This document shows positions 1-64,000 of a DNA stretch of 64,000 bases, in pieces. The stretch is from an uncultured Oscillospiraceae bacterium (GTDB lineage Bacteria; Bacillota; Clostridia; Oscillospirales; Acutalibacteraceae). The stretch is from positions 53,556 through 117,555 of the forward strand of contig URGJ01000001.1 in NCBI GenBank assembly GCA_900547445.1. The letters are read 5' to 3'. The translations under genes and the position numbers were made by a program. The notes under the pieces were generated by a model that worked only from the letters and a program-made list of their open reading frames with translations, ran no database searches and was not told the origin of the DNA. The first letter of the stretch is position 1. The number at the start of each line of letters is the position of its first letter.

Positions 1-1457
1 TTTGCATCATCTGAAAGACTGCTTAATTCATTATCGGAAAATTTGTCGCAGTCTCTGATAAGATTTTTGAAAACAACAGCGTTATTCCGTGTGACAATTT
101 TATCCTTGTTTGCTAACAGCCTTGTTTCAATGCTTGAAACAGCATTCTTTTTCACATTGAAAACAAAATTTTGCTTCATTCCGAAAAGTTGGACGCTAAC
201 GTTATTCTTCCCATCTGAAAGGCGTATCGGATTTACATAATCATTTTTCAATAAAGCAGTAAAAACCGTACCGTCGTAATCGGTAATATTTAGCTTATAA
301 TCATTAATATCCAAACTGTTTCCGCTGCGAATCTCAATTTCATCATTATAAGCATAACCGCACATTGATATTTTTTTATAGTTTTTTTCCGTTCTGTCCG
401 TAACGCGAAAACCCGTCACGTTTCCCTTTGCACGGTAAGATTTCATTCCCACGGTTCCCTTTAGGTATGGGTTATCGTTATCGGTATATCCCCCCAACAG
501 ACAGTTGTTCAGAAAGCAATATATTGTATTTCCTTTACATAACAAATTTACATCATAATATCTCCCGAGACCTATTTCCTTTGCACCGATAACATTTTGA
601 ATATAATCATTGTCAAAAGCAGTTAATAATGTATACCCGTCGGCAGAGCGCTTATACAATTCGCCCTTTATGTATGCCGCCGAAGAAGCGTCGACCGATA
701 ATCTGAATTCATAAGACCGATTTGAAGCCTCTCTTCTTGCCACGAGCGCTAAATAGGAAGACTTCTTTGTATAATCATAGTTATCATACAAAAATTTTGC
801 ACTGACCTGATAATCGGTCCAATCTGACGCTTTGATACTGTTATAATATGCTGAATCAACCGTTGACTCGGTTGTATCAAAAGAATATGTTGACGAGGAA
901 TTTGAAATAACGGCAGTTCCGCTTTCATCGGAAATTTTCCAATTGCTTGAGTCAAATTTGTCAGAAATAAGGTCATTGGGTCTGGACTTAAGCGAAACAA
1001 TATCGACAATATCCACCTTACCGTTGCCGTTCATGTCGGCAATTTCCGAATATTCATTGTCAAATAAAACGGATTTTTTCAACAAGGATAAATCGTCAGA
1101 GGTATTGAATCCGTCTCCGTTCATATCACCCTTGTTTCTTTCTCTGAACGACACATTAAGCGTATGATCCGATAAAAATTCTTTAAAAGTGTACTCATTC
1201 GTCGGAGCAATATCCCTTCCGTCAACAGTGATTTTATCTATTACATAACCCTCATCGGGAATAATGTTACAGGTTATGCTTTTTCTCGCAGCAATCACAA
1301 CAGTCCCGCTTGGCGTAACAGTCCCGCCAATACCGTCAACCGCCGTTACAAGCGTATATTCCGATGCGGCAAAGGCTGTCATATTCGGCAAAACAACGGC
1401 TGATAGTATAATAAATAATACCAAACAAACCGAAATTGTTTTTTTGAAATATTCCAT
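1..1457 (-). CDS. Secreted dockerin-containing protein with LamG/concanavalin-like (DUF1080-like) domain; 3' end lies beyond window start
   Basis: Minus-strand ATG at 1455-1457 preceded by AGGAGG with a 7-nt spacer. N-terminus MEYFKKTISVCLVLFIILSAVVLPNMTAFAA is a signal peptide. Internal duplicated dockerin type I Ca-binding repeats (DMNGDGFNTSDD ... DMNGNGKVDIVD). The ORF runs off the window edge, so it is absent from the ORF track. Confidence 0.6.
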   Translation of the reverse strand, partial: MEYFKKTISVCLVLFIILSAVVLPNMTAFAASEYTLVTAVDGIGGTVTPSGTVVIAARKSITCNIIPDEGYVIDKITVDGRDIAPTNEYTFKEFLSDHTLNVSFRERNKGDMNGDGFNTSDDLSLLKKSVLFDNEYSEIADMNGNGKVDIVDIVSLKSRPNDLISDKFDSSNWKISDESGTAVISNSSSTYSFDTTESTVDSAYYNSIKASDWTDYQVSAKFLYDNYDYTKKSSYLALVARREASNRSYEFRLSVDASSAAYIKGELYKRSADGYTLLTAFDNDYIQNVIGAKEIGLGRYYDVNLLCKGNTIYCFLNNCLLGGYTDNDNPYLKGTVGMKSYRAKGNVTGFRVTDRTEKNYKKISMCGYAYNDEIEIRSGNSLDINDYKLNITDYDGTVFTALLKNDYVNPIRLSDGKNNVSVQLFGMKQNFVFNVKKNAVSSIETRLLANKDKIVTRNNAVVFKNLIRDCDKFSDNELSSLSDDA

Positions 1458-1526
1458 ATGAGGACCTCCTGTAAAAATTTCAAAAAATCTGTAAGCACAC
1501 TGAAAAATCGGTAGGTTTACACATTA

Positions 1527-1568
1527 TTTGAAAAGCTTGCCTCCCCCCCACCTGAGAAGGGAGGCAAG
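1527..1568 (-). terminator. Rho-independent terminator after the 1575..3722 gene
   Basis: 10-bp perfect stem cttgcctccc (1536-1545) / gggaggcaag (1559-1568) with a 13-nt loop. On the minus strand it is followed by a T-rich tract. Confidence 0.55.
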
Positions 1569-1574
1569 AAACTG

Positions 1575-3722
1575 TTAAAACGATTCTAAAATTCTCTTAA
1601 TGCGAACAGCATCACGAATATCTGTTACGCCGTCTTTATTGATATCTGCTTCACCTGAATCCTGTAATAAGCGGCCGATAATAACAGTCATATCATCGGC
1701 ATCCGATATTTGATTGCCGTCGAAGTCTCCGACAATTTCTTTAACATACTGATCCAAATTATCAAAATCAAAAACAGTGATATTATCAACTTCAATTGCC
1801 GAATTATTCGCAGTTGACTTGATACCGGCATTCATTGCAATAGAACCCTTGGTATAGGTTTCATCTGTCGCTTCAATGATTAAGGTATCATTAAGATACA
1901 CCTTAATTGAGGTGCCGTTAAATTCCATTTTTACAGTAAATGCAGTGGAACAAAGCGGTCTTGACGATGGCTCGTAAGCAGTGCCTATATCATTGCCCTT
2001 ATAATTTTTCTGTAAATGGATTTCTCTGATATGTCCGGAAGATCCCATATAAATTTTTAGGAAATAGCCGGTCTTATAATCGGTGATTCTGCCGCCTAAA
2101 AAGATAAAAGTGTTTGAGACAGCGTCACTTCTGATATCCCAGCTTACCGAGTAGTTTTGCCAATTCTTTGCTTTTGTCGTATTCAGGAAAAGATTTACAT
2201 CGTTGTCGGCAGTGGTTGGAATTGTAAGACGTCCGTCGGCAAAATAGGGAACATAATTTGTAAGCATCGCGTTGCTTGATGAACCCCAGCCCGCCTTTTG
2301 AATGTACTGTTTATCGTATGTTACTCCGTCTTCTAAATAGCTTGGAGTATAATCGTCGAAGTTTTCGACCTTGTTCGGTGTGGGGGCAGGTATTATATCA
2401 TAATCATATACAACAAAGTTATCGATAGTTGTAGTTATGCCTGTTCCGGTAGTGCTTCCAATATAGCGAATACCTGCGAAACCTATTTGATAATCATTAT
2501 CGGTTGCGGTAAGCATTTTCACTCCGTCAATATAGGCATCAATTCTGTTTCCTTGGAAAACAGCCTTAACATTATATGCTTTGCCCTGTTCAATCGTTGC
2601 CTCGCAGGTTGCAAGTTCACCGGAGCCACCTCTTGAATAAATTCGCATTCCGGCAGTGCCGTCTGTTTTAATGAAGATTTGCACTTCATAGCCGTTTGGA
2701 TTTAATCCGACAGCGTCATTATGCCTTCCGGAAACTCCGGCATAAACATTTTCCGAAACAGTTCCCTCACCGAAAGTCACATCGGCCTCAACCGAATAGT
2801 CATTCCAGGCCAAAGCGCCTTTAGCACCTGCAGATTGATAACCCAAATGATTATAAGTACAGTCTGACGGGATATTCAATGCTCCATCCGCAAAAAAACC
2901 TGCTGTTGCATTATTATAAACAGACCAACCGTTATTTCTTAAAGCAGAAGCTTTTAATGCATTGGTTTCCTGATTATAACTTGAAAAATCATCATAAAAC
3001 TTATTCGACAATATCTCTGTATGATTCACAGTAAATTCATCACAAACAGCCAGATAACTTTTCGATGCAAAACGAATTCCGGCAGGACCCGTGGGATAAG
3101 CGCCCTTTTCATCTGTGTAATCGATCACGAGAGTATCCCCGAGGAAACATTTTATATTATTCCCTTCTACTGCAACCTTTACTTCAAGCTCCTGACCCAA
3201 TTCAAACAGATCATTCTTATTGGTAACGATGTTACCGTCGGAGGTTATAATCCTGTTGGTACCTCTTTCAAAAAGTCTTACATAGCCTGTAGTAGAGCCC
3301 GTAGGACAGCAAAGCTGGAATTCATATCCGCCCGAAGCGGCTGTTGTATTTCTTACCGAAATACCGGCTGTGGCAGGTGTTGTTGGGGCAACGCCCGCTT
3401 CGCCTAATGTCAATTTGCAGGTCACGGTGTAATCTTTATAGGTTGTAAAATCAAATTTTGTATCACGAAGCTGCGCCCAAATTTGATTTGTATCTGTTGC
3501 GGAATGAACAAATTTTCCGCCTGTAACACATGCCTTCGCATACCCTAAATTGGTGTTGTTAGTTGATTCCCATCCCGAAAGTTCCGCATCATTAAAAGTT
3601 TCGGTGTAGCATGTTACATTAAATGGCATATCTGCAAACGCAACCGTTGAAAACAGGCTTGTTAACAGAGAAAAAACGAGTGCTATGGAAAGTGAGAAAA
3701 CTAAGAATCTTTTTGCTTTCAT
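1575..3722 (-). CDS. Secreted protein with three LamG/DUF1080-like (3-keto-disaccharide-hydrolase-like jelly-roll) repeats and a C-terminal type I dockerin
   Basis: Signal peptide MKAKRFLVFSLSIALVFSLLTSLFSTVAFA. C-terminal dockerin DFDGNQISDADD...DINKDGVTDIRD. Repeated F.D....GW...W.V.DG / GYE.QI-type blocks. Last gene of the long minus-strand operon. Confidence 0.65.
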   Translation of the reverse strand: MKAKRFLVFSLSIALVFSLLTSLFSTVAFADMPFNVTCYTETFNDAELSGWESTNNTNLGYAKACVTGGKFVHSATDTNQIWAQLRDTKFDFTTYKDYTVTCKLTLGEAGVAPTTPATAGISVRNTTAASGGYEFQLCCPTGSTTGYVRLFERGTNRIITSDGNIVTNKNDLFELGQELEVKVAVEGNNIKCFLGDTLVIDYTDEKGAYPTGPAGIRFASKSYLAVCDEFTVNHTEILSNKFYDDFSSYNQETNALKASALRNNGWSVYNNATAGFFADGALNIPSDCTYNHLGYQSAGAKGALAWNDYSVEADVTFGEGTVSENVYAGVSGRHNDAVGLNPNGYEVQIFIKTDGTAGMRIYSRGGSGELATCEATIEQGKAYNVKAVFQGNRIDAYIDGVKMLTATDNDYQIGFAGIRYIGSTTGTGITTTIDNFVVYDYDIIPAPTPNKVENFDDYTPSYLEDGVTYDKQYIQKAGWGSSSNAMLTNYVPYFADGRLTIPTTADNDVNLFLNTTKAKNWQNYSVSWDIRSDAVSNTFIFLGGRITDYKTGYFLKIYMGSSGHIREIHLQKNYKGNDIGTAYEPSSRPLCSTAFTVKMEFNGTSIKVYLNDTLIIEATDETYTKGSIAMNAGIKSTANNSAIEVDNITVFDFDNLDQYVKEIVGDFDGNQISDADDMTVIIGRLLQDSGEADINKDGVTDIRDAVRIKRILESF

Positions 3723-3739
3723 AAAAATCTTCCCTTCAA

Positions 3740-4615
3740 TTATTTTGTTACTTTGTCATATATCCCGTCAAGATACTCCGCCTGCGATGGAGTGATCTTG
3801 GCAAACGGTTTTCTGCAATCGCCGCAAGGGATGCCCGATTTTGTAAGGAAATACTTTACCGAAGCATTTACACCTACCTTAATCATTGCTTCGATAATTT
3901 CATTTGCTTCCCTTTGCTTTTGTGCGGCGCCTTCCATGTTTCCTGCCTCAAAGTATTTTTTAATTTCCATATACTTTTGCGGCATTACATTGAATGTTGA
4001 ACCGATGGCGGCGGTAATACCGATCGGAAGTGCATTACAGTAAATTTCATCATGACCGTTAAAGAGCATTAATTCCGGATACCTGCGGCTGATTTTTTCA
4101 AGCTCAAAAAGGTTATATGAGGTATATTTAAGTCCTTTAGCACCTGAAGCGTCCAGTATAGTCTTAATATTATCGGCTGTAATCTCAACACCCGAAAAAG
4201 CAGGAATACTGTAAATGATAAGCGGTAAATCAGGAGCCGCCTTTGCAAGATCCTCATAATATCCCGCAATTTCATCAAAAGAAAATTTGTAATAGAAAGG
4301 CGGAACGCTGGATACGGCCGAAGCCCCGATTTCCTTTGCGTGACGCGCCAAATCAGCGGTTTTATCCGTTCCTATATCGCCAACATGTGCAATAACCGGA
4401 ACTCTTCCGTCTGTTGTTTTGATAACCGTTTCTAAAACTTTTTTTCTTTCCTCCGCTGTCATTAAAAAGCACTCCGATGTGCTTCCGCAAGCGTAAAATC
4501 CGCCGACGCCTTTCGCAATCAAACTGTTAACCAGCTCTTTCAGTGCACCGTAATTTACATCGCCGTTTTCCTTAAAAGGGGTAACAAGCGCCGGAATAAT
4601 TCCACTAAAATTCAT
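3740..4615 (-). CDS. nanA: N-acetylneuraminate lyase (DHDPS/NanA family class I aldolase)
   Basis: Residue-level resemblance to E. coli NanA: GSTSE (GSTGE), VPPFYYKFSFDEI (VTPFYYPFSFEEH), YSIPAFSGV (YNIPALSGV), GSTFNVM, CRKPF. GGAGG RBS 8 nt upstream of the MNFSG start, so the start is moved from 4636 to 4615. Confidence 0.8.
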   Translation of the reverse strand: MNFSGIIPALVTPFKENGDVNYGALKELVNSLIAKGVGGFYACGSTSECFLMTAEERKKVLETVIKTTDGRVPVIAHVGDIGTDKTADLARHAKEIGASAVSSVPPFYYKFSFDEIAGYYEDLAKAAPDLPLIIYSIPAFSGVEITADNIKTILDASGAKGLKYTSYNLFELEKISRRYPELMLFNGHDEIYCNALPIGITAAIGSTFNVMPQKYMEIKKYFEAGNMEGAAQKQREANEIIEAMIKVGVNASVKYFLTKSGIPCGDCRKPFAKITPSQAEYLDGIYDKVTK

Positions 4616-4628
4616 TTTTCTTCCTCCA

Positions 4629-5090
4629 TCAGTCATTCCCGAACAATTCCATGGGTATTTTAAATATTATTATTTTAATCATTTTCTTTTGTGTTTTTGG
4701 GTTTGCTTTGGCGCAATGCGCGTCGTTCGGAAAAAGACAAACTGCTGTACCCTTATTAAGCGGGACGTCTAAATAAGGCTTGCCGAAAATCTTTACAAAA
4801 TCCTTTTCTTCCGTATAACTGTCAAACTCCATTTTATCGGCAGCTCCAACCGACATGAAAAATTCGCCGTCAATAACATAGTGGACATCCGCATATTTTC
4901 TGTGCGCCTCATAATAATCTTTTTCCTCAAATTTGCTGTCGGTTTCCAAAACGCTGCAATAAATACCGTTTTCAAGGTTGTGCCTGCCAAAAGGAATTTC
5001 TTCCCTTTCCGCCCTTTGAGCGAATTTGACACACATGGTAATCGGTTTGGAAAGACCTGCCGTACAGCTGTCAAAATATATCATAGCCAA
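4629..5090 (-). CDS. nanQ: YhcH/YjgK/YiaL (DUF386) family protein, NanQ-like N-acetylneuraminate anomerase
   Basis: Matches YhcH blocks: EAHRKYADVHYVIDGEF vs ELHEQYIDIQLLLNGEE, and NKGTAVCLFPNDAHC vs KPGMFAVFMPGEPHK. Sits directly upstream of nanA in the same operon. Confidence 0.75.
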   Translation of the reverse strand: MAMIYFDSCTAGLSKPITMCVKFAQRAEREEIPFGRHNLENGIYCSVLETDSKFEEKDYYEAHRKYADVHYVIDGEFFMSVGAADKMEFDSYTEEKDFVKIFGKPYLDVPLNKGTAVCLFPNDAHCAKANPKTQKKMIKIIIFKIPMELFGND

Positions 5091-7342
5091 ACACCTTCTT
5101 CTTCCAAAAGTGAAATATCACAAATTGTGGTTGAATCCCAATCCTGTTTTTTCAGGCAGGATTTTTTGATCCTTGTAACAAGCGTTCTCTGCTCGTGGTG
5201 CACTGCAAGCGCAGATCCCGGCAAAACCTCTTTTTTTGCCGAAAACAGTACTGTGCCGTTAGTTACAAAAACATACTCTTTTGTAACATAAACCGCGGGG
5301 TCCACAAGCTGGAACAACGGGGAACGAAGCCGAGTCATTTTGTCGGGGAAGCAAAGACCCATTCGCTCGATATCGCATAAAAAATCCCAGTTTTTTCCGT
5401 CGGTACTTTTTGCGAGAGAAAGCCTTGTACGCTCTGATGTATTTCCCCTTGAAAGGGGAAGAGAATTCACCCAAACAAGGTAATATGTCCCTGAATCAAA
5501 TCGATCCTCATAAACGGAAAAAGAAGATTTCCCGCATTGCATATATCGGATACATTTGATATTCTGCCAGGTTTCGCCGAAATCAAAAGACTCAAAATAG
5601 CATAAGAAGCGGCTTTCGGAACGTGTGCAGTATAACCTCATCGAGTTATCGCCGCAAAATACGATCTTACATTCGGCAATATCATTGATCGGCGTTTTTT
5701 CACCGCAATGATCAATAATTTCATCGGTGTCGGTTTTTGATCTTATCCAGGAAGCTCCGCCGTCGTCACTATAATAGACAACGGTATTATGTCCGTTTTT
5801 TTCGGCGCCCAAAGCGTCTATCGGGACTGTGTGTTTTTCTACTATCGGAATAAAAATTCTGTTTACCCCATTCGGCAGTGTGTATTCGCTCAGGGACTGC
5901 GTATGAAAAATCACACCGTTTTCAGGATAATCCTCTTCGCTGATTATGTGGGAAAGCGTTTTCCATTCTTTAAGATCGAATGATTCTTGAACCTCCAACC
6001 GATTATTAAGCAACACCTGAATATACTTTCCGTTTTTTAACCTTATGACGCTTTGATAGGCGCCGTTCGTGCAAAGACCTGCGTATTCTCCGCCCAAAGG
6101 CAAATCCGTAAAGGATGCGCCCCTGTCCTTACTGAAGAAGATACCTCTGCTTTCCGGGTTTTGAAAATCAATGGGTTTCTCGCTTCCCGTACCCAAAAGC
6201 TGTTTCTCGCTTAAAATTTTGCGAATACCTAAAAGGTTTCCCTCGTTGTTTTCAATAATCTGCATTGAGGCTGCCGGACTGTCAGGCGTTTCAATAACAT
6301 ACTGTACAATATCCTCCGCCGCCTCGGTTGCATTTTCTGCGTCAAGAAAAATTTCTTTTACTGAAAACTCTGCATTTTCAGAAAATAAGCTCACTTTGCC
6401 GTAGTTTGCATGACGCAGATTTTTAATATTCAATATAGAAATTCCGTCGATTTTCAGTTCAAAAAAGTTCTCTTGCGCGGTTGCGCAAACCGAGTATTCT
6501 TTTTCGGGAAAAATTTCAAATGTTCCGCTTTTGTAACATTGTGTTTTGCAGTCATACAAAGCGGGGGTGTCCTCTAATATCCAAGACTTTTCCGAAACAT
6601 CAAACCGACATTTTAAGAATGCGGTATCGGGAGACTTGCGAAGAAAAAATCCGAACTGCCCGTCCCCGTTTATTTGGGATATTTTAAATTTGAAATTTAA
6701 GGTTAAATTCCTCGAAAAAAGGTGGAGTATTGCTTCCGAATATTCTTTTGTTTCAGCTGAAAACCATCCGTTTTTTAAAACAAATCTCGGTGTATACGGC
6801 TTACAGTACCAGCCCTTCGGCATACCCGCTGTATTGATGTCGTCAAAATTTGCCGAATAACGCTTGATAATCTTTTTACAGGCTTTTGAAGGCGCTTCCT
6901 CAAAATCACCCTCAATATTAAAGGTTGTAAAATCGGCACTGCTTTCGGGATGAATCCAAACACCGCCGTATCCCTTTGAAAACGCAAAATCATTGCTGTC
7001 ATCAAAACATATCAGAGGTGCCCCGTTAAGATATCCCGTAAGATTTCCCTTATCGCAAACCAGTTTAAGCGTTAACGAATCGCCCTCAATCGTTATATCG
7101 GTTTTATCCAGTTCTATCCTTTTAAGAACATAATTACAGTCATACTTTTTAATAAGAAGAAGCGTGCTGTTTCCCTTCAGCCTTAACTGATAATTACCCT
7201 CAAAACCGATATTAAGACCTACCCCGATATAAACATTTTCCGCTGTCCTATGAAACAACGCAGAAACAGCGCTGACAGAGCCATACCGACAATCGTATAA
7301 ATGCCAGCCCTCAAAAGCTCTCCTAAAGGTCAATTCATCCAT
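5081..7342 (-). CDS. Cytoplasmic BNR-repeat sialidase-like (GH33-type) protein with N-terminal LamG/DUF1080-like domain; no signal peptide
   Basis: Asp-box motifs YYSDDGGASW, SFDFGETW, STDGKNWD. The C-terminal ~150 aa are paralogous to the C-terminus of the 1927-aa neighbour (GTYYLVWVNS...RLSLAKSTDGKNWDFLCDIERMG). 8-nt overlap with the upstream gene and 10-nt overlap with nanQ. Confidence 0.55.
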   Translation of the reverse strand: MDELTFRRAFEGWHLYDCRYGSVSAVSALFHRTAENVYIGVGLNIGFEGNYQLRLKGNSTLLLIKKYDCNYVLKRIELDKTDITIEGDSLTLKLVCDKGNLTGYLNGAPLICFDDSNDFAFSKGYGGVWIHPESSADFTTFNIEGDFEEAPSKACKKIIKRYSANFDDINTAGMPKGWYCKPYTPRFVLKNGWFSAETKEYSEAILHLFSRNLTLNFKFKISQINGDGQFGFFLRKSPDTAFLKCRFDVSEKSWILEDTPALYDCKTQCYKSGTFEIFPEKEYSVCATAQENFFELKIDGISILNIKNLRHANYGKVSLFSENAEFSVKEIFLDAENATEAAEDIVQYVIETPDSPAASMQIIENNEGNLLGIRKILSEKQLLGTGSEKPIDFQNPESRGIFFSKDRGASFTDLPLGGEYAGLCTNGAYQSVIRLKNGKYIQVLLNNRLEVQESFDLKEWKTLSHIISEEDYPENGVIFHTQSLSEYTLPNGVNRIFIPIVEKHTVPIDALGAEKNGHNTVVYYSDDGGASWIRSKTDTDEIIDHCGEKTPINDIAECKIVFCGDNSMRLYCTRSESRFLCYFESFDFGETWQNIKCIRYMQCGKSSFSVYEDRFDSGTYYLVWVNSLPLSRGNTSERTRLSLAKSTDGKNWDFLCDIERMGLCFPDKMTRLRSPLFQLVDPAVYVTKEYVFVTNGTVLFSAKKEVLPGSALAVHHEQRTLVTRIKKSCLKKQDWDSTTICDISLLEEEGVWL

Positions 7343-10300
7343 TTTTCTTACTCCTTTTAAAAAGCTTCAGAAACAGGGATTTGAGAAATTCAAGCTGTTT
7401 TTTCAAAGGTGCAAAATACTTTGTTTTTTTCTTCGCTGAAACAACGGCAAGAAATACTGCCTCGGTTATAATCGCCAACAAAAGAATCAAAACAAAATAA
7501 TCGAGAAAACCTCTTGCGGTAAATATAACTTCGATATCCAAATCTTCTTTAACATTTTCTCTGATTATTTTTCCAAAGAAAGCAAACTCTGTTTTGCCGT
7601 TGATTCTTACGCTCTTGACCTTCACAAAAATATTTTTCGGTTTCAGCTTGACCGAAAGAGTGTCGCCCTCAAGAATACCGGTATCCTGCGGTTCCACCTC
7701 TCCGTTGCCTAAAACAGTCCAATTAATATTGTATTTAGGAACAACCTCAATCTCATAGGACGTTTTAATACAATGAGAATCGAAGAGCGTAACCGTTTGT
7801 TTGCCGAGCGTAAACAAATCGGGTTCTTCCACAAGGCGAAGTCTTCCCGTATCAATTTCTTTTTTAGAACCGTCCAATGCCGTTACGGTTGCGATTCCGC
7901 CGCTAAAGCCGAAAATTTCGCCGACTCCGTAACGGACTTTGATCGGTTTTGTAACCTCGATTGATTTTGGGAAAAGCATATCGCTTATCGAATAATTATT
8001 CCATTCGGTATCTTGAAGCTTTTCCTTTTCAATACGGACGACCCTTAACCGCAAGCCCTGGTGATAGTTTGTTGAACTGCCGGTAATTTTTGTGGGGTCT
8101 GTACCGTCTGAACGTCCGAATGTAACAAATACATACTTATCCGTAACCTCAATACATGGATCTATACACTGGAACAGCGGCGTTGTAGAATCCATATCAT
8201 TGCCGTAAACTTCCTCCGCCATGCGTTCAATATCACAAAGGAAGGTCCAGTTCTTTCCGTCGGTACTTCTTGCCAGACTGAGTCTTGAACGTGAGAAGTT
8301 AGAGCCCTTTATTACAGGATTATTGTTTACCCAAATCAAATAGTATGTGCCTCTGTCAGACGGGTCCTCAATAACGTTGAAAGAAGCTTTTGCACACTGC
8401 ATTTCAGGGATCTGATATTGCCCCTCCCAAGTAACACCGCCGTCCTTGGAAACGGTATACTGTAAGCAACCGTATGAGTCACGGGAGAGATACATACGCA
8501 ATGTACCGTCATCGCACTGAACAATTTTGCACTCTGCCCAGTCTGCGCTTGTTACGTCATCCGGATTCCAGGTAGTGGAAACATCCCTTGAATCACACTC
8601 GGATTCTTTCCATGTAACACCGCCGTCATCACTGTAAAACACCCTTGTATAGTGACTGGATGAAGAGGTTGTTAAGGTTGATTTATATAAGTTATCAATG
8701 ACACAGAGGAATATTCTCCAGGTTCCGTCCTTTAGCTGATACTCCGTAAAAGAATTAATATGAATTGAATGATAGGCTCTGTCTAAGTCATCCAGCATTT
8801 CCTCCGGAGCAAAAATTCTGCCGACTTCCTCCCAGGTTTTGCCGTAATCCTTTGATTTTCTGATAATAAAATCGTTTTTACGGGTAAAAATGTAACTTCC
8901 GTCGTGCAGCTGCATGCAGGAATTATAGCCTTCATAACCGCAGAACGCCTCATAATACGGATCCTCTTCCGACAGCTCTTCAAAAGATTTACCGTTATCC
9001 TTGGAAAGTCCCACATAATTATATCCCGCTAAAATAACCTTGTCGCCGTCAAGACTTTCAACCTCGGCAGTACCGGTATAAACTCCTTTACGAACAGTAT
9101 ATTCCAGTATACCGTCCTGAACTTCTCCGCCGTTCGGGAATTCACATTTTATATTGTCAAAATAAAGCGATGTGCCGTCCGCAAAGGCCCCTACCCTGCC
9201 GTAGGTTGTTTGAGAAACCTTTTTAAGTGTTAACACTTCTTTACCGTCGAGCTTTACAGTAACATCCGTACCGCTTGCGGCAATGCTAAGCTTATACCAT
9301 TTATTCGGTTCTATTTCGGAGGTTTTTTCAGAATAGACCGTATTAACATCGCAATCCCGTTCATTTTTCGTATCAACCGCAAACCATTGCTTTTTTGAAC
9401 AGTCATATCCGATTTGCAAATATGCCGTTTCGGGCGACATACGGATAAAGAAACCGAATTTTCCGTCCGAACCTTTTTTGTCAGTCATAAAATCGAGTGT
9501 TATTTTCGGATCCGACTCAAAAACATGAAGCCAAGTATAGGTATAATCTGCGGTATATTTTGTACCGTAATACTTATTGTTCGCTGAGGAATAAATCTGC
9601 CAGTTATTTTTGTCGTCTTCCTCAACAAAATGGCTCGGATCGGAATTTACTTTTTCGTCCTCAAAATCATCCTCATATTTTGTGGGGGTTACCGTGGCTT
9701 TTGTAGCAGGTTCTTCAAGAACGGTACCGCGCATAACAAAATTATCAAATTTTGCATTTCCGTTATGTAAGCGTATGCCGGTTCTGCCCTCGGTATAATA
9801 ATTTGACGATTCGCTGTCATCAAATGAGATAACAAGCTTATCATTAACATATACCTTTATCATATTATCAATGAATGTAACATTCATTGTGAACCATTCG
9901 TTTTCTTTGATATCCAAACCGTAACCCGATAAAGGTTCATTAAATACGCGAACATCGTCTTTTATAAACTGCAAAATCGGGTTAACCTTTCCCTTATCGT
10001 CAAATGCGTCCATTTTAACGCGGGCAATATAGTATCCGTCGTCGCCGATATTAAACGCAAATCCCATATACATGGCTTCCGAAAGCATCATCATTCTTGC
10101 ACTTACAGAATCGAGTTTGGCATAAATCGGTTTTACAATACGCAGAGATGTTGAGGAAATGTTATATCTTTCCTGTTCCACACGGTAAGCTCCGTTGATA
10201 ACCTTCCATTCTCCTCTGCCCTTTTCAACGCCGTCAAACCATTCAGACTCATCAAATTTTTTGCTGTCGTTAAAATCATTGCTGTAGATGATTTTACTGT

Positions 10301-13118
10301 TCTTAAGCTCCGGGTAAACAAGTATCTCCATGTTTTCCCTTGCGGTTTTCATGTTTTCAAACGCTTTATCGGACAGCTTTGTAATTTCATATGAAGAAAG
10401 CTCATCATAACGGTTTTGAAGGTCGTAGACCTTATCCTTGTCGGATAATTTCAATTTCTTCGGGTTGAGCTCCTTTAATTCCTCATCAAGTTTGTTGATA
10501 TAATCATCACGGTTTTTTACTACAACTTTAGCGCTTTGTTTTTTGCCGTATGCAGTAATAGTAATGTTCTGTGAGCCTACCGAAAGATTATCGTAATCGG
10601 AAAGCATATCCGAAGTGAGAGACTCAACAAACACCGTGCCGTCTGCATCAATGCAGTTGATTTTGTAATCATAAGGATTAATTTCAAAACCTTCATAAAT
10701 TTCAAATGTATTGTCCTTAAGCCCTTCAATTTGAATTCTATCGATATTGAATGGACCTTTCTCCTGAACGGTGAAATTGTCAACCGAGCCGGTAACTTTG
10801 GCTATTTTCATCCCCGCATAACCGCTATACGGAGCGTCCTCTGCGGTATCGTTGTAAATCATAAAGAGAATACCGTCAAGATAAATATATATCGTGCTGT
10901 CCTTACAAATTGCCTTAACCGAAAACAGTGTACCGTTAGACGCGGTCTTAGTACCGCCGAATTTTGCATTGATCTGCCCTGTAGTGACAGAGTTAACCAG
11001 CGTGTTTTGGCCTGAAACGTACTTGTAAAGATTAAGTGAAACAGTGCCGCCCCTTGTAACAAGGCGCAAATCATAATAATTGCTTCCCGTTCTTCGGAAG
11101 AATATACTGACCATTTGACCCGAACGTATCATTTTGGTCATGGTTGTATCAAACGATATATCCGCGGAAACAGAATAGTTTCTCCACTTGTCTGAACCCT
11201 CGGTATTGGCAGACATAGATATTGACGCTTCGCTGTTTGTTCCGTTCCAAGTGGATTTTAAGCGGTTATTTTTAATGGAAAGTTCGGTATTTGCACAACT
11301 TGTAACATTCCAATTAGGGCTTATTCCGTCATCAAAACTATCGTAAAACAGATATTCCGAATAGGTGAAATTAAACGTACTTTTCGCCGCGCCGTAGGTA
11401 ACCGTAACCTTTTGATTTCCTTTTAGAGTATCATCATATCCGGTTATCATTTCTTCCGTTAAACCGACATTTCTGATGCTCGAGTCAATATAAGTTACCG
11501 CAAGATAAAGTTTCGATATATCCAAACTTTTACCGATATAGGACGATACAGGATTGCCGTCTGCAACAGAGTATATTTTTACGGATTTTGCAGCATTTTT
11601 AGAACATTTTTCATTCTTTATTAATTTCAAATTGTCAAAATCCACACTTCCGTTATTTGCGGACACATAGGATTTTGAAGTCATTTTATCCATTTTTGCA
11701 CCGGTATATGAAAATACATTTTTATCGTTTGCAAAGCATAAAATAATATTTTCGGAAACCGTCATTTTCAGATTATAAAATTTTGAAAACTCAAACGACG
11801 TTCCCAATACCGATGAAAGGGATTTTGACATCAGCAACTCATCATCGCGGTAAAGCTGGAAATTACCCGTACTTATAAGTCTGAATTTATAAACCTTACC
11901 GTAACTGTCCGCAAAACAGGATATTTCTGCAAAAGTACTTCTTTTTGTCGCCGTACCGCTTACTTCTGAGTTAATTGAAGCGTCTGCAGAAAAGCTATAG
12001 GTTTCACCGATATTTTTAGTATATTCCGTATTAAGAGTCGACTTTGCAACTAACGGTCCGTTATAACCGGTTGAAGCAACATTTGGTGTTTTTGCAATCA
12101 GTTTGCCGTTAGAAGCCGTCTGACCGTACTTTATTCCGTAATCGTCTTTAATAGTATTATAAAATGTATAATTATCGGTGGAAAAATTCGTAAAATCATC
12201 AGAAAATATGACCGTTTCGCCGGAGGATTTTACAACATTAACCTTAAATGCCGCAGATTTATTTCCGCAGGAAACAGTAATACTTTTTTTGCCCGGCGTT
12301 CTTCCAAAACCTGAAATCTTAAGCCGCGGGTCATCACTGCCCACAGTTTCGGTATTATGAAATGCGTCGGTATAGGAAAGAGTGGCGGTAAAGTCAAGCT
12401 CTCCTAAGACAGATACGGTTTGAGGGGTGTTATTCAATGTCAATGAGGATATTACTTTTTTACCGATTTTTCTTACTGATACATTATCGAATACGCTTTT
12501 AGACCAACTTGTTTTTATTCCGCAAAAGCCGGAATTATATGTATTATCAGAATATGAAATAATCGGTTTTCCATTAATAAAGCAGTTAATCGTTCCCTCA
12601 AAAACGCCCACCGAAAGTTCATAGGATGTGCCTGTTTTAATATTAATATCCGTTAAATCTTCAGATGATTTTTGAACAAGAATTTTAGATATTTTCTCAT
12701 CTCCGCGAAGATAAAGGCGGGCATAGGTTGTGCCGGTTTTGGTAACGCCGATTCCAAACTCATATCCTTTTTTAAACTGCTCATCTGCACAAACAACCAA
12801 AGCGGCAATACTGTTTTGCATTATGCCTGAAGAATCAGCGCCGATATTAACCGTAACATCAGCGGTTATTTGAATTTTTTCTTTTTTACCTACTGCCGAA
12901 ATCACATTGTATTCGCTGCCGCTGATGCAGTAGCTGCCCGATTTTACATTCCCGACATCCGCATTCTTCCAACCGTTGAGCGATGCATTGGAAAAATCAT
13001 CAAAAAATTCTCTTCCATCAGCAAATGCGGGAATGGTTCCGCAATCAAAGACATTCACGGAAATCATTAAAAAGGCTAATAAAAGAGCAATCAGTCTTGA
13101 TGCCTTAATAATCTTCAT
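7335..13118 (-). CDS. Giant (1927 aa) cell-surface multidomain glycoside hydrolase: signal peptide, multiple LamG/DUF1080-like and Ig-like domains, BNR/sialidase-like catalytic domain, C-terminal TM anchor
   Basis: Signal peptide MKIIKASRLIALLLAFLMISVNVF...AFA. Asp-boxes FYSDDGGVTW, SKDGGVTWEG, STDGKNWT. C-terminal hydrophobic helix FLDYFVLILLLAIITEAVFLAVV followed by KKKTKYF. Paralogous to the 5081..7342 gene. Confidence 0.6.
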   Translation of the reverse strand: MKIIKASRLIALLLAFLMISVNVFDCGTIPAFADGREFFDDFSNASLNGWKNADVGNVKSGSYCISGSEYNVISAVGKKEKIQITADVTVNIGADSSGIMQNSIAALVVCADEQFKKGYEFGIGVTKTGTTYARLYLRGDEKISKILVQKSSEDLTDINIKTGTSYELSVGVFEGTINCFINGKPIISYSDNTYNSGFCGIKTSWSKSVFDNVSVRKIGKKVISSLTLNNTPQTVSVLGELDFTATLSYTDAFHNTETVGSDDPRLKISGFGRTPGKKSITVSCGNKSAAFKVNVVKSSGETVIFSDDFTNFSTDNYTFYNTIKDDYGIKYGQTASNGKLIAKTPNVASTGYNGPLVAKSTLNTEYTKNIGETYSFSADASINSEVSGTATKRSTFAEISCFADSYGKVYKFRLISTGNFQLYRDDELLMSKSLSSVLGTSFEFSKFYNLKMTVSENIILCFANDKNVFSYTGAKMDKMTSKSYVSANNGSVDFDNLKLIKNEKCSKNAAKSVKIYSVADGNPVSSYIGKSLDISKLYLAVTYIDSSIRNVGLTEEMITGYDDTLKGNQKVTVTYGAAKSTFNFTYSEYLFYDSFDDGISPNWNVTSCANTELSIKNNRLKSTWNGTNSEASISMSANTEGSDKWRNYSVSADISFDTTMTKMIRSGQMVSIFFRRTGSNYYDLRLVTRGGTVSLNLYKYVSGQNTLVNSVTTGQINAKFGGTKTASNGTLFSVKAICKDSTIYIYLDGILFMIYNDTAEDAPYSGYAGMKIAKVTGSVDNFTVQEKGPFNIDRIQIEGLKDNTFEIYEGFEINPYDYKINCIDADGTVFVESLTSDMLSDYDNLSVGSQNITITAYGKKQSAKVVVKNRDDYINKLDEELKELNPKKLKLSDKDKVYDLQNRYDELSSYEITKLSDKAFENMKTARENMEILVYPELKNSKIIYSNDFNDSKKFDESEWFDGVEKGRGEWKVINGAYRVEQERYNISSTSLRIVKPIYAKLDSVSARMMMLSEAMYMGFAFNIGDDGYYIARVKMDAFDDKGKVNPILQFIKDDVRVFNEPLSGYGLDIKENEWFTMNVTFIDNMIKVYVNDKLVISFDDSESSNYYTEGRTGIRLHNGNAKFDNFVMRGTVLEEPATKATVTPTKYEDDFEDEKVNSDPSHFVEEDDKNNWQIYSSANNKYYGTKYTADYTYTWLHVFESDPKITLDFMTDKKGSDGKFGFFIRMSPETAYLQIGYDCSKKQWFAVDTKNERDCDVNTVYSEKTSEIEPNKWYKLSIAASGTDVTVKLDGKEVLTLKKVSQTTYGRVGAFADGTSLYFDNIKCEFPNGGEVQDGILEYTVRKGVYTGTAEVESLDGDKVILAGYNYVGLSKDNGKSFEELSEEDPYYEAFCGYEGYNSCMQLHDGSYIFTRKNDFIIRKSKDYGKTWEEVGRIFAPEEMLDDLDRAYHSIHINSFTEYQLKDGTWRIFLCVIDNLYKSTLTTSSSSHYTRVFYSDDGGVTWKESECDSRDVSTTWNPDDVTSADWAECKIVQCDDGTLRMYLSRDSYGCLQYTVSKDGGVTWEGQYQIPEMQCAKASFNVIEDPSDRGTYYLIWVNNNPVIKGSNFSRSRLSLARSTDGKNWTFLCDIERMAEEVYGNDMDSTTPLFQCIDPCIEVTDKYVFVTFGRSDGTDPTKITGSSTNYHQGLRLRVVRIEKEKLQDTEWNNYSISDMLFPKSIEVTKPIKVRYGVGEIFGFSGGIATVTALDGSKKEIDTGRLRLVEEPDLFTLGKQTVTLFDSHCIKTSYEIEVVPKYNINWTVLGNGEVEPQDTGILEGDTLSVKLKPKNIFVKVKSVRINGKTEFAFFGKIIRENVKEDLDIEVIFTARGFLDYFVLILLLAIITEAVFLAVVSAKKKTKYFAPLKKQLEFLKSLFLKLFKRSKKNG

Positions 13119-13165
13119 AAAGTCAGTCCTCCAAAAAGTTTTCGGCAGCAGCCATCTTTAAAAAA

Positions 13166-14797
13166 TTATTTTGTTGCCTCTTCAAGATTTTTAAGATATG
13201 CGTCGTAACCGTTTTGCATAATCTTGATCATATCATCAACCTTAAGGTTCTTTAGGGTTGATAAATATTCGTCCCATTCCTTATCAATGTCACTTTTGCC
13301 CGTAATCCATTTTGCGCGGTAGGTTGTAACCTGATAGAAAATATCGGTAGTTAATTTATAAATTGTGTTCGCGTCTTCTTTTGAAAAATAAGGTCTTGGC
13401 CAAATTTCCTTTTCTGCCCACTTTTTGTAAGTATCATAAGCAGTAGCCTGATCTTTCAGCGAAGAATCCTTAATCTTATTTTGATAATCTTCCAAAGTCA
13501 GCGCGTGCGGGAATCTATCAACAAGGTCCAAAAGGGTCGGATGCTCTTTATCAATCTTATTCAGCTGTTCGGTAGTCAAATCGTCTCTAATAGTATAGAC
13601 GCCGTTTTCAACCGTATATCTGCCGTCGCTCTCAGAGCCGTATTCAACCTCAAAAGCATTTTCAAAATTATAGAAATAGTCCATCCATTTCAGAAGGATT
13701 GCTGTATACTTGCATTTGTTAGTTACATAGAAACGGTCTTTCGACGCAACAATTGATGGGTTGTTATACCAGGCCTGTTCATACCCCTCAACCTTTGGCG
13801 GATCAATACAAATATAATCATCATGATAACTTGAAAGCGGAACAGTGTTTGACGTAAAGCAGCCTACAAGACAGGGGTCCGCGGTAAGTTTTGAAAGACC
13901 TGTTGAGGAGCTTGCAGTAAAGCATTCGTTCCACATAAGTCCCTCATCAAACAACATTGCCTGATATTTAACAGCCTCTTTATATTCATCAAGTATCGGG
14001 CCGAAACGGACTTTTCCGTTTACAACCTGACAGAAGCCGTCTAAGTTGCCGTTCTTAAACGCCATTCCCCAACAACCGTACAATGCTTCAAGGCTATAGA
14101 ATTCACGGTTTACGGAAACCAGATACGGAATTTCATCCTGAATGCCGTTTCCGTTCGGATCGTTATCGCGAAAGGCGCGAAGCACATTTGTAAATTCATC
14201 AATAGTTTTAGGTGCGGACAGACCTAACTTGGAAAGCCATTTGCCGTTCATCCAAATCGGGCTTTCGATGGAGTTTCCGGGGAAACTGTAAATATAAGGA
14301 AGTGTATAAATTTTGCCGTCTGCACCTGAAATCATACCGATAATTTCAGGTTTTTCTTTCAATTTTTGAGAAACATTGGGCATATATTCCTCATTTACAA
14401 AAGGAGTCAAATCCTTGAAAATACCTGATGCGATATATCTTGAAGCGGAAATATAGTTCAGCACAGGTCCTCCGACGATAGCGTCACCGTAGTTACCGCT
14501 GTTAATGAGTAATGTGAGTTTTTCCGAAGGTTCTGTGCCCAAAAACTGAAACTCTACATTAACATTGGTTTCTTTTTTCATTCTTTTCCACAAACCGTTG
14601 TTTTCAATTTGTGATTTAAAAGAGCTATCCTCTGTGCCCATAACCATAAGCTTTAATGTAACAGATTCTTTAAGCGGGAATGTCACATCGACATTTGCCT
14701 CTCCGGCAGAGCCGCCGGAACCCCCGCAGCCGACGGTGCAGAACGCGATGCCGAGTACCAAAAAGGCGCTTACCAACAAACTGATGACTTTTTTCAT
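13166..14797 (-). CDS. ABC transporter extracellular solute-binding lipoprotein (carbohydrate family 1)
   Basis: Lipoprotein signal MKKVISLLVSAFLVLGIAFCTVGC-GGSGGS with a lipobox. 543-aa SBP size. Immediately downstream of two sugar-ABC permeases. Confidence 0.8.
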   Translation of the reverse strand: MKKVISLLVSAFLVLGIAFCTVGCGGSGGSAGEANVDVTFPLKESVTLKLMVMGTEDSSFKSQIENNGLWKRMKKETNVNVEFQFLGTEPSEKLTLLINSGNYGDAIVGGPVLNYISASRYIASGIFKDLTPFVNEEYMPNVSQKLKEKPEIIGMISGADGKIYTLPYIYSFPGNSIESPIWMNGKWLSKLGLSAPKTIDEFTNVLRAFRDNDPNGNGIQDEIPYLVSVNREFYSLEALYGCWGMAFKNGNLDGFCQVVNGKVRFGPILDEYKEAVKYQAMLFDEGLMWNECFTASSSTGLSKLTADPCLVGCFTSNTVPLSSYHDDYICIDPPKVEGYEQAWYNNPSIVASKDRFYVTNKCKYTAILLKWMDYFYNFENAFEVEYGSESDGRYTVENGVYTIRDDLTTEQLNKIDKEHPTLLDLVDRFPHALTLEDYQNKIKDSSLKDQATAYDTYKKWAEKEIWPRPYFSKEDANTIYKLTTDIFYQVTTYRAKWITGKSDIDKEWDEYLSTLKNLKVDDMIKIMQNGYDAYLKNLEEATK

Positions 14798-14809
14798 TGT
14801 ATTTCCTCC

Positions 14810-15691
14810 TTATTCTTTTACCGCGCCAATCATCACGCCGGTATTAAAATACTTTTGAATAAACGGATAAATAAGACAAAACGGCAACGCTGTAATTACT
14901 ACGATACTGTATTTCAGCAATTCTTTTGTCTTTTCCGCCTGTATCGCCTCACTCATTGAAGCAGCATTTGAAAGAGAAGCGGTAAGCTTTGCGGTAATTT
15001 GCTGAACGATTACCTGCAAAGATTGCAAATCGGGGTTATCGATATAAATTAGGAACCTTGCGTAATTATTCCACCAAGCAAGTCCGCTGAACAGGGCAAT
15101 AACAGCTATCATTGCCGAAGATAGAGGAACTGCAAACTGATAAAAAAATCTGAAATCGGAAGCACCGTCGATTCTGGCTGCTTCGTAAAGTGCTTCGGGA
15201 AGTTCCTGAAATGCACTTCTTGCCAAAATTAAATAATATGCAACAAATAAGCTCGGCACCAAAAGCACCCAAATTGTATCAATCCAGCCAATGGAACGGT
15301 GCAATAAGTATGTAGGAATCATACCGCCGCTGAAATACATTGAAAACACAATTAAGAAGTTAAAAACTTTTCTTCCAACCAACGCTTTCCTTGAGAGAGC
15401 GAATGCAGCGGGTAATATGCCGAAAAGGGCAACTGCCGTACACGCAACCATATAGAACAAGGAGTTTCGGTATCCGATCCATATTTCCGGATAGTTTTTA
15501 AGCATCTCGTAAGCTTTAAAAGAAATATTCTTCGGAATAATAAAAATCTTTCCGGCTGAAATAAGCATGGGGTCGCTTATTGAAGCAATTAAAACAAACC
15601 AAATTGGGTAAAGCGCGACAATTCCGGCAATAATTAAGAAAATATTTATTATTATATTAGTAGCAACATCCTGTTTAATCTTTTTCTTCAT
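14810..15691 (-). CDS. Carbohydrate ABC transporter permease (MalG-like)
   Basis: Polytopic membrane protein with the EAA loop motif EAARIDGAS. Confidence 0.85.
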   Translation of the reverse strand: MKKKIKQDVATNIIINIFLIIAGIVALYPIWFVLIASISDPMLISAGKIFIIPKNISFKAYEMLKNYPEIWIGYRNSLFYMVACTAVALFGILPAAFALSRKALVGRKVFNFLIVFSMYFSGGMIPTYLLHRSIGWIDTIWVLLVPSLFVAYYLILARSAFQELPEALYEAARIDGASDFRFFYQFAVPLSSAMIAVIALFSGLAWWNNYARFLIYIDNPDLQSLQVIVQQITAKLTASLSNAASMSEAIQAEKTKELLKYSIVVITALPFCLIYPFIQKYFNTGVMIGAVKE

Positions 15692-15705
15692 ATCTACGCC
15701 CCCTA

Positions 15706-16641
15706 TCAGAACAACGAAATGTCGGCAACTTTTTTTGAAATCTTGTTCGATGCGATAATAAGTATCAAACCGATAATATTATTAAACAGCGAAACGGCGG
15801 CCGAAAAGCTGTAATCTGCGCCTAAAATACCCATTTTATAAACATAGGTGCCGATGATTTCCGACGCTGCAAGGTTAAGGTCATTTTGCATAAGCAAAAC
15901 TTTTTCATAACCGACGGACAATATCTTGCCCATATTCATAATAAGAAGTAAAACTATTGTTGGTTTTATCGTAGGAATATCGATGTACCACATTCTCTGC
16001 AGCTTACTGGCGCCGTCTATCGTTGCGGCCTCAAGCAGCTGAACATCAACAGAGGTAAGTGCCGCAATATATATTACTGCGCTCGACCCGAGTCCCTGCC
16101 AAATGCCGCTGATAAAATACATTACGTAAAACCACTTAGGTTCTCCCATGAAAAATACAGGCTCAAATCCCATGTTTTTAAGAACAATGTTAATCATACC
16201 CGTTTCCCTGTTGCAGAAAAGCTCAATAAGCGTTACAACGACAACCATCGACAGCAAATGAGGCAGGTATGTCGCAGTCTGGGAAAATTTTCTGACCGCT
16301 CTGCTTGATGAATTATGTATTAACAATGCGAATATTATCGGCAGCGGCCACAACAAAAAATGTTGAACAAAGGAAATAAATATAGTGTTTTTAAAAACCG
16401 TTGTAAAAAGATTCGACTGAAACAACCGCCGAAAATTAGCAAGACCCACCCAAGTGCCGCCGAAAAGAGATTCTCCGACCGACAGTTCCTTAAAAGCGAT
16501 AATCACACCGTACATCGGAATATAATGAAATACAATCATCGCTAACATTGCAGGAGCTAACATAGCATATAGCTGCCATTGCGATAATATTCTCTTTATA
16601 AGCGGTTTTTTACGGCCTAAACCTGAAGAACTACTTGCCAT
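15706..16641 (-). CDS. Carbohydrate ABC transporter permease (MalF-like)
   Basis: Polytopic membrane protein with the EAA motif EAATIDGAS. Confidence 0.85.
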   Translation of the reverse strand: MASSSSGLGRKKPLIKRILSQWQLYAMLAPAMLAMIVFHYIPMYGVIIAFKELSVGESLFGGTWVGLANFRRLFQSNLFTTVFKNTIFISFVQHFLLWPLPIIFALLIHNSSSRAVRKFSQTATYLPHLLSMVVVVTLIELFCNRETGMINIVLKNMGFEPVFFMGEPKWFYVMYFISGIWQGLGSSAVIYIAALTSVDVQLLEAATIDGASKLQRMWYIDIPTIKPTIVLLLIMNMGKILSVGYEKVLLMQNDLNLAASEIIGTYVYKMGILGADYSFSAAVSLFNNIIGLILIIASNKISKKVADISLF

Positions 16642-16653
16642 ATTATTAACTCC

Positions 16654-18069
16654 TTATAAATCAACTATTGCGTTTTGATTTCTCAGTCTTTCACGCAATT
16701 TACAAACATCAATACGCTTAAAATCAAGATGATCTTTTACAGCAAAATAAGCCGCAGTACCTGCCGCTTCGCCTACCGCCATACAGGTCGACATAATTCT
16801 TACAGGACCTAACGCCTGACCGTCTGCGGCAATACATCTGCCTGCAGCCAATATATTCTTTGAGTCCTTCGGTATCAATGCCCCGAATGGAATCCCCGCT
16901 GCCCCGAAGGGCAAACTTTTGTCGGCAAAAGGCTGCTTTAGATTTCCGCTGTTTGTACGGCTTAAATCAAAATGCCTGCCGGCAAGAGCGATAGTATCGT
17001 TCGGTTTTTCATTGCTTAAGATCAAATCTTCAGTTAAGGTTTTTTCTCCGACAATTCTGCGGGTCTCCCTAATACCGGGATAATAAGCCGTAAGCCTTAT
17101 TTTACAGTTTTCCGCACCGGGAATATACTTCTTAAAAAGAATATCATTCAATGCTTTTGCCCTTTTTCTGCCCCAAAGAGTTAATTCTGTTCTGTCAAAC
17201 CCGGAGGTGCCGTCAAAACCTCTTTTGCTTGTACCGCCGTTCACCATAAATACTCCCTTATCTGTCATCGGGAAAATGATAAGTCTTTCGGGTAAATCGG
17301 CATCGGGATTTTCTGCTATCGCTTTTTTGCAAATATCCTTAAACCACGGATCTCCGCCGTTACTAAGGTAATCGGCAATTTTTGAAGAATCGATATTTTC
17401 AATATGGGCTACAAGACCTGCGTGGGTCATTTCTCCCGTGCTTTTATCGCCTTTATACGTTTCAAAACCTGCGTCGTAAACCATATCCGCATCGCCGGTA
17501 CAGTCTATTAATACTTTACACGGAAAATATGTAATGCCGCTTTTATTGCTGACATAAACTCCTTTGACAGAGCTTTTTTCCATCTCAACGCCAACAGCTT
17601 GAGAATAATAAAGAACATTCAGTCCCGACTCAACCGCCATTTCATCTAAAACTCTTTTTCCTATTTCAATATCAAATGTAAATTCATCATGACAACCAAA
17701 ACGGTCAAGAGCGGGATACCTGTCGGCTTGGGCAACCTTACAGGGTCCGACGCCACCGCCCTGTGCTTTGATGCGCTCTGTCATTTCCTTAAAAATTCCG
17801 CCTACAGCTTCTTTTGTGCGATTTAATTTTGAATAGGGGATATTTTGTTCAAGCATTTTTTTATAAGGTATCGAACCACCTACTGCACCGAGGTAAAACG
17901 GTAATGCGCCTGCGGTAGAAACGCCGCCCAAGCAGCAGTTGGATTCAACAAGAAGCGTCTTCATACCATTTCTTGCGGCGGCAATGCCGGCACCGATTCC
18001 GGCAGGTCCCCCGCCGGCTACAATAACATCAAAGTCTTCGCCGGATATAGCTACTCTGGAAAAAATCAT
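16654..18069 (-). CDS. FAD-dependent oxidoreductase (PF12831-like)
   Basis: N-terminal dinucleotide-binding motif DVIVAGGGPAGIGAGIAAARNG. C-terminal CMAVGEAAGTAA block typical of this family. Confidence 0.7.
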   Translation of the reverse strand: MIFSRVAISGEDFDVIVAGGGPAGIGAGIAAARNGMKTLLVESNCCLGGVSTAGALPFYLGAVGGSIPYKKMLEQNIPYSKLNRTKEAVGGIFKEMTERIKAQGGGVGPCKVAQADRYPALDRFGCHDEFTFDIEIGKRVLDEMAVESGLNVLYYSQAVGVEMEKSSVKGVYVSNKSGITYFPCKVLIDCTGDADMVYDAGFETYKGDKSTGEMTHAGLVAHIENIDSSKIADYLSNGGDPWFKDICKKAIAENPDADLPERLIIFPMTDKGVFMVNGGTSKRGFDGTSGFDRTELTLWGRKRAKALNDILFKKYIPGAENCKIRLTAYYPGIRETRRIVGEKTLTEDLILSNEKPNDTIALAGRHFDLSRTNSGNLKQPFADKSLPFGAAGIPFGALIPKDSKNILAAGRCIAADGQALGPVRIMSTCMAVGEAAGTAAYFAVKDHLDFKRIDVCKLRERLRNQNAIVDL

Positions 18070-18081
18070 TTGCTGTTCTCC

Positions 18082-19947
18082 TTAAAGTTTTAAAATATTA
18101 ACTGCTCCGCTGTTATCTTCCGCCTCGGACTTTTTGAGCGTTATTTCAATCTCACCGATCTTATCAATAGACGCTTTAATTCTCATGCCTTCTTTAACTT
18201 TGTCCTTTGGAATAACAATTCTGTCAGCAATACAACTAAGTGTAATAACATCTCCTGGGAAAAATGTAATATAACTTGTCATAAATGAAAGAGCCATATC
18301 GATATCAGCATAATATTCACTTATATTGCCTGTTGCTTTTCCGATACCTTCAACTTCAAGGTTCATAGCAAGATTGGAAACTTCATTCCATTTGGCAGGC
18401 ACAGGTTTATCCATAACTGTATTAAAACCGTCTGCCCATCTGCCGTAAACCAAGGGCAAGCCTTTTTCCTGAAGGGTTGTCGGCTCTAATAAAATGTCAT
18501 CAAAAGAGCTGTCGGTAATTGAGATAAGCGGTGTATAACCAAGCACATAATCATCTGCCGTACCCTTTTTTACCTGACCGGCTATCTTTTTGAGAACAAC
18601 GCCTAATTCGACCGAAATTTCAAGGTTATTGGCTCTGGGCGGCACTTCAATCTCATTACCCGAAACACCCAAAGCGGAATTCGGGGCACATAAGAATCTC
18701 GGCGTATCCAGCAGATGAATGCCCTCTAATTCGCCGACGCTCTTATAGTTTTTAAAGATCGTCCAAAAATGCCGTACCTTATCAACCGACCAATCACCGA
18801 GCGTAATCTCAGCTTTGCCGCTTTTAATTACATCTCTGACAGCCGAAGAAATATGAATTGTCTTACTTTCATCGTCATCTTCACGCCAATCGCCGAAATT
18901 CATATTTAAAACCGGACTTTTTACAGTTCCGATTTTTTCGATTTCGCTGTCTATCGTGCAATCTCTGCCATTATATTCAGAGCCCTTTGAAAGTCGAAGA
19001 CCGTCGGTACCGACGGTACCCATATGTATAATATCGCCCGGATATAAAGTAGCAAATGAAGAGTACCACTGAATGGTCCTCTCAACGCCTAAAAGCATTG
19101 CGGCGGTTGAAGCGCGGTCGCGAAGCATATCGTTCATTTTGGTATAAACGAGCAAATCGTAAACATTTCCTATTTCATCCTTTGTAACCAGCCAAGGACC
19201 GACTGTGCAATGCGCGTCTGCCATTTTACCGCCCCAGGAACAGGTTGCACCGACATACCAGTCATGTTTCGCAGCAATATCATAGTTTCCGAGATTTTCC
19301 TTATCCATTAAGCTATGATAGCCATTAATCTGAGAATCAATTACAACGGTATATCCCGCAACATATTCGAGCGCCTTGTTTACAGGGATATACCTGCCCT
19401 TCTTACCGATAATAACACCCAGTTCAACATTCCAACCAAATTCACCGGCGCCAATCGGGTGATAAAATATTTGCCCGTGACCTGACAATGCGCCGCAAGG
19501 GCGTTGATGTCCCTGAGGAAAAAGATTAGTGCTGTGTCTTGCCGGATTACTTCTTATAAATGTCGGACAGTTTTGAACCAGTCCCCACATCAGACGCGGT
19601 TGCGGAATCGGTGCCTTTAACTGAACATCGTCCAAAGGATGTCCTGCATAAATCATACGGGCGTTATCACTTTGTTCGATAAACCGAACCAAAAAGGTTT
19701 CTAACTTTTTCAGCACATCCATTCCTTTATCTTCTAATTTTAAAAATTCACAAAGGGTTTCAGGCCAAATGCAGTCCGGCATAAACTTTGGCATACTGAC
19801 AGAATAGCCGCTTGTCATGCTTGCGCTTAATTGCAATTCCTTGTCGACCTTTGCCGGCTCATAAACCCACAGTCTGCCATCAAAGGGATTGTTTATTACA
19901 AAACCCCAAGACTCTTTGCCCTCAAACTCAAATGTTACTAATCTCAT
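18082..19947 (-). CDS. Tandem-domain fumarylacetoacetate hydrolase (FAH) family protein (621 aa)
   Basis: FAH-like N-terminus MRLVTFEFEGKESWGFV. Two metal-binding loop-like segments, LYPGDIIHMGTVGT and FFPGDVITLSCIAD, imply two FAH folds in one chain. First gene of the operon. Confidence 0.65.
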   Translation of the reverse strand: MRLVTFEFEGKESWGFVINNPFDGRLWVYEPAKVDKELQLSASMTSGYSVSMPKFMPDCIWPETLCEFLKLEDKGMDVLKKLETFLVRFIEQSDNARMIYAGHPLDDVQLKAPIPQPRLMWGLVQNCPTFIRSNPARHSTNLFPQGHQRPCGALSGHGQIFYHPIGAGEFGWNVELGVIIGKKGRYIPVNKALEYVAGYTVVIDSQINGYHSLMDKENLGNYDIAAKHDWYVGATCSWGGKMADAHCTVGPWLVTKDEIGNVYDLLVYTKMNDMLRDRASTAAMLLGVERTIQWYSSFATLYPGDIIHMGTVGTDGLRLSKGSEYNGRDCTIDSEIEKIGTVKSPVLNMNFGDWREDDDESKTIHISSAVRDVIKSGKAEITLGDWSVDKVRHFWTIFKNYKSVGELEGIHLLDTPRFLCAPNSALGVSGNEIEVPPRANNLEISVELGVVLKKIAGQVKKGTADDYVLGYTPLISITDSSFDDILLEPTTLQEKGLPLVYGRWADGFNTVMDKPVPAKWNEVSNLAMNLEVEGIGKATGNISEYYADIDMALSFMTSYITFFPGDVITLSCIADRIVIPKDKVKEGMRIKASIDKIGEIEITLKKSEAEDNSGAVNILKL

Positions 19948-19989
19948 TACTCAAAACTCCCAAAAATATTATAAATAAAAAACAATTTA

Positions 19990-20018
19990 TTGCAAAAATT
20001 TAGAAAATGATGTAAAAT
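19990..20018 (+). promoter_or_regulatory. Candidate sigma-70 promoter in the divergent intergenic region between the FAH operon and araC
   Basis: TTGCAA (19990-19995), 17-nt spacer ending in TG, then TAAAAT (20013-20018). Flanking direct repeats ttattgcaaaaat / tatttgcaaataaat could be AraC operators. Confidence 0.3.
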
Positions 20019-20211
20019 ATTATTTGCAAATAAATATGCTTTATAATTTGTGAATTTGATAATTCTTTGCCTTAAACGGAGAAATATATGTGTAATGTTT
20101 ACAACTTATATCAATTATAATACATTACCAATATCCAATTATCAATATTTACAGTTGCTCAAAAAATATTCTGTTATTGCTTTTAATAAATATATATGCA
20201 GGAGGATTGAA

Positions 20212-21021
20212 ATGTTTTATAAAGGCGAGTATCACATAATAGGCGAAAACATTAAAAAAAGTCCTTTTTCCAAGCTGAAAGTTATCGAGCTTGTTCAGCC
20301 TTGGTCTAATGACGGATACTTTGTTTTGAATGACAAAATCTTCAGCATTGAACCCGGTTGCGTTTTCGTGCTCAATGCATTTGAAACGCATTGCGTAAAC
20401 ACACCGGATATAAACAAATTTTGCCGAAACAAAATCATAATCGATTATGATTATTTGCTTACACTTTTTGATAAAATAAATATTCCGGAAAGCACAATAT
20501 CATCCTTTCAGAATAACCCCGTATTTTATTTCAACATTCAGGATAGATCTCCCTATGAATTGGATTTGCTTTTTAAAAAGGCGGCAGAAGCATATGACGA
20601 CCCGTCAAATATCGGTTTCGCGGAATTTATTACAGCAACAATTGAGACATTCTTATTTCTTTTCCGCAAAAGCGAAAAAAAAATACCGATTTTCATAGAT
20701 AACAACAAGCCCATCAACAAAGCCATGGAATATATCAACAATAATTTATATAATGAAAATCTAAGCCTTGACGATATATGCGAAAATTGCCATACAAACA
20801 AGTACTACCTTTGTCACACCTTCAAAGAAACAACCGGAATTTCGGTTATGAAGTATATTAAGGAAAGACGAATAAACCGGGCAAAACAGTTACTGATTGA
20901 AACCGACATAAAAATATGCGATATCGGCAGTATGGTCGGGTATCCCAATGCCTCTCTTTTCTGTAAAATTTTCAAACAGGATGTAGGTTGTCCCCCTCTT
21001 AAATACCGTAATATCAAGTAA
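20212..21021 (+). CDS. AraC-family transcriptional regulator (cupin-like sensor + HTH)
   Basis: C-terminal AraC HTH LSLDDICENCHTNKYYLCHTFKETTGISVMKYIKERRINRAKQLL...IGSMVGYPNASLFCKIFKQ. AGGAGG RBS precedes the ATG at 20212; the track ORF start at 20050 is a spurious extension. Confidence 0.8.
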   Translation: MFYKGEYHIIGENIKKSPFSKLKVIELVQPWSNDGYFVLNDKIFSIEPGCVFVLNAFETHCVNTPDINKFCRNKIIIDYDYLLTLFDKINIPESTISSFQNNPVFYFNIQDRSPYELDLLFKKAAEAYDDPSNIGFAEFITATIETFLFLFRKSEKKIPIFIDNNKPINKAMEYINNNLYNENLSLDDICENCHTNKYYLCHTFKETTGISVMKYIKERRINRAKQLLIETDIKICDIGSMVGYPNASLFCKIFKQDVGCPPLKYRNIK

Positions 21022-21023
21022 AA

Positions 21024-21068
21024 AGTAAACCTCCTATGCAACTTCAATTCACATAGGAGGTTTTTATT
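21024..21068. terminator. Bidirectional rho-independent terminator between araC and the convergent FAD oxidoreductase gene
   Basis: Perfect 12-bp stem aaacctcctatg (21027-21038) / cataggaggttt (21052-21063), with A-run on one side and T-run on the other. Confidence 0.8.
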
Positions 21069-21069
21069 A

Positions 21070-22365
21070 TTATACTACTGCTTTTTGTTCCAAAAGAGTT
21101 TTTCTGAGAAAATCAATATCTATATTTCTGACATTGAAATCATTTTTGCAGGCAATTGCAGCGGCTGTTCCCGCGGCTTGCCCTTCTGCCATACAGCAGG
21201 CTTGAACACGCATTGAAGCAAGTGCTTCTCTTTCCATTGAAACGCATCTTCCCGCAACGATCAAATTATCTATTTCTTTGGTTATCATGCAGCCATACGG
21301 TATATAGTACGGTTTGTCTAAAAATCGAACCTTTTGCTCGGCGCTGTTAGGCACATGAATGTCAATGCAATGACCGCCCATACCGATAGAATCCGGATAA
21401 TGAACGCTGTTAATGATTTCTTCTTTAGTAACCTTATGACTTCCTATTATTCTTCGGCTTTCCCTCGAACCGGCCTGTGATGCAGTTTGAAGAATATAGC
21501 AATTCCTGAAAGCAGGATGATATTTTTTCAAAGCATTTACAAGCGCAAATACATCTTCACGGAGTTTTATTTCTGCTTTTGTCAAGGATTCGGCATTTGA
21601 AGAATCCGCCATACATCTTGAAATATTAACATCAACAATTCCGTTTGCCATACTCTTGAAAAACCAAGGTCCGCCGAAGTTGGGAATTCTTTCGTTTTCG
21701 GTTTTTTCCAGTAACATATTATGTATTTCTTTGCTGAAATGGCGTTTATTCTCTGAGCCCGCCTCATCATCTGATTCAAGAAAACCAGGATCAACCCCAC
21801 CCAGTCTGATCCAAAGCGTCATTGGCTGTAATGTACCTACATCATATTCTTCCATCGGCACATCTGCCATAAATGCCACATCTGCATCTCCTGTGCAGTC
21901 GATTACCGTCTTTGCGGAAATTGCCGACTGTCCGGACTTGTTTGCAAAAACAATATGTGTTATCCTATTTTTTTCTTTGATTACATCGGTGATATACGAA
22001 TGAAGAAACAATTTTGCTCCCGATTCGACAACCATTCGCTGTGCTTCAAGTTTATAAAATTCCTGGTCAAAAGGCACACTGCCGTTTGCAAAAGTATCTA
22101 CAGCCGAATTTGTCGCCGTTAACCTTTGAACAAACTCCCACGGAATTCCATTAATAATAAGCTTCCCGTTTTTTCTGAAATTTGCCATTGGCGTGACAAG
22201 ACCTGCTGTCGCAGTCCCGCCAAGATACCCATAGCGTTCTATAAGGGCGGTTTTCGCACCGTTTCTCGCCGCTGCAACGGCAGCAATAAAACCCGAAGGT
22301 CCGCCTCCGCAAACCACCGCGTCAAATTCATCTGTGACCTTAATATCTTTCTTAATTGTTAACAT
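21070..22365 (-). CDS. FAD-dependent oxidoreductase (PF12831-like), paralogue of the 16654..18069 gene
   Basis: DAVVCGGGPSGFIAAVAAARNG dinucleotide motif and C-terminal CCMAEGQAAGTAAA block. Confidence 0.7.
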   Translation of the reverse strand: MLTIKKDIKVTDEFDAVVCGGGPSGFIAAVAAARNGAKTALIERYGYLGGTATAGLVTPMANFRKNGKLIINGIPWEFVQRLTATNSAVDTFANGSVPFDQEFYKLEAQRMVVESGAKLFLHSYITDVIKEKNRITHIVFANKSGQSAISAKTVIDCTGDADVAFMADVPMEEYDVGTLQPMTLWIRLGGVDPGFLESDDEAGSENKRHFSKEIHNMLLEKTENERIPNFGGPWFFKSMANGIVDVNISRCMADSSNAESLTKAEIKLREDVFALVNALKKYHPAFRNCYILQTASQAGSRESRRIIGSHKVTKEEIINSVHYPDSIGMGGHCIDIHVPNSAEQKVRFLDKPYYIPYGCMITKEIDNLIVAGRCVSMEREALASMRVQACCMAEGQAAGTAAAIACKNDFNVRNIDIDFLRKTLLEQKAVV

Positions 22366-22379
22366 AGCATTCTACTCCT

Positions 22380-23315
22380 TTATGAAATCGCCTTAGCAAG
22401 AGTTACAACAACAGGCATCGTAATTATGGAAAGCAATGTGCTGATCGAAACCATATTTGCAGATAGATTTGTGTCGGAATCATATTTCAAAGAAAGCATG
22501 GTTGTCATCGCTCCGACGGGAGCACAGCAGGATATTACAATTGAGATAAACATTGTGTCTCTGATTCCCGCAAAATACATAAGTCCAAGTACTAAAAGTG
22601 GGAAAATCACCAATCTGGAAATAACCGCAAGCATACATTTTAAGTCTGTAAAGCCTTTAAGAATGTTACTGTTTGCCATGTGATATCCTATCATTATCAT
22701 AGGCAAGGGGGTGTTAATTGCGGTAATATATGTTATAGTCTGGGTAACAATACCGGGCACCGGCAAGGATGTAAAGAATATTACCAATCCGATTAAAAGC
22801 GACAATATTCCCGGACTTAAAACAATCTTTTTAAGGGAAAAAAACTTTTTGTCCCCGCTTATAACAATAACACCGTAGCTCCACACGAGAGCATTATAAA
22901 TCACAATAAACGAAGATGCGTAAAACACGCCTTCATCACCGAGCAAGACCTGTTGAAGCGGCAAAGACATAAACCCGCAATTTGAAAATATCGCGCCCAG
23001 ACGCAATACATTCTGTCTTGCCTTATCCTTATCATGAAAAAAAGCACAACTTAATAAAATAAATAAAATATGCGCCAACAAAGCAATTAAAGAACTTATC
23101 AGAAGCCTCCTCAGCACAGAAGGATCAAATTCCCTGATAAACGACTTGATAATAACGCACGGAGTTACCGCTAACACAACAATATCCGTCATGCCTTTTA
23201 CACATGCTTCATTGAGGACCTTTGCCTTTGTCAATACCGTTCCAAGCCCCATCAGCAAAAACAAGATGGCAACCTGTGAAAAAACACTTAAAAACATTAT
23301 GTATTCATCCCGCAA
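22380..23315 (-). CDS. AEC (auxin efflux carrier / malate-permease-like) family transporter
   Basis: 311-aa polytopic membrane protein with two 5-TM halves, characteristic of PF03547. Start codon choice (23315 vs the internal MFLSVF) is uncertain. Confidence 0.65.
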   Translation of the reverse strand: MRDEYIMFLSVFSQVAILFLLMGLGTVLTKAKVLNEACVKGMTDIVVLAVTPCVIIKSFIREFDPSVLRRLLISSLIALLAHILFILLSCAFFHDKDKARQNVLRLGAIFSNCGFMSLPLQQVLLGDEGVFYASSFIVIYNALVWSYGVIVISGDKKFFSLKKIVLSPGILSLLIGLVIFFTSLPVPGIVTQTITYITAINTPLPMIMIGYHMANSNILKGFTDLKCMLAVISRLVIFPLLVLGLMYFAGIRDTMFISIVISCCAPVGAMTTMLSLKYDSDTNLSANMVSISTLLSIITMPVVVTLAKAIS

Positions 23316-23617
23316 AAATATAATAACTCTTCAAATGTCATTATATCAAAACCTTCAGTTATTACAATGTTATATATTGTGCAAAAATTGTTTCTTTATT
23401 GCTACCCTATGCTGACGTTCCGGAGGTGCTCACTAACATTGGTGAATGCGGGGAATATTGTACCTTTTGCTGAGCTCCTTTAATAACTTATATTAAGTCT
23501 TGCAATTAATGCAATAAAAAACTCAATCCGCGTACAGAATTCAATTCTAAAAATACCTAACCTTTGAATGTTGAGCAGGTCAAGGAAAAACGACCTGTAA
23601 TGCTCATAGCAACGAAT

Positions 23618-24277
23618 TTACAGCAAGGTGAAGGTGCTTCGTTTACATTCAAGCACCTTTTCGTTTCGAAGCTTGCTTATTTCCGCAGAAAGTCCGCTGC
23701 GCTCCACCCCAAGATAATCCGCAAGCTCTTGCCGATTGTACGGAATTGTAAATGTTCTGCTTCCCGAATTTTTTTCTTGCAGAAAAAGATATGTCATCAG
23801 CTTTTCTCTTGTGCTGTGTTTTGAAGTGATTTCGATTTTCTGATGCAAAACAAAATTTTTCTTTGCGACTATATTAAGAAGATTTATAATAAGCTGAGCA
23901 TGAAAGGTGCAGGCACCCTCACAGGGAGAAGCGGCACGCTTCACATCAATAAAGAGAATATCTGTATCCTCTGCAGCGATAACGTCAATCGGCAATGATT
24001 TAATACCCGCGCAAGCAAAGGCTTCACCAAAAAGCTGCGATGGCTCAATGCTTGTAAGAATACTCCGATTTCCGTAATAGTCCACTCGCTCAAGCTGTAC
24101 GCTGCCTTTAAGAACAATGCCAAAATACTTTGCCTCCTGCCCCTCGGCAAGTACTGTATCGCCTTTTTTATAGCTTTTTTCCTTTGCACCGAGACATCCG
24201 AGCGCTCTTACAAGGCTTTCGTCCTCTATTTGATTAAAAAGCGGACATTTACGCAAAACTTCAAAATATTTTTTCAT
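23618..24277 (-). CDS. Crp/Fnr family transcriptional regulator
   Basis: N-terminal cNMP-binding-like beta-roll and C-terminal HTH RQELADYLGVERSGLSAEISKLRNEKVL. Confidence 0.8.
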   Translation of the reverse strand: MKKYFEVLRKCPLFNQIEDESLVRALGCLGAKEKSYKKGDTVLAEGQEAKYFGIVLKGSVQLERVDYYGNRSILTSIEPSQLFGEAFACAGIKSLPIDVIAAEDTDILFIDVKRAASPCEGACTFHAQLIINLLNIVAKKNFVLHQKIEITSKHSTREKLMTYLFLQEKNSGSRTFTIPYNRQELADYLGVERSGLSAEISKLRNEKVLECKRSTFTLL

Positions 24278-24367
24278 TTTTTCTCCTTTTGTTGAAATTT
24301 CAACAGACTTTGAATATTAATTATAGTATACTCTGCTTGTCAGACTAATAAACAGGAGGAACAATAA

Positions 24368-25060
24368 ATGTTCAGAAAAATAATTAAGATTAATGAAGAA
24401 AAGTGTAATGGGTGCGGCGCCTGTGCCGCCGCCTGCCACGAGGGAGCAATTCAAATAATCGACGGTAAAGCAAGACTTACGCGCGAAGATTACTGCGACG
24501 GGCTCGGAGACTGTCTTCCCGCCTGTCCGACAAATGCAATTTCCTTTGAAGAACGTGAAGCGCCTGCCTATAATGAAGAAGCGGTAAAGGCGGCAAAAGC
24601 TGCAAAATCTCATAACCCTCTTCCCTGCGGATGTCCCGGAACGCAGTCAAAGCCGATACGCCGAGATACCGCTCCTACCCTTACCACAGAACCCGGAAGT
24701 CAGCTTTCGCAGTGGCCCGTTCAAATTAAACTTGTACCGGTTAACGCACCGTATTTTGCAGGTGCAAGACTTCTTATTGCCGCCGACTGCACAGCATTCG
24801 CTTACGGTAATTTTCACGACAGGTTTATACGCAACCACATAACGCTTATCGGTTGTCCAAAGCTCGACGAGGGAGATTACACCGACAAGCTGACGCAAAT
24901 AATTTCAAACAACGACATTAAAAGCGTAACCGTAGTCAGAATGGAGGTGCCGTGCTGCGGAGGGCTTGAAAACGCCGCCAAAAACGCACTTAAAGCAAGT
25001 GGAAAATTTATTCCGTGGAGTGTAGTTACAATTTCAACCGACGGAAAAATCTCTGAATAA
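24368..25060 (+). CDS. 4Fe-4S dicluster ferredoxin-domain protein with Cys-rich C-terminal domain
   Basis: CNGCGACAAAC...CDGLGDCLPACP (two CxxCxxCxxxCP motifs), then CGCPG ... VPCCGG. Divergent from the Crp/Fnr gene. Confidence 0.6.
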   Translation: MFRKIIKINEEKCNGCGACAAACHEGAIQIIDGKARLTREDYCDGLGDCLPACPTNAISFEEREAPAYNEEAVKAAKAAKSHNPLPCGCPGTQSKPIRRDTAPTLTTEPGSQLSQWPVQIKLVPVNAPYFAGARLLIAADCTAFAYGNFHDRFIRNHITLIGCPKLDEGDYTDKLTQIISNNDIKSVTVVRMEVPCCGGLENAAKNALKASGKFIPWSVVTISTDGKISE

Positions 25061-25107
25061 TATTTATAACAGCTAAATATTATCTTAATGCTGTTCGCGA
25101 CTGTTAT

Positions 25108-25151
25108 AAAAACCTACCTAATCAAAAAGCTCAAGATTAGGTAGGTTTTTT
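25108..25151. terminator. Bidirectional rho-independent terminator
   Basis: 12-bp perfect stem acctacctaatc (25112-25123) / gattaggtaggt (25135-25146), flanked by AAAA upstream and TTTTT downstream. Sits between the convergent ferredoxin and U32 genes. Confidence 0.8.
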
Positions 25152-25180
25152 ACAGTTAATGCAGTATTAAACCGCATTTA

Positions 25181-26407
25181 TTAGGTTTTCATTCTGAGCA
25201 TTGCGCCTGATTTTATGGGTCGGTTAAACGGAATTTTAATTTTCATCATTGGGCGGGGCGCTGATTCTATCGCATTACCGTCTATATCGTAAAGCTCGTC
25301 CGCCTTTACGGTAAAGGGTGGGGACTTCGGTTCTAAACAGTCAAGCTCCTGCCCCCGCAAAAACTTATTTTTAAGGGTAGCGATAATAAAACCGTCACGG
25401 TAGCCGTCAACCGTCGCCGCCACCGAGTAATCCCTTATATAGCCCGCATTTTCATAGGTCTGGGCGTTTTTCGGAGTTCCGAAATAGAAGCCTGTCGAAT
25501 AGGTGCGGTGGCTTATTTTATTAAACTCCTCGGCGACCCAAGGCGGCAGTTTCCAGTTATCGCCGCCGCTTTTGAGACTGTCAAGCGCGCCGCGGTAGGC
25601 GTTGGCGGTCACCGCAACGTAATAGTGGGATTTTGCCCTGCCCTCTATTTTAATGCTGTCTATTCCGCTCCCTGCCATTTTGTCAAGATGCTGTGCCATG
25701 CAAAGGTCGTTGGCGTTCAGAATATAGGTGCCCTTGTCGGTCTCGGTAATATCGAAATACTGACCCTCCCGCTTTTCCTCCATAAGGGAATAACTCCAGC
25801 GGCAGGGCTGGGCGCAGTCGCCGCGGTTGGAATCGCGCCCTGTCATATAGCTTGATAAAAGGCATCTTGCCGAAAAGGAAACGCACATAGCGCCGTGAGC
25901 AAAGGCTTCAATTTCAAGGTCTTTTGGGGTCTTTGCCCTAATTTCAGTAATCTCGTCAAGCGACAGCTCCCGCGCTAACACTACCCGCTTTGCGCCTAAA
26001 TTGTAAAAGGCGTTGGCAGTTTCGTAATTGCATATGCCCGATTGCACCGAGGCGTGAAGCTCCAAGCGTGGGGCATATTTTTTTATAAGCCCTATCGTGC
26101 CTAAATCCGCGGCTATAACTGCGTCCGCTCCTAATGAGTCTATAAGCTCCAAAAAGGCGGGCAGTCGCAGAATTTCCTCGTTGTGGGGAATGGTGTTGCA
26201 GGCAATATGCACCTTAACGCCGTTTTTGTGGGCGTATTCGATCCCCTTTTTTAAATCCTCTTCTCCGAAATTCGTTGCGGCGGTGCGCATACCGAACTCC
26301 TCGCCCGCAAGGTAAACCGCGTCCGCGCCGTAATCCACGGCGGCTTTGAGTCTTGTCAAATCCCCCGCAGGGCATAAAAGCTCGGGTATTTTAATGTTAT
26401 TCTTCAT
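25181..26407 (-). CDS. Peptidase U32 family protein (collagenase-like / RlhA-YhbU family)
   Basis: N-terminal LLCPAGDLTRLKAAVDYGADAVYLAGEEFGMR...GVKVHIACNT is typical of U32. Confidence 0.8.
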   Translation of the reverse strand: MKNNIKIPELLCPAGDLTRLKAAVDYGADAVYLAGEEFGMRTAATNFGEEDLKKGIEYAHKNGVKVHIACNTIPHNEEILRLPAFLELIDSLGADAVIAADLGTIGLIKKYAPRLELHASVQSGICNYETANAFYNLGAKRVVLARELSLDEITEIRAKTPKDLEIEAFAHGAMCVSFSARCLLSSYMTGRDSNRGDCAQPCRWSYSLMEEKREGQYFDITETDKGTYILNANDLCMAQHLDKMAGSGIDSIKIEGRAKSHYYVAVTANAYRGALDSLKSGGDNWKLPPWVAEEFNKISHRTYSTGFYFGTPKNAQTYENAGYIRDYSVAATVDGYRDGFIIATLKNKFLRGQELDCLEPKSPPFTVKADELYDIDGNAIESAPRPMMKIKIPFNRPIKSGAMLRMKT

Positions 26408-27581
26408 AAATCCAGTTCTTTGCCGCCTTAAGCCTTGCTATGGTCGAGTTATGCTCGGATAAGGTCTTGTTGTAATAAAATTTCATTGACGCGTCGGTTA
26501 CAAAATAGTAGTAATCAAAACTTTCCGTAGGCTCAGCCGACGCTTTAATTGAATTAAGGCTGGGCGAGCAGAGAGGTCCGGGAGGAAGCCCCGCCGACTC
26601 GTAGGTGTTGTACCTGCCGCCGCCATAGGGATATTTTCTTGTGGGGGACGAGCCTAAGGTTGAAAACCCGTCGCTTTTTAAGCGGTTGAAGAAGACCGCC
26701 GCTACATTTGCCATTTCATTAGGACTGCCGCCCGCCTCTAACTCTACAATAGAAGCCATAGTCATAATTTCGTGAAGCGTATAGCCGCTGTCCGAAATCT
26801 TTTTGCGCAGTGTGCTGTCAAGCTTTTGATCCAGCGTCTTTAGCATTTTGTCAACCGCTAAATGGGCGCACTCCTTGGAATCAAAGTTATAAAAATCATA
26901 GGAATCGGGAAAAAGGTAGCCCTCTAAGCGGTAATAAACCTTTTCCTCGGGTATATCCTTTACAAAATCATAGTCAAACTCGCCGGTTTGTACCTCGCTT
27001 AAAAAGTCGGACTTCGTGCAAACTCCTTTTTCCTCAAGGATTTTCGCAATATCGTCCACCGAGGACATTTCGGGTATTGTAACGTGAACGCTCTGAGCCT
27101 TTGCGCCCTCCTCAATAAGCATAACCGACAGCGCCTCGTAGCCCGCCTCGTTATTAAAGGTGTAAACGCCATATTTGAACTGACTGTCGTAGTGCTTTAG
27201 CTTGGCGTACATTCTGAAAAGGAAGGGTATTTTAACCGCGCCGCAGTCTTTTAACTCATCGGCAATCTGCGCCGTAGCCATACCCTGCTCAATTTCTATT
27301 GTACATTCCTTTCCTCTGCCGAAGCCTATGCCCATATAGTCCGCTCCCGCGTAAATAACCCCAAACGCAAGGCCGACAGATACAATTATTATGCAAAGCA
27401 CCCATACAAGGGTTTTAGAAAGGCTGTGACCGTCCGAGTGCTTACTGCCTTTTCCTTTCGGCTTGTCCGACCCGGAGTTTTCATCAATTTCAAAGCCCCT
27501 GCCTATCACAAAATCGTCGTCCGGAGCATTTGTAAAGCCGCTGTTTTCCCGCGGATTTTCGCTGAAATTATTACCGTCCAT
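26397..27581 (-). CDS. mltG: Endolytic murein transglycosylase MltG (YceG family)
   Basis: N-terminal TM segment, YceG-like domain, and the conserved GLPPGPL motif near the C-terminus. 11-nt overlap with the U32 gene. Confidence 0.8.
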   Translation of the reverse strand: MDGNNFSENPRENSGFTNAPDDDFVIGRGFEIDENSGSDKPKGKGSKHSDGHSLSKTLVWVLCIIIVSVGLAFGVIYAGADYMGIGFGRGKECTIEIEQGMATAQIADELKDCGAVKIPFLFRMYAKLKHYDSQFKYGVYTFNNEAGYEALSVMLIEEGAKAQSVHVTIPEMSSVDDIAKILEEKGVCTKSDFLSEVQTGEFDYDFVKDIPEEKVYYRLEGYLFPDSYDFYNFDSKECAHLAVDKMLKTLDQKLDSTLRKKISDSGYTLHEIMTMASIVELEAGGSPNEMANVAAVFFNRLKSDGFSTLGSSPTRKYPYGGGRYNTYESAGLPPGPLCSPSLNSIKASAEPTESFDYYYFVTDASMKFYYNKTLSEHNSTIARLKAAKNWIYEE

Positions 27582-27591
27582 TCCTTATCTC

Positions 27592-28137
27592 CTATTTACT
27601 GTACTTCATACTTTTTTTAAGGGTGTCAGCGCACTCTTTGTCACCTGTCAGCCCGCTTAAAAGCTTGAAGCCGAAATCAAACGCCGCTCCCGCGCCGCAG
27701 GCGGTGGTTATTTTTCCGTCTGTCACAACAGGAAGATCGGCAAATTCCGCTCCGTAAAGGTCTTTTTCAAAACCCGGGAAACAGGTGGCTTTTTTGCCCT
27801 TTAAAAGTCCCTTGTGACCGAGTATTGAGGGCGCGGCGCAGATAGCGCCGATATAAAGTCCGTTCTTATCCGCAAAATCGATAAAACGCTGAACACACTC
27901 GCTCTTTTCAAGATTAAGCGTTCCCGGCATACCTCCGGGAAGAATTATTCCCTCAAGCCCGTCTGTTGTTGCCTCTTGAGCTGTAATATCGCACACAACG
28001 GGGATTTTGTGAGAGCCGACGGCGTTTTTTCCGCCTACGCCGACCGTTTTAACATTTAAACCGCCCCGCCTTAAAATATCGACAGGGGCTAACGCCTCGA
28101 TTTCCTCAAATCCGTCGCTTAAGAACACATAAATCAT
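27592..28137 (-). CDS. DJ-1/PfpI (ThiJ) family protein
   Basis: GGMPGT and the nucleophile-elbow segment GAICAAP. Confidence 0.8.
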   Translation of the reverse strand: MIYVFLSDGFEEIEALAPVDILRRGGLNVKTVGVGGKNAVGSHKIPVVCDITAQEATTDGLEGIILPGGMPGTLNLEKSECVQRFIDFADKNGLYIGAICAAPSILGHKGLLKGKKATCFPGFEKDLYGAEFADLPVVTDGKITTACGAGAAFDFGFKLLSGLTGDKECADTLKKSMKYSK

Positions 28138-28149
28138 AACGCCCGCTCC

Positions 28150-28920
28150 TTACTTACTTTTAAGGGATTTATAAAATTCCCGCACCTCTTGGGGTTTTCC
28201 GCAGGACATCTTACCCTCAGAGCAACCGCCTCTTACGCAGGACGGCCCCGCGTTTTTAAAGAGGTTGGGCGCAACCTCGCTTACAAGGGCTAACATCTGG
28301 TTTGCAACGTCCTGTATCTCCCACTGTGCACGGCGGCAGCACCGCACCTTAAAGAAATTCATAAGCGAGCGGGCATTCATTGTAAGCACCATTTGTGTCT
28401 CGCAGGCGTTGGGCAGGACAAATCTCGCGTCCTCAATAGCTTTTTTCTCGGCAAGGCGGGTTGCGGTCTTTTCGTCCTTTCCCTCGGCTAAGAAGGTCTT
28501 AATATGCTTTTCCTTTAATATGGCGGCAAGGCGGTCATAACGCTCCTGATCCTCCGCCATTATCTCGTCGTATATGCGTTTTGCCTCCCCGTCCTCGGCA
28601 ATTTCTGGCGGGGTGACATAACAGAAGCTGCCCTCCCTTACATACCGCTGGCTCTTGACCGAAAAGGACGCCATTCTGTGCCTTGTAATCTGAGCTAAAA
28701 GCGAGCGGGAGACCCCCTCGATTCCAAAAGTGAAGCTTGCGTGCTCGATAGGGCTTTCGTGACCTATCTCCGAAAGCATTTCCACAAAGGACGCCGCCTT
28801 TTCATCTGTTAAATTGTCATTTAAACTGTTTATGTCGGAACTGCTGTAACAAAGCTTTGCCGCCGCCGCAACCGTATGCTCAGGGTTCGGCGTGTGGGCT
28901 AAAAGAATAACGTTTGCCAT
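28150..28920 (-). CDS. thyX: FAD-dependent thymidylate synthase
   Basis: ThyX signature RHRMASFSVKSQRY (RHRX7S). Confidence 0.85.
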   Translation of the reverse strand: MANVILLAHTPNPEHTVAAAAKLCYSSSDINSLNDNLTDEKAASFVEMLSEIGHESPIEHASFTFGIEGVSRSLLAQITRHRMASFSVKSQRYVREGSFCYVTPPEIAEDGEAKRIYDEIMAEDQERYDRLAAILKEKHIKTFLAEGKDEKTATRLAEKKAIEDARFVLPNACETQMVLTMNARSLMNFFKVRCCRRAQWEIQDVANQMLALVSEVAPNLFKNAGPSCVRGGCSEGKMSCGKPQEVREFYKSLKSK

Positions 28921-28987
28921 TTTTTTGTCTCCGTTTCTTATGTTGTATTAATTATATCAAATGGTGTATATATAATCAATGATTTTT

Positions 28988-29491
28988 TCAGAATTTGCGT
29001 ATTTCAAGGCTTTTATCGTCGCCTCCCTTGGTAATGCTCTTTATTACTATAAAGTAGCTGTATTCGTCGCTTACCTTAACGCAGACCCTGTCGCCCACCT
29101 TTTTGCCCATTACCGCGTGACCCAAGGGCGATTCGCGGCTTATAAGCCTTTCGAGTGAATTTTGCCTAAGCGATGTTACAAGCCTTACGCTTTCGGTACA
29201 ATCATCCTCTTCAACATAGTATTCCACCGTGTCAAACAGTCCCACCTCGTCCGCTTTGCTTTCGGGGTGTATTATTTTCGCGGTCTTAATCATATTGCGA
29301 AGATACCTGATCCTGCTTTCGTTCCTGCCGCGTTCACGCTTTGCCGCGTGATATTCTGCGTTCTCGCTTAAGTCCCCGAAGCTCCTTGTGAACTTGACCT
29401 CCTCTAAAATCTTAGGTCTTATAACGCCGACGCGGTATTCAAGCTCCTCCTTCATTTTATCTATATCAACCTGAGTTAGCTCGTCGTACAT
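28988..29491 (-). CDS. greA: Transcription elongation factor GreA
   Basis: GreA N-terminal coiled-coil and SFGDLSENAEYHAAK motif. Start placed at the MYDELTQ methionine. Confidence 0.85.
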   Translation of the reverse strand: MYDELTQVDIDKMKEELEYRVGVIRPKILEEVKFTRSFGDLSENAEYHAAKRERGRNESRIRYLRNMIKTAKIIHPESKADEVGLFDTVEYYVEEDDCTESVRLVTSLRQNSLERLISRESPLGHAVMGKKVGDRVCVKVSDEYSYFIVIKSITKGGDDKSLEIRKF

Positions 29492-29608
29492 TTTCTCACA
29501 GCCTTTCAACATTCAGTTATCATTATAATAAACCGTGGCAGAATTATCAAGTATACGCTTTAAATTTCCCCTTAGTTGTGTTAGAATAACAGAAAAGGGG
29601 AGTTTTTT

Positions 29609-29821
29609 ATGTTTAACATTTTTCTTATCGAGGACGATCCCGTGATTTCGGGGGCGATAAAAGCACACCTTGAAGCCTGGGACTATAAGGTTTATGCCGC
29701 CGAGGATTTTAAAAATATAACCGAGCAGTTAGCAGAGGTAAGCCCTCAGCTTGTACTGCTTGATATTTCTCTGCCCTTTTACAGCGGGTACTACTGGTGC
29801 GTTGAGTCTTATAACCCATAA
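29609..29821 (+). pseudogene. 5' fragment of an OmpR-type response-regulator receiver domain (truncated after the phospho-acceptor Asp)
   Basis: MFNIFLIEDDPVISGAIKAHLEAWDYKVYAAEDF...LVLLDISLP is a canonical receiver N-terminus. The ORF stops at codon 71 and no DNA-binding domain follows. Confidence 0.45.
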
Positions 29822-29941
29822 GGGCACGGTAGCTGTCTTTGCGCTGATTTATTTGCTTATTTATTATTTCACGGCAAGGGTTTATTTTAAGATTGTTAAT
29901 TGGCGTTAAAACTATCCACAAATAAATAGGAGATGATGATT

Positions 29942-30151
29942 TTGGCTACATACATAGAAATTCAAGCTTATGTTAAAACAAATTATGGTTTTACTCCAAA
30001 AACTTGCTGGATTGCACACATGAAGGAAGTTTGCGGTATTCCCGTGAAAAATGCACCCAATAGAATTTTGCCGGATAGACGAGAAAAGCCTTGCCCTTTA
30101 GAAAAACAAAAATATATTGAGCAAGCTTTTCGTTATTTCAATATGATATAA
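29942..30151 (+). CDS. Small hypothetical protein (~70 aa)
   Basis: ORF directly followed by a perfect 16-bp terminator hairpin. AGGAG precedes a TTG 9 nt downstream, whereas the ATGATG lies too close to the RBS. Confidence 0.3.
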   Translation: MATYIEIQAYVKTNYGFTPKTCWIAHMKEVCGIPVKNAPNRILPDRREKPCPLEKQKYIEQAFRYFNMI

Positions 30152-30152
30152 T

Positions 30153-30199
30153 AAAAAGAGTTAACTGACTTCTCAAAAAGTCAGTTAACTCTTTACTTT
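30153..30199. terminator. Bidirectional rho-independent terminator
   Basis: Perfect 16-bp stem aaagagttaactgact (30155-30170) / agtcagttaactcttt (30179-30194), AAAAA before and TTTT after. Serves the small + ORF and the minus-strand anti-sigma operon. Confidence 0.75.
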
Positions 30200-30292
30200 T
30201 ACAATAATTCAAAAAATGTTGTCATTTTGTTGCCACAAAGGACATCAAAGCGGCAAAAAGCCTTTATTCATGAGCTTTTTTAAGGGTATGAA

Positions 30293-30307
30293 ATCATTCC
30301 CACTCGC
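30293..30307. repeat. att-like core repeat D (tcattcCCACTCgc; encodes EWE-TGA on the minus strand)
   Basis: Shares the tcccactc core with repeats at 34282, 46968 and 60054. The reverse complement reads GAGTGGGAATGA, i.e. the guaA C-terminal EWE plus a stop. Confidence 0.35.
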
Positions 30308-30495
30308 TCCCGAAAACTGTGACTTAAACAATTTTGTATGGGTGTTTTTGCTCATATTATCAGGAGTGTTCAGATTATCCGCAAAATACGGACTATCAAG
30401 ATTTTTGTTGTCATCGTGTTGTCACGCCAACAATGATATGATACACGCTAATTGTCGTTTTTTCAATAGATTTTGTAAAAGAAATAACCTCCACA

Positions 30496-31389
30496 TTATA
30501 AAATAATGTCTTTAAACTCCGATTTTAAAATATCCTTAATGACATCTCTATCTATAACAAATTCGGGAGTTCCCATTGAGCCGGGACCAACCTCGTATTT
30601 GTCAAAGATTATTACTAAATCGCCGTTTTCATTCCAATAGAAATTATGGTCTGCACTGACGGTTGCAAATTCTTCGCCTATCCCACTATTATTTATCCAA
30701 TATGAGATACTTTCATCGTTGGCCATTTGCTCTTGCATTTGCATTTTGATTTCTGCCACAAGAATATCGGAAAATTTATCGGTATTGAACAGATCGCCAA
30801 GCTCGACTATCTTTCCTTGCTTTTTATCAATGTGATAAAATTCAAAATAAGTATTACTGCTTGCCGCCGTTTCACTTACAGATAATTTGAGCGTAAACCA
30901 ACGATCTGTATTCGTTGTCGCTTCATAATCAACGTGGATAGAGCCATAGCCATTATTCCCGGTAATTTCAAGGTCTTTATAAAACTGATTTACAAGAGCA
31001 GTTGTAAGCTCGCTGACATCTTTGTTTATATAATCAACAGCTTCGCTATCCTCACCCTCTATTTGCGGTACATCAATACCCATTTCGTGTTTATCGTCAG
31101 AGTAAAAATAATTACGTATAGTTACCACCCGAACAATATCCCCGATTACGGGAATTTGCTCCAGAGCCTGTGCGTATGCTACGCTCACATTAGGCAATAA
31201 GAAAAGTGTTATAAAAATAAAGCATGCTGCTGCCGCCGCAATACGGGGTAATATGCGAATTTGTTTTATAACGGGTTTCTTTTCGGGTAAGTCGGCAAGC
31301 GTTTGTTCTATACGGTTTTTCACAGAATCAGGAATTTCTGTCTGTTCTTGTGCCGCTTTGCTTTTTATATACTTATCAAAATCATTCAT
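30496..31389 (-). CDS. Anti-sigma factor (RsiV-like: cytoplasmic N-terminus, one TM, extracellular DUF4163/DUF3298-type domain)
   Basis: Single TM IAAAAACFIFITLFLLP. ATGA start/stop overlap with the upstream ECF sigma gene. Confidence 0.6.
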   Translation of the reverse strand: MNDFDKYIKSKAAQEQTEIPDSVKNRIEQTLADLPEKKPVIKQIRILPRIAAAAACFIFITLFLLPNVSVAYAQALEQIPVIGDIVRVVTIRNYFYSDDKHEMGIDVPQIEGEDSEAVDYINKDVSELTTALVNQFYKDLEITGNNGYGSIHVDYEATTNTDRWFTLKLSVSETAASSNTYFEFYHIDKKQGKIVELGDLFNTDKFSDILVAEIKMQMQEQMANDESISYWINNSGIGEEFATVSADHNFYWNENGDLVIIFDKYEVGPGSMGTPEFVIDRDVIKDILKSEFKDIIL

Positions 31390-31880
31390 CCGTTAAAATC
31401 CTCCTTCAAAATTTCTCGCAGCATCTTTCGGGCACGAGAAAGCTGCTTTTTTACAGCAACCACATTCGTGTTTGTAATTTGTGCGATTTTTGATACCGAA
31501 AGATTTTCATAGTAAAACAGCACAACAACTGTACGGTAGGGTTGTTTAAGGCTATTCACAGCCTCACGAACTGTAAGACTTGTAGTTATGTCGTTTTCGG
31601 GACTGTCATCGGGAATGTCCGGTGTTTCTTCCATAGGTATAATTTTTGAATTTTTGCGGATCATTTCAACTGCTGTATTATGAACAATACGCAATATCCA
31701 CGGCTTAAAAGAATTTTCGTTTTTTAGTGTGTCTAAATTTTTATAGGCTCGGTATATGGATTCGCTGATGATTTCGCCCGCATCTGAATCGTTCCAGACA
31801 ATAGAAAAAGCCAAAGAATACATTGCGTTTTCACAAAGCCGTATATGTTCGCAAAATGCGTCTTTGTCGGTCAAAATCAT
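31386..31880 (-). CDS. RNA polymerase ECF-type sigma-70 factor
   Basis: Region 2 (IVHNTAVEMIRK) and region 4 HTH (LSVSKIAQITNTNVVAVKKQLSRARKML). Start placed at MILTDKD, which forms an ATGA overlap with the upstream SGNH gene's stop. Confidence 0.8.
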   Translation of the reverse strand: MILTDKDAFCEHIRLCENAMYSLAFSIVWNDSDAGEIISESIYRAYKNLDTLKNENSFKPWILRIVHNTAVEMIRKNSKIIPMEETPDIPDDSPENDITTSLTVREAVNSLKQPYRTVVVLFYYENLSVSKIAQITNTNVVAVKKQLSRARKMLREILKEDFNG

Positions 31881-32722
31881 CCCTCCCCGATTAGTGAAGC
31901 CGTTTGTCTTATGATCCATTTGCCCCACTCACTGTAATATTTAGCATAAAGATGTGTGCTGTCCTCCGATTTGTCGGAAGATAGTCCGCCTGTTTTATCA
32001 TCAAACAGAATATTGGCATCAAGATAAAATTTGCTTTTTGAGTCCGCGAGTTTTGCCAATTCTGCATTTAACCCGTTAATAGCAGTATTGTTTACCACCT
32101 TATCGCTATCCGAACGACTTTTCGTAACGTGCAGATTTGCTTGTATGAAAATAACAGCATCGGATTGTTTGCTTTTAACAAATTCAATCAACTCACTGTA
32201 TTTTTCGATGGTGTTGCTAAATTTGTATCCCACTTCATTGATGCCGAGCATTATATATATTTTACCATACTTTTTGCTATTCAGCAACTCCGTCAAAGTC
32301 ACCTTGCCGACATTGGGAACAGAAACAGGCTTTTTATGAATGTTGTAAACACTCATTCCCACCGTGCAAAAATAGTCTGCTCCGTCGATACCTGCATACT
32401 CCATAAGTCCCACTGTCCTTGAATCACCGATGAACAGAGCATCATCCATAGAAATATCGCTGTTTGGTTGCGTTGTTATATTTTCCGAAGTTGATGTTTC
32501 TGTTATAGATGTACTCGCTTCGTAATCACCCTCTGTTTGCGTAGAGTTTGTATCTTCTAAGGTGTCTTTGGGATTCGATATAATATCGTTTTGCGTTACC
32601 GAATTGTTGTCGGTTTCTGTGTCGGAGCTTGAAGATGGGGTTTGCCAAAAAAACATCAACAGTATAACAGCAACAACTAAAAAACATAAGGACAAAAGAG
32701 TAACTAAATTTGACTTTTTCAT
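31877..32722 (-). CDS. Membrane-anchored SGNH/GDSL hydrolase (O-acetyltransferase/esterase partner of the MBOAT)
   Basis: N-terminal TM anchor, Ser/Thr-rich linker, and the GDS block LFIGDSRTVG. Confidence 0.7.
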   Translation of the reverse strand: MKKSNLVTLLSLCFLVVAVILLMFFWQTPSSSSDTETDNNSVTQNDIISNPKDTLEDTNSTQTEGDYEASTSITETSTSENITTQPNSDISMDDALFIGDSRTVGLMEYAGIDGADYFCTVGMSVYNIHKKPVSVPNVGKVTLTELLNSKKYGKIYIMLGINEVGYKFSNTIEKYSELIEFVKSKQSDAVIFIQANLHVTKSRSDSDKVVNNTAINGLNAELAKLADSKSKFYLDANILFDDKTGGLSSDKSEDSTHLYAKYYSEWGKWIIRQTASLIGEG

Positions 32723-32734
32723 TTTCTTTACCTC

Positions 32735-34192
32735 TCAAAATCTAAAATATAAAAACGGATCATCAAAGCCACGGTACATACAATATACACTTGCACAGAA
32801 AATCACCGATAACAGCAGGCATATAACAACACGGCTTTTAATTCGTTTCAAAATACGAAACGGCAATCTTGTCGAGAACAATATACCTGCGATAAAAAAC
32901 GAATAAAATAAGTTTAAGTATTTTAGGTAGTCATACCTAAATATCGACCATACGCCTTGACCGAAAAACGGGAACAACCGAGTAAAAAACACCCAAAGCT
33001 GCCCTATATCATCAATAGCGAATATTGCCCAAGTAATCGGGATCAATATGAACATATAAAGGTGGGCAATGACAGGCATTTTATTAAGATATTTTCCTAT
33101 AAAGAATTTTTCAAGCATTATGATAATGGACAGAACTGTTCCCCATAAAACGAAATTATATCCTGCACCGTGCCACAACCCCGTAAGCAACCATACGATA
33201 AGCAGATTTCTGACAGTAGCAATTTTGCCGTTGCGATTTCCGCCAAGAGGGATATATACATACTCTCTAAACCAAGCCCCAAGTGTTATATGCCACCGCC
33301 GCCAAAATTCTGTCATTGTAAGGCTTGTATATGGGTGGTCAAAGTTTTTCGGTAGCTTGAATCCGAGCATTTTTCCAAGACCTATAGCCATCAGGGAGTA
33401 ACCGAAAAAATCAAAATATATTTGAAAAGAAAATGCTATTATCGCCATCCACGCAAGCGGTGTAGATATGCTTTCAAACCCAATCGCACAAGTCTGCGAC
33501 CACAGTTTTCCGATAGGATTAGCAAGTAGCACTTTTAATCCTAATCCGAAAATAAATATGCCGATACCTCTCAGCACAGATGATGTTTTGATTTGCCGCT
33601 TATACAGTTCTTTTTCCACTTGACCGTAAGTAACAATCGGACCGGCAATGAGCTGTTCGAACATTGAAATATATATCGTATATTTAAGCAAACTTTGTTG
33701 TGCCTTTGTAGTTCCTCGGTAAACATCAACAATATATGAAATTCCTTGAAAGGTGTAAAAGGAAATGCCAATAGGCAATACAATATCTGCCGTAAAGTTA
33801 AAACTCGGATTGAGCCGACCAATTTCGTTTATTACAAAACCGGAATACTTAAATGCGGCCAGACTGATTAAGTGTAAACTTATGCCTATGGTCAATAATA
33901 CCTTCTTGTGTGCCGAAAATTTTTCAATCCATACACCAACCACAAAATCCGCAATAATACTTAGTATAAACACTATAAAATGTTCGGGGTTATGGATCGT
34001 GCCCACAAAGTAAAAGCACAAACTTCCAATAAATAATATAGAATTCTTTAATTTATCAGGTACAATATAGTAGCACCCGAAGAATATCGGCATAAATATA
34101 AAGATAAATTGTAAACTACTGAATACCATAACCATACCATCATTTCGCTGTTCTGATATATAGATGCACGGGCAATATAAAAGGTGACACAC
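32735..34192 (-). CDS. MBOAT family membrane O-acyltransferase (DltB/AlgI/PatA-like)
   Basis: Conserved MBOAT histidine block FWRRWHITLGAWFREYVYIPLGGNR. Polytopic. The true start is probably the internal MVMVFSSLQF (~34129-34135). Confidence 0.8.
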   Translation of the reverse strand: MCHLLYCPCIYISEQRNDGMVMVFSSLQFIFIFMPIFFGCYYIVPDKLKNSILFIGSLCFYFVGTIHNPEHFIVFILSIIADFVVGVWIEKFSAHKKVLLTIGISLHLISLAAFKYSGFVINEIGRLNPSFNFTADIVLPIGISFYTFQGISYIVDVYRGTTKAQQSLLKYTIYISMFEQLIAGPIVTYGQVEKELYKRQIKTSSVLRGIGIFIFGLGLKVLLANPIGKLWSQTCAIGFESISTPLAWMAIIAFSFQIYFDFFGYSLMAIGLGKMLGFKLPKNFDHPYTSLTMTEFWRRWHITLGAWFREYVYIPLGGNRNGKIATVRNLLIVWLLTGLWHGAGYNFVLWGTVLSIIIMLEKFFIGKYLNKMPVIAHLYMFILIPITWAIFAIDDIGQLWVFFTRLFPFFGQGVWSIFRYDYLKYLNLFYSFFIAGILFSTRLPFRILKRIKSRVVICLLLSVIFCASVYCMYRGFDDPFLYFRF

Positions 34193-34273
34193 AAATTTAT
34201 TTTTTCAAAAAAATTAGCGGCAAGGATTTCTCCCTGCCGCCGTTTAACTGTTATATTAACTTGAAAACCGCCT

Positions 34274-34289
34274 GATTCTACTCCCACTC
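34274..34289. repeat. att core repeat C (left junction of integrative element 2; gattctacTCCCACTC)
   Basis: Reverse complement reads GAGTGGGAGTAG (EWE-stop). Located between a chromosomal operon and the arm-type repeats of element 2. Confidence 0.55.
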
Positions 34290-34390
34290 GACGAGGACTA
34301 AACAATTCTGTTTATGTAATTTTGCTTTTCGTTAGTCTCTCTGTTTTGATTTTACGATGTATCTGTATTATCCTGTGCCAAAATGCCCTT

Positions 34391-34420
34391 GTTATCATTT
34401 TGTTATCGTGGTTGATAACA
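34391..34420. repeat. Arm-type repeats GTTATCA x2 (11-bp phasing) plus inverted TGATAAC, at the left end of element 2
   Basis: gttatcattttgttatcgtggttgataac. The same GTTATCAAA motif recurs with 11-bp phasing at 46887-46906, the right end of element 2. Confidence 0.5.
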
Positions 34421-34541
34421 AGAATAATTTCACCGTGGATAATAAGGAAGTGGTATGTGTGTATTATATCGCACTTGACCTCAAATTGCAATATGTTTTT
34501 CAAAATTTACACGCAAGATTGACAAAAAGCGTGCAAACCTC

Positions 34542-34570
34542 TTGCGGTTTAGGGAACAATCTATTATAAT
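34542..34570 (+). promoter_or_regulatory. Candidate promoter for the abiEi-abiEii-hhe operon
   Basis: TTGCGG (34542-34547), 17-nt spacer, then TATAAT (34565-34570). The ATG at 34597 is 27 nt downstream. Confidence 0.35.
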
Positions 34571-34596
34571 ATAAACACGCATAATGAGAATACTGC

Positions 34597-35226
34597 ATGC
34601 AGAAAGTTGGTGGCAGTTTGAGTAAGCACGATATCGTAAACGAAGTATTTAATACAGTCGGTGAAGTTGCAAAGAAATCTGATTTCATTTCTGCCGGACT
34701 GAAAGAACAAGATATTTATACACTTTTTAAGCAGGGATATATTGAACGTGTCAGGTATGGTTATTATAAACTGTCTGTTGGGGATGAACTCAAAGAAGAA
34801 GTTCTCCTTTCCAAATTGATGACACAAGGCATCGTTTGTGTTGAATCGGCGCTGTTTTATTACGGTTACAGCGATTTTGCACCCCGTGAGTGGACGATTA
34901 CCGTTCCCCGTTCCTATTCCAGAACCGTAAAAGCCATACAGGAAAAAGTACCGGTAAAGGCGTATTATGTTCAGAACGATATGTACCACCTCGGTGAAAC
35001 AACAGGTACTTTTAACGGTGTCACACTTCCCGTATATGACCGTGAACGCACTATCTGTGACTGTTTCAAATACCGTACGAAGCTGGATAATGAGATATTT
35101 AATAAAGCAATCAACGCCTATGTATCAGACGAAAAGAAAAACCTTGCCACCCTTTCCAAATATGCAAAAGAAATGGGCGTTTATAAAAAAATGATGAATG
35201 TAATGGAGGTACTGCTTAATGGCTGA
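34597..35226 (+). CDS. abiEi: AbiEi-family antitoxin / transcriptional regulator (type IV toxin-antitoxin)
   Basis: 209-aa protein with N-terminal wHTH-like and C-terminal AbiEi-type domains. 8-nt overlap with the downstream AbiEii nucleotidyltransferase. Confidence 0.65.
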   Translation: MQKVGGSLSKHDIVNEVFNTVGEVAKKSDFISAGLKEQDIYTLFKQGYIERVRYGYYKLSVGDELKEEVLLSKLMTQGIVCVESALFYYGYSDFAPREWTITVPRSYSRTVKAIQEKVPVKAYYVQNDMYHLGETTGTFNGVTLPVYDRERTICDCFKYRTKLDNEIFNKAINAYVSDEKKNLATLSKYAKEMGVYKKMMNVMEVLLNG

Positions 35227-36115
35227 TATTGCTGCATCTGTGCTTGCACGACTGAAAAATAAGGCTGCCGAAAGCGGAAGAAGTTATCAGCTTTGTCTGC
35301 AGCTCTTTTGCCAGGAAGAATTTCTGCGCCGTTTGGAAAAATCCAAATATGCAGAAAATCTTGTGCTGAAAGGCGGATTGTTTATCTATTCCCTTACCGA
35401 CTTTGACAGCCGAGTAACAGTTGATGTGGACTTTTTGCTCCGCCAAATGCCAAATACGCCGGAGCAGTTAAAAACCGTGTTGGAGGAAATTATTGCAACA
35501 CCTACCGGAAACGACTTTATCACTTTTGAGATTAAAGATATTGCTCCTATTGCTGTTGCCAAAAAGTATGCAGGAATCGGTGCATCGGTGGTCGCCCGCA
35601 TTAAAAACACCAAAACACCGTTCAGTATTGACTTTGGTGTAGGAGATGTCATCGTACCGAAACAGGAAAAACGAAAAATCCCGACACAGCTTTCCGACTT
35701 TGACGCCCCGACAGTAAATACATACTCCCTTGAAACAACCATTGCCGAGAAGATTGACGTTATTCTTAGTCTAATGGAATTTTCAAGCCGAATGAAAGAT
35801 TACTACGATATTTACTATCTTGCCAATAAATTTGATTTTGACGGCAAGGTGCTCACCGAAGCACTTAAGAAAACTTTTGAAAATCGTGGACACACCTTTA
35901 CGGTTGAACAGTTTGAGCAGGTTATGGGCTTTGACAGAGACGGCTCAATGCAAAAGAAATGGAAAGCATTTGTCCGAAAAATTGATACAAAAACCGATGA
36001 TTATGGTACTGTGCTGAAAACAATAAAAGAGTTTCTTACAGAACCGTTTGTAGCGGCAGTCAAAGGTAAAGAGATTATTGACAAATGGTCTGCTTATAGT
36101 GGGAAATGGATGTAA
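35219..36115 (+). CDS. abiEii: AbiEii/AbiGii-family nucleotidyltransferase toxin (DUF1814)
   Basis: Characteristic N-terminus MADIAASVLARLKNKAAESGRSYQLCLQLFCQEEFLRRL, and the block ENLVLKGGLFIYSLTDFDSRVTVDVDF that I take to be the nucleotidyltransferase core. Confidence 0.8.
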   Translation: MADIAASVLARLKNKAAESGRSYQLCLQLFCQEEFLRRLEKSKYAENLVLKGGLFIYSLTDFDSRVTVDVDFLLRQMPNTPEQLKTVLEEIIATPTGNDFITFEIKDIAPIAVAKKYAGIGASVVARIKNTKTPFSIDFGVGDVIVPKQEKRKIPTQLSDFDAPTVNTYSLETTIAEKIDVILSLMEFSSRMKDYYDIYYLANKFDFDGKVLTEALKKTFENRGHTFTVEQFEQVMGFDRDGSMQKKWKAFVRKIDTKTDDYGTVLKTIKEFLTEPFVAAVKGKEIIDKWSAYSGKWM

Positions 36116-39100
36116 TTTTGGAGGTAGTTATGGCAAATATTGACGTTAAATATGATGTTTGGAAAAACAAACTATTGGATTTAGGAAAACGCAATAGATT
36201 GTTGAATTATAAAGATACTGCACGCTCAAATGTTAAAATTGAATACCCCGAGTGCGGCACTCTGTATAATATGATTGTAAAAGAAGAGAACGCATTGGTC
36301 TTTCCTTTTGAATACGACGAAGAAAATTCAGAAATCGAATATGTTTCTAATGTTGAAACTAATAAAAATACCAGTGATTTGCAAAAAGCACTTAGAAATT
36401 TAAGAAATAAGGCAAAGACTGCTATTGAGGAACAAGGTGTAAATGTCTTGTATCTTTCGTTTGGTTTTCTGAAATGGACAGAATCAGAAAACTCCAATCA
36501 GAGTTTTACATCTCCGTTAGTTTTAGTTCCGGTTACATTAACAATCGAATCAATTAAATCTCCATATACTTTAACACTTCACGAAGATGAAATCGTTGTC
36601 AATCCCACCCTTGTTTATAAACTTGAAAATGATTTTGGAATTACTCTGCCTACGTTTGATGAAAACGGGGATATTGACGACTTTCTTGAAGAAGTCAAAA
36701 GAAGTATTACATTAAAGAACTGGTCAGTTACAAAGGATGTTGGGCTGAGTCTGCTTTCTTTTTTGAAAATCAATATGTATTCAGACTTAAACAAACATAA
36801 AGAATCTATCGTTGCTAATCCTATCGTAAGAGCAATAAGTGGTGATGCGTCTGCTATTACCAGAATTTCTGACGAAATGACAGATTTCGATTTTGATAAG
36901 CAGATAAAACCGACTGATGTATTTCAAGTTGTAGATGCCGATGCCAGTCAACAAGATGCTATCATGATGGCGAAAAAAGGCGTTAGCTTTGTTTTACAGG
37001 GGCCTCCCGGCACCGGTAAAAGCCAAACGATTACAAATATAATTGCCGAAAGTCTTGCCGACGGTAAAAAGGTTTTATTTGTTTCTGAAAAGATGGCAGC
37101 TCTTGATGTCGTCCACCGCAGATTATCAAGTGCCGGCTTAGATGATTTCTGTCTTGTTTTACATAGTCATAAGGCAAATAAAAGAAACGTTTTAGACCAA
37201 CTCGGCAAAGTATTGGATCTTAGTCAGAAAAAAGTTAAATTGACTGATGAGGCATACCAAAAATTAAATGTTTTACAAGCAGACAAGGATAAATTAAACG
37301 CTTATGCTGAGCAAGTATATGAAAAAATTGAACCTCTTGGTAAATCAATATATGAAGTGAACGGTATTGTAGCAAACTTAGATAGTTACGATGATTATAT
37401 CTTCGATATTAGCGATATTCGCAATGTGACAAAAGAACAATATAATAAATATAGTTATCTGTTAGCTCAATTTGCTACCACCATTGGAAAAATGACAGAT
37501 GACTTTAAAAACAATCCTTGGCGAGAATGCCACTTAACATCTGTTTCTAACGAGTTTAGACACGATGCAACTTCCCGCCTTAATAATCTTTTGCCTAAAC
37601 TCAAAGATTTTGATGAAAAGTTAGCAGAAGTATTTGTTACACTACATATGGATGTACCGCATACTCTCCAAAATGTGGACCAAATAATTGAAGTGCTAAA
37701 TGTTATTGAATCAGCACAAAAAATCCCATCAGAATGGATACTGACTGATGGAATTCAGCCTTTGTTTGATGAAATTACAAATTGCATCAAACTAAAAAAA
37801 GAACTTATTTCATTGTCAGATAATTTAGCAGATAAATATAAAACAATTCACACAAATGAATCAATAGCGGAGCTTTCTTCTGCTGATTCTTTAAATAATA
37901 CTTCTGCTTTAATAAGCGAGAAACGAAACTTAAAAGAATTAGTTACTTCTACTAAGCCTTATTCTGCTTGGAACACAGATGTAATTGATAGCGTAACAGC
38001 CCTGTTGTCACAGGCTATTGAAACGGCTAATGAAATAAACGCCTTAAAGAATGAACTCCTTGAGGTATATGAACCAACGGTTTTTGAATTGGATTACAAT
38101 GCAATATTAGGACGAATCAAAACAGAATACACCTCGTTTACAAAGGTTTTCAAGAAAGAATACAAACAGGACAAAAAGGCAATACAACTTCATCATAAGA
38201 ATATTGTTAAGAAAATCAGCGATGAAGAAATGCTGTCTCTTGTCGAGAAGCTTCGCAAAATAGACGAAACAAGGCAATGGTATGCCGATAACGCTAAATC
38301 ATTGAGGGAATATTTTGGCGAAGATGTTGTCGATGAAAACACAGATTATACTGTTTATCAAAAACGTATTATAGCATTCAACGCCATAAATAATGCAATT
38401 AAAATCATTAACGATATGGTTGAAATTTTCAATCACATTAGTGATAAGGAACAATTATTGCAAGAACATTACCAATTCTTGTATAACGGAATTTTATCCG
38501 ACTGGGAGGCAATCCGTAGTGCTTTAAATTGGGCAATATCATTTAAGGACAGCATATATAAAATAAACGTTTCAGATTATTTTGTCAAAGCGGTATGTGA
38601 TGGAAATGAATTCATTGACATCTGCAAACAAGAAAATGATACTTTGGAAGAACTTAAGCGTACGATATCTTTCGAGTACAGGTGGTTTGTATCAAATTTT
38701 GCTCATCCTGAAATATTTGATACAATAGAACTTCCCGATCTTTATAATAGGTTAAATGCTTGCGTTAACGGACTGTTTTTATTGGAAGAGTGGATCGATT
38801 TCAGTTCCGCAAAAGCAAACTGTATAGCCGGCGGATTGAGCAGTTTTATAGAGGTTATTGAACAACACAATATTCCGTCACAGGATATTATACCGATTTT
38901 CAAGAAGCGTTTCTTCCGCTTGTGGTTGGATGCTGTACTTCCTGAATATCCTGCTGTTTTGAATTTCAGAAGAAAAGTGCAGGAAGCGACCATTGATGAA
39001 TTCACATTGTTGGATAAAATGCAATTTGAAATTGCAAAAGCTCGAATCAAAAGCAAGCTTATTAATGACTTGCCTTCTCTTGAACATTTTACAAATGGTG

Positions 39101-41145
39101 TCGACGAAATAAGCATATTGAAAAGAGAGTTGAATAAGCAACGCAGAATTATGCCAATCAGACGCTTATTTAAAGCTATCCCTAATTTGTTGCTTACGCT
39201 GAAGCCTTGTTTAATGATGTCTCCACTTTCGGTTAGTTTGTTTTTGGAAGCTGAAACATACAAATTTGATATTGTAATTTTCGATGAGGCTTCTCAAGTG
39301 TGCACAGAAAATGCCATTGGTGCAATTTCAAGAGCGAAGCAAGTTGTCATTGCCGGCGATAGCAGACAATTGCCTCCCACAAATTTCTTTCAGGCAGCAG
39401 TGTCGGAAGGTGATTTTGACACTGATGATGACGACGAATTTGACGATTCAGATGCTTATGAATCCATTCTGGATGAAGCAAATATGTTGCCGGAAAGGAC
39501 TTTAAGATGGCATTACAGAAGTAGGCACGAAAGCTTGATTGCTTTTTCTAATGCCAAAATCTACAAAAACAAACTCATTACGTTCCCCTCAAACATAGAA
39601 AAAGTAGAGAATAATGGTGTCGAATACATATATGTAGCAGATGGCTATTATGATCGAGGCGGTAAGAAAGGAAATGTTATAGAGGCTAATAAAGTAGCTG
39701 ATCTTGTATTTAAACATTTCAAAGAACAACCCTATCGTTCTTTAGGTGTTATTGCATTTGGTGAAGTTCAACAACAAGCCATTGAAACTGTAATTAGAGA
39801 AAGAAGAATTCAAAATCAAGAATTTGAGCCGTTCTTTTCAGAAGATAAAGAGGAAGCATTCTTTATAAAAAATCTTGAAAATGTTCAGGGTGACGAAAGA
39901 GATACTATCATTTTCAGCATAGGATATGCTAAGGATGCCGCAGGTGTGTTCAGGATGAATTTCGGACCTCTTAGCAAATCAGGTGGTGAGCGTCGCTTAA
40001 ATGTTGCAATTACTCGAGCAAAATATAATGTAAAACTTGTCGGCTCGATTATGCCTACCGATATCGATATTGATAAAATTAGTTCTGAGGGTCCGAAGCT
40101 GTTAAGAGCGTATATCGATTTTGCAATAAATGGTACACAGGTACTTGAAAGAGAAATAACCGAAAGCGATATTGTAGAGCATGATTCACCTTTTGAGGAA
40201 GCGGTGTATAATTTCCTCGATAGAAAAGGCTATAAACTTGCAACACAAGTAGGATGTTCGGGTTATAGAATTGATATGGCTGTAAAGCATCCTACATTGA
40301 GCGGAATCTATGTTTTAGGTATAGAATGCGATGGTGCCGCTTATCACTCTGCAAAAACTGCCAGAGAACGTGACCGTTTAAGACAAGATGTCCTTGAAAA
40401 TATGGGTTGGAAAATCTATCGTATATGGTCTACCGATTGGATAAAAGATCCAATAACCGAAGGACAAAAACTTGTTGAGGCCATTGAAAATGCTATTGCC
40501 AATTATGGTATAGATGAAGATGCTATTCAGTTGAATTTAACAAACAATACTCAAAATACAAGTGCTGATGATTTTGTAAGCGTTGAAGAAAAAGAATTGT
40601 CGGTTCAATCCACGGAAAACCCTTATGGATTTGAGGAAGCAGAATTGCCGAATTTCTCATCTTTACCTCGTAACAGATATGGATATTTAGAATTAACAGA
40701 TTGTATTATGGAAGTGGTTAATACAGAATATCCTGTACATTACGAATTGCTTTGTCAACGATTAGCTCCTCTGTTCGGAAATGAAAAGGCGACAGTCAAG
40801 ATTCGTCGAGAAGCCGATATAGGCTTGGCACGATTGGGAACAAGAATTGTTCGTAAAGGCGATTTTATTTTCCCGAATGGTTATGAAACAATTCCTGTTC
40901 GTATGCCAAACAGTAGAAAAATTCAACACATCTGTATTGAAGAACTATCTGAAGCAATGTTTAGAGTTTTGCAAACTTGCGTCGGAACTACAAGAGAAGC
41001 GCTTTGCTCGGAAACCACACGTGTTTACGGTTTTAACAGAGCAGGTCAAAATATTTCGTCAGCAATGTCCAATGCAGTAAATGCTTTAATTTCTACAGGC
41101 AGAGTTGAAGAAATTGAAGGAAAGCTAAAAATAAAAGGAGAATAG
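36106..41145 (+). CDS. Giant (1679 aa) DUF4011 / Upf1-like SF1 helicase / Vsr-DUF559-like endonuclease / DUF3320 protein (Hhe/HheA-like defence protein)
   Basis: DUF4011-like N-terminus (MANIDVKYDVWKNKLLDLGKRNRLLNYKDTARSNVKIEYPECGTLYNMIVKEENALVFPFEYDE). Walker A LQGPPGTGKSQTITN. DEASQ-type Walker B VIFDEASQV. VIAGDSRQLPPT. Motif VI NVAITRAKY. C-terminal Vsr-like block GYRIDMAV...ECDGAAYHSAKTARERDRLRQDVLENMGWKIYRIWSTDW. 10-nt overlap with abiEii. Confidence 0.7.
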   Translation: MDVILEVVMANIDVKYDVWKNKLLDLGKRNRLLNYKDTARSNVKIEYPECGTLYNMIVKEENALVFPFEYDEENSEIEYVSNVETNKNTSDLQKALRNLRNKAKTAIEEQGVNVLYLSFGFLKWTESENSNQSFTSPLVLVPVTLTIESIKSPYTLTLHEDEIVVNPTLVYKLENDFGITLPTFDENGDIDDFLEEVKRSITLKNWSVTKDVGLSLLSFLKINMYSDLNKHKESIVANPIVRAISGDASAITRISDEMTDFDFDKQIKPTDVFQVVDADASQQDAIMMAKKGVSFVLQGPPGTGKSQTITNIIAESLADGKKVLFVSEKMAALDVVHRRLSSAGLDDFCLVLHSHKANKRNVLDQLGKVLDLSQKKVKLTDEAYQKLNVLQADKDKLNAYAEQVYEKIEPLGKSIYEVNGIVANLDSYDDYIFDISDIRNVTKEQYNKYSYLLAQFATTIGKMTDDFKNNPWRECHLTSVSNEFRHDATSRLNNLLPKLKDFDEKLAEVFVTLHMDVPHTLQNVDQIIEVLNVIESAQKIPSEWILTDGIQPLFDEITNCIKLKKELISLSDNLADKYKTIHTNESIAELSSADSLNNTSALISEKRNLKELVTSTKPYSAWNTDVIDSVTALLSQAIETANEINALKNELLEVYEPTVFELDYNAILGRIKTEYTSFTKVFKKEYKQDKKAIQLHHKNIVKKISDEEMLSLVEKLRKIDETRQWYADNAKSLREYFGEDVVDENTDYTVYQKRIIAFNAINNAIKIINDMVEIFNHISDKEQLLQEHYQFLYNGILSDWEAIRSALNWAISFKDSIYKINVSDYFVKAVCDGNEFIDICKQENDTLEELKRTISFEYRWFVSNFAHPEIFDTIELPDLYNRLNACVNGLFLLEEWIDFSSAKANCIAGGLSSFIEVIEQHNIPSQDIIPIFKKRFFRLWLDAVLPEYPAVLNFRRKVQEATIDEFTLLDKMQFEIAKARIKSKLINDLPSLEHFTNGVDEISILKRELNKQRRIMPIRRLFKAIPNLLLTLKPCLMMSPLSVSLFLEAETYKFDIVIFDEASQVCTENAIGAISRAKQVVIAGDSRQLPPTNFFQAAVSEGDFDTDDDDEFDDSDAYESILDEANMLPERTLRWHYRSRHESLIAFSNAKIYKNKLITFPSNIEKVENNGVEYIYVADGYYDRGGKKGNVIEANKVADLVFKHFKEQPYRSLGVIAFGEVQQQAIETVIRERRIQNQEFEPFFSEDKEEAFFIKNLENVQGDERDTIIFSIGYAKDAAGVFRMNFGPLSKSGGERRLNVAITRAKYNVKLVGSIMPTDIDIDKISSEGPKLLRAYIDFAINGTQVLEREITESDIVEHDSPFEEAVYNFLDRKGYKLATQVGCSGYRIDMAVKHPTLSGIYVLGIECDGAAYHSAKTARERDRLRQDVLENMGWKIYRIWSTDWIKDPITEGQKLVEAIENAIANYGIDEDAIQLNLTNNTQNTSADDFVSVEEKELSVQSTENPYGFEEAELPNFSSLPRNRYGYLELTDCIMEVVNTEYPVHYELLCQRLAPLFGNEKATVKIRREADIGLARLGTRIVRKGDFIFPNGYETIPVRMPNSRKIQHICIEELSEAMFRVLQTCVGTTREALCSETTRVYGFNRAGQNISSAMSNAVNALISTGRVEEIEGKLKIKGE

Positions 41146-41299
41146 TTATGAAAGACCATATTATTATTGAAAAAGCCAAAGCATCATTGCCTTAAACAAG
41201 TTTAAGGATGGCGATTTTGTATGCGACGACAAAGAGATTAACGATGTCTTAGCGTACAATAAAATCACCCGTGATGATACAGAAAACAACCAATAAAAA

Positions 41300-41336
41300 A
41301 CGGCGGCAGAGAGCAAAATCCCTGCCGCTTTTTTCC
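41300..41336. terminator. Bidirectional rho-independent terminator between the hhe-like gene and tnpV
   Basis: Stem gcggcag (41303-41309) / ctgccgc (41322-41328), then TTTTTTCC, with AAAAAA upstream. Confidence 0.55.
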
Positions 41337-41338
41337 GG

Positions 41339-41716
41339 TTAGGTGTAAATAAAATCTGTATTCACGACCTCGGTGGCTCTGCTGCGGATGTTGTTCATTC
41401 GACCAACCCACGCCATTTGATTGTCCGCCTTGAGTTGTTCGGTCACACCCTCACGCTCTGCCATCTGTTTCACCAGCCGAGAAAACATTTCTTCCGCCTG
41501 TTTGTCAATATCAGCAAGGTAACTGTTTAACTTGCCGCTGGTCAGCAGATTGGCATATAGCACCCTTCGATTTTGCTTGAGGTGTCGCAAATGTCGCTGT
41601 CCCCATATGCCGATTGGCTGTTGTTCCTCAGCGGGTAATGCAAGGTCAGGCAGATAATAATCTCCCTGCAAGGTGTAACGGATCCCCGTTTTTTCGTCTG
41701 TAAAATGCTGTTTCAT
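41339..41716 (-). CDS. tnpV: TnpV-like transposon-encoded small protein (copy 1)
   Basis: ~125-aa protein of the Tn4451 TnpV type, found next to Mob/Pre relaxases in clostridial mobilizable elements. A paralogue at 53927..54307 shares LTSGKLNSYL.DI..QA...FSRLVK..AE.E.VTE.LK. Confidence 0.55.
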   Translation of the reverse strand: MKQHFTDEKTGIRYTLQGDYYLPDLALPAEEQQPIGIWGQRHLRHLKQNRRVLYANLLTSGKLNSYLADIDKQAEEMFSRLVKQMAEREGVTEQLKADNQMAWVGRMNNIRSRATEVVNTDFIYT

Positions 41717-41725
41717 TGTGTTGTC

Positions 41726-42904
41726 CTACCTTTCATCTTTATTATTTCTAAAGCGTTTTTCACGCTGTTTAGACTGTTTTTCCAACTTTGCTCTATCAAG
41801 CAAGTCATAAATTTGTTTATGACCAAATACTTTGTGGAGAAGTTTGTAATCCCTGTTTTCCACACGCAAATTTTCATTTTCTTGTGATAATTTTTCATTA
41901 ACTTTCGATAGCTTCTCGTTTTCACGATATAGGTTTCCGTTTGTGATGTTCAATCTGTGGTAACTGTCCAATGCCTTGAAATATCGTGCAAATAAGGTGC
42001 TGATTAAAGACTTAAATCGGGCTACAAGCGGCTCAACAAACTTTGTTTTATAACTTCTCGCCGACATCATTGCAGGCGGTTCAGGGAGCTGATATTCAGG
42101 CTCATTCATTATACTTTCATCAAGTTTCTGCAAGGCTTTCTCTCCGTTATCGAAGTTCTCAATGCGGTCAGCCATAACACGAAACTCATCTTTTTTCTCG
42201 GCAATTTGATTGTCCAATACAGCGATTTCCTTTTCTCGCTCCTGCTTTTTATAGTCTAAAACAGACAGATGTTTTTCGTGAGTATCCTTGTGTTCCCACT
42301 CAATTCCGTAGCGTTCCATAACAAATGCGAGTGCGGATTTTTCTGCGCTTACCCATTGATTCCACTCGGTATCTCCACGGGTTCCGCCCTTAAATCCTTG
42401 TGCGGCAAGAGCCTGCTTGAGTGATACTCTTGTATCAAGTCCACGCTTGCTTCCGATGGTGAACGGAACAAAATCAATGTGCAGATGTGGTGTTGCTTCG
42501 TCCATATGAAGATGAGCAGAGAACACTTTTAACTGAGGATTGCGTTCCTGAAACCCACGATAGTATTCATCCAAAATCCGTCGTGCAAACTCTCCGTTTT
42601 CGCTTTCTGCGCTCATATTTTCTTTATCGCCTATCTGCAAAATGAGTTCGTGGAACGGCTTTTCTTGCTTTGAATTACGGATTTTTTCATAATAGTTTTC
42701 TATCTTGCGGTCGGCTCTTGTCTGCTTAGAATTATATCTTTTAAGAGCTTCGTCAAACAATTCGTGATAGACATTTTTGATATTTTCATTGCAGTAGTCG
42801 ATATTTAGATGTGTTCGACTACCGTCAATATTTTCCGCTTTGAACTTGCGGCTGTTGTGATTAACCGAGCCTTTACCGACCATTGCACTAATCGTTCTTT
42901 TCAT
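41726..42904 (-). CDS. mob: MobV/Pre-family plasmid recombination/mobilization relaxase (TnpZ-like), copy 1
   Basis: Mob_Pre N-terminus MKRTISAMVGKGSVNHNSRKF and the metal-binding His motif HLHMDEATPHLHIDFVPF. Confidence 0.85.
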   Translation of the reverse strand: MKRTISAMVGKGSVNHNSRKFKAENIDGSRTHLNIDYCNENIKNVYHELFDEALKRYNSKQTRADRKIENYYEKIRNSKQEKPFHELILQIGDKENMSAESENGEFARRILDEYYRGFQERNPQLKVFSAHLHMDEATPHLHIDFVPFTIGSKRGLDTRVSLKQALAAQGFKGGTRGDTEWNQWVSAEKSALAFVMERYGIEWEHKDTHEKHLSVLDYKKQEREKEIAVLDNQIAEKKDEFRVMADRIENFDNGEKALQKLDESIMNEPEYQLPEPPAMMSARSYKTKFVEPLVARFKSLISTLFARYFKALDSYHRLNITNGNLYRENEKLSKVNEKLSQENENLRVENRDYKLLHKVFGHKQIYDLLDRAKLEKQSKQREKRFRNNKDER

Positions 42905-42940
42905 TAAATTTCACATCCTTTCCTTATCCGGCGTAGCCGG

Positions 42941-42986
42941 GGTTCTGTTACTCTTGTCAAGAGTAACGCAAAAGCACTTTTGACAG
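42941..42986. promoter_or_regulatory. Putative oriT (RS_A-like): 46-nt block identical upstream of both mob copies, containing inverted repeat ttactcttg-t-caagagtaa
   Basis: ggttctgttactcttgtcaagagtaacgcaaaagcacttttgacag is identical at 42941-42986 and 55530-55575, while the flanks diverge. It lies immediately 5' of each relaxase gene. Confidence 0.5.
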
Positions 42987-43175
42987 CCTTCTGCCATCAA
43001 AAGCTGCTATTGCGCTCTCCGAGGGGGCGTTGCCCCGTTGTCTGCGGACAACTCCCCAGCAGAGCCGCCCTTTGAAAAGGGCACCCTGCACCCCGCCTAA
43101 ACTTCGTATTGGAATACCTGCCGAAAAAGAACATTGCAAGATTGCGAAAGCCCCCGCCTTTGCAATGTTGCAACC

Positions 43176-44150
43176 TTACAGGTCGCCGCTCTCTTTTTCT
43201 TCGGGTAGTTGCCAATACCACACACTGCCTTCCTTAACAGATCGCACACGCAGAGTTTTCTTTGCTTCATCGAGCACTCGTTTGGAGATACCCAAACTCT
43301 GCGCTTTTTGTAGCAAGGTCTGTTGCGGGTACTTCCCGCCGGATAGGCAGTCAACGATAAGGCTTTCAGCCATATCGGATTTCTTCTCACGACTGACACC
43401 GCTGAGAAGATCGTCGATGGAAATTTCATAATGACCGAGCCATTTGAAGCCGTTGGCTTCACTCAGTTCAAAGGCGATAGGCTTGCCTTCCGGTGCGAGG
43501 GAAGATTTTTGATGTGCCGCCACTCGTATCTCCGGCTTGTCCTTTACTCTGCCGACTACAAGCACGCTTCTTGCAGCTGCTTGAAAGTCTATGGAACCAA
43601 GACCTCTATAATTGGATTTGTTACCCTGTGCCTTGTTTAAGTGTCCCACAAGTATAATCGCACAACGGTATTTGTCGGCGATCCTGCCAAGCTGAGAGAG
43701 AATGGTACGGACTTCATTTGCTCGGTTCATATCTACCTTTGCGCCGATATAGGCTTGCATCGGATCTAAGATAATTACCCTTGCCCCTGTTTCTGCAATT
43801 GCTTTTTCTACTCGCTCGTCAAGCATCGTCAATGTTGCCTCAGATTCGTCGATCACCTTGATTTGTGAGCAGTCAGCATTACCGGCAAGAAGACGGGGCT
43901 TGATGGTATCCCCAAGCCCATCCTCTGCGGTTTGATATATTACCTTGATAGGCTCACGCTCGGTGTCGTCGCAGGGTAGTTTTTCTCCCCTTGACAACAG
44001 AGCCGCTAATCTCAATATCAGTGTTGTTTTACCCTCACCGCCGTCGCCGTGAATGATTGTCAACTTACCGTATGGGATATAGGGATACCACAGCCATTCC
44101 ACTTCTTCGACGGGCACTTCATCCATACTGATGATTTTTAATTCCGCCAT
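43176..44150 (-). CDS. AAA_25-type (RepA/RecA-fold, DnaB-C-terminal-like) ATPase, copy 1
   Basis: Walker A GDGGEGKTTL and Walker B IIILDPM. RecA-like fold. Confidence 0.7.
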   Translation of the reverse strand: MAELKIISMDEVPVEEVEWLWYPYIPYGKLTIIHGDGGEGKTTLILRLAALLSRGEKLPCDDTEREPIKVIYQTAEDGLGDTIKPRLLAGNADCSQIKVIDESEATLTMLDERVEKAIAETGARVIILDPMQAYIGAKVDMNRANEVRTILSQLGRIADKYRCAIILVGHLNKAQGNKSNYRGLGSIDFQAAARSVLVVGRVKDKPEIRVAAHQKSSLAPEGKPIAFELSEANGFKWLGHYEISIDDLLSGVSREKKSDMAESLIVDCLSGGKYPQQTLLQKAQSLGISKRVLDEAKKTLRVRSVKEGSVWYWQLPEEKESGDL

Positions 44151-44287
44151 AGGCGTTGCCTCCTTTCAATTTTTCTCAAAACTATTGAAATTGGAGGAGT
44201 CATAGGTTATAATATTTGCAGTACATTTTTTGAGAAGACTGTTCCGTATCTGCGCCAACAGATACATTGAGAACAGTCTTTTCGGTT

Positions 44288-44620
44288 TTATATGCCATCC
44301 TTTCGCTCCTTCATTCCATATAGCGTGGTGTTAATCTGCTCAATACGATCGAGCAGGTCATCGTGAACATTTGCGCCGGCTTCGATGCGTTTAAGTTCAT
44401 CGAGGACGGCGGCAAGCTCGTTTCGCAGAGCCTTATAAACTCTCGGATTGCCGACCACCGTTATTTGTTGTTGCAGGGCACGAGCACAAAGATAATCTTG
44501 CTTTGTCAGTCCCGATATTCTGACATTACTGTCCAAAACATCAGCCTCCTGTGGCGACATACGAAAAGCGATTGTTTTGCTCCTCCAACGGTTGTGGCGG
44601 TCAAGATTTTTAGCGGACAT
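44288..44620 (-). CDS. Ribbon-helix-helix mobilization accessory protein (MobC-like), copy 1
   Basis: RHH signature RSKTIAFRMSPQEADVLD. AAAGGATGG RBS lies 8 nt before the MSAKN start. Paralogue at 56890..57216. Confidence 0.5.
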   Translation of the reverse strand: MSAKNLDRHNRWRSKTIAFRMSPQEADVLDSNVRISGLTKQDYLCARALQQQITVVGNPRVYKALRNELAAVLDELKRIEAGANVHDDLLDRIEQINTTLYGMKERKDGI

Positions 44621-45698
44621 TTTCAATATCCATCCTTTCATATTCAAGTTTCTTTGCCATTTCTGTCTGTTTTGACGGGAATAAGTGTGCATAGCGATAT
44701 GTGATCTCAATGCTTTCGTGACCGACACGGTCAGCAATTGCCACCGCAGAAAAGCCCATATCTATGAGCAGGGAAATATGGCTATGGCGCAAATCGTGAA
44801 TGCGGATACGCTTTACCCCTGCGGCTCTTGAGCCACGATCCATTTCTCGGTGCAGATAATTCTTTGAAATGGGGAATATACGGTCTTTCTTTTTGTAGCC
44901 GTACAGCATACCGATATAATCCTGCATTTCCTCACAGAGAAACTGCGGCATTTTAATTGTGCGGTTGCTTTTCCTTGTTTTCGGTGTGGTAATGACAGCT
45001 TCGCCGTGCAAACGCTGATAAGATTTGCTGATTGTAACTGTGCCTTTTTCAAAGTCGAAGTCCCCCGCAGTCAGGGCGAGCAACTCGCCCTCACGAATGC
45101 CGCACCAGTAAAGCATTTCAAATGCGTAATAGGATACGGGCTTGTCCATCATTTCATCGGCAAACTTCTTGTACTCTTCTTTCGTCCAAAACTTCATTTC
45201 CTTGCGTTCCTCTGTGCCCATATTACCGGCTTTTGCGGCGGGATTGGAACGAAGGTCATAATGTCTTACAGCGTGGTTAAATATAGCACTAAGCTGATTG
45301 TGGACGGTTTTGAGATAGGTCTGTGAATACGGCTTCTTCTTTTCATCACGAAAAGCGAGCAATTCATTCTGCCAAGCGATTACATCCTTTGTGGTGATCT
45401 CACTGACATTTTTCTTTTCAAAATAGGGTAAAATCTTGGTTTCAATGATATGCTTTTTGGTCAGCCAAGTGTTTTCTTTTAAGCGAGGTTTTATGTCCTT
45501 TATATAAAGCTCAACAAAGGCGGAAAAGTTCATATCCATATCGGCAGCACTTTGCTGCTTAAATACTCGCTCCCACTCCTGAGCCTCTCGTTTGGTTTCA
45601 AAACCTCGCTTACATTTCTGTTTGCGCTCGCCTTTACAATCTACATATCGTGTTAAAACATACCAAGTGCCGTTATCTTCATTTTTATAAACAGGCAT
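44610..45698 (-). CDS. int: Tyrosine-type site-specific integrase, copy 1
   Basis: C-terminal catalytic R..H..R..Y signature in IRIHDLRHSHISLLIDMGFSAVAIADRVGHESIEITYRYAHL. AAAGGAG RBS precedes the MPVYKNEDNGTWY start. Confidence 0.9.
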   Translation of the reverse strand: MPVYKNEDNGTWYVLTRYVDCKGERKQKCKRGFETKREAQEWERVFKQQSAADMDMNFSAFVELYIKDIKPRLKENTWLTKKHIIETKILPYFEKKNVSEITTKDVIAWQNELLAFRDEKKKPYSQTYLKTVHNQLSAIFNHAVRHYDLRSNPAAKAGNMGTEERKEMKFWTKEEYKKFADEMMDKPVSYYAFEMLYWCGIREGELLALTAGDFDFEKGTVTISKSYQRLHGEAVITTPKTRKSNRTIKMPQFLCEEMQDYIGMLYGYKKKDRIFPISKNYLHREMDRGSRAAGVKRIRIHDLRHSHISLLIDMGFSAVAIADRVGHESIEITYRYAHLFPSKQTEMAKKLEYERMDIENVR

Positions 45699-45885
45699 TT
45701 TTGTTCTCCTTTCTGGCTTGGTACAGCCTTTCATTAAAATACTCTCTGTTGACTCTTCCTGAGATGGTAATGAAACCTTTACGCTTCAGTTCCCCGTTCA
45801 GCTCTCGTATGACTTTGTAGGCATACGAGGTTGAAACATCGAGAATCTCAGCGACTTCTTCCACACGCATAAACTGTTGTCCCAT
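45685..45885 (-). CDS. xis: Excisionase / HTH DNA-binding protein (Xis), copy 1
   Basis: 66 aa, MRVEEVAEILDVSTSYAYKVIRELN HTH. Overlaps the integrase start. Confidence 0.7.
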   Translation of the reverse strand: MGQQFMRVEEVAEILDVSTSYAYKVIRELNGELKRKGFITISGRVNREYFNERLYQARKENKNACL

Positions 45886-46067
45886 AAGTTTCCTCCTTTC
45901 TTCGGTTGATATAATGGGTTGCCGTTTTACCCAAGTGCCGTTCCTACCCCTGCTGTTTCAGCGGCGTTGTTTCGCTCGCTCCGTCGCCACTCGGAGGTCT
46001 TGACAAAATCATATCACACTTGGACGGTCATTCAATTTTACTAAGCGTAATTGCTTAGTTCTATATC

Positions 46068-46096
46068 ATTATACTAAGCATATTTGCTTTTGTCAA
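46068..46096 (-). promoter_or_regulatory. Sigma-70 promoter for xis-int (element 2)
   Basis: On the minus strand: TTGACA (rc of 46091-46096), 17-nt spacer, TATAAT (rc of 46068-46073). Confidence 0.55.
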
Positions 46097-46139
46097 GTGG
46101 CTTGCAAGAAAATACTAAACTTTTTTGTTTTGATTTCTC

Positions 46140-46168
46140 TTGACACCACTAAACATTTCTGCTATACT
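46140..46168 (+). promoter_or_regulatory. Sigma-70 promoter for the XRE repressor (element 2), back-to-back with the xis-int promoter
   Basis: TTGACA (46140-46145), 17-nt spacer, TATACT (46163-46168). AAGAGGTG RBS and ATG at 46199. Confidence 0.6.
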
Positions 46169-46198
46169 ATATGTGAACACTTGAAAAGAGGTGCTTTT

Positions 46199-46729
46199 AT
46201 GGCTATTAGCGAAAGAATTCACTTTTTCCGAAATCTGCGTGGAATGACACAGAAATATCTCGGTTTACAACTCGGTTTTCCCGATAAATCTGCTGATGTT
46301 CGCATGGCACAGTATGAAACAGGTTCCCGTACTCCAAAAGCGGATATTACCGCAGCGTTGGCACAAGTTTTGGATGTTGCACCCGAAGCATTGAACGTGC
46401 CCGATATTGACAGTTACATAGGTTTGGCTCACACTTTCTTTGCGCTTGAAGACATTTATGGCATTACCGTCAGCGAAGCCGATGGGGAACTCTGCCTTAA
46501 AGTTAATGCCGACAAAGGCAAGGATGCCGCAGAGGTTATCCGTATGCTTGCCGCTTGGAACGAACAGAAAGCCAAACTCGATTCAGGTGAGATCGACAAG
46601 GAAACCTACGACCAATGGCGCTATCACTATCCCAAGTTCGATACAACTGGCGGATGGGTTAAAGTTCCTTCCCAAGAACTCAGCGATGCTATGGTCGAAG
46701 CGTTCAAAGACCGTTTGAAACCGGACTAA
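46199..46729 (+). CDS. XRE-family (cI-like) HTH repressor, copy 1
   Basis: HTH_3 N-terminus MAISERIHFFRNLRGMTQKYLGLQLG. The track ORF starts at 46097, but the RBS supports 46199. Confidence 0.8.
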   Translation: MAISERIHFFRNLRGMTQKYLGLQLGFPDKSADVRMAQYETGSRTPKADITAALAQVLDVAPEALNVPDIDSYIGLAHTFFALEDIYGITVSEADGELCLKVNADKGKDAAEVIRMLAAWNEQKAKLDSGEIDKETYDQWRYHYPKFDTTGGWVKVPSQELSDAMVEAFKDRLKPD

Positions 46730-46743
46730 GAAAAAAGACGACA

Positions 46744-46786
46744 AAAAGCCCTTAACTGCGGTAATCCACAGTTAAGGGCTTTTTAA
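46744..46786 (+). terminator. Rho-independent terminator after the XRE gene
   Basis: Perfect 13-bp stem aagcccttaactg (46746-46758) / cagttaagggctt (46769-46781), followed by TTTTAA. Confidence 0.8.
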
Positions 46787-46886
46787 TCGTCTAATACAGA
46801 TTTAATTGTTGATGACAACCACTTGACTATTATTCTGATAACCTACAAACCACTCGTGGTATAGAATAATGGTCACTCTAAGGATT

Positions 46887-46906
46887 GTTATCAAATCGTT
46901 ATCAAA
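46887..46906. repeat. Arm-type repeats GTTATCAAA x2 (11-bp phasing), right end of element 2
   Basis: gttatcaaatcgttatcaaa. Matches the left-end repeats at 34391-34420. Confidence 0.5.
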
Positions 46907-46960
46907 AGAGGTGAGCGAAATCCGAAAACCCTTGATATTACTGGGCTTTTAGGCTTTCTG

Positions 46961-46975
46961 TGATTATTCCCACTC
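46961..46975. repeat. att core repeat B (tgATTATTCCCACTC), junction between elements 2 and 1; duplicate of the guaA 3' end
   Basis: 13/13 identity with 60048-60060, the real guaA stop region. The reverse complement reads GAGTGGGAATAA, i.e. EWE-stop. Confidence 0.7.
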
Positions 46976-47078
46976 CTAAGTATAAAACAGACTTTAACTG
47001 TTTTTGCTTAGGAATTATGACTTAATATGTTTTTATTTGGTACAGATTATCTCAATTCTATGAGGTATTTCTGCTTTT

Positions 47079-47110
47079 GCTATCAAATAGCTATCACTTG
47101 TATGCTATCA
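47079..47110. repeat. Arm-type repeats GCTATCA x3, left end of element 1
   Basis: GCTATCA at 47079, 47090 and 47104. The same motif is present twice at 59973-59990. Confidence 0.5.
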
Positions 47111-47130
47111 TAAAAGTGATTTTCTCTAAA

Positions 47131-47964
47131 TTATTTTTCTTGTAATATAATTGGCAAAAGTTGAGAAAATTTGCTAATTGTATAATCCGGTTTTATGCCA
47201 AAGGAAATGTATTGCTTTTTTAGTTCTTTTTCTCTTATGAAATCGTCCTCAGTCCAACTTGTTATGTCAACAAGCAAATCATAATAATTGTTTTTTTCTT
47301 TCGGATAATTAGCCCATACAGATGTTATATTTGCCAACTTTGCCATATATACATCTTTAGTTAAACTATCTCCAATATAAGCCGCATCACTTATACTACA
47401 ATTTTCTTGGTTGCAAATATTAATCAACACATCTTTATCAGGTTTTTTGCTTTTTACTGTAATTATTTTTTCATCCAAAGGAATATTGCTTTCGTATTCA
47501 CTTTCAGATGTATATATATGTTTAAAATACTGAGAAATTCCTAATCTTTTCAAACGATAAAAACCATTTTCTTGAGCAGATTCAGTATATCCAATTATTG
47601 TAACGCCATTCTCGAACAATCGCTTAAGCGTATCTGCAACTCCATCATATAATTGTAATTTACGTTTTCTAACGGAATTAAATTTATGAAAGGCTTCTCC
47701 CAAGATCTCTTTTATTTCTTCTTTACTTTTTCCATTATATTTGTTCAATATCGATGGTAGTTCTAACGTAGCAAAAGGATACTCAACACTACCATAACAT
47801 TGGTGTATCGACTTATATTCTTTTAAAAGAATATCTTTGTTTATTTTTGTGATGTTTACTATTTCATCTACCATTTCATAGAAAGAAGGGATAAAAAAAC
47901 CAAGCCAATCATATAGCGTATCGTCTAAATCAGTTATTATTATTTTCTTCATTTTAACCCCCAA
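47131..47964 (-). CDS. HAD-superfamily phosphatase-like protein
   Basis: Motif I IITDLDDTLYDW (DxDxT) and motif IV-like IGDSLTKD. 11-nt overlap with the upstream metallophosphoesterase gene. Confidence 0.7.
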   Translation of the reverse strand: MGVKMKKIIITDLDDTLYDWLGFFIPSFYEMVDEIVNITKINKDILLKEYKSIHQCYGSVEYPFATLELPSILNKYNGKSKEEIKEILGEAFHKFNSVRKRKLQLYDGVADTLKRLFENGVTIIGYTESAQENGFYRLKRLGISQYFKHIYTSESEYESNIPLDEKIITVKSKKPDKDVLINICNQENCSISDAAYIGDSLTKDVYMAKLANITSVWANYPKEKNNYYDLLVDITSWTEDDFIREKELKKQYISFGIKPDYTISKFSQLLPIILQEK

Positions 47965-49555
47965 AAGGTATTATATATTTGCATATAGGTTCTGTTTTTT
48001 CATTGCTACCACTAGGGAATAATTCATATATATTGAGCTTTAAGATTTTTTCTTCTATTTGAATTGTAGCAAACTGATTATTATATCCATCTGTTAAATC
48101 AGATTTAGAAGCACCTGTGCTTCCTAAGCCAATCACATAAATTGTCTTTTTTTGATCATCTTTACTTCCACATTTTCGTGTCATCTCTACATAAAAATTT
48201 TTATGAGTATGTCCGTGTAATACTAATAATATATTATTTTGTATACAGAACTGAGAAATGGCTTCACTGTCAAGTAACATTGAATACATCGGATTAACCT
48301 TAGGTTCTTCTGAATATATCACTGGCAAAAGATTATGATGCATAACTAAAATTCTCAATACATTCATTTTATCGGTCACTTTTAATGCATTCCTTAACTC
48401 AAACAACTGATTATTTCCAGCAAAACCCATTCCCCTAAAATGTTCTCGATCTTGTTGTAATATACAGGTATTTAGTGCTATTATTTCTACTAATGTGCCA
48501 TTAAGTGCAACAAATCTATGAATATTATTGTTATATTTATTAGCAGTTATGCCTTTTACCTTTTCATAGAAATCAATGTAATTATTCTTTGCTTTGTCAT
48601 AATTAAGTTCAATAGGCGAATTGTCTTCGTAGTCTTTTTCAGAATATTTCATATCGTGATTGCCAGGACAAAATATATATGATTCGCCATCTGTTCCATA
48701 ACCACTTGTCATTTGACAGAAAAATTTTTTTGCTTCTGCAAACTCTTTTTCATCAGCAGAAAAGGTAAAATCCCCTGATACAATAACTTTTGAAAATTTT
48801 TTAAATTTTATTGAATCCAACTTGTTTTTTAAAATATCAAATATTTGGTTGTTACTGCCAACAGATTTTTTGAAAGCAAAATGATTGTCAGAGAAGTGTA
48901 AATCAGAAAGCCATAGTAATTGATTGGTGTTAGCTATAGAAAAGGATGTTTCAACATTTCCGTTTCCCGGAGCATATGAAACAATTTGTCGATTTTCATC
49001 ATCAGTTTTAGCTTTTCTTAAAAACCAAATGGTACATTGTTGTTCAATCAACTCATTTAAATTATAAACCTTTTTATTATTAAAAACAGAAAACGGAGAC
49101 GTTTTACTTGCAAAATGCTCATCAACTTGTACATAAGAATAATTGTTAATGTATTTGTCAGGACTATCTATAGGTTCGGATATCTTGTCGAACTTGAACC
49201 ACATTAAATATTCATTTTTATTGTAATACGCAGGTGTTGCATTCTTTTGTGGTGAAGGGATAGGATTATTGAAATCAAATTTTATATCTATACATTGTGC
49301 CCTTCTAAGTTCACTTCTACCTGAATCAAGTAAAAACACTTCAAAATGTGTATCACTAACAGCTTTTTCTGCTAATGATTTGAAGACTTCAAGCGCAACT
49401 TTTTCTTGTGGCTTCGCCCACCATCCCCACCAAACAAAACCTTTTGCTGCAATTTTATCATTGTGTATCTTGATCGTGTTTTTTGAAGACAAATCTCTAT
49501 ATCTTAGTACTATTGTTTCAATTTCGCAACCCAAGATCGTGTCACATCCTTTCAT
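47954..49555 (-). CDS. Calcineurin-like metallophosphoesterase with ~200-aa N-terminal domain of unknown function
   Basis: Metallophosphoesterase motifs LWLSDLHFS (D-x-H), VIVSGDF (GD), FCPGNHD (GNHD), VMHHN, LVLHGHTH (GH-x-H). 14-nt overlap with the upstream 656-aa gene. Confidence 0.75.
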   Translation of the reverse strand: MKGCDTILGCEIETIVLRYRDLSSKNTIKIHNDKIAAKGFVWWGWWAKPQEKVALEVFKSLAEKAVSDTHFEVFLLDSGRSELRRAQCIDIKFDFNNPIPSPQKNATPAYYNKNEYLMWFKFDKISEPIDSPDKYINNYSYVQVDEHFASKTSPFSVFNNKKVYNLNELIEQQCTIWFLRKAKTDDENRQIVSYAPGNGNVETSFSIANTNQLLWLSDLHFSDNHFAFKKSVGSNNQIFDILKNKLDSIKFKKFSKVIVSGDFTFSADEKEFAEAKKFFCQMTSGYGTDGESYIFCPGNHDMKYSEKDYEDNSPIELNYDKAKNNYIDFYEKVKGITANKYNNNIHRFVALNGTLVEIIALNTCILQQDREHFRGMGFAGNNQLFELRNALKVTDKMNVLRILVMHHNLLPVIYSEEPKVNPMYSMLLDSEAISQFCIQNNILLVLHGHTHKNFYVEMTRKCGSKDDQKKTIYVIGLGSTGASKSDLTDGYNNQFATIQIEEKILKLNIYELFPSGSNEKTEPICKYIIPFGG

Positions 49556-51512
49556 TTATACAGCTTTCATACCACTCGTGAGGGAGTAAAGTCGAATTAA
49601 AAGCAGCTTCAAATAACGGGTACAATTCTTTATATGTTTTGCCGTTAGACACAATTTTCTTTAACTCCGATGTTTGCAGCGGAATGATTTTCATTCCTGC
49701 TACAGACTTTGAATAGTCTTGTGGATCATAAAACGGCGTTGTTTTTCTGCTACGAAAATCAGAAATAACATTTATGTTAAGATAGTTTGTAGCAAATACG
49801 CAGTAAGAATTCATATTACCGCTGCGTATTAAATGCATGCCCAAATGTCTTGATACCGGTTCCATTTCCATTCTACGTTGGTTTGTACTGTCGGCAAGTG
49901 TTGCTTCGAGCAAAAGTGTATGTTCAGGATAGTACTCGGTTGCCTCATATTCATAAACTATATCTGCCTCGCCACCGGCTGCGTGAGTTTTAGGTAGTAA
50001 ATCAGCATCCAGCGAGAGCTTCATATAATCAAGAATCTTACCGTGCCTTTCACTTGCTTTGTACCACAAAATACCAAGCACATATTCAAAAATCGTAGGT
50101 ACATCGGCATTATCGGTAACCATACTTCTGATTTCATCATCATTTCTGGTTTCAAAGCAATCCAAAAGTGACAATATCTTGTCATCAGTAAATTTAGTAT
50201 CTATAAGGTGCTGTAATCTCTGGTAGCGTGTATCCTCCAAAGCAGCACGGGCCGATTGCATATCAGAAACATTTATGCCGAGTTCTTCATTAATTCCTGC
50301 AACAATAGTGTCATCATCAACTATGAGACATTCTGATATTTCTGGCATATCACAATCTTCATACAGCAATTCAGAAGAAGTAAATGCATCTTGATATAAT
50401 TTCGCTGCTACTGATTTGAAAAAGTGTTTCGGCACTATATCAAATTTTATAGTATCATCCTCAAATAACACTACATCCGTTGTTTTAATATACCTACGAT
50501 TAAGGTCAAGATAGTCTGAAAGCGTGGCTTTAGCCTTAAATAAGTGCATTATTTTAAAGAAAGCAATTTTGAAGGTGTTTTCATCTTCAACTTCGTTAAA
50601 TAGGGTTGTTTTCAAATGTGCCACAGGATGGTTACTAATTGCCTTTTCAGAGGTGGTATCAAATAAATAATTGCGCCACCATTTCCCTATTTTTATATCT
50701 CTTGTTGCATCATAAATAGATATCAAGTTATCTATATCATTCAATACGAAAACTCGGTGTAATGCTTGATACAATTTAAAATACGACTTATCGTATTGTC
50801 GACTTTTTCTGTTGAGTCCTATTTCACATATCAACTCTTCTGTAACTTCATTATCAATAAAATAATCCAAAGCCGTTTTGTAATTAAGCATTCCCATCAA
50901 TCGATTTACAATGATTTCATCAATAGATATATTTCTGCAACGCAATTTGGATATACCGTCAATAATTTCGTTCGTTTCTGTTTCGCCAATGCAAAGAGGT
51001 AAAAGATATGTATATTCATCAAGTGTTAAATAATCAAATTTATTCAACAAATGAATCAATACCATAAATGGTCGCACAGTGTGTCCGTCCACATTATAAT
51101 ATGTTTTCAGCAATTGCTTCAAATAGATATAGCTGTCTTTTGCTATTTGAAATTGATTATCAGAAGAAAAATCATTTTCTGAAGTGATTTTAAGCAGTGC
51201 TTTACCGGCATTGCTCAGTTTTCTTCCATCATCTATTAACCCAATATCAACTAAGCCTGAAGTTTTTTCACGAGCGTCTTTTGGTTTGTTTCCGGCATTG
51301 CCTTCAACAAAGTCTTTAGATTGCATAAAATCATAATAACGAGTTTGTAAATCTTTATTTCCCGACCAGCTTTTACTCTTATTCTCTTCAAGCTTCCAAA
51401 ACTCATCTAACAACGAAAGTTGTTCTTCAATAGTTTTATTGAAATTTTTTGTTCTAAAGCTGGTTGTTCCCAGACTCCAGCAAAAGCTTTTATACGGAAT
51501 CACATTCGGCAT
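49542..51512 (-). CDS. Large hypothetical protein (656 aa), candidate restriction endonuclease of the two-methylase (type IIS-like) R-M system
   Basis: Position immediately downstream of two D12-class m6A methylases and a C-protein. Size is typical of AlwI/BstNBI-type type IIS enzymes. No catalytic motif confidently recognised. Confidence 0.35.
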   Translation of the reverse strand: MPNVIPYKSFCWSLGTTSFRTKNFNKTIEEQLSLLDEFWKLEENKSKSWSGNKDLQTRYYDFMQSKDFVEGNAGNKPKDAREKTSGLVDIGLIDDGRKLSNAGKALLKITSENDFSSDNQFQIAKDSYIYLKQLLKTYYNVDGHTVRPFMVLIHLLNKFDYLTLDEYTYLLPLCIGETETNEIIDGISKLRCRNISIDEIIVNRLMGMLNYKTALDYFIDNEVTEELICEIGLNRKSRQYDKSYFKLYQALHRVFVLNDIDNLISIYDATRDIKIGKWWRNYLFDTTSEKAISNHPVAHLKTTLFNEVEDENTFKIAFFKIMHLFKAKATLSDYLDLNRRYIKTTDVVLFEDDTIKFDIVPKHFFKSVAAKLYQDAFTSSELLYEDCDMPEISECLIVDDDTIVAGINEELGINVSDMQSARAALEDTRYQRLQHLIDTKFTDDKILSLLDCFETRNDDEIRSMVTDNADVPTIFEYVLGILWYKASERHGKILDYMKLSLDADLLPKTHAAGGEADIVYEYEATEYYPEHTLLLEATLADSTNQRRMEMEPVSRHLGMHLIRSGNMNSYCVFATNYLNINVISDFRSRKTTPFYDPQDYSKSVAGMKIIPLQTSELKKIVSNGKTYKELYPLFEAAFNSTLLPHEWYESCINERM

Positions 51513-51525
51513 AACCGTACTCTCC

Positions 51526-52446
51526 TCAATAATTTGTTATTAGGACTTCCTCGGTAACGGAGGACTTATCTTTAGTTTGATAATTTGAATTCGAGTAGCT
51601 ATAATTGAGTCGTATTGCCTTATATTTTTCTGCGTTTTTTTCAAGCCACTCAATTAAAATACTGTTTTCCTTACCTTTACTTCTCAATACGTTCGATAAA
51701 GCAAATCGAATATTCCTATCATTCAATTCGTCTAAAAAAGAGAGTAGGTCTTTTTCATCTTCTTCACTCCAACCGCCTTGCTCGTTGTATGTGGCACAAG
51801 TAATCAAGTATGGCGGGTCAACATATACAAAATCCTTTGATGTTAACTTCGATGTATCAAATTCTCTAAAGTCACAGCAGGTAAAGATACAGTTTTGTTC
51901 TTGGATTTTGTCAATAAAATCAATGAGTTTTTGTTCCATCTTTTTATTGAAATCTCTTTTTCCAACCGGTAAATTAAACTCGCCGTTTGAATTAAATCGA
52001 ATTTGATTATTAAATGCATATACGATTATTACATAAAGCATAACGTAGTAATAATAATCAAAGTTTTCATTTGCATGTTTTTGATTAAAATCTGCACGCA
52101 GCTTTAAATATCCTTCTCTGTTATAATTACCAAGTCCTTTGCTGCTTTCACAACCGTAATAGTCATATCCGTGTTCACTCACAAGTGACAAGTTATACTT
52201 TTCTATAATTTCATAAATCCATTCTAAAATGGATTCTTTATCAAGATTCTTAAACGTATTATACAAATAAAGTAGGTTTTCATTTAAATCATTATAAATA
52301 ACTCGGTTGCAATCAACATTGATACCAACATTACATCCACCGCAAAATAAGTCTACAAACACATCTATGTCTTTTGGAAAAAGCGGCAATATTTGAGGTA
52401 ACAATTTATATTTGCCGCCGGTATAATTAAGCGGTGATTGTATCAT
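51526..52446 (-). CDS. D12-class (Dam/DpnM-like) N6-adenine DNA methyltransferase, M1
   Basis: N-terminal LNYTGGKYKLLPQI, the F.GG AdoMet motif DLFCGGCNVG, and catalytic DPPY in VYVDPPY. Confidence 0.85.
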   Translation of the reverse strand: MIQSPLNYTGGKYKLLPQILPLFPKDIDVFVDLFCGGCNVGINVDCNRVIYNDLNENLLYLYNTFKNLDKESILEWIYEIIEKYNLSLVSEHGYDYYGCESSKGLGNYNREGYLKLRADFNQKHANENFDYYYYVMLYVIIVYAFNNQIRFNSNGEFNLPVGKRDFNKKMEQKLIDFIDKIQEQNCIFTCCDFREFDTSKLTSKDFVYVDPPYLITCATYNEQGGWSEEDEKDLLSFLDELNDRNIRFALSNVLRSKGKENSILIEWLEKNAEKYKAIRLNYSYSNSNYQTKDKSSVTEEVLITNY

Positions 52447-52451
52447 CTAAT

Positions 52452-53513
52452 TTACTCCTCGTTAAAACAAATACACAAAAATAATCTTTCGGCATTTTCT
52501 GAAATGTCAGATTTTCCGGTTGTAAATGCTTTGTAGCTTTCTTCAAAAACCTTTACAGTTCCTTTTTGACTCAGTATTCTCATAATATCATCGTCGGAAA
52601 TCTTGGCATTAGAACGGCAATTTCCTTTTTCAGCCATATTATTATATGAAAGTAGAATGTATTTGGCTTTAATATCGTTTATCAGTGTTTCAAATGCTTT
52701 TGTTGCTCCGATTGTACAATATTTACTCTTCATTCCGCTTCTATCCATCTTCTTGGCGACACCAAAAACCTCTGGTTTTTCCCAACGTGCAACATTTTCA
52801 AGCAAATGATATGAATCACAATATTGTCTTGAATTATATGGCGGATCTATATAAACGAGGTCAGCCTCAATCCTCTTAACAAGGTTATTGGCATCCTCAT
52901 TAAAGCATTGATTTTTGGGATTGTTGTTAACTTCAGCCAAGGGAACATAAAGTTCCAACGAACCTTCGAATTTTGCCCCCTTTCTGTATGCATCGTAATG
53001 CCCGCAGGTTACAGCAATTTTATCCATTGCATAAAGCAGTGATGTTATTAAGATTGCTCTTTCTCGATTATTTAAATTGCCTTTTTTATAATTTCGTTCT
53101 ATATCCTCTCGAATATATCCGATTTTAGCGCAATCTTTTTTACTGAAATAGGTATCTGCAAAATTGCGTGTCATATAATTTTCCTCACAATTAGTTTTTG
53201 CATTGTACCTAACAACATAATCAATTATTTTTTGTTGATCATAGCTTTCAGCACCAAACCAAGCAAAATTGCAAATATAGTTGCTATACATCAAATCATT
53301 TGTAATAAGTGTCTTATCTGCAAAAGCAGAAGAAACTGCACCGGTTCCCGCAAAAATATCTGCAACTGTTTCAATATCGGCGCATTCATCATTTACAACG
53401 CCGGTGATAAACGAAAGCAACTTATATTTATTTCCTAAATAACGTCTATTGTTTATCAATGAGGTTTTATAAGTATTTTCAGTTGCAGTCATTGCAAATC
53501 CTCCAACAATCAT
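52452..53513 (-). CDS. D12-class N6-adenine DNA methyltransferase, M2 (DpnA-like)
   Basis: YLGNKYKLLSFI, DIFAGTGAVS, and catalytic VYIDPPYN. Confidence 0.8.
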   Translation of the reverse strand: MIVGGFAMTATENTYKTSLINNRRYLGNKYKLLSFITGVVNDECADIETVADIFAGTGAVSSAFADKTLITNDLMYSNYICNFAWFGAESYDQQKIIDYVVRYNAKTNCEENYMTRNFADTYFSKKDCAKIGYIREDIERNYKKGNLNNRERAILITSLLYAMDKIAVTCGHYDAYRKGAKFEGSLELYVPLAEVNNNPKNQCFNEDANNLVKRIEADLVYIDPPYNSRQYCDSYHLLENVARWEKPEVFGVAKKMDRSGMKSKYCTIGATKAFETLINDIKAKYILLSYNNMAEKGNCRSNAKISDDDIMRILSQKGTVKVFEESYKAFTTGKSDISENAERLFLCICFNEE

Positions 53514-53583
53514 CTTTATCTATCTATAATTATACTAAATATTTAGATTATATCAAATACAGTGTCCAATAAATCGTACTCTT

Positions 53584-53790
53584 TCAAATTCCGTCAAACA
53601 GTTCCGAAAGAGATATTTCTAATCCATTGGCTATTTTTTCAATGTTAACGATAGAAATATTACGTTTTCCAAGTTCAACGCTTGCAAAATAAGTTCTATC
53701 CATACCTATTTTTTGAGCAAATTTTTCTTGACTCAATCCGGTATGACTTCTTAACTCTCGTATTCTATTACCAATTTTATCTGTAATCAT
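53584..53790 (-). CDS. Controller (C) protein, XRE-family HTH, of the R-M operon
   Basis: 68-aa HTH_3 protein IRELRSHTGLSQEKFAQKIGMDRTYFASVELGKRNISIVNIEKIA, 70 nt upstream of the first methylase on the same strand. Confidence 0.65.
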   Translation of the reverse strand: MITDKIGNRIRELRSHTGLSQEKFAQKIGMDRTYFASVELGKRNISIVNIEKIANGLEISLSELFDGI

Positions 53791-53884
53791 AATGTACCCT
53801 CGATATTAAATTGCACATACCGCAGACTATATTTATACAGTTTAATTATATGTTTAATCCGCAAATAAGTCAACTGTTTTTAAG

Positions 53885-53916
53885 CAACAAAAAATCGGCA
53901 GGGATTGCTCCCTGCC
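53885..53916 (-). terminator. Rho-independent terminator after tnpV copy 2
   Basis: Stem ggcaggga (53897-53904) / tccctgcc (53909-53916) with 4-nt loop. On the minus strand it is followed by GATTTTTTGTTG. Confidence 0.6.
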
Positions 53917-53926
53917 GCTGTTGTGT

Positions 53927-54307
53927 TTATACTGTGTAAATCAGTTCTGCATTTACAATTTCTGTTGATCTATTACGGATATTGTTCATCTTTTGAACCC
54001 ACAACATCATATCGGTTGATTTGAGTTCTTCGGTTACATTTTCTTTTTCGGCTAAGTCTTTTACAAGCCGAGAAAAAAGGTCTTGAGCCTGCTGTTCAAT
54101 ATCTACAAGATATGAATTGAGCTTACCGCTTGTCAGCAAATTGTAGTAACGTACCTTATGGTGTTGCTTCAAATATCGTTTATGCCTCATTCCCCAAACG
54201 CCGATATTCGCTTCCTTTTCTTCTTCCGCCGGTAATAAATCGGGCAACATATAGTCGCCCACCTGCGTATAAGTACCGCCTTGCTTTTCAAAAATTGTGT
54301 TTGCCAT
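53927..54307 (-). CDS. tnpV: TnpV-like protein, copy 2
   Basis: Paralogue of 41339..41716. Confidence 0.55.
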   Translation of the reverse strand: MANTIFEKQGGTYTQVGDYMLPDLLPAEEEKEANIGVWGMRHKRYLKQHHKVRYYNLLTSGKLNSYLVDIEQQAQDLFSRLVKDLAEKENVTEELKSTDMMLWVQKMNNIRNRSTEIVNAELIYTV

Positions 54308-54331
54308 TTTGTTTTACCTCCAAAAATTTAT

Positions 54332-55492
54332 TTATCTCGAGCGTGGATTTTCACGCTTACGACCTTTAATATTTCTTGCCTGTTCAAGCAACTCGTCAAT
54401 CTGTTTATGCCCGAAAGCCTTACGCAAAAGCTTGTAATCTTTGACCTCCGAACGCAAATTTTCGTTTTCGCTTTTCAGCTTGCTGTTGATTTTAGACAAC
54501 ATTTCGTTCTCACGATATAGGTTGCCATTTGTAATATTTAGCCTGTGGTAATTGTCCCAACCCTCAAAACAACGAGCCAATGCAGTCTTAATTAACGCTT
54601 TTAATTTTTGAATAAGCGGCTCTGCAATTTTAGTTTTATATGCTTTTACAGACATAAAACCTTGCGGCTCGGACAGTTGATATTCGGGTGCATTATCAAG
54701 CATTTCTTCCACATTTCTTAAGTTTTCCAAACCATCATCATAGTTTAACACTCGCTCGGATAACACATTGAATTCAGTCTGTTTTTCTTCGATTTTAGCA
54801 CCTAACTGTTCAAGTTCCGTCGCTCGCTCTTGCTTTTTATAATCAAGAACAGACAAATGTTTTTCGTGCGAGCCTTTATGTTCCCACTCAATTCCGTGCC
54901 GTTCCATTACGAAAGCTAAAGCGGACTTTTCTACGCTTACCCATTGATTCCACTCGGTATCTCCACGAGTTCCGCCCTTGAAACCTTGTGCGGCTAACGC
55001 TTGTTTGAGACTTACTCTCGTATCAAGTCCACGCTTGCTTCCGGTTGTGAACGGAACAAAATCAATATGCAAATGGGGCGTCGCCTCGTCCATATGCAGA
55101 TGAGCAGAGAACACTTTTAGGTTGGGATTTCGCTCTTGAAATCCACGGTAATACTCATCTAAAACCTGCCGTGCAAGCTGTCCGTTTTCGCTTTCGGCAC
55201 TCATATTTTCCTTATCGCCAATCTGCAAAATCAGTTCGTGAAACGGTTTTTCTTGCTTAGAATTTCTGATTTTTTCATAGTAATTTTCTATTCTACGGTC
55301 GGCTCTTGTCTGTTTTTCGTTGTATCTTTTTAGCGCTTCATCAAACAATTCGTGATAGATTTTCTTTATCGGCTCGTTACAGTAATCAATGTTCAAATGC
55401 GTTCTGCTACCATCAACATTTTCCGCCTTGAACTTGCGGCTGTTATGATTGACCGAGCCTTTACCCACCATTGCGCTTATCGTTCTTTGCAT
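54332..55492 (-). CDS. mob: MobV/Pre-family relaxase, copy 2
   Basis: MQRTISAMVGKGSVNHNSRKF ... HLHMDEATPHLHIDFVPF. GGAGG RBS 9 nt before the ATG at 55492; the track ORF start at 55663 is a spurious extension. Confidence 0.85.
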   Translation of the reverse strand: MQRTISAMVGKGSVNHNSRKFKAENVDGSRTHLNIDYCNEPIKKIYHELFDEALKRYNEKQTRADRRIENYYEKIRNSKQEKPFHELILQIGDKENMSAESENGQLARQVLDEYYRGFQERNPNLKVFSAHLHMDEATPHLHIDFVPFTTGSKRGLDTRVSLKQALAAQGFKGGTRGDTEWNQWVSVEKSALAFVMERHGIEWEHKGSHEKHLSVLDYKKQERATELEQLGAKIEEKQTEFNVLSERVLNYDDGLENLRNVEEMLDNAPEYQLSEPQGFMSVKAYKTKIAEPLIQKLKALIKTALARCFEGWDNYHRLNITNGNLYRENEMLSKINSKLKSENENLRSEVKDYKLLRKAFGHKQIDELLEQARNIKGRKRENPRSR

Positions 55493-55529
55493 TATATACA
55501 CCTCCAATCTCATAAACTTGCTCGTCCTC

Positions 55530-55575
55530 GGTTCTGTTACTCTTGTCAAGAGTAACGCAAAAGCACTTTTGACAG
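55530..55575. promoter_or_regulatory. Putative oriT, copy 2 (identical 46-nt block)
   Basis: Identical to 42941-42986. Confidence 0.5.
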
Positions 55576-55741
55576 GCAAGCCCATCAAAAATGCAACCTG
55601 CAAGCAGGTTTTGCGCTCTCCGAGGGGCAAAGAGCCGCCTTTGAAAAGGCACTCTCTGCACACTCCGCTAAACTTTATCTGTGTCGGTCTGTGTCGATAG
55701 TGACGGTGATTTTGTCACCGCCTAAAACAGCGACACAACCG

Positions 55742-56893
55742 TCACACATCGTCACGCTGTTCATAAGTCAAACTAACTTTACGCCCATCGTGACAGCGTT
55801 TGTTCTGATAACGGATTCCATACTCATCGAACAAACGCCCTGCATTGATATTCAGCTTCATCGTCAAAGCGTTTGCTTTCATTTCAACGCCGAGAAATTC
55901 AACAAGTTCCGTCGGGCTGCCATACCATTCGGGATTTTCATTTGTGATTTTGACGGCGATATTTTCAAGCAAAGGTTCAGGCGGCAATTTCCAAAGTTCC
56001 GTTTCGGTTCTCTCAAGTTCCCACACAAGGGTTTCAGGATTGCGATTGAGATAAATCTTTTGATCGGGCTGGTCTCTGCCTGAAACTTCAAGCGTTGCCG
56101 AATTGCTTGTTCGTTTTTCTTTCCGTAAAATAAAGCCACCGTCGGCGGCGCCAAGCAATCCGTTAGTTCCTGAAATCATATCAAACTTATCCTCAGAGTT
56201 CTGCTTGCGTGTATGATGAACAAGCAGCAAACATATTCCGTAACTGTCCGCAAACTTTTTAAGCCTTGTTATAATCTCATAATCGTTTGCGTAACTGTAA
56301 TTATCACCGCCCACTTCACGCACCTTTTGGAGAGTGTCTATGATAATCAATTTTGTATCGGGGTGTTCTGCCATAAATCTTGTAAGCTGTTCGTCAAGTC
56401 CACTTCCAAGTTGACCCGCCGAAACAGAAAAGTACAAATTATTCGCACTTTCTGTTCCGAACATCCTATACAATCTTTCTTGCAATCTGTGGTAATCATC
56501 TTCAAGCGCAAGGTACAAAACAGTTCCTTTTCTCACATCAAAATTCCAAAGCGGTGTACCTGTACTGATATGGTAAGCAAGCTGTGCCATAAGAAAACTT
56601 TTGCCGAGTTTTGGTGCTCCTGCAAAAATATATGTGCCCGGATAAAGCAAACCGTCAATCAGCGGCGGTTTACTTTGATATACCGTGTTATACAACTCAC
56701 GCATAGAAATCGTTTTCAAATGTGATGGATCGAGCTGTTGCAAAAATTCTTTTTGCATTTCTTCAAGATAATCATCTAAACTCTTGTCATTTTCATTAAA
56801 ATCAGTTATACTGTTGTTAATTTGTTTTAGGATTGACTGCTCCGTATCTGCGCCAACAGATACGATCGGAGCGGTCTTTTCTTTTTCTGTCAT
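55742..56893 (-). CDS. AAA_25-type ATPase with N-terminal extension, copy 2
   Basis: Walker A GAPKLGKSFL and Walker B LIIIDTLQ. 4-nt overlap with the MobC-like gene. Confidence 0.7.
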   Translation of the reverse strand: MTEKEKTAPIVSVGADTEQSILKQINNSITDFNENDKSLDDYLEEMQKEFLQQLDPSHLKTISMRELYNTVYQSKPPLIDGLLYPGTYIFAGAPKLGKSFLMAQLAYHISTGTPLWNFDVRKGTVLYLALEDDYHRLQERLYRMFGTESANNLYFSVSAGQLGSGLDEQLTRFMAEHPDTKLIIIDTLQKVREVGGDNYSYANDYEIITRLKKFADSYGICLLLVHHTRKQNSEDKFDMISGTNGLLGAADGGFILRKEKRTSNSATLEVSGRDQPDQKIYLNRNPETLVWELERTETELWKLPPEPLLENIAVKITNENPEWYGSPTELVEFLGVEMKANALTMKLNINAGRLFDEYGIRYQNKRCHDGRKVSLTYEQRDDV

Positions 56894-57216
56894 TCCGATG
56901 CCTCCTTTAATCCACCGAGAATATCAGCAATCATTTCGATTAAATCAAGTAATTCGTCATTGACTTCACCGCCGTTCTCAATTCTCTGTAATTCCGTAAG
57001 TACATCTGCAAGATTATTACGCAAAGCCTTGTATACTCTCGGATTACCTTGAACGACCACTTCTTTGTTAGTAAGTCGCCTTGTGATATAGTCCTGCTTG
57101 GTTAAACCCGAAAGCTGAACATAGCGCTCAATCTGTTCCCACTCTTCGGGCGAAACTCTAAAAGCCACAGTCTTATTTCTCCAACGGTTATGTTCATCTT
57201 TGTTTTTAAGTGACAT
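56890..57216 (-). CDS. RHH mobilization accessory protein (MobC-like), copy 2
   Basis: RNKTVAFRVSPEEWEQIERYVQLSGLTKQDY. GGAAGGAGAG RBS 8 nt before the MSLKNKDEH start. Confidence 0.5.
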   Translation of the reverse strand: MSLKNKDEHNRWRNKTVAFRVSPEEWEQIERYVQLSGLTKQDYITRRLTNKEVVVQGNPRVYKALRNNLADVLTELQRIENGGEVNDELLDLIEMIADILGGLKEASE

Positions 57217-57217
57217 A

Positions 57218-58297
57218 TTACTTTCTCTCCTTCCATAATTCATCAAGCGTATTTGCCATTTCATTTTGTTTTGACGGATATATGTGTGTATATCTGTCGG
57301 TAATTTCCACTGTTTCGTGACCAACCCTATCAGCAATTGCAGCGGCTTGATACCCTTGATTTATTAAAAGTGAAACATGCGAATGTCTCAAATCGTGAAT
57401 ACGAATACGCTTTACCCCTGTGGCTTTTGAGCCTCGGTCCATTTCGTGATGAAGATAGCTTTTTGAAATAGGGAATATTCTGTCTCCGTCATTCGGTGAA
57501 TAAAACATTTTCAAATATTCCTGCATTTCATCACATAAAAACTGCGGCATTTTTATTGTTCTTTTGCTTTTCTCCGTTTTCGGTGGAGTAATAACATCTT
57601 CTCCGTGCAATCTTTGATAAGATTTGTTGATTGTAAGCATATTGTTTTTAAAGTCAAAATCACCGGCAGTTAATGCAAGCAACTCACCTACACGAATACC
57701 TGTCCAATAAAGCATTTGAAAAGCATAATATGAAATAGGCTTGTCCATCATTTCATCAGAAAACTTACTGTATTCCTCCACAGTCCAATAACTCATTTCC
57801 TTGCGTTCTTCCTTACCCATATTACCGACCGTAGAGGCAGGATTTAATCTTAAGCCGTAAATCTTGATTGCGTGATTGAACAATGCACTCAACTGATTAT
57901 GAATCGTCTTTAAATATCCCTGAGAAAGCGGCTCTCCACTTGAATTTGTTTGCCTTCTAATCTCATTTTGCCAAGCGATAACATCTTTTGCCGATATATC
58001 GCATAATCGCTTATGCTCAAAATACGGCAATATTTTAGTTTTAATAATATGTTCTTTGGTAAGCCAAGTGTTTTCCTTTAACTTTGGTCTAACATCTTTT
58101 TCGTACAATTCCGTAAAAGTCTTAAATGGCATAGTGACATCGGCTTTCTTTTCGGTCAGAAATGCTCGTTCCCACTCCTGTGCCTCTCGTTTGGTGGCAA
58201 AGCCACGCTTTAATTTTTGCTGTCGCAAGCCTTGCCAGTCTGTGTAACGGAACTGCACATACCAAGTTCCGTTTTTTTCATTTTTAAATGCTCCCAT
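57218..58297 (-). CDS. int: Tyrosine-type site-specific integrase, copy 2 (~70% identical to copy 1 by eye)
   Basis: IRIHDLRHSHVSLLINQGYQAAAIADRVGHETVEITDRYTHI. AAAGGAG RBS before MGAFKNEKNGTWY. Confidence 0.9.
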   Translation of the reverse strand: MGAFKNEKNGTWYVQFRYTDWQGLRQQKLKRGFATKREAQEWERAFLTEKKADVTMPFKTFTELYEKDVRPKLKENTWLTKEHIIKTKILPYFEHKRLCDISAKDVIAWQNEIRRQTNSSGEPLSQGYLKTIHNQLSALFNHAIKIYGLRLNPASTVGNMGKEERKEMSYWTVEEYSKFSDEMMDKPISYYAFQMLYWTGIRVGELLALTAGDFDFKNNMLTINKSYQRLHGEDVITPPKTEKSKRTIKMPQFLCDEMQEYLKMFYSPNDGDRIFPISKSYLHHEMDRGSKATGVKRIRIHDLRHSHVSLLINQGYQAAAIADRVGHETVEITDRYTHIYPSKQNEMANTLDELWKERK

Positions 58298-58298
58298 T

Positions 58299-58505
58299 TT
58301 AATCGCTCCTTTCAATTGTTTTAGTTGAGTAAAATTTTTCGTGAAAGAATTTACGGTCAATTCTGCCGGGAATTGTAATACACCCGGTTGACTGCAATTC
58401 CTTGTTTAGTTTGCGTATGAGTTTATATGCGTAAGAAACGGAGACGCCCATTTCTTCTGCCACATCTTCAACACGCATAAACATTTTATTTGACATAAAC
58501 ATCAT
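58299..58505 (-). CDS. xis: Excisionase (Xis), copy 2
   Basis: MRVEDVAEEMGVSVSYAYKLIRKLN HTH. Confidence 0.65.
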   Translation of the reverse strand: MMFMSNKMFMRVEDVAEEMGVSVSYAYKLIRKLNKELQSTGCITIPGRIDRKFFHEKFYSTKTIERSD

Positions 58506-58645
58506 CCTTTCATTTTTATATTTTCATATTTATTGTCGGATACTTTCTGACCGCATTCCGATTTGCCCGAGCGGATACACCATTACCGTGATGTATGACG
58601 GTTATTCTGTTGTTTGCGAATAGACTTAACGCTATTTGCTTAATG

Positions 58646-58674
58646 ATTATACTAAACATATTCCGTTATGTCAA
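58646..58674 (-). promoter_or_regulatory. Sigma-70 promoter for xis-int (element 1)
   Basis: TTGACA (rc of 58669-58674), 17-nt spacer, TATAAT (rc of 58646-58651). Confidence 0.55.
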
Positions 58675-58716
58675 GTGGTTTTCACAAGAATATTAAACTT
58701 TTTTGTTTTATGTTAC

Positions 58717-58746
58717 TTGACATTGCTTAACTTGTTATGCTATGAT
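58717..58746 (+). promoter_or_regulatory. Sigma-70 promoter for the XRE repressor (element 1)
   Basis: TTGACA (58717-58722), 18-nt spacer, TATGAT (58741-58746). GAGAGGAG RBS and ATG at 58777. Confidence 0.55.
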
Positions 58747-58776
58747 ATTTAACAGTAAAGTGAGAGGAGCTATAGT

Positions 58777-59247
58777 ATGGCTATCGGCGAAAGAATAAGA
58801 TTTTTCAGAAATTTAAAAGGTATGACGCAGAAGTACCTTGGTATGCAGGTGGGCTTTCCGGAAAAAACCGCTGACATCCGTATGGCACAGTATGAATCCG
58901 GCAGCAGAACGCCTAAGGCTGATTTAACAAACAATCTTGCAAATGTGTTTGGCATATCGACAAGTGCCTTAACTGTGCCCGACATTGACAGCTACAACGG
59001 ATTAATGCACACTCTGTTTACTCTTGAGGATTTATACGGTTTCCGTATTGGTAAACTTGATGATGAGCTTTGCATACGCCTTGATAAAGGTATGGGAACA
59101 AATTATCTTACAATGTTTGATATGTTTTCCACTTGGCAGGAACAAGCAGAAAAACTTAAAAACGGCGAAATCACAAAAGAAGAATATGATAATTGGAGAT
59201 ATAACTACCCCGAAGGCGTAGCTTTCAATTATCGTAAGGAGGGATAA
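58777..59247 (+). CDS. XRE-family (cI-like) HTH repressor, copy 2
   Basis: MAIGERIRFFRNLKGMTQKYLGMQVG. Paralogue of 46199..46729. Confidence 0.8.
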   Translation: MAIGERIRFFRNLKGMTQKYLGMQVGFPEKTADIRMAQYESGSRTPKADLTNNLANVFGISTSALTVPDIDSYNGLMHTLFTLEDLYGFRIGKLDDELCIRLDKGMGTNYLTMFDMFSTWQEQAEKLKNGEITKEEYDNWRYNYPEGVAFNYRKEG

Positions 59248-59249
59248 AA

Positions 59250-59855
59250 ATGCCTGTAGTAAATGTTAATTTACTAGTTGACGAAAAGACATATGCTGCT
59301 GTTCAAGCCGGAGTTTTGGAACTCTGCGGTATGGCGAAAAATATTGACAACAAACGAGTTGCAAAGCATATTCCCGCTGTTGCAGATGCTGCTAAAGAAG
59401 GTGCAGCTAAGGCTATTGATTTTATTCGTGTTCATAAAAAGGGTACTGTTATTGTTAGTGGAATTCTCATAATAGGTAGTGCTGTTGCCGGTGTCATCGG
59501 TTACATTGCAACCCGTGATAAAAGAAACCTTGAAAAGCGATTTGCCCAAAATCTTCAGATTTATTTAGATGCCGCAAAAGATGGCAAACTAACTGTGGAA
59601 ATTTTAGATAATTTAATAAACTCCCTTGATGAACTTTCAAATGACGATACTTCTAAGGCAGTAAACTTGAAAATCACGCCTTCCCAATTTAGTGATTTGA
59701 TACAAAACATATTTGATTACACCGTATGTTTGGCTGAAGCAAATAATATGAGTCCGACACTTATTAGCAAGCCCAAGATTTTGAAGAAAAAAAACTATTC
59801 CGATCTACAATACTATTTGAATATGCAAAAAAATATTTTTGAGCAAGTCGCTTAA
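59250..59855 (+). CDS. Single-pass membrane protein of unknown function, co-transcribed with the XRE repressor
   Basis: Starts 3 nt after the XRE stop. Central TM helix TVIVSGILIIGSAVAGVIGYIA. No homologue recognised. Confidence 0.45.
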   Translation: MPVVNVNLLVDEKTYAAVQAGVLELCGMAKNIDNKRVAKHIPAVADAAKEGAAKAIDFIRVHKKGTVIVSGILIIGSAVAGVIGYIATRDKRNLEKRFAQNLQIYLDAAKDGKLTVEILDNLINSLDELSNDDTSKAVNLKITPSQFSDLIQNIFDYTVCLAEANNMSPTLISKPKILKKKNYSDLQYYLNMQKNIFEQVA

Positions 59856-59868
59856 AACAAGCATAGAA

Positions 59869-59910
59869 AAAAGGCATTACCGACTGCAAAAGTCAGTAAT
59901 GCCTTTTATA
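59869..59910 (+). terminator. Rho-independent terminator at the end of element 1
   Basis: Stem aaggcattac(c)gactg (59871-59886) / agtcagtaatgcctt (59891-59905) with one bulge, then TTTAT. Confidence 0.6.
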
Positions 59911-59972
59911 GTATTAAAATATTTGTACCTGCAAACCGATAGAACGCTTAGAATAAAGTCATTTTTCAGTTT

Positions 59973-59990
59973 GCTATCATTTTGCTATCA
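59973..59990. repeat. Arm-type repeats GCTATCA x2 (11-bp phasing), right end of element 1
   Basis: tttgctatcattttgctatcaaa. Confidence 0.5.
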
Positions 59991-60046
59991 AATCGGGAAT
60001 TTGAGAGTCTAAAACCCAGTGTTTATGCGGGTTTACGCAACTCTTG

Positions 60047-60061
60047 ATATTATTCCCACTC
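60047..60061. repeat. att core repeat A at the true 3' end of guaA (atATTATTCCCACTC)
   Basis: Overlaps the guaA stop codon. The reverse complement reads GAGTGGGAATAA, i.e. ...IEWE-stop. Confidence 0.7.
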
Positions 60062-61576
60062 AATTGTGGCAGGGGGTTTGGAGGTTATATCGTAGACTAT
60101 GCGGTTTACGCCCTTTACCTCGTTTACTATTCGGCGGGATGCGGCGTCAAGCACGTCATAGGGGATTCTCGCCCAGTCCGCGGTCATAAAATCGCTTGTC
60201 ATAACCGCTCTGAGCGCAACGGTGTAATCGTAGGTTCTGAAGTCGCCCATAACGCCGACCGAGCGCATATCGGTAAGCACGGCGAAGTACTGACCGATTT
60301 CGCGGTCAAGCCCTGCGTTTGCGATTTCCTCACGGAAGATAGCGTCGGCGTCCTGCAGAATTGAGATTTTTTCCCTTGTGAGCTCTCCGATAATTCTAAC
60401 TCCGAGTCCGGGACCAGGGAAAGGCTGGCGGTAAACCATATTTTCAGGCATACCAAGTTCAAGTCCTACCCTTCTGACCTCGTCCTTAAATAGGTCGCGG
60501 AGTGGCTCGATAATCTCGTCAAACTCGACGTGGTCCGGAAGTCCTCCGACATTGTGGTGGCTCTTAATAAGCGCGGCGTCGCCCACGCCCGATTCAATAC
60601 AGTCGGGGTAAATCGTGCCCTGAACAAGGTAGTCAACCTTACCGATTTTCTTAGCCTCGGCCTCGAAAACGCGGATAAATTCCCTGCCTATTATCTTGCG
60701 CTTTTGTTCAGGCTCGCTTATGCCGCGAAGCTGACCCAAAAACTGCTCGGACGCATCGATTGAAATAAGATTAATATTATAAGTCCCCTTAAACAGGTCG
60801 TTAACCTGCTTCGCCTCGTCCTTTCGAAGCAAACCGTGATCCACAAAAATGCAGGTGAGGTTCTCCCCTACCGCCTTGTGCAAAAGAAGCGCGGCAACAG
60901 AGCTGTCGACGCCGCCCGAAAGCGCGCAAAGCACCTTTTTATCGCCGATTTTGTTCTTCAAATTTTCGATAGTACGAACCGTAAAGGAGGACATAGTCCA
61001 CTCCCCCTTACATTCGCAGACATTGTAAAGGAAGTTCCTTATCATCTGCGAGCCGAGCGGAGTGTGCATAACCTCGGGGTGGAACTGCACGGCGTAAAGC
61101 CTGTCCGCCGCGTTTTCCATAGCCGCAACGGGGCAATCGTCGGTTTTGCCAATGATTTTGAAGCCGACGGGAATTTGCTTTATATAATCGGTGTGGCTCA
61201 TCCAGCAGACGGTTTTCGCGGGAATATCGGTAAACAGCTTGCTCGTGCCGTCAACCTTTACCTCAACCTTGCCGTATTCGCTCGCGCCTGCCTCAACCAC
61301 GCCCCCCAGCATATGCGACATAAGCTGAGCGCCGTAGCAGATACCCAAAATCGGTATTCCGAGTTCAAAAAGCTTTTTTGAATACAGAACGGCGTTTTCT
61401 CCGTAAACGCTTTTCGGACCGCCCGTTAATATTATTCCCTTGTAGCCCGCCGCGGCGATCTCCTCAATCGGAGCGGTATAGGGGCGTATTTCGGAATAGA
61501 CGTTGTTTTCTCTTACCCTTCTTGCGATAAGCTGATTGTACTGACCGCCGAAGTCAAGCACCAAAACCTTTTCCAT
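60050..61576 (-). CDS. guaA: Glutamine-hydrolysing GMP synthase
   Basis: [23 protein letters not shown] (GATase domain), [10 protein letters not shown]-loop, and C-terminal dimerisation domain ending TIEWE. GGAGG RBS before the ATG at 61576. Confidence 0.95.
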
Positions 61577-61665
61577 AGTAACCTCCGTAAGTATAAAACT
61601 CAATATAAATTATTATATCTCAAAACTCCCGTTTTGTCTATCCAAAAAAGCATTTTAATAAACAT

Positions 61666-62271
61666 TTAAATATAATCGTAGACCTCGACCACTCCGCTTT
61701 TGTGGTAAAGCGACGGTGTGATGCGCAGGGAATAACCCCGTCCGCAGTCTGCCGTCCATTCAACGGGCTTGTGCCGCGGTAGGGCACAAACGCCCAACAG
61801 CATCATAATAGCTCCACCGTGCATAATAACTCCGGCGTCGGTAACGCCGTCGTTTGCCATATCAATTACAATTTTGTTAAGCCCTATGCACAGCCTTTTT
61901 ATAAATTCGGAGTTGTCCTCTCCGCCCGGAGGGGCTGAAAGCTTGCCCGACGTCCAGGGAATAAAATTCGGGTCACTTTCAAGCTCCGTTGCGGTTTTGC
62001 CCTCGAACGATCCGAAATCGTACTCCCTTAAATCCGAAACAGGGATAATATCCATATCGGGATATAGCACCGCGCCTGTCTGGCGGCAGCGAAGCAGAGG
62101 GCTTGAATAAAGCCTCCCGATTTCGGGGTATTCAATATCGTCCTTCAATAGTCTCAATTCGTTAAGACCCTCGGGCGAAAGGGGCAGGTCGGTTTTACAG
62201 CCAATATACTGTCCCGCATAATTGGCGTCGGTCGCGCCGTGGCGTATAAGATGTATTCTAAGAGTTTTCAT
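61666..62271 (-). CDS. Histidine phosphatase family protein (phosphoglycerate mutase / CobC-like)
   Basis: N-terminal catalytic RHG motif in IHLIRHGATDAN. Confidence 0.75.
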   Translation of the reverse strand: MKTLRIHLIRHGATDANYAGQYIGCKTDLPLSPEGLNELRLLKDDIEYPEIGRLYSSPLLRCRQTGAVLYPDMDIIPVSDLREYDFGSFEGKTATELESDPNFIPWTSGKLSAPPGGEDNSEFIKRLCIGLNKIVIDMANDGVTDAGVIMHGGAIMMLLGVCALPRHKPVEWTADCGRGYSLRITPSLYHKSGVVEVYDYI

Positions 62272-63389
62272 TATAGGTACTCCAATAAATTAGTTATTAT
62301 GCTGTTGGATAAAAGCATACCGCGGTCGGTAAGGTAGATGCGGTCGGCGTCTATGTTGAGCAGTCCCGCCCCTTTAAGCGGCAGGGCGGCTTTTTTTACT
62401 GCATCGGGCAGGTCTTTACCGAAGCGTTCGCGGTATTTGTCGAAGCAAAGCCCTTTTTTAAGTCTCAGTGCCAGCATTATATATTCCTCTTCACCGCCGC
62501 CCTTGCCGTCCGAAACGGGCGGCTCGCCCCTTAAAAAGGCACGGCTGTCGCGCTGGTAGTAAGACCGCTCGCCGCCGACAAAGGAGTGTGCCGACGGACC
62601 GATTCCTAAGTACTCCTCGCACCGCCAGTATTTAAGGTTATGCTTACCCTCTTTGCCTTCCTTTGCAAAATTGGAAATCTCATAGTGGGCAAATCCCTTT
62701 TCCTCTAAATAACGGCACATAAATAAATACTGATCGGCAGTTTCGTCCCCGTCGGGCAAATTAAGTGTATCCCGCTTTTTGTAAAACAGGGTGTTTTCTT
62801 CAAGCTTTAAAATGTAGGCGGAGATGTGGTCGGGTCTTGCCGAAAGCACAAAATCAAGATCGGACTTAAGGGTGTTTAAATCAGAATCAGGCAGACCTAT
62901 CATCAAATCAAGCGAAATATTGTCAAACTCCAGCGCCCGCGCGGCTTTTACGGTTTTAAGGGTATCGTCGGCGGTGTGAGTGCGCCCCAAAAGGGAAAGC
63001 ATAGCGCCGTCTCCGCTCTGCGCGCCGACCGACAGACGGTTTACACCCGCTTTTTTTGCGGCGGCAAGTATGCTTTCACAATCCCCCGCGGGGTTTACTT
63101 CAAGGGTGATTTCTTTCGTTTCGGCAAGGCAAAACGCCTCTTTTACCGCCCCAATTATAGGTATAATCCGCTCGCCCAAAAGTGAGGGAGTTCCCCCGCC
63201 TAAATAGACCGTATCGACTAAGGGGCGGCAAAGTCTGCCGCCCCAATTTTTTATTTGCGAAATAAGACCCTCGGTGTAATTATCAAGCGCTTTATCACCA
63301 TAGAATGCCGAATAAAAGTCGCAGTAGGCGCATTTTCTTTGGCAGAACGGGATATGGAGATAAAGTCCTAAAGGCTTTTTATCAGTCAA
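62271..63389 (-). CDS. hemW: Radical SAM family heme chaperone HemW (HemN-like, oxygen-independent coproporphyrinogen-III-oxidase-like)
   Basis: Radical SAM CxxxCxxC in LYLHIPFCQRKCAYCDFYS. Start uncertain: a TTG at 63389 gives MTDKKPLGLYL with an 8-nt overlap onto the upstream gene, versus the far-upstream ATG at 63458. Confidence 0.7.
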   Translation of the reverse strand: MTDKKPLGLYLHIPFCQRKCAYCDFYSAFYGDKALDNYTEGLISQIKNWGGRLCRPLVDTVYLGGGTPSLLGERIIPIIGAVKEAFCLAETKEITLEVNPAGDCESILAAAKKAGVNRLSVGAQSGDGAMLSLLGRTHTADDTLKTVKAARALEFDNISLDLMIGLPDSDLNTLKSDLDFVLSARPDHISAYILKLEENTLFYKKRDTLNLPDGDETADQYLFMCRYLEEKGFAHYEISNFAKEGKEGKHNLKYWRCEEYLGIGPSAHSFVGGERSYYQRDSRAFLRGEPPVSDGKGGGEEEYIMLALRLKKGLCFDKYRERFGKDLPDAVKKAALPLKGAGLLNIDADRIYLTDRGMLLSNSIITNLLEYL

Positions 63390-63954
63390 GAATTTCACCG
63401 ATACAGCTGCCGGGAACGGCGGCGGCGTTAGCCTCGTCGGTATCGATATGCATTGCAAGCTTATATTTAGGGCTTACCCTTGCTACAACATCGCCGAATA
63501 CGAGAGCGCGTCCCTCGGTCGGGATTTTAACGCTGATAACCTGCTTATCCTTAATGCCGTACTTTTCCGCGTCCTCGGGGGTCATATGTACATGTCGCTT
63601 TGCCACGATAACGCCCTCGCTAAGCTCGATTTCACCCGCGGGGCCTACAAGCTTGCAGGGAGCGGAACCCTTAATGTCGCCCGATTCTCTTACAGGGGGC
63701 TTTACGCCTATTGTACGCGCGTCGGTAAGCGACAGCTCAACCTGAGTTTCGGGGCGGGTCGGTCCTAAAATTGAAGCCTTAAGCTCGGACTTGGGTCCTA
63801 CAACCGTAACCTTTTCCTCGCAGGCAAACTGACCCGGCTGTGAAAGGTCTTTTTTAGGGGTAAGGGCGTGACCCTTGCCGAAAAGGATTTCAAGCGCCTC
63901 GTCTGTAACATGCACGTGACGCGCGGAAATTTCAACCAAAACTTCTTTTGCCAT
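63382..63954 (-). CDS. pduL: Phosphate propanoyltransferase PduL/EutD-like
   Basis: Two repeated halves each carrying an RHVH-type motif (ARHVHVTDE ... AKRHVHMTPED). Confidence 0.7.
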   Translation of the reverse strand: MAKEVLVEISARHVHVTDEALEILFGKGHALTPKKDLSQPGQFACEEKVTVVGPKSELKASILGPTRPETQVELSLTDARTIGVKPPVRESGDIKGSAPCKLVGPAGEIELSEGVIVAKRHVHMTPEDAEKYGIKDKQVISVKIPTEGRALVFGDVVARVSPKYKLAMHIDTDEANAAAVPGSCIGEILD

Positions 63955-64000
63955 TATAAATTACTCCTTGCCGTATTTGAATTTATAATATAATTTTACC

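Follow-up and report, generated by a model that had tools for sequence, protein, structure and literature searches.

The window, a 64,000-nucleotide stretch of genomic DNA from an uncultured Oscillospiraceae bacterium, contains the guaA gene for GMP synthase (508 aa; 60050-61576, reverse strand), assigned from the Pfam domains GATase and GMP_synt_C, the translation, and the start codon. The 3' end of guaA encodes ...TIEWE followed by TAA, carries the 12-mer GAGTGGGAATAA on the guaA strand, and is the integration target at this locus. Four copies of this core are present on the reverse strand. The J3 core (GAGTGGGAATAA, 60050-60061) is the current end of guaA and the attL of the guaA-proximal element, E2, since the homology among E2 copies starts here. 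The J2 core (GAGTGGGAATAA, 46964-46975) separates E2 from the second element, E1, and the J1 core (GAGTGGGAGTAG, 34278-34289), which differs from J2 and J3 at 2 of 12 positions, separates E1 from a decayed element, E0. The J0 core (GAGTGGGAATGA, 30294-30305) is a fourth copy that the original prediction, made from the bare sequence, had overlooked. The pattern GAGTGGGARTRR matches four times in the window, always on the reverse strand, against 0.02 matches expected from shuffles; the copies predicted at J3, J2, and, in degenerate form, J1 are thus real, and the proviso that such repeats might arise by chance fails. The repeat, originally described as 13-15 nt, is exact between J3 and J2 over 13 nt (attattcccactc) and not over 15. 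The nearest housekeeping gene past the array is greA (28988-29512, reverse strand, identified by Pfam). The GC content of the array is 32-46% and that of the flanking housekeeping genes 45-50%; the region at 1-24 kb is low as well, and base composition speaks weakly for the array.

E2 (46976-60049, reverse strand) is an intact 13.1-kb integrative mobilizable element (IME), as judged by Pfam, PADLOC, the gene calls in L161-L168, and near-identical copies elsewhere. Its P' arm (59856-60049, reverse strand) consists of a core-adjacent hairpin followed by two GCTATCA repeats (59973-59990) located 60 nt from the stop codon. The arm is followed by a 201-aa open reading frame (59250-59855) and an XRE regulator (58777-59247), both on the forward strand, and then by a set of reverse-strand genes encoding the excisionase Xis (58298-58496), the tyrosine integrase Int (57218-58297), a NikA-like protein (56890-57216), an AAA_25 protein (55742-56893), a MobV relaxase (54332-55492), and TnpV (53927-54307). 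A 46-nt block upstream of mobV (55530-55575, reverse strand) with the inverted repeat GTTACTCTT/AAGAGTAAC is a candidate oriT. The cargo, also on the reverse strand, comprises a C-protein (53584-53790), two D12 methyltransferases (52452-53492 and 51526-52446), an AlwI-like restriction endonuclease (49542-51512), a PUA-like/metallophosphoesterase protein (47954-49534), and a HAD hydrolase (47131-47952), and the element closes with three GCTATCA P arm repeats (47079-47110, forward strand).

E1 (34290-46963, reverse strand) is an intact IME of 12.7 kb on the basis of Pfam, PADLOC, the gene calls in L170, and intact catalytic motifs. Two GTTATCA repeats form its P' arm (46887-46904), followed by an XRE regulator on the forward strand (46199-46729) and, on the reverse strand, Xis (45685-45885), the tyrosine integrase (44610-45698), a NikA-like protein (44288-44620), an AAA_25 protein (43176-44150), a MobV relaxase (41726-42904), and TnpV (41339-41716). 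Its putative oriT (42941-42986, reverse strand) is the same 46-nt block as in E2. The cargo lies on the forward strand and consists of a protein combining DUF4011, a helicase, and an MTES_1575 nuclease (PDC-S37/Hhe-like; 36130-41145), AbiEii (35219-36115), and AbiEi (34597-35226), with the P arm repeats located at 34391-34419.

Pfam searches of both intervals recovered XRE on the forward strand, Xis, Int, the NikA-like protein, AAA_25, Mob_Pre, and TnpV in the same order and orientation, as had been predicted, except that the protein originally named MobC is a NikA-like RHH protein. An AAA_25 protein is indeed present in each element, but the pair is only 26% identical over 186 residues. The amino acid identity between the remaining E1 and E2 pairs is 69% for Int, 55% for Xis, 53% for the NikA-like protein, 69-76% for MobV, 62% for TnpV, and 56-59% for XRE. 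Both integrases retain the R...K...HxLRH...H...Y motifs and possess a Tn916-type arm-binding N-domain, the Xis proteins are ICEBs1-like, and the XRE regulator is divergently transcribed. TnpV corresponds to PF14198 (E 1e-46 to 1e-50) and MobV to PF01076 (E ~1e-23 to 1e-25). The 46-nt block upstream of mobV is identical in E1 and E2, and its inverted repeat has no exact match among the first 160 loci. The predicted anti-phage cargo was borne out by PADLOC, which detected defence genes in both elements. Pfam revealed no type IV secretion domains or conjugation genes in any open reading frame of the 34.3-60 kb interval, and no conjugative helper element lies within the window. E1 and E2 therefore display the features by which IMEs are recognized, namely an integration/excision module of their own (tyrosine integrase and ICEBs1-like Xis), a relaxase and a presumptive oriT in the absence of mating-pore genes, and att sites with direct repeats at a specific target, here the core copies at every junction and the arm pairs.

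Two stacked elements had been proposed; E1 and E2 are the two intact IMEs, and the array holds four units in total. E0 (30306-34277, reverse strand) is a decayed IME from which the genes from XRE through TnpV have been lost. The remains are 35 nt past the core, followed by a TnpV-type terminator (34219-34243), and a reverse-strand cargo of MBOAT (32735-34093), GDSL (31877-32722), ECF sigma (31386-31874), and DUF3298 (30496-31389) genes, with two GTTGTCA P arm repeats (30407-30424); no arm sites occur right after J1. The fourth unit is a remnant (29609-30293, reverse strand) composed of a P'-arm-like segment (30153-30293) with the arms GTTGTCA/GTTGCCA (30218-30235) 59 nt from the stop, a 72-aa open reading frame (29933-30151, forward strand), and a truncated response-regulator fragment (29609-29821, forward strand). 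Recombination genes are absent from both E0 and the fourth unit, and no distal junction could be located for the latter. A homologous locus, L002, still links E0-type MBOAT cargo (91% nucleotide identity) to XRE-Xis-Int'-'MobV-TnpV in an element bounded by the 14-bp direct repeat GAGTGGGAATGATT, and the segment behind guaA in L002 is 88% identical to the P'-arm-like segment of the fourth unit. Another reading placed the native guaA terminator to the right of J1 and took MBOAT to be a chromosomal gene. This assignment was rejected because the same hairpin lies behind TnpV in E1, E2, and L002; a chromosomal MBOAT is further ruled out by the position of the L002 MBOAT block inside the element bounded by the 14-bp repeat, with matching arm flavours. 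With the junctions J3, J2, J1, and J0, the array shows the hallmarks of tandem accretion, which are a shared target, att-type junctions, and decayed partners.

The arm repeats distinguish the units from one another. The prediction of a separate flavour for each element, present at both ends with an 11-bp phase, holds for GTTATCA in E1 (34391/34402 and 46887/46898) and for GCTATCA in E2 (47079/47090/47104 and 59973/59984), and across the array the unit-specific, 11-bp-phased heptamers are GCTATCA, GTTATCA, or GTTGTCA. The pattern GYYRTCAN4GYYRYCR, formulated post hoc, has exactly six matches, all on the forward strand and at six element ends, with 0.05 expected. Beyond the window, a phased TGnnnnn pair occurs in 48 of 138 guaA loci, 38 of them at an offset of 59-60, against 0 in a control region. 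Across relatives, the heptamer flavour co-varies with the sequence of the integrase arm-binding N-domain. The P'-arm structure was taken from single-sequence folds; the hairpin register shifts among 28 P'-arm sequences, for which RNAalifold yielded no consensus structure. A heptamer matched to each integrase N-domain should keep the excision of stacked elements independent. It is conceivable, although on balance we would not bet on it, that these elements belong to a guaA-specific IME family of gut Clostridia that combines a common core with 15 or more heptamer flavours, all at a constant offset of 59-60 nt and each co-varying with residues in the beta-strands of the arm-binding domain of its integrase. 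Such a natural orthogonality code would let several IMEs share one attB and stack without cross-excision, so that a defence island at the guaA 3' end could go on extending itself.

E2 has spread horizontally. Copies with 99.5-99.98% identity are present in eight other contigs with differing flanks, and their homology stops exactly at the core copies (60061 and 46963-46968). In at least three other, distantly related hosts, E2 lies behind guaA, and the GuaA proteins of the other hosts carrying E2 are ~59% identical to that of the window. The proximal junction is invariant across copies (ATAA-TATCAAG, the guaA side always being GAATAA); the distal junction follows the sequence of the right-hand neighbour, either ATAA or GTAG. 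The claim that every element imports a gene end of its own is therefore upheld, as E2 supplies GAATAA proximally and the prior ending is retained distally. Since the distal junctions show the guaA-distal partner carrying the stop codon along with it, strand exchange occurs within GAGTGGGA. Successive site-specific integration at the guaA 3' end, as originally proposed, is supported by the E2 copies elsewhere and by downstream integrases; among 81 loci retrieved by GuaA similarity alone, 28 have an integrase of the same family within 6 kb downstream of guaA. Judged from these comparisons, independent evidence of mobility is available for E2 only. Outside the window, E1 was seen only in contigs 100% identical to the window, and its presumed mobility is judged from intact genes and att architecture. 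Exact-sequence look-ups of GuaA, the E1 integrase, and AbiEii returned no match. GuaA scans of genomes and metagenomes detected no conspecific genome (the best matches were 94% and 92% identical), and consequently no empty guaA site was found for the species. No excised circle was detected for it either.

[quoted passage not shown] In this model, the attP of each element carries a mimic of the last guaA codons (GAGTGGGA followed by RTRR). With strand exchange inside GAGTGGGA, GuaA still ends in EWE after integration; the element now supplies the third base of the terminal Glu codon together with the stop codon and the downstream hairpin, and the former gene end is found beyond the element. The newest arrival presumably takes the guaA-proximal site, in which case the stacking, with the oldest unit furthest from guaA, would be E2, E1, the decayed E0, and the fragment. 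E1 and E2 may still be capable of excision. The NikA-like RHH protein, the AAA_25 ATPase, MobV with the adjacent candidate oriT, and TnpV would constitute the mobilisation module, and transfer would require a helper conjugative element, a candidate for which is suggested by L167.

The array could instead have been acquired wholly or partly en bloc, as a composite such as E1+E0 or E2+E1 that recombined via its outermost att sites, and not by separate integrations in this lineage. Streptococci are documented to transfer tandem elements as composites (PMC5704250), and E1 was seen only joined to E0 and E2; however, eight other contexts contain E2 but no E1, L002 has E0-type cargo and likewise no E1, and the outer arm flavours differ among units, which makes acquisition as a composite unlikely. 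Considerably less likely still is a dependence on phage packaging, with the elements being satellites of phages or defective prophage-like islands rather than conjugatively mobilised IMEs. The Int-Xis-XRE genes and the AAA_25 ATPase, which is DnaB/RecA-like, recall the modules that serve satellites in lysogeny and replication, but each of E1 and E2 encodes a MobV relaxase and a NikA-like protein and has a conserved inverted-repeat block upstream of mobV, and Pfam detected no capsid, terminase, or packaging genes. The predicted attP sequences of E2 and E1 also lack matches in viral contigs, a collection that, being viral, is uninformative on excised circles. The common gene order and orientation of E1 and E2 might suggest duplication in place followed by divergence, with the short repeats as an alternative matter of chance in an ancestral chromosome. 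This account is already refuted, as the E1 and E2 proteins are 26-76% identical while E2 is at least 99.5% identical to copies in unrelated hosts, and chance would yield the 0.02 cores and 0.05 arm pairs given above.

Serial integration at guaA has precedents. The guaA 3' end as a target of IMEs and integrative conjugative elements, accretion, and decay to CIMEs have been described (PMC5357655, PMC5704250, PMC4844618); none of the three is new, and the array illustrates a known process clearly without being out of the ordinary. The tandem IMEs of streptococci (IME1-IME2, CIME-IME; Coluzzi et al. 2017, Guedon et al. 2017), listed together with the ICESt1/CIME model of tandem accretion (Pavlovic 2004, Bellanger 2011), resemble E1 and E2 in that a conserved gene is occupied site-specifically at its 3' end, guaA being among the listed targets, and that direct repeats mark each junction. 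Their integrases are 21-69% identical within one array, decayed partners occur, and some carry MobV relaxases. In contrast with the streptococcal IMEs, those described here reside in an uncultured gut bacterium of the Clostridia (Oscillospiraceae/Ruminococcaceae-like), their backbone joins a tyrosine integrase to NikA-like, AAA_25, MobV, and TnpV proteins, and four units are stacked at guaA, whereas the published tandems are at rpsI, rpmG, and rplL. ATE-1 of Trueperella pyogenes (listed in PMC5704250), compared by its description, differs in cargo and is not described as part of a tandem array.

The original prediction likened the targeting to Tn5801 and the mobilisation to Tn4451; the shared target and the TnpV/MobV pair stand, and membership in either family does not. 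As in the Tn5801 family (PMC4844618), the elements sit at the 3' end of guaA and are flanked by imperfect direct repeats, ~11 bp long in that family. Tn5801 is a Tn916-family element with its own conjugation genes, whereas E1 and E2 lack a Tn916-type conjugation module according to Pfam. The mobilizable Tn4451/Tn4453 elements, like E1 and E2, encode TnpV and a Mob/Pre relaxase (MobV, TnpZ-type). For its movement Tn4451 relies on TnpX, a large serine recombinase that acts at 2-bp GA sites and has low target specificity (PMC5704250); E1 and E2, in contrast, have a tyrosine recombinase only, with arm sites, a single specific target, and a specific 12-13-bp core, and encode neither TnpX nor another serine recombinase.

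Current concepts of IME biology are unchanged by the guaA array. It provides a cleanly delimited case of defence and envelope-modification genes accumulating at one hotspot in uncultured gut Clostridia, and E2, a 13.1-kb element equipped for restriction-modification, has made recent moves between hosts with GuaA proteins only ~59% identical. Naturally occurring copies of E2 place the crossover within the 8-bp GAGTGGGA, and the co-variation of arm heptamer and integrase N-domain supplies integrase/att pairs ready for use in studies of arm-site specificity. The many metagenome-assembled contigs that break directly behind guaA may also be explained by the att repeats and the 46-nt block common to E1 and E2.

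The guaA gene (60050-61576, minus strand; Pfam GATase and GMP_synt_C) encodes a protein that ends in TIEWE, followed by a TAA stop codon. Copies of this gene end, termed cores, are present at four junctions, designated J3 to J0 from guaA outward. J3 (60050-60061) comprises the last 12 nt of guaA, which read GAGTGGGAATAA on the guaA strand, and J2 (46964-46975) harbors the identical 12-mer. J1 (34278-34289) is degenerate, reading GAGTGGGAGTAG on the guaA strand, and J0 (30294-30305) reads GAGTGGGAATGA. The four junctions have TAA, TAA, TAG, and TGA as stop codons. Four sites, each of them on the minus strand, match the core pattern GAGTGGGARTRR, versus 0.02 expected from shuffles. The original prediction listed J3, J2, and J1, all of which are present, and left out J0; the repeat it described is real and exact between J3 and J2, with an exact length of 13 nt rather than 13-15 nt. 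The stack of elements that it proposed is borne out by two intact units, E2 (46976-60049, adjacent to guaA) and E1 (34290-46963), and the array extends beyond these two to a decayed third unit, E0, and the stub of a fourth.

The unit boundaries are established, as is the att architecture, consisting of a core, a guaA-proximal P' arm, and a distal P arm. Each unit has its own arm heptamer, which recurs at either end as pairs with 11-bp phasing, as predicted for the two intact elements: GCTATCA in E2 (59973/59984 and 47079/47090/47104) and GTTATCA in E1 (46887/46898 and 34391/34402). The E0 heptamer is GTTGTCA (30407/30418), and the arms just past J0 are GTTGTCA/GTTGCCA (30218/30229); the distal side of J1 has no arm sites. 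The degenerate pattern GYYRTCAN4GYYRYCR, set post hoc after the sites were seen, matches just these six places, all on the plus strand, versus 0.05 expected. Toward guaA, the P' arm pair of each unit begins 59-60 nt past the stop codon, and a hairpin occupies the interval that separates it from the core (59990-60049, 46904-46963, and 30235-30293). About 40 loci also have this hairpin within ∼58 nt downstream of guaA; many relatives have a strong version (z −4 to −7.7, in some cases with a T-run), and those of E1 and the fourth unit of the window are weak. It may serve as a replacement guaA terminator or a protein-binding site.

As predicted, E1 and E2 share a backbone of the same order and orientation: XRE, Xis, Int, NikA-like, AAA_25, MobV, and TnpV; the protein predicted as MobC is the NikA-like one, of the RHH type. 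The XRE regulator is transcribed divergently, and the excisionase is small and resembles ICEBs1 Xis (E = 2e-17, under the family cut-off). The tyrosine integrase has Arm-DNA-bind_4, SAM-like, and catalytic domains, AAA_25 is an ATPase, and MobV is a Mob_Pre relaxase. Both integrases retain the catalytic residues R, K, HxLRH, H, and Y. Protein identity between the two elements is 69% for Int, 55% for Xis, 53% for the NikA-like protein, 69-76% for MobV, 62% for TnpV, and 56-59% for XRE. The AAA_25 proteins are only 26% identical and have different closest relatives at other loci, indicating that the backbone is mosaic. A 46-nt block just upstream of mobV, containing the inverted repeat GTTACTCTT/AAGAGTAAC, is identical between E1 (42941-42986) and E2 (55530-55575) in surroundings that are ∼70% identical, and is inferred to be a candidate oriT. 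Anti-phage cargo had been predicted in both elements and was found in each. E1 encodes AbiEi/AbiEii and a 1671-1679-aa DUF4011-helicase-MTES_1575 nuclease with PADLOC matches to PDC-S37 and Hhe, while the restriction-modification (RM) genes of E2 encode a C-protein, two D12 methyltransferases, and an AlwI-like endonuclease. At 47131-49534, E2 further encodes a PUA-like/metallophosphoesterase protein and a HAD hydrolase (PADLOC 'Hydrolase', E = 1e-50), which are kept alongside the RM system in every E2 copy; defense and nucleotide modification are candidate roles.

The mobility of E2 is evident from its distribution. The exact E2 TnpV is recorded in 320 blocks of public assemblies, of which eight long contigs (L161-L168) were compared with the window. 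All eight are 99.5-99.98% identical to it, and the match spans the whole of E2 in seven; in L167 it begins at window 59592, the guaA-proximal end of that copy being cut off. In L161 and L168, where the upstream neighbor is not guaA, the match begins exactly at 60061, and in all eight contigs it ends at 46963-46968, so that its limits are the two core copies. The flanks vary (purB-purA-guaA, GH20-M28-HTH-guaA, SpoIIE-GlmS-guaA, another element, or ICE genes). The GuaA proteins of these hosts share ∼59% identity with that of the window, and their guaA genes share 68-71% identity among themselves. Near-identical elements in differing flanks and divergent hosts demonstrate recent movement of E2 between distant hosts. 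At the level of sequence comparison, this proves E2 to be a discrete mobile unit that enters the same site wherever guaA is the upstream neighbor. The truncated L167 copy (L167:1-5100, 99.98% identical) abuts ICE-type genes encoding RepA_N, DUF3801, a VirD4-like coupling protein, Maff2, and TrbL, which may represent a helper ICE or an ICE-IME accretion. E1 was found only in contigs identical to the window.

These copies also locate the crossover. The proximal E2 junction reads GAGTGGGA-ATAA-TATCAAG in every contig retaining it. The distal junction consists of P(E2)-GAGTGGGA followed by variable bases: ATAA-TCACAG in the window, ATAA-TATCAAGTG in L161, ATAA-CGGAC in L162, L163, L165, L167, and L168, and GTAG-TTCCCC in L164 and L166. 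Since the bases past GAGTGGGA go with the guaA-distal sequence, both strand exchanges occur within or 5' of the GAGTGGGA end. The idea that each element brings its own gene end therefore holds at the E2 junctions, where the guaA stop and the base just before it, which completes the final Glu codon, come from the incoming element.

The older units have decayed. To the left of J1, 35 nt precede a hairpin (34219-34243) that is the same terminator as that following tnpV in E1, E2, and L002, a locus from Ruminococcaceae UMGS949 whose GuaA is 89% identical. Past the terminator lie MBOAT, GDSL, ECF sigma factor, and DUF3298 genes, a P arm, and J0. Besides a heptamer pair of its own, this P arm contains the motif AATTGTTTA(A)GTC, which is conserved in the P arm of E1 and occurs in a looser version in E2. 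The cargo block is 91% identical to that of L002, where it is still attached to XRE-Xis-Int'-'MobV-TnpV, a backbone that has an internal deletion. Copies of the 14-bp repeat GAGTGGGAATGATT delimit the L002 element, whose two ends have matching arm flavors. Terminator, cargo, P arm, and L002 homolog together identify 30306-34277 as a decayed IME, E0, which has lost its recombination and mobilization genes. The L002 element is a 7.3-kb IME (11527-18852) that lies behind guaA and shares the MBOAT/GDSL/sigma/DUF3298 cargo found at 30.3-34.3 kb in the window; its deletion has left the N-terminus of Int fused to the C-terminus of MobV, and a fourth arm flavor, GACGAC x2, occurs past its distal junction. 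Beyond J0 in the window, a segment of 141 nt (30153-30293) shares 88% identity with the P' arm after guaA in L002 and has its arms at offset 59. Next come a 72-aa ORF and a truncated response-regulator fragment, and after these greA, thyX, a DJ-1 family gene, mltG, and U32 peptidase genes. The stretch between J0 and greA is the stub of a fourth unit, deleted at its distal end. The receiver fragment (29609-29821, plus strand, 70 aa) adjoins greA and may mark the deletion that took the distal end of the oldest element.

The interpretation of serial IME integration at the guaA 3' end is thus supported, and is extended by the E2 copies, the junctions, E0, and the fourth unit. E1 and E2 fit the definition of an IME. 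The guaA 3' end is a listed IME/ICE target, used by ATE-1, GIsul2, an IncP island, streptococcal Tyr_3 integrases, and Tn5801 (PMC5357655, PMC5704250, PMC4844618), the last with 11-bp repeats (PMC4844618). E1 and E2 share this target with the Tn5801 family but fall outside it because they lack a conjugation module, and outside the Tn4451 family because they lack a serine recombinase and their target is specific. The model of tandem accretion and decay to CIME-like remnants is already established (PMC5357655, PMC5704250), making the array a good, but conceptually ordinary, example. From knowledge of these families, Int with Xis would excise each unit via its two flanking cores and own arm sites, MobV would nick the oriT block, a helper conjugative element would provide the pore, and the XRE protein would repress xis-int. 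The newest element would enter the guaA-proximal site, giving the arrival order fragment, E0, E1, E2, and differing arm flavors would limit composite excision. Genome and metagenome scans with GuaA returned no conspecific empty site, with no conspecific genome among the matches, and the predicted E1 and E2 attP matched no circular form among viral contigs.

The architecture recurs at other guaA loci, selected by GuaA similarity alone. A related integrase lies within 6 kb downstream of guaA in 28 of the 81 loci with at least 2.5 kb of downstream sequence. A phased TGnnnnn pair follows guaA in 48 of 138 loci (38 at offset 59-60) and is absent from a control stretch inside guaA. At least 15 heptamer flavors occur, and flavor co-varies with integrase sequence in the arm-binding domain: TGATAAC pairs with WYVM/LxRY...KQKCKRGF, TGATAGC with WYVQFRY...QQKLKRGF, and TGGCAAC with WRVIYR...KQTQKRGF. 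E2 copies elsewhere are preceded or followed by other units, indicating that stacking is common at this site. In L161 and L168 (both 1-4246), E2 is second in the array, and the element ahead of it has an Eco57I-like RM system and an AAA_21 protein; in L162, L163, L165, and L167 (17333-18520), a 1.2-kb unit bounded by further core copies follows E2. An assembly break falls inside the 46-nt block at the end of contig L171 (window 42957), and many MAG contigs stop a few hundred nt past guaA; repeated IME sequence at the guaA hotspot may fragment these metagenome assemblies.

Elsewhere in the window, positions 1-24000 harbor a low-GC (0.36-0.43) cluster encoding giant BNR/sialidase-like and 3-keto-disaccharide-hydrolase-domain proteins (1927, 753, and 715 aa), together with a NanA-like DHDPS, YhcH, ABC permeases, FAD oxidoreductases, and an AraC regulator, which looks like a glycan or sialic-acid utilization locus.

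Follow-up and report, generated by a model that had tools for sequence, protein, structure and literature searches.

What connects a very large helicase-nuclease gene to the AbiE toxin-antitoxin pair directly upstream of it? The three genes lie in the window, the whole 64,000-nt stretch of DNA analysed here. The initial annotation took them for one unit with overlaps of 8 and 10 nt, and proposed that the helicase is wired to AbiE, either through regulation by AbiEi or as part of a composite abortive-infection module. We consider it probable that the locus is an AbiE-led, swappable defence slot: a constant AbiE module, serving maintenance and supplying the promoter, followed by exchangeable cargo, here the helicase-nuclease gene as third cistron (Table 1).

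Table 1. Features of the mobilizable element IME-1 and its cargo slot (window coordinates).
Feature	Position	Strand	Basis or remark
IME-1 left junction	34277..34289	.	att core CTACTCCCACTC, degenerate copy of guaA 3' end
Predicted abiE promoter/operator region	34506..34600	+	read from sequence
IR1 (predicted)	34506-34514 / 34529-34537		TTTACACGC / GCGTGCAAA
abiE -35 (predicted)	34542-34547		TTGCGG
abiE -10 (predicted)	34565-34570		TATAAT
IR2 (predicted)	34574-34581 / 34594-34600		AACACGCA / TGCATGC; overlaps abiEi start codon
abiEi, predicted antitoxin and autorepressor, 209 aa	34597..35226	+	PADLOC PDLC02225 E=9.5e-60, full length
abiEii, DUF1814 nucleotidyltransferase, predicted toxin, 298 aa	35219..36115	+	PF08843 E=7.8e-46; PDLC02288 E=1.5e-92
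14-nt spacer, slot left breakpoint	36116..36129	+	cargo gene's own Shine-Dalgarno GGAGG, 36119-36123
Variable cargo slot, here filled by the helicase-nuclease gene	36117..41318	.	backbone homology breaks
PDC-S37-family helicase-nuclease, 1671 aa	36130..41145	+	
DUF4011	36169-36624	+	Pfam 2.4e-42
SF1B helicase core	36940-40047	+	AAA_11 4.3e-18; AAA_12 7.2e-16
~600-aa insert within helicase core	37675-39486	+	
Vsr-like PD-(D/E)xK nuclease	40192-40485	+	MTES_1575 3e-38
Two winged-helix domains	40627-41142	+	after disordered linker
GC-rich hairpin, slot right breakpoint	41303..41328	.	T-runs on both sides; between helicase gene and convergent tnpV
tnpV	41339..41716	-	PF14198 E=1.7e-49; conserved right-hand frame of cargo slot
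Mobility genes	41726..45734	-	Pfam and gene calls in related locus L192
Mob_Pre relaxase	41726-42904	-	Pfam
AAA_25 ATPase	43176-44150	-	Pfam
NikA-like gene	within 44288-44737	-	Pfam
Tyrosine integrase	44610-45734	-	Pfam; gene callers elsewhere give 362 aa
HTH_3 protein, last gene of IME-1	46097..46729	+	weak HTH_3 match E=4e-4, under Pfam cut-off
IME-1 right junction, left junction of tandem IME-2	46963..46975	.	att core ATTATTCCCACTC

The first two genes are an AbiE pair, as the initial annotation had recognised. AbiEi was matched over its full length by PADLOC, a Pfam search of its product giving no match, and AbiEii was matched by both, with nucleotidyltransferase motifs I-IV, as defined in PMC3985639, intact (G52G53-x15-D69VD71 with R65, K178, K193DYYD197). 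The 8-nt overlap of the two genes (ATGGCTGA) stands and is reproduced by gene calls in related contigs. A possible alternative start of abiEi, TTG 34618, would give a protein of 202 aa. The pair shares with the type IV AbiE systems of L. lactis and S. agalactiae (Dy et al. 2014, PMC3985639) the combination of AbiEi (COG5340) and AbiEii (DUF1814), overlapping genes, motifs I-IV, two inverted repeats around the promoter, and carriage by an integrative mobile element, in which AbiE would be expected to aid maintenance. AbiE has been described as autorepressed through its promoter inverted repeats, GTP-binding, plasmid-stabilising and located on ICEs (PMC3985639; PMC13064643). The S. agalactiae AbiEi binds two inverted repeats covering -35/-10/+1 (PMC3985639), and the operator layout predicted here is parallel, although it departs in both half-sites and spacing from the 23-3-23 operator reported for that system. 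A 201-aa AbiEi allele has an identical promoter layout with different half-sites; it is 36% identical to the window AbiEi in the N-terminal part and 70% in the C-terminal part. Operator half-sites and the AbiEi N-terminal domain change together between alleles. In its classical description AbiE consists of two genes, whereas here a third co-directional gene follows within 14 nt, in a position with exchangeable cargo.

The longest reading frame of this third gene (36106-41145, 1679 aa, plus strand) overlaps abiEii by 10 nt, but that overlap is an artefact of choosing the longest frame. The real start is ATG 36130, with GGAGG 6 nt upstream of it. Gene callers in more than ten related contigs leave 14 nt between the abiEii stop and the helicase start, the relatives of full length have 1663-1675 aa, and DNA homology to a stand-alone, 94%-identical helicase begins at 36118, 3 nt past that stop. 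A gap of 14 nt is still operon-tight, and the three genes form a single, tight, co-directional unit, as first described.

The domain architecture proposed for the large protein was recovered by Pfam searches, with DUF4011, a helicase core resembling Upf1/IGHMBP2/Sen1 and a nuclease whose structural model superposes on Vsr; the DUF3320-like tail (22.7 bits, cut-off 25) and DUF559 (0.0011) fall slightly under threshold. The helicase motif strings GPPGTGKSQT, DEASQ, GDSRQLPPT and NVAITRAK, and the string quoted for the nuclease fold, are all present. The architecture had been said to match Hhe (Gao et al. 2020, cited through PMC13223576). The kinship holds, and the large protein has in common with PDC-S37 and Hhe the DUF4011 N-terminus, SF1 helicase, Vsr/MTES_1575 nuclease and DUF3320-like tail, but the best PADLOC model is PDC-S37 (1469 bits, nearly end to end) rather than Hhe (637 bits, the best stretch covering only residues 952-1449). 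PDC-S37 likewise outscores Hhe in five family members ranging from an archaeon to Klebsiella. Because its middle insert is longer and more divergent than that of the PDC-S37 consensus, the window protein matches the profile in three stretches. PDC-S37 is a candidate single-gene defence family, for which a literature search gave no paper and no experimental validation. The core genes of P. aeruginosa include a large DUF4011 gene (PMC10250203), so a defence role of the family stays putative. The gene stands alone family-wide, in contrast to its place here as third cistron of an AbiE operon.

Comparison with related elements revealed what kind of place this is. Backbone homology to two of them, L100 and L106, breaks off at 36093-36116 and picks up again at 41319, with flanks 93-94% identical. 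The slot is framed by abiEi-abiEii on the left and by the hairpin and convergent tnpV on the right, and in 52 related loci the slot is followed by tnpV. Judged from its sequence, the hairpin would act as a bidirectional terminator; an equivalent hairpin occupies the slot/tnpV junction in nearly all slot variants printed, and is absent there from L130 and L138. The 52 slots catalogued hold 26 gene-cluster combinations, including restriction-modification genes (type III Mod+Res, type I/IIG methylases with S subunits, an EcoRI-type methylase), Shedu, Kiwa, ApeA-HEPN, GmrSD, AAA_15/21 and unknown genes. Three or four slots, based on weak TnpV matches (55-75% identity), appear nearly empty. As the loci are a biased sample, several coming from look-ups of identical AbiEii proteins, counts of cargo types are not frequencies.

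It seems likely that the left arm of IME-1 works as one operon driven from the abiE promoter, which the two inverted repeats would bracket, with AbiEi acting as DNA-binding autorepressor and antitoxin and AbiEii as a GTP-type nucleotidyltransferase toxin. The slot opens directly past the abiEii stop codon and closes at the hairpin, a predicted terminator common with tnpV; AbiE and tnpV are constant features of the element family, and slot content would be swapped by recombination. The upstream DNA that belongs to the helicase module is just 12 nt long, and the gene brings no more than its own ribosome-binding site; it is therefore most likely made as third cistron of an AbiEi-repressed transcript. 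A consensus scan of the plus strand between 34743 and 36596 found no promoter-like site, and a terminator scan found no convincing terminator in the operon interior. Regulation of the helicase by AbiEi, one of the two original proposals, thus remains the best reading, although we infer both co-transcription and control of the cargo.

If the abiEii-tnpV site were instead a permissive landing place, adjacency would carry no regulatory meaning: AbiE would have no influence, and each cargo would use its own promoter, perhaps inside the 3' end of abiEii, where one could escape a simple consensus scan such as ours. Variable hotspots are common on mobile elements, the cargo is highly diverse, and two slots have longer gaps behind abiEii, of 44 and 92 nt, all of which fits. 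We nevertheless think this unlikely. In about 43 of the 48 occupied slots, 11-17 nt separate the abiEii stop from the start of the first cargo gene, nearly all cargo genes are co-directional with abiE, the helicase brings just 12 nt of upstream DNA, and the only consensus promoter within 1.4 kb ahead of 36130 is that of abiE.

A composite system, in which AbiEii and the helicase-nuclease form one abortive-infection machine, is already disfavoured and appears distinctly improbable. The helicase might sense phage DNA and free or activate the toxin, or AbiEi might also serve as antitoxin or regulator of the nuclease; the close spacing, the single promoter region and the conservation of the trio as a unit, ~93-98% identical in DNA at several insertion sites, would suit such a machine. 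All copies belong to one element lineage, however, so the recurrence reflects spread of the element and not repeated selection. The 94%-identical helicase elsewhere is free of AbiE, and a 75% relative has HTH_17 upstream in its place. No AbiE was found by tblastn anywhere in 80 diverse helicase loci, no AbiEii by Pfam in 89 ORFs lying upstream on the same strand in these loci, and no helicase in any of 80 loci with AbiEii 83-93% identical to ours. AbiE is intact in L092 and L094, where just 145 aa of the helicase are left, and in L090, where a frameshift splits it. Many unrelated defence cargoes, or nothing, stand behind this AbiE pair at the very position of the helicase. Neither the specific wiring of helicase to AbiE nor the composite module was borne out. 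The swappable slot would rather stack two autonomous modules: AbiE, which would stabilise the element and may be able to abort infection, and the helicase-nuclease, a separate anti-phage or anti-plasmid effector that presumably moves along foreign nucleic acid and cleaves DNA.

Mobile elements with hotspots for defence cargo include P2/P4 phages and the SXT ICE (hotspot 5), and BrxR/CapW-type WYL proteins are conserved regulators upstream of diverse defence systems. As in those hotspots, conserved mobile-element flanks here enclose rapidly exchanged anti-phage cargo; in contrast to them, the left flank is the stop codon of a toxin gene, the cargo consists of downstream cistrons of a toxin-antitoxin operon, the hosts are gut Oscillospirales-type Clostridia, and the carriers are small guaA-targeting mobilizable elements and one serine-recombinase variant. 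As with BrxR/CapW, one conserved DNA-binding regulator gene stands ahead of many unrelated defence systems, but here it is the antitoxin of a toxin-antitoxin pair, accompanied by its toxin, and would regulate the cargo only by our reading. SXT also carries a toxin-antitoxin module implicated in maintenance, as here: MosAT, which is AbiE-like (mentioned in PMC3985639).

That the trio is cargo of a mobilizable element was confirmed. The tnpV, Mob_Pre and integrase genes adjoin it, and the same trio with tnpV/mob is found at at least four unrelated insertion sites, with a decayed copy also beside guaA. The helicase gene is more AT-rich than the mobility genes, as noted before, with a GC of 0.356 against 0.48 in both tnpV and AAA_25, and 0.51 in guaA. 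Its carriage on such an element might suggest a transfer or replication helicase (TraI- or Rep-like) serving the element, a reading we find scarcely credible: relaxase and Rep domains are absent and an Upf1-like SF1B core and Vsr-like nuclease present, IME-1 possesses Mob_Pre, NikA-like and AAA_25 genes of its own, sister elements carry RM, Shedu, Kiwa or nothing in its place, and family members occur in non-mobile contexts across many phyla.

IME-1 is an integrative mobilizable element of ~12.7 kb (~34283-46975), with the abiE-helicase block as its left arm. The 3' end of guaA is the integration site of two such elements in tandem, IME-1 and IME-2, and besides the two junctions of IME-1 the att core recurs at 30293-30305 and 60049-60061, the latter being the guaA 3' end. 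Matches to the window begin at 34279-34286 in five different insertion contexts, marking the left border; the right end probably lies at ~46975, judging by the att repeats, the tandem neighbour and a GC shift. Tn4451/Tn4453-type mobilizable transposons and guaA-targeting IMEs occur in Firmicutes, and IME-1 shares with them TnpV and a Mob_Pre-type relaxase, cargo adjoining tnpV, site-specific insertion into the 3' end of guaA, and accretion in tandem. It differs from Tn4451/Tn4453 in having a tyrosine integrase instead of TnpX (L103 and L104 have a large serine recombinase) and in carrying defence genes, not antibiotic resistance. In locus L093, the neighbouring element has a gene related to the HTH_3 gene of IME-1 at its corresponding end.

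On the sequence comparisons made here, the abiEi-abiEii-helicase trio represents a defence-cargo slot in one of its states of occupancy, with the AbiE pair as the constant leader. The initial annotation had proposed an operon that specially wires a Hhe-like helicase-nuclease to an AbiE toxin-antitoxin pair, possibly as a composite abortive-infection module. An operon-like unit carried on a mobile element is what we also find, but the special wiring and the composite system are not supported.

Features of the locus and of the neighbouring mobile elements (window positions)
Feature	Position	Strand	Remark
att core variant ATCATTCCCACTC	30293-30305		4 kb left of IME-1
att core ATTATTCCCACTC	34277-34289, 46963-46975, 60049-60061
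IME-1 left junction	34279-34289
Predicted abiE promoter	34542-34570		TTGCGG-17-TATAAT, read from sequence
abiEi (ORF1)	34597-35226	+	AbiEi by PADLOC
abiEii (ORF2)	35219-36115	+	DUF1814 nucleotidyltransferase
ORF3 as longest ORF	36106-41145	+	coordinates of the initial annotation
IME-2 HAD hydrolase	47131-47964	-
IME-2 Pua-like + metallophosphatase protein	47954-49555	-
IME-2 AlwI-type endonuclease	49542-51512	-	AlwI-type RM
IME-2 D12 methylases (two)	51526-53513	-
IME-2 TnpV	53927-54307
IME-2 Mob_Pre	54332-55663
IME-2 AAA_25	55742-56893
IME-2 tyrosine integrase	57218-58360

All three open reading frames lie where they were first placed, on the + strand, and the first two were correctly named. 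The product of ORF1 matches the PADLOC AbiEi model over its whole length (PDLC02225, E=9.5e-60; residues 10-208 on profile positions 6-196 of 198); a Pfam search of ORF1 returned no family match. ORF2 encodes AbiEii (Pfam PF08843, E=7.8e-46, 157 bits; PADLOC PDLC02288, E=1.5e-92). The four catalytic motifs defined by Dy et al. 2014 (PMC3985639; hG[G/S]x15DhD plus Arg, the Lys of motif III and +DxxD as motif IV) are intact, as G52G53-x15-D69VD71, R65, K178 and K193DYYD197. The two genes overlap by 8 nt, as first described, but the 10-nt overlap claimed between abiEii and the helicase gene depends on a start at 36106 that we reject. GGAGG stands 6 nt ahead of an in-frame ATG at 36130, gene callers place the helicase start 14 nt past the abiEii stop in more than ten related contigs, full-length relatives measure 1663-1675 aa, and DNA homology with a stand-alone relative of 94% identity starts at 36118. 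The two genes are thus separated by a gap of 14 nt. The block is AT-rich, as had been remarked, with a GC content of 0.356 in the helicase gene against 0.48 in tnpV, 0.48 in the AAA_25 gene and 0.51 in guaA.

Profile searches of the large protein gave DUF4011, AAA_11, AAA_12 and MTES_1575 well over threshold, with DUF559 slightly under it and DUF3320 at 22.7 bits against a cut-off of 25, and every motif string quoted for the protein is present. Among solved structures IGHMBP2, Sen1 and Upf1 are nearest to it in sequence, which makes the helicase core SF1B/Upf1-like. An insert of about 600 residues parts Walker A (residue 291) from Walker B (residue 1052, in the numbering of the 1671-aa product). 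Two regions of the protein were modelled; the C-terminal 351 residues (pLDDT 83) fall into three parts, a disordered linker among them. That the protein might be a TraI- or Rep-like helicase of the element itself, a concern raised at the outset, is dismissed by its domain content and by the variability of the slot.

The likeness to Hhe holds for the architecture, as Hhe carries the same DUF4011, SF1 helicase and Vsr-like endonuclease in a single polypeptide, but not for the identity. The top PADLOC model is PDC-S37 (PDLC05009; E=0, 1469 bits, near full length, in three stretches reaching profile position 1545 of 1550). Hhe (PDLC02194) comes second with a partial match of 637 bits, whose best stretch sets residues 952-1449 on profile positions 1276-1769 of 1911, so that the protein falls short of a best or full-length match to the Hhe profile. 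PDC-S37 also ranked over Hhe in five relatives, from a methanogen MAG, Chitinophaga, Streptomyces, Pseudomonas and Klebsiella, with PDC-S37 scores of 1212-2090 bits. We therefore replace the Hhe label by that of the PDC-S37 family, related to Hhe. The helicase family is very large and spans many phyla, archaea and plasmids included; a large DUF4011 gene belongs to the core genes of P. aeruginosa (PMC10250203). Hhe is traced to Gao et al. 2020 (through PMC13223576) and is not in Vassallo et al. 2022; a literature search on PDC-S37 returned no paper mentioning it.

The link between AbiE and the helicase is not specific. By tblastn, AbiEi or AbiEii occurred in 0 of 80 helicase loci from representative genomes, and among 89 ORFs that lie upstream on the same strand in 73 of the 80 loci, Pfam detected no AbiEii; the neighbours there are heterogeneous. 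The helicase was likewise found in 0 of 80 metagenome loci with an AbiEii 83-93% identical. PDC-S37 has no conserved partner and behaves as a single-gene system; in the window the gene sits inside an AbiE operon. The helicase of 94% identity stands alone with a DUF6338 gene downstream, and a relative of 75% identity has a small HTH_17 gene upstream in place of AbiE. The adjacency itself recurs, but only with AbiEii variants of at least 96% identity and as the same element, at no fewer than four unrelated insertion sites; a decayed copy of the trio adjoins guaA in the related locus L081. Natural variants show that the modules are independent: the helicase is split in one related locus (L090) and reduced to 145 aa by an inserted integrase element in two others (L092 and L094), where AbiE is intact. 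As each module is autonomous and the cargo is exchangeable, we reject the composite system.

The insertions in L092 (8040-14605) and L094 (8332 onward) break the helicase at about codon 145-148 (window position ~36572). The interrupter is a tyrosine-integrase element with CBASS (SMODS, SAVED and E2-like) and NgoMIV-type RM: a candidate defence gene has itself been hit by the insertion of a defence element.

AbiEii relatives are numerous, with more than 569 metagenome stretches and about 8000 protein clusters. Elements that encode an AbiEii of 92-95% identity are homologous to this one and share its convergent tnpV and mob genes, but the genes in between differ entirely. In pairwise DNA comparisons the homology passes through abiEii, ends at 36093-36116, and restarts at 41319, within a hairpin just beyond the tnpV stop. 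Identity is 93-94% in the left end and tnpV-mob and 84-85% in the abiE part. We catalogued 52 loci with tnpV downstream of abiEii, which clustering resolved into 26 gene-cluster combinations. The helicase is present in 8 of the 52 and a type III-like Mod+Res pair in 17, often with DUF6680 and two unannotated genes. None of these counts is a frequency, since some of the loci were collected by looking up identical proteins. By PADLOC and Pfam, some slots hold type I/IIG methylases and S subunits, alone or together with Shedu or Kiwa; others carry an EcoRI-type methylase set, ApeA-HEPN, GmrSD, AAA_15/21 ATPases or unknown genes, and three or four are near-empty (19-536 nt). Conserved flanks (84-94%) around variable, defence-enriched content identify the slot as a mobile-element defence hotspot. 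As it is filled elsewhere with RM, Shedu, Kiwa and similar systems, the position lends PDC-S37 indirect, location-based support as a candidate defence gene.

The cargo genes are nearly all co-directional with abiE. The first of them begins 11-17 nt past the abiEii stop, with a strong Shine-Dalgarno ahead, in about 43 of 48 occupied slots, and a GC-rich hairpin precedes tnpV in nearly every slot whose right junction was inspected. The AbiE-slot-tnpV module is also present in an element with a large serine recombinase (related loci L103/L104).

Several recurrent slot genes carry no Pfam annotation (loci L100, L106-L111, L113, L124 and others; clusters C2, C3, C13 and C14/C15). They include a 307-aa and 179-aa pair after type III-like Mod/Res, a protein of about 505 aa, and a 232-aa protein paired with a 773-aa DEAD/ResIII helicase, and their slot position makes them candidate defence genes. 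Downstream of the stand-alone 94% helicase is a DUF6338 gene (198 aa; L082, 11686-12282), and a DUF6338 gene also closes the cargo of a type III RM-filled slot (L116, 14918-15511); this small gene seems to travel with defence cargo.

The helicase module has only 12 nt of upstream DNA of its own. A consensus scan of the + strand found no promoter-like site between 34743 and 36596, and a terminator scan found none convincing before 41303. These results point to translation of the helicase from the abiE transcript, and control of the helicase by AbiEi is plausible. The predicted abiE promoter is flanked by two inverted repeats, IR1 (34506-34537) and IR2 (34574-34600), the second of which covers the abiEi start codon. 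In the published model AbiEi represses its operon through an N-terminal winged helix that binds to inverted repeats of the promoter (PMC3985639, PMC13064643). A 201-aa AbiEi allele has the same operator layout with different half-sites, and the half-sites co-vary with the AbiEi N-terminus; compared with this allele AbiEi is of two-part character, 36% identical in its N-terminal part and 70% in its C-terminal part. The pattern between the 201-aa and 209-aa alleles fits the published repression model.

A mosaic patch at 34471-34826, comprising the promoter/operator and the N-terminal half of abiEi, has been exchanged as a unit between elements otherwise 93% identical, from which the alleles of 209 aa and 201 aa result. 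The pattern suggests an exchange of operator-regulator specificity, perhaps one that keeps co-resident elements from cross-talk. The abiEi start is ambiguous: ATG 34597 lies within IR2 and has no clear Shine-Dalgarno, and an alternative TTG at 34618 after GGTGG would give 202 aa, which fits the 201-aa allele and one gene call (L091).

Taken singly, AbiE, the PDC-S37/Hhe-type helicase-nuclease and the guaA-targeting mobilizable element are known components. It is the organisation that appears undescribed, in that a TA operon's stop codon forms the left boundary of a site where defence cargo is exchanged, and the cargo consistently follows as downstream cistrons. This TA-led layout with exchangeable cargo appears to vary the theme of mobile-element defence hotspots in a new way; literature searches on Hhe with Vsr, on HheA, and on AbiEii with helicase or hotspot turned up no account of the AbiE-helicase arrangement. 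For annotators the locus is a warning that AbiE plus helicase is not a new composite system. It also offers a compact search for new defence genes, namely whatever sits between abiEii and tnpV. If AbiEi controls the cargo, the locus would provide a simple, testable case of a TA module as expression platform for interchangeable immunity genes, and one that would concern abundant gut Clostridia.

A further and rather doubtful step is to see AbiEi-AbiEii as a portable driver, whose autoregulated promoter and toxin together serve as a common control and fail-safe for whichever defence genes stand 11-17 nt behind abiEii, the AbiE-slot-tnpV module being swapped among mobilizable elements of different recombinases. 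Were this true, expression of the cargo would follow the TA feedback loop, the toxin would act as its back-up upon element loss or transcription shut-off, and the slot would be a ready source of new defence genes such as the 307/179-aa pair, the ~505-aa protein and the 232-aa protein with its DEAD helicase.

The block was rightly placed as cargo of a mobilizable element. On its right side the slot is followed by tnpV and by genes for a Mob_Pre relaxase, an AAA_25 ATPase, a NikA-like protein, a tyrosine integrase and an HTH protein; the 12.7 kb of the carrier, IME-1, contain no T4SS genes. IME-1 thus has an integrase and a relaxase without a conjugation apparatus, and att repeats from the guaA 3' end; its right end is putative. 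At its rightmost position the att core forms the guaA 3' end (GMP synthase, E=7e-178). An RNA gene as the att site is dismissed, since Rfam and tRNA scans of the window found none. A second mobilizable element related to the first, IME-2, occupies 46976-60061, with TnpV 62%, Mob 76% and integrase 69% identical and without an AbiE leader. The two related elements and the guaA-derived att cores indicate tandem accretion of guaA-targeting mobilizable elements in the window. Relatives bear the names of Ruminococcus, Oscillospiraceae, Acutalibacteraceae and Clostridium MAGs from gut and rumen.

Further left, the att copies at 30293-30305 and 34277-34289 bracket DUF3298, ECF sigma, GDSL and MBOAT genes, and in other genomes about 110 nt like 30198-30306 directly abut the left end of the element. 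The stretch 30293-34289 may be what is left of an element, or a relic of an att flank. A long run of minus-strand genes at 1575-19947 includes an ORF of 1927 aa (7335-13118).

Follow-up and report, generated by a model that had tools for sequence, protein, structure and literature searches.

A MisA-MisB gene pair at the 3′ end of a predicted AlwI-family restriction-modification operon on an integrative mobilizable element

The minus strand of the window (the whole stretch of 64,000 nucleotides of uncultured Oscillospiraceae DNA analyzed here) carries, from position 53873 to 46742, a six-gene unit that encodes in order a C-protein, two D12 N6-adenine methyltransferases, an AlwI-family endonuclease, a phosphoesterase and a HAD phosphatase (Table 1); the whole of it is carried as cargo by an integrative mobilizable element (IME). 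Judged by sequence, the last two genes are members of a known anti-phage family, that of MisA/MisB of type I Metis, also named PUA-Cal-HAD and DS-9. We regard it as likely that this MisA-MisB pair has been appended 3′ to a C-protein-controlled AlwI-family type IIS restriction-modification (R-M) operon on the IME, and that the methylases of that operon supply its m6dAMP signal.

Table 1. Features of the six-gene unit, in order of transcription; domains are listed below the gene that contains them
Feature	Position	Strand	Evidence or remark
Promoter-like site	53845..53873	-	TTGACT, 17-nt spacer, TATAAT; 5′ of C-protein gene
C (control) protein, 68 aa, HTH_3 / XRE type	53584..53790	-	Pfam HTH_19 2e-12, HTH_3 1e-11; PADLOC Control_protein 2.6e-25
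Second promoter-like site, ahead of MTase 1	53529-53556
N6-adenine DNA methyltransferase 1 (MTase 1), D12 class	52452..53513	-	Pfam PF02086 3e-34; PADLOC MTase_II 1.9e-151
N6-adenine DNA methyltransferase 2 (MTase 2), D12 class, Dam family, 306 aa	51526..52446	-	Pfam PF02086 7e-39
AlwI-family type IIS restriction endonuclease (REase), 656 aa	49542..51512	-	Pfam PF09491 RE_AlwI 1e-70; PADLOC REase_II 4e-32
MisA / PUA-Cal homolog, 533 aa, predicted sensor and effector	47954..49555	-	NCBIfam NF053862; Pfam PF24405 and PF00149
PUA-like domain of MisA, residues 16-188	48992..49510	-	Pfam PF24405 5e-48; predicted m6dAMP pocket
Calcineurin-like phosphoesterase (Cal) domain of MisA, residues 219-452 (Pfam match)	48200..48901	-	PF00149 1.2e-12
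MisB / HAD phosphatase, 273 aa (277 aa from TTG 47964)	47131..47952	-	Pfam HAD_2 1e-16; PADLOC PDLC03008 'Hydrolase' 1.3e-50
Terminator-like hairpin	46742..46785	-	Strong, 20 pairs and T-run; closes the unit

Family assignment and published mechanisms

One family has been described under three names, DS-9, which comes from DefensePredictor (PMC13092281), type I Metis (10.1101/2025.11.05.686725) and PUA-Cal-HAD (10.64898/2026.01.15.699771), and three groups have validated its anti-phage activity experimentally. A preliminary description of this DNA was thus mistaken in calling the pair uncharacterized, and right, by family match, in proposing that it is a defense module. In E. coli, phage degradation of Dam-methylated host DNA yields m6dAMP, which activates MisA, and infection is then aborted (10.1101/2025.11.05.686725). 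The two published mechanisms differ in the substrate (NAD+ or dNTPs) and in the need for MisB in defense; one study reports that NAD+ is cleaved to NMN and AMP, and the other reports a filament, with MisB converting dNTP to dNDP, the Cal domain converting dNDP to dNMP and the HAD protein essential (10.64898/2026.01.15.699771). MisB removes basal m6dAMP in one published model. PUA-Cal binds DNA in vitro with no preference for methylated DNA, and its activator is a free mononucleotide. Reports of chromosome shredding being sensed through m6dAMP are confined to 2025-2026 and to E. coli systems, which borrow Dam.

By analogy with these mechanisms, both enzymes of the window would act on nucleotides, as had been suggested, and the signal-degrading enzyme that was also suggested would, in one published model, be the HAD protein. 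The idea of a cyclic-oligonucleotide second messenger has to be given up, and we rejected the reading of the pair as a cyclic-nucleotide signaling effector; no cyclase or other synthase domain occurs in any of the six genes, and the published signal arises when methylated host DNA is broken down.

Organization of the six-gene unit

All six minus-strand open reading frames lie where the preliminary description placed them, and its domain assignments hold in Pfam. The 5-14-nt gaps it gave for the first three genes are correct for MTase 1 to MTase 2 (5 nt) and MTase 2 to REase (13 nt) but not for C-protein to MTase 1, where the gap is 70 nt, or 91 nt if ATG 53492 is the real start; this ATG, behind GGAGG and giving 346 aa, is the probable true start of MTase 1. 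Similarly, the REase and phosphoesterase genes do overlap by 14 nt, whereas the 11-nt overlap of the HAD gene with the phosphoesterase gene requires a TTG start (47964). The HAD ATG at 47952 lies 1 nt past the phosphoesterase stop (TAAaATG), has a GGGGG Shine-Dalgarno sequence and gives 273 aa, as in the homologs. The genes lie close together and are probably coupled in translation, not "translationally fused" as had been stated.

From the promoter-like site (53873-53845) to the hairpin (46785-46742) no strong terminator-like site was found, which is consistent with a single transcription unit; inside it, the minus strand has a single terminator-like match, a weak stem of 5 pairs (52869-52856) within the MTase 1 gene. 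The promoter-like site lies directly past another terminator-like hairpin (53896-53917), which closes the upstream TnpV gene. The closing hairpin also lies about 13 nt beyond the stop codon of a convergent plus-strand HTH gene (46097-46729), and it may be shared by the two.

The restriction-modification genes

An endonuclease, cognate adenine methylases and a control protein were all found, and by its sequence the R-M system is type II, of the AlwI family, and C-protein controlled. The earlier R-M framing stands because the 656-aa protein is an AlwI-family restriction enzyme (PF09491), its RE_AlwI match spanning profile positions 2-441 of 441; a sequence search of the PDB found no relative of it. 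MTase 1 aligns to the first half and MTase 2 to the second half of the 722-position PADLOC double-MTase profile, and MTase 2 scores 161.8 bits against the TIGR00571 dam subfamily (cut-off 114.85). With the known AlwI-family type IIS systems, which have two D12 methylases or a fused double methylase, the window operon shares RE_AlwI, a C-protein and an adenine methylase for each strand, but it has two extra genes after the endonuclease. The density of m6A in host DNA depends on the recognition site of the system; among candidate sites, a site-avoidance count in the 64-kb window gave 44 GGATC against 34.5 expected and 33 GAGTC against 55.8 expected.

The MisA homolog

The 533-aa protein matches NCBIfam NF053862 (DS9_1_antiphage) over model positions 1-486 of 486 with 418.2 bits, 1.8 bits short of the equivalog cut-off of 420, a curated naming threshold built around E. 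coli proteins and not a mechanistic feature. Its N-terminal approximately 200 aa had been described as of unknown function. They contain a PUA-like domain (Pfam PF24405), the predicted m6dAMP sensor, in which WWGWW is the ligand-binding motif II, and the PUA-like reader fold is present in MisA. The motifs listed earlier are all in place: WWGWWAKPQEK at residues 42-52, D218-x-H220, G261-D262, G298-N-H-D301 and H447-G-H449-x-H451, as well as DxDxT in the HAD protein.

The predicted pocket residues are R18, Y19, R20, H31, W43, W45, W46, K48, Y110 and Y111. Conservation among 41 homologs is complete or at least 90% for R18/R20, H31, W43, W45, W46, K48 and Y110/Y111; these residues align with R8/R10, H23, W35, W37/38, K40 and Y100/101 of the E308/ECOR28 proteins; the pocket also aligns with R9/W39 of the E. 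coli 401675 protein. The metal ligands of the Cal domain are D218, H220, D262, N299, H300, H406/H407, H449 and H451, and the dinuclear metal site is intact, with D218, H220, D262, N299, H300, D301, H406, H407, H447, H449 and H451 invariant in the same 41 homologs. Mutations R8/R10, W35, W37/W38, K40, Y100/Y101, D207/H209, D255, H293, H420 and H462/H464 abolish defense in E. coli MisA / PUA-Cal (10.64898/2026.01.15.699771; 10.1101/2025.11.05.686725), and all of these residues are kept in the window protein.

Profile and structure searches, which had been proposed as a check, identified the families of MisA and the HAD protein and structural relatives of the Cal domain; Foldseek with the full MisA model (AF2, pLDDT 86.8) returned matches to the Cal domain only and none to the PUA domain. 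The best of these, at E 1e-9 to 1e-15, are Lmo2642, Rv0805, SMPDL3A, GpdQ and purple acid phosphatases, so that the Cal domain, as modeled, looks like a hydrolase of nucleotides and phosphodiesters. A sequence search gave no match for MisA in a copy of the PDB without the PUA-Cal cryo-EM entries (9ZWP and others), a PHROGs search gave generic phosphoesterase matches only, and the Cal domain weakly matches the PADLOC CBASS 'Effector' profile (5e-11). We also note that some sources label MisA homologs generically as 'CpdA' or 'metallophosphoesterase'.

The MisB homolog

The MisB gene is adjacent to and co-oriented with that of MisA, and HAD motifs I-IV and the cap residues are all found in its product. 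D8, D10, W16, E57, K170, G194, D195 and D200 are invariant among 50 homologs, and T123 is 98% conserved. In E. coli MisB the mutations D7/D9, W15, E56, K180 and G204/D205/D210 abolish defense (10.64898/2026.01.15.699771; 10.1101/2025.11.05.686725); again all of these residues are kept.

Comparison with E. coli MisA and MisB used the truncated synthetic sequences of the Metis preprint supplementary table, over the first 133 residues of each protein; on that basis the PUA domain is 35-39% identical to the validated E. coli proteins, and the window MisB is 51% identical to the validated 401675 MisB (residues 1-133, no gap). The window MisB is also 40% identical to Phyllobacterium MisB over 133 residues. 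An attempt to reach E. coli MisA by DNA similarity, comparing the enterobacterial locus L040 with E. coli genomes, gave no match. By analogy with these E. coli homologs, at no more than 35-51% identity, the window pair would have the same trigger and substrate and would confer phage resistance.

Relationship to the known Metis types

The type I Metis systems of E. coli 401675, 402837 and E308 (10.1101/2025.11.05.686725) likewise consist of a PUA-like and calcineurin-like protein followed by a HAD phosphatase, with pocket and catalytic residues identical to those of the window pair. [quoted passage not shown] However, E. coli type I Metis is free-standing and needs chromosomal Dam (GATC), with no linked methylase, whereas the window pair comes last, at the 3′ end, in an R-M operon that brings its own two methylases, and lies in a low-GC element of a gut anaerobe. 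Type II Metis (MisB-MisC, Hydrolase-3TM) shares a HAD protein that matches the PADLOC 'Hydrolase' profile (1.3e-50), but the window effector is MisA rather than the three-TM protein MisC, and a MisC-like gene is absent.

A further parallel is 'type III Metis', MisA with a methylase MisD, a class that is predicted (Osterman et al., Discussion, Fig. S9, 10.1101/2025.11.05.686725) and in which a MisA homolog stands in one operon with DNA adenine methyltransferases and the system would install its own mark. In the window, two PF02086 methylases lie upstream of MisA in one unit with a terminator-like hairpin at each end. Unlike in the predicted type, these methylases are part of a full R-M system that includes a restriction enzyme and a C-protein, and MisB is kept. 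The association of the family with R-M genes and N6A methylases is reported in both preprints (10.1101/2025.11.05.686725; 10.64898/2026.01.15.699771), one of which describes the PUA-like family as embedded in R-M operons with N6-adenine methylases (10.64898/2026.01.15.699771). Embedding in R-M operons and a self-methylating 'type III Metis' are already noted there, and the window locus is not a new kind of system. In this locus and its relatives the sensor, its own methylases and a restriction enzyme move together on a mobilizable element, and such natural linked cases make the type III hypothesis directly testable.

Proposed working

From their families, the two D12 methyltransferases would methylate adenine at N6 in both strands of the asymmetric R-M site across the whole host chromosome, and the endonuclease would be the first line against unmethylated incoming DNA. 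If a lytic phage then escaped restriction and broke the chromosome down to mononucleotides, m6dAMP would be freed, as shown for E. coli Metis with Dam; by this analogy the methylases of the R-M operon probably make the m6dAMP signal. Activated MisA would destroy essential nucleotides (NAD+ or dNTPs), so that phage replication is halted and the infection aborted, and in the uninfected cell MisB would dephosphorylate the trickle of m6dAMP from DNA repair and so prevent self-intoxication. As the methylases are carried along, the sensor would be independent of host Dam when the element moves, which is the idea behind the predicted type III Metis of Osterman et al.

We lean slightly toward a broader proposal, that this MisA-MisB clade in gut Firmicutes is an obligate add-on of m6A R-M operons, attached repeatedly behind at least four unrelated types (AlwI, DpnII, FokI and N6_N4 with a long D12 protein), and that the methylome serves both as restriction self-mark and as stored alarm for an abortive-infection back-up, giving portable two-layer immunity in any host, Dam-less ones included. 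If true, the predicted type III Metis would have its first natural and testable example, and R-M methylases would be selected for signal production. The window locus and its relatives also suggest a general reason for accessory genes joining R-M operons, and they allow a gene pair labeled 'CpdA' or 'hypothetical' in most sources to be annotated by a simple rule.

Relatives, methylase linkage and alternative explanations

The preliminary description had proposed looking for co-occurrence with adenine methylases elsewhere, and among MisA relatives of at least 49% identity every one of the 11 sampled contexts (12 of 12 with the window) shows N6A-type MTase genes immediately upstream of MisA, co-oriented with it and closely spaced. 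They fall into four unrelated R-M architectures (AlwI, DpnII, FokI, and N6_N4 with an 876-aa D12 protein), and the partner in these sampled close relatives is always N6A-type and never cytosine-5. A Verrucomicrobiia genome, at 34% MisA identity, has an independent MisA-MisB-doubleD12-AlwI arrangement. At one locus (L001) identity is 75-82% for the R-M genes and 95-98% for MisAB, and at another (L081) the reverse holds; these sequences indicate that modules are exchanged by mosaic recombination along the operon while the architecture is kept. Farther out the picture is different: no adjacent methylase was found in the sampled relatives of 45% identity or less, and a D12 or N6_N4 methylase lies within 3 kb at 6 of 80 species-level loci, with one more at 5.5 kb, where six or seven of 80 is a lower bound because the count covered these two methylase families. 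Most MisA-MisB pairs are free-standing, and a methylase of their own is therefore not required.

These last figures, with about 90% of species-level loci without an adjacent D12 or N6_N4 methylase, are what would be expected if the pair were a self-contained type I Metis that uses any host m6A, the R-M neighbor being mere co-cargo from which it gains nothing specific. The E. coli system does work with chromosomal Dam and without a linked methylase, and this IME family bears other defense cargo, so methylase adjacency could be due in part to defense genes gathering in the slot that one IME family has for cargo. We nevertheless think this reading rather unlikely, given the constant upstream N6A-type partner of the close relatives, the survival of the architecture through module exchange, and the lack of a promoter or terminator between the R-M genes and MisA. 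The link between MisA-MisB and the R-M methylases looks functional, and the functional link proposed earlier is, on the 11 of 11 sampled close relatives, very probable.

Two other readings concern the proteins themselves. The 533-aa protein might be a modification-dependent (type IV-like) nuclease with a PUA-like reader and an Mre11-like metallophosphoesterase; PUA-Cal binds DNA in vitro and Mre11 is among the Foldseek matches of the Cal domain, but it appears there at ranks 43-48 with E near 1e-6, far behind the nucleotide phosphodiesterases, and the published DNA binding has no methyl preference. An m6A-dependent cutter beside two m6A methylases would moreover attack its own chromosome, and we rejected this reading, which we judge very improbable, as self-toxic. 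Even harder to credit is a housekeeping pair (a cNMP phosphodiesterase and a 5′-nucleotidase of nucleotide metabolism) that is next to R-M genes by chance. The generic labels on the homologs and weak matches of the HAD protein to pyrimidine nucleotidases would fit it. Against it stand a family validated as anti-phage by three groups, a patchy distribution across phyla, other defense genes as neighbors, and location in an IME cargo region with a G+C content of 28-35% compared to 40-50% for the backbone; conserved core-genome synteny in related species was not seen.

A gene for the HAD protein is present at about 50 of the 80 species-level loci. In the window, the neighboring unit of the IME cargo encodes AbiEii and a DUF4011 helicase, and Hachiman, Abi_C or DUF4062 genes lie next to MisA relatives.

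Organization of the six-gene unit

ORF reading of the window places six closely packed genes on the minus strand from 53790 to 47131 (see table), as in the preliminary description. All six ORFs and their Pfam domains are present, and a minus-strand scan gave no strong terminator-like site between the promoter-like site and the downstream 20-pair hairpin, the sole match inside the unit being a weak 5-pair stem at 52869-52856, within the M1 gene. Gaps of 5-14 nt had been given for the first three genes; this holds for M1 to M2 (5 nt), and M2 and R are 13 nt apart, but C and M1 are separated by 70 nt. Likewise, the 14-nt overlap of the REase and MisA genes stands, while the 11-nt overlap of the MisA and HAD genes probably does not: the HAD protein probably starts inside its longest ORF, at an ATG at 47952 with GGGGG ahead, which lies 1 nt past the preceding stop (TAAaATG) and gives a 273-aa product, as in homologues. 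M1 also probably starts inside its longest ORF, at the ATG at 53492 (GGAGG ahead).

M1 and M2 align to the two halves of a single 722-position double-methylase profile (PADLOC), the layout expected of a type IIS system with an asymmetric site, and the 656-aa protein is a restriction enzyme, as proposed, since its RE_AlwI match spans the full profile. By a maximal-order Markov model GATC is strongly depleted in the window (87 observed, 199 expected) and numbers 8 within the operon, where 20 are expected; GAGTC/GACTC is mildly depleted in the window (33 observed, 56 expected) and GGATC/GATCC is not (44 observed, 34.5 expected). The GATC shortage is a hint that this DNA was long under restriction at GATC, without deciding which site the AlwI-family enzyme recognises.

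Features of the six-gene unit and of the two tandem elements (window positions)
Feature	Position	Strand	Remarks
Terminator-like hairpin	53917-53896	-	Precedes promoter-like site
Promoter-like site	53873-53845	-	Near-consensus; directly after hairpin
C, 68-aa HTH protein	53584-53790	-	Pfam HTH_3; PADLOC R-M control protein 2.6e-25
M1, D12-class N6-adenine methyltransferase	52452-53513	-	Pfam MethyltransfD12
M2, D12-class N6-adenine methyltransferase	51526-52446	-	Pfam MethyltransfD12
R, 656-aa protein (REase)	49542-51512	-	Pfam RE_AlwI 1e-70, full profile
MisA, 533-aa protein	47954-49555	-	Pfam Pua-like PF24405 + Metallophos
MisB, HAD protein	47131-47964	-	Pfam HAD_2; 277 aa as longest ORF
20-pair hairpin, terminator-like	46785-46742	-	Downstream end of unit
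Element backbones	41339-46729 and 53927-59247		12.59 kb apart, 71-85% identical
guaA	60050-61603		GMP synthase
46-nt identical stretch	42941-42986 and 55530-55575		One per element copy
Cargo of second element	34597-41145		
AbiEii toxin gene	35219-36115		In cargo of second element

Identity of the MisA-MisB pair

The first ~200 aa of the 533-aa protein, previously assigned no function, are accounted for by a match of residues 16-188 to Pfam PF24405 'Pua-like' (5.4e-48). Over its full length the 533-aa protein aligns with NCBIfam NF053862 'DS9_1 anti-phage phosphoesterase' (418.2 bits; curated cut-off 420), and for the HAD protein PADLOC gives PDLC03008 'Hydrolase' (1.3e-50). The proposal of a defence module is upheld by the family's published anti-phage phenotypes; that of an uncharacterised system is not, the pair having been described in three papers. 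DefensePredictor validated two-gene DS-9 (metallophosphatase + HAD) as anti-phage (PMC13092281). Osterman et al. (10.1101/2025.11.05.686725) named it Metis; by their account MisA is specifically activated by m6dAMP, freed as lytic phages break down the Dam-methylated DNA of the host, and then converts NAD+ to NMN and AMP, with MisB preventing autotoxicity by dephosphorylating basal m6dAMP. Zhang et al. (10.64898/2026.01.15.699771) named the same family PUA-Cal-HAD and reported the same trigger and a filament that takes dNTP to dNDP by its HAD and on to dNMP by the Cal domain.

Positions without variation in an alignment of 41 MisA homologues (32-86% identity) include R18, R20, H31, W43, W45, W46, E51, Y110 and Y111 in the PUA domain, where K48 is conserved in at least 90%, and D218, H220, D262, N299-H300-D301, H406-H407 and H447-G-H449-x-H451 in the Cal domain. 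A supplementary table of the Metis preprint (10.1101/2025.11.05.686725) gives the opening 400 nt of each cloned gene, which we translated and aligned; over this stretch the window PUA domain shares 39% identity with MisA of E. coli 401675 and 35% with that of 402837 and of E308. Each residue mutated in either study is matched by an identical window residue: R8/R10, H23, W35, W37/W38, K40 and Y100/Y101 in ECOR28 numbering, R9 and W39 in 401675 numbering. Window MisB is 51% identical to the validated 401675 MisB (residues 1-133, gapless), compared with 40% for a type II Metis MisB. The positions that were mutated in the ECOR28 HAD correspond here to D8, D10, W16, E57, K170, G194, D195 and D200, which do not vary across 50 MisB homologues, and to T123, conserved in 98% of them. 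At the sequence level the pair appears to have what membership in Metis / PUA-Cal-HAD calls for, an identification that we regard as very likely, and the locus would be a new, uncharacterised member in the R-M-embedded arrangement predicted by the literature.

Association with m6A restriction-modification operons

We annotated 80 loci with MisA relatives, one per species, in iterative profile searches seeded with the window proteins and additional methylases. A HAD gene directly adjoins MisA in about 50 of them, which makes the pair a unit conserved in many phyla. Only six loci (L001, L002, L003, L038, L048 and L050) carry a methylase of the D12 or N6_N4 kind within 3 kb, and a seventh (L017) has one at 5.5 kb, making an own methylase the exception in the family overall. 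These exceptions cluster among the close relatives. On Pfam-annotated contigs of ten homologues spanning the identity range, N6A-type methylase genes lie immediately upstream on the same strand in every sampled relative of at least 49% MisA identity. The order C-M-M-AlwI-MisA-MisB is found in L002 (97%), L001 (95%), P0003 (83%), P0007 (62%), P0015 (59%) and P0017 (56%); D12, an unknown gene, DpnII, HNH, N6_N4, MisA-MisB in P0014 (59%); D12, N6_N4, FokI, MisA-MisB, Hachiman in P0006 (61%); and HTH, N6_N4, 876-aa D12 protein, MisA-MisB in P0023, P0024 and L003 (49%). The pair is free-standing in relatives at 43-45% (L004, P0030 and P0034), and a Verrucomicrobiia genome (34%) has the order MisA-MisB-doubleD12-AlwI, an independent join.

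Identity to the window is mosaic along the operon: R-M genes and MisAB are 75-82% and 95-98% identical in L001, 92-97% and 78-81% in L081, and the genes from M1 through HAD are 99, 87, 65, 56 and 63% identical in L088. Modules have been swapped by recombination with the architecture kept.

Zhang et al. stated that the family is 'embedded in R-M operons with N6-adenine methylases' (10.64898/2026.01.15.699771), and Osterman et al. proposed 'putative type III Metis systems' with a linked methylase, MisD, replacing Dam (10.1101/2025.11.05.686725). The clade-wide, multi-architecture, mosaic association is a modest addition, and MisAB quite plausibly depends functionally on its linked methylases. 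The two methylases would place m6A on the host chromosome and the endonuclease would restrict invaders lacking it; a phage that escaped restriction and degraded host DNA would release m6dAMP, which on entering the MisA PUA pocket would switch on the destruction of nucleotides (NAD+ or, together with MisB, dNTPs) and abort the infection, with basal m6dAMP cleared by MisB. Dam is absent from many Firmicutes, and methylases on board would keep the sensor working after transfer to hosts without it. Trigger and chemistry have been demonstrated for E. coli homologues only (10.1101/2025.11.05.686725; 10.64898/2026.01.15.699771).

The serious alternative, which we consider rather unlikely, is that two independent defence systems merely share a cargo slot of the mobile element. 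Elements of this family do bring other defence cargo with them and the majority of MisA-MisB pairs have no methylases, but co-location does not account for a partner that in four architectures is invariably an N6A-type methylase system and invariably upstream. A type IV-like m6A-dependent nuclease is unlikely: it would be self-toxic beside m6A methylases, and the catalytic domain is closer to nucleotide phosphodiesterases than to Mre11. A housekeeping role for the pair is ruled out by genomic context and the published phenotypes.

Mobile-element setting and neighboring genes

Two paralogous integrative mobilizable elements lie in tandem at the 3' end of guaA, and the six-gene unit is cargo of the copy nearer to that gene. 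Both backbones have the order HTH, integrase, unassigned ~148-aa ORF, AAA_25, Mob_Pre, TnpV, and the defence cargo behind them differs between the two. The cargo has 28-35% G+C, the backbone 40-50%. In the second cargo a 209-aa ORF without a Pfam match precedes AbiEii, and next comes a 1679-aa protein that combines DUF4011, SF1 helicase (AAA_11/AAA_12), MTES_1575 REase-like and DUF3320 domains and is a candidate for defence by a single protein. The two element copies are 100% identical over a 46-nt stretch, against only 73-85% in the flanking backbone. In this stretch, a short way ahead of the Mob_Pre relaxase gene of either copy, is a perfect 10-bp inverted repeat (GTTACTCTTG T CAAGAGTAAC); the stretch is probably oriT, or else reflects recent gene conversion. 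Relatives of the cassette occupy the same backbone in L084 and L095; in L081 the cassette adjoins guaA with only a TnpV fragment remaining.

In the 49%-identity clade the 876-aa D12 protein directly upstream of MisA (L089 5350-7980, L003 7344-9974, L096 4350-6980) has ~500 residues beyond a plain D12 methylase, and a separate endonuclease gene is absent there; it may be a methylase-endonuclease fusion or bear another domain. Defence genes directly follow MisB in several relatives: DUF4062 (L088 6341-7327; recently renamed the NIR NADase domain in a 2026 preprint), Hachiman HamA + helicase (L094 6623-9926) and Abi_C (L086 12980-13909). The 3' end of such R-M operons acts as an accretion point for defence genes. 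Adjacent and divergent to a free-standing MisA-MisB (44%), L097 2953-5681 encodes a 488-aa protein resembling thymidylate kinase and a 428-aa fusion of nucleoside 2-deoxyribosyltransferase and methyltransferase. This may be an example of the 'modified base synthesis' operons mentioned by Zhang et al. (10.64898/2026.01.15.699771) as partners of the PUA-like family.

Near-identical MisA (95-97%) occurs in bins of different phyla, a Gastranaerophilales MAG (L001, HAD 98% identical) and an uncultured Clostridium (L002, whose contig stops within MisA); this reflects either ongoing wide spread of the cassette in gut bacteria or mis-binning of mobile-element contigs. Protein cluster P0001, built at 98% identity, comprises 428 sequences.
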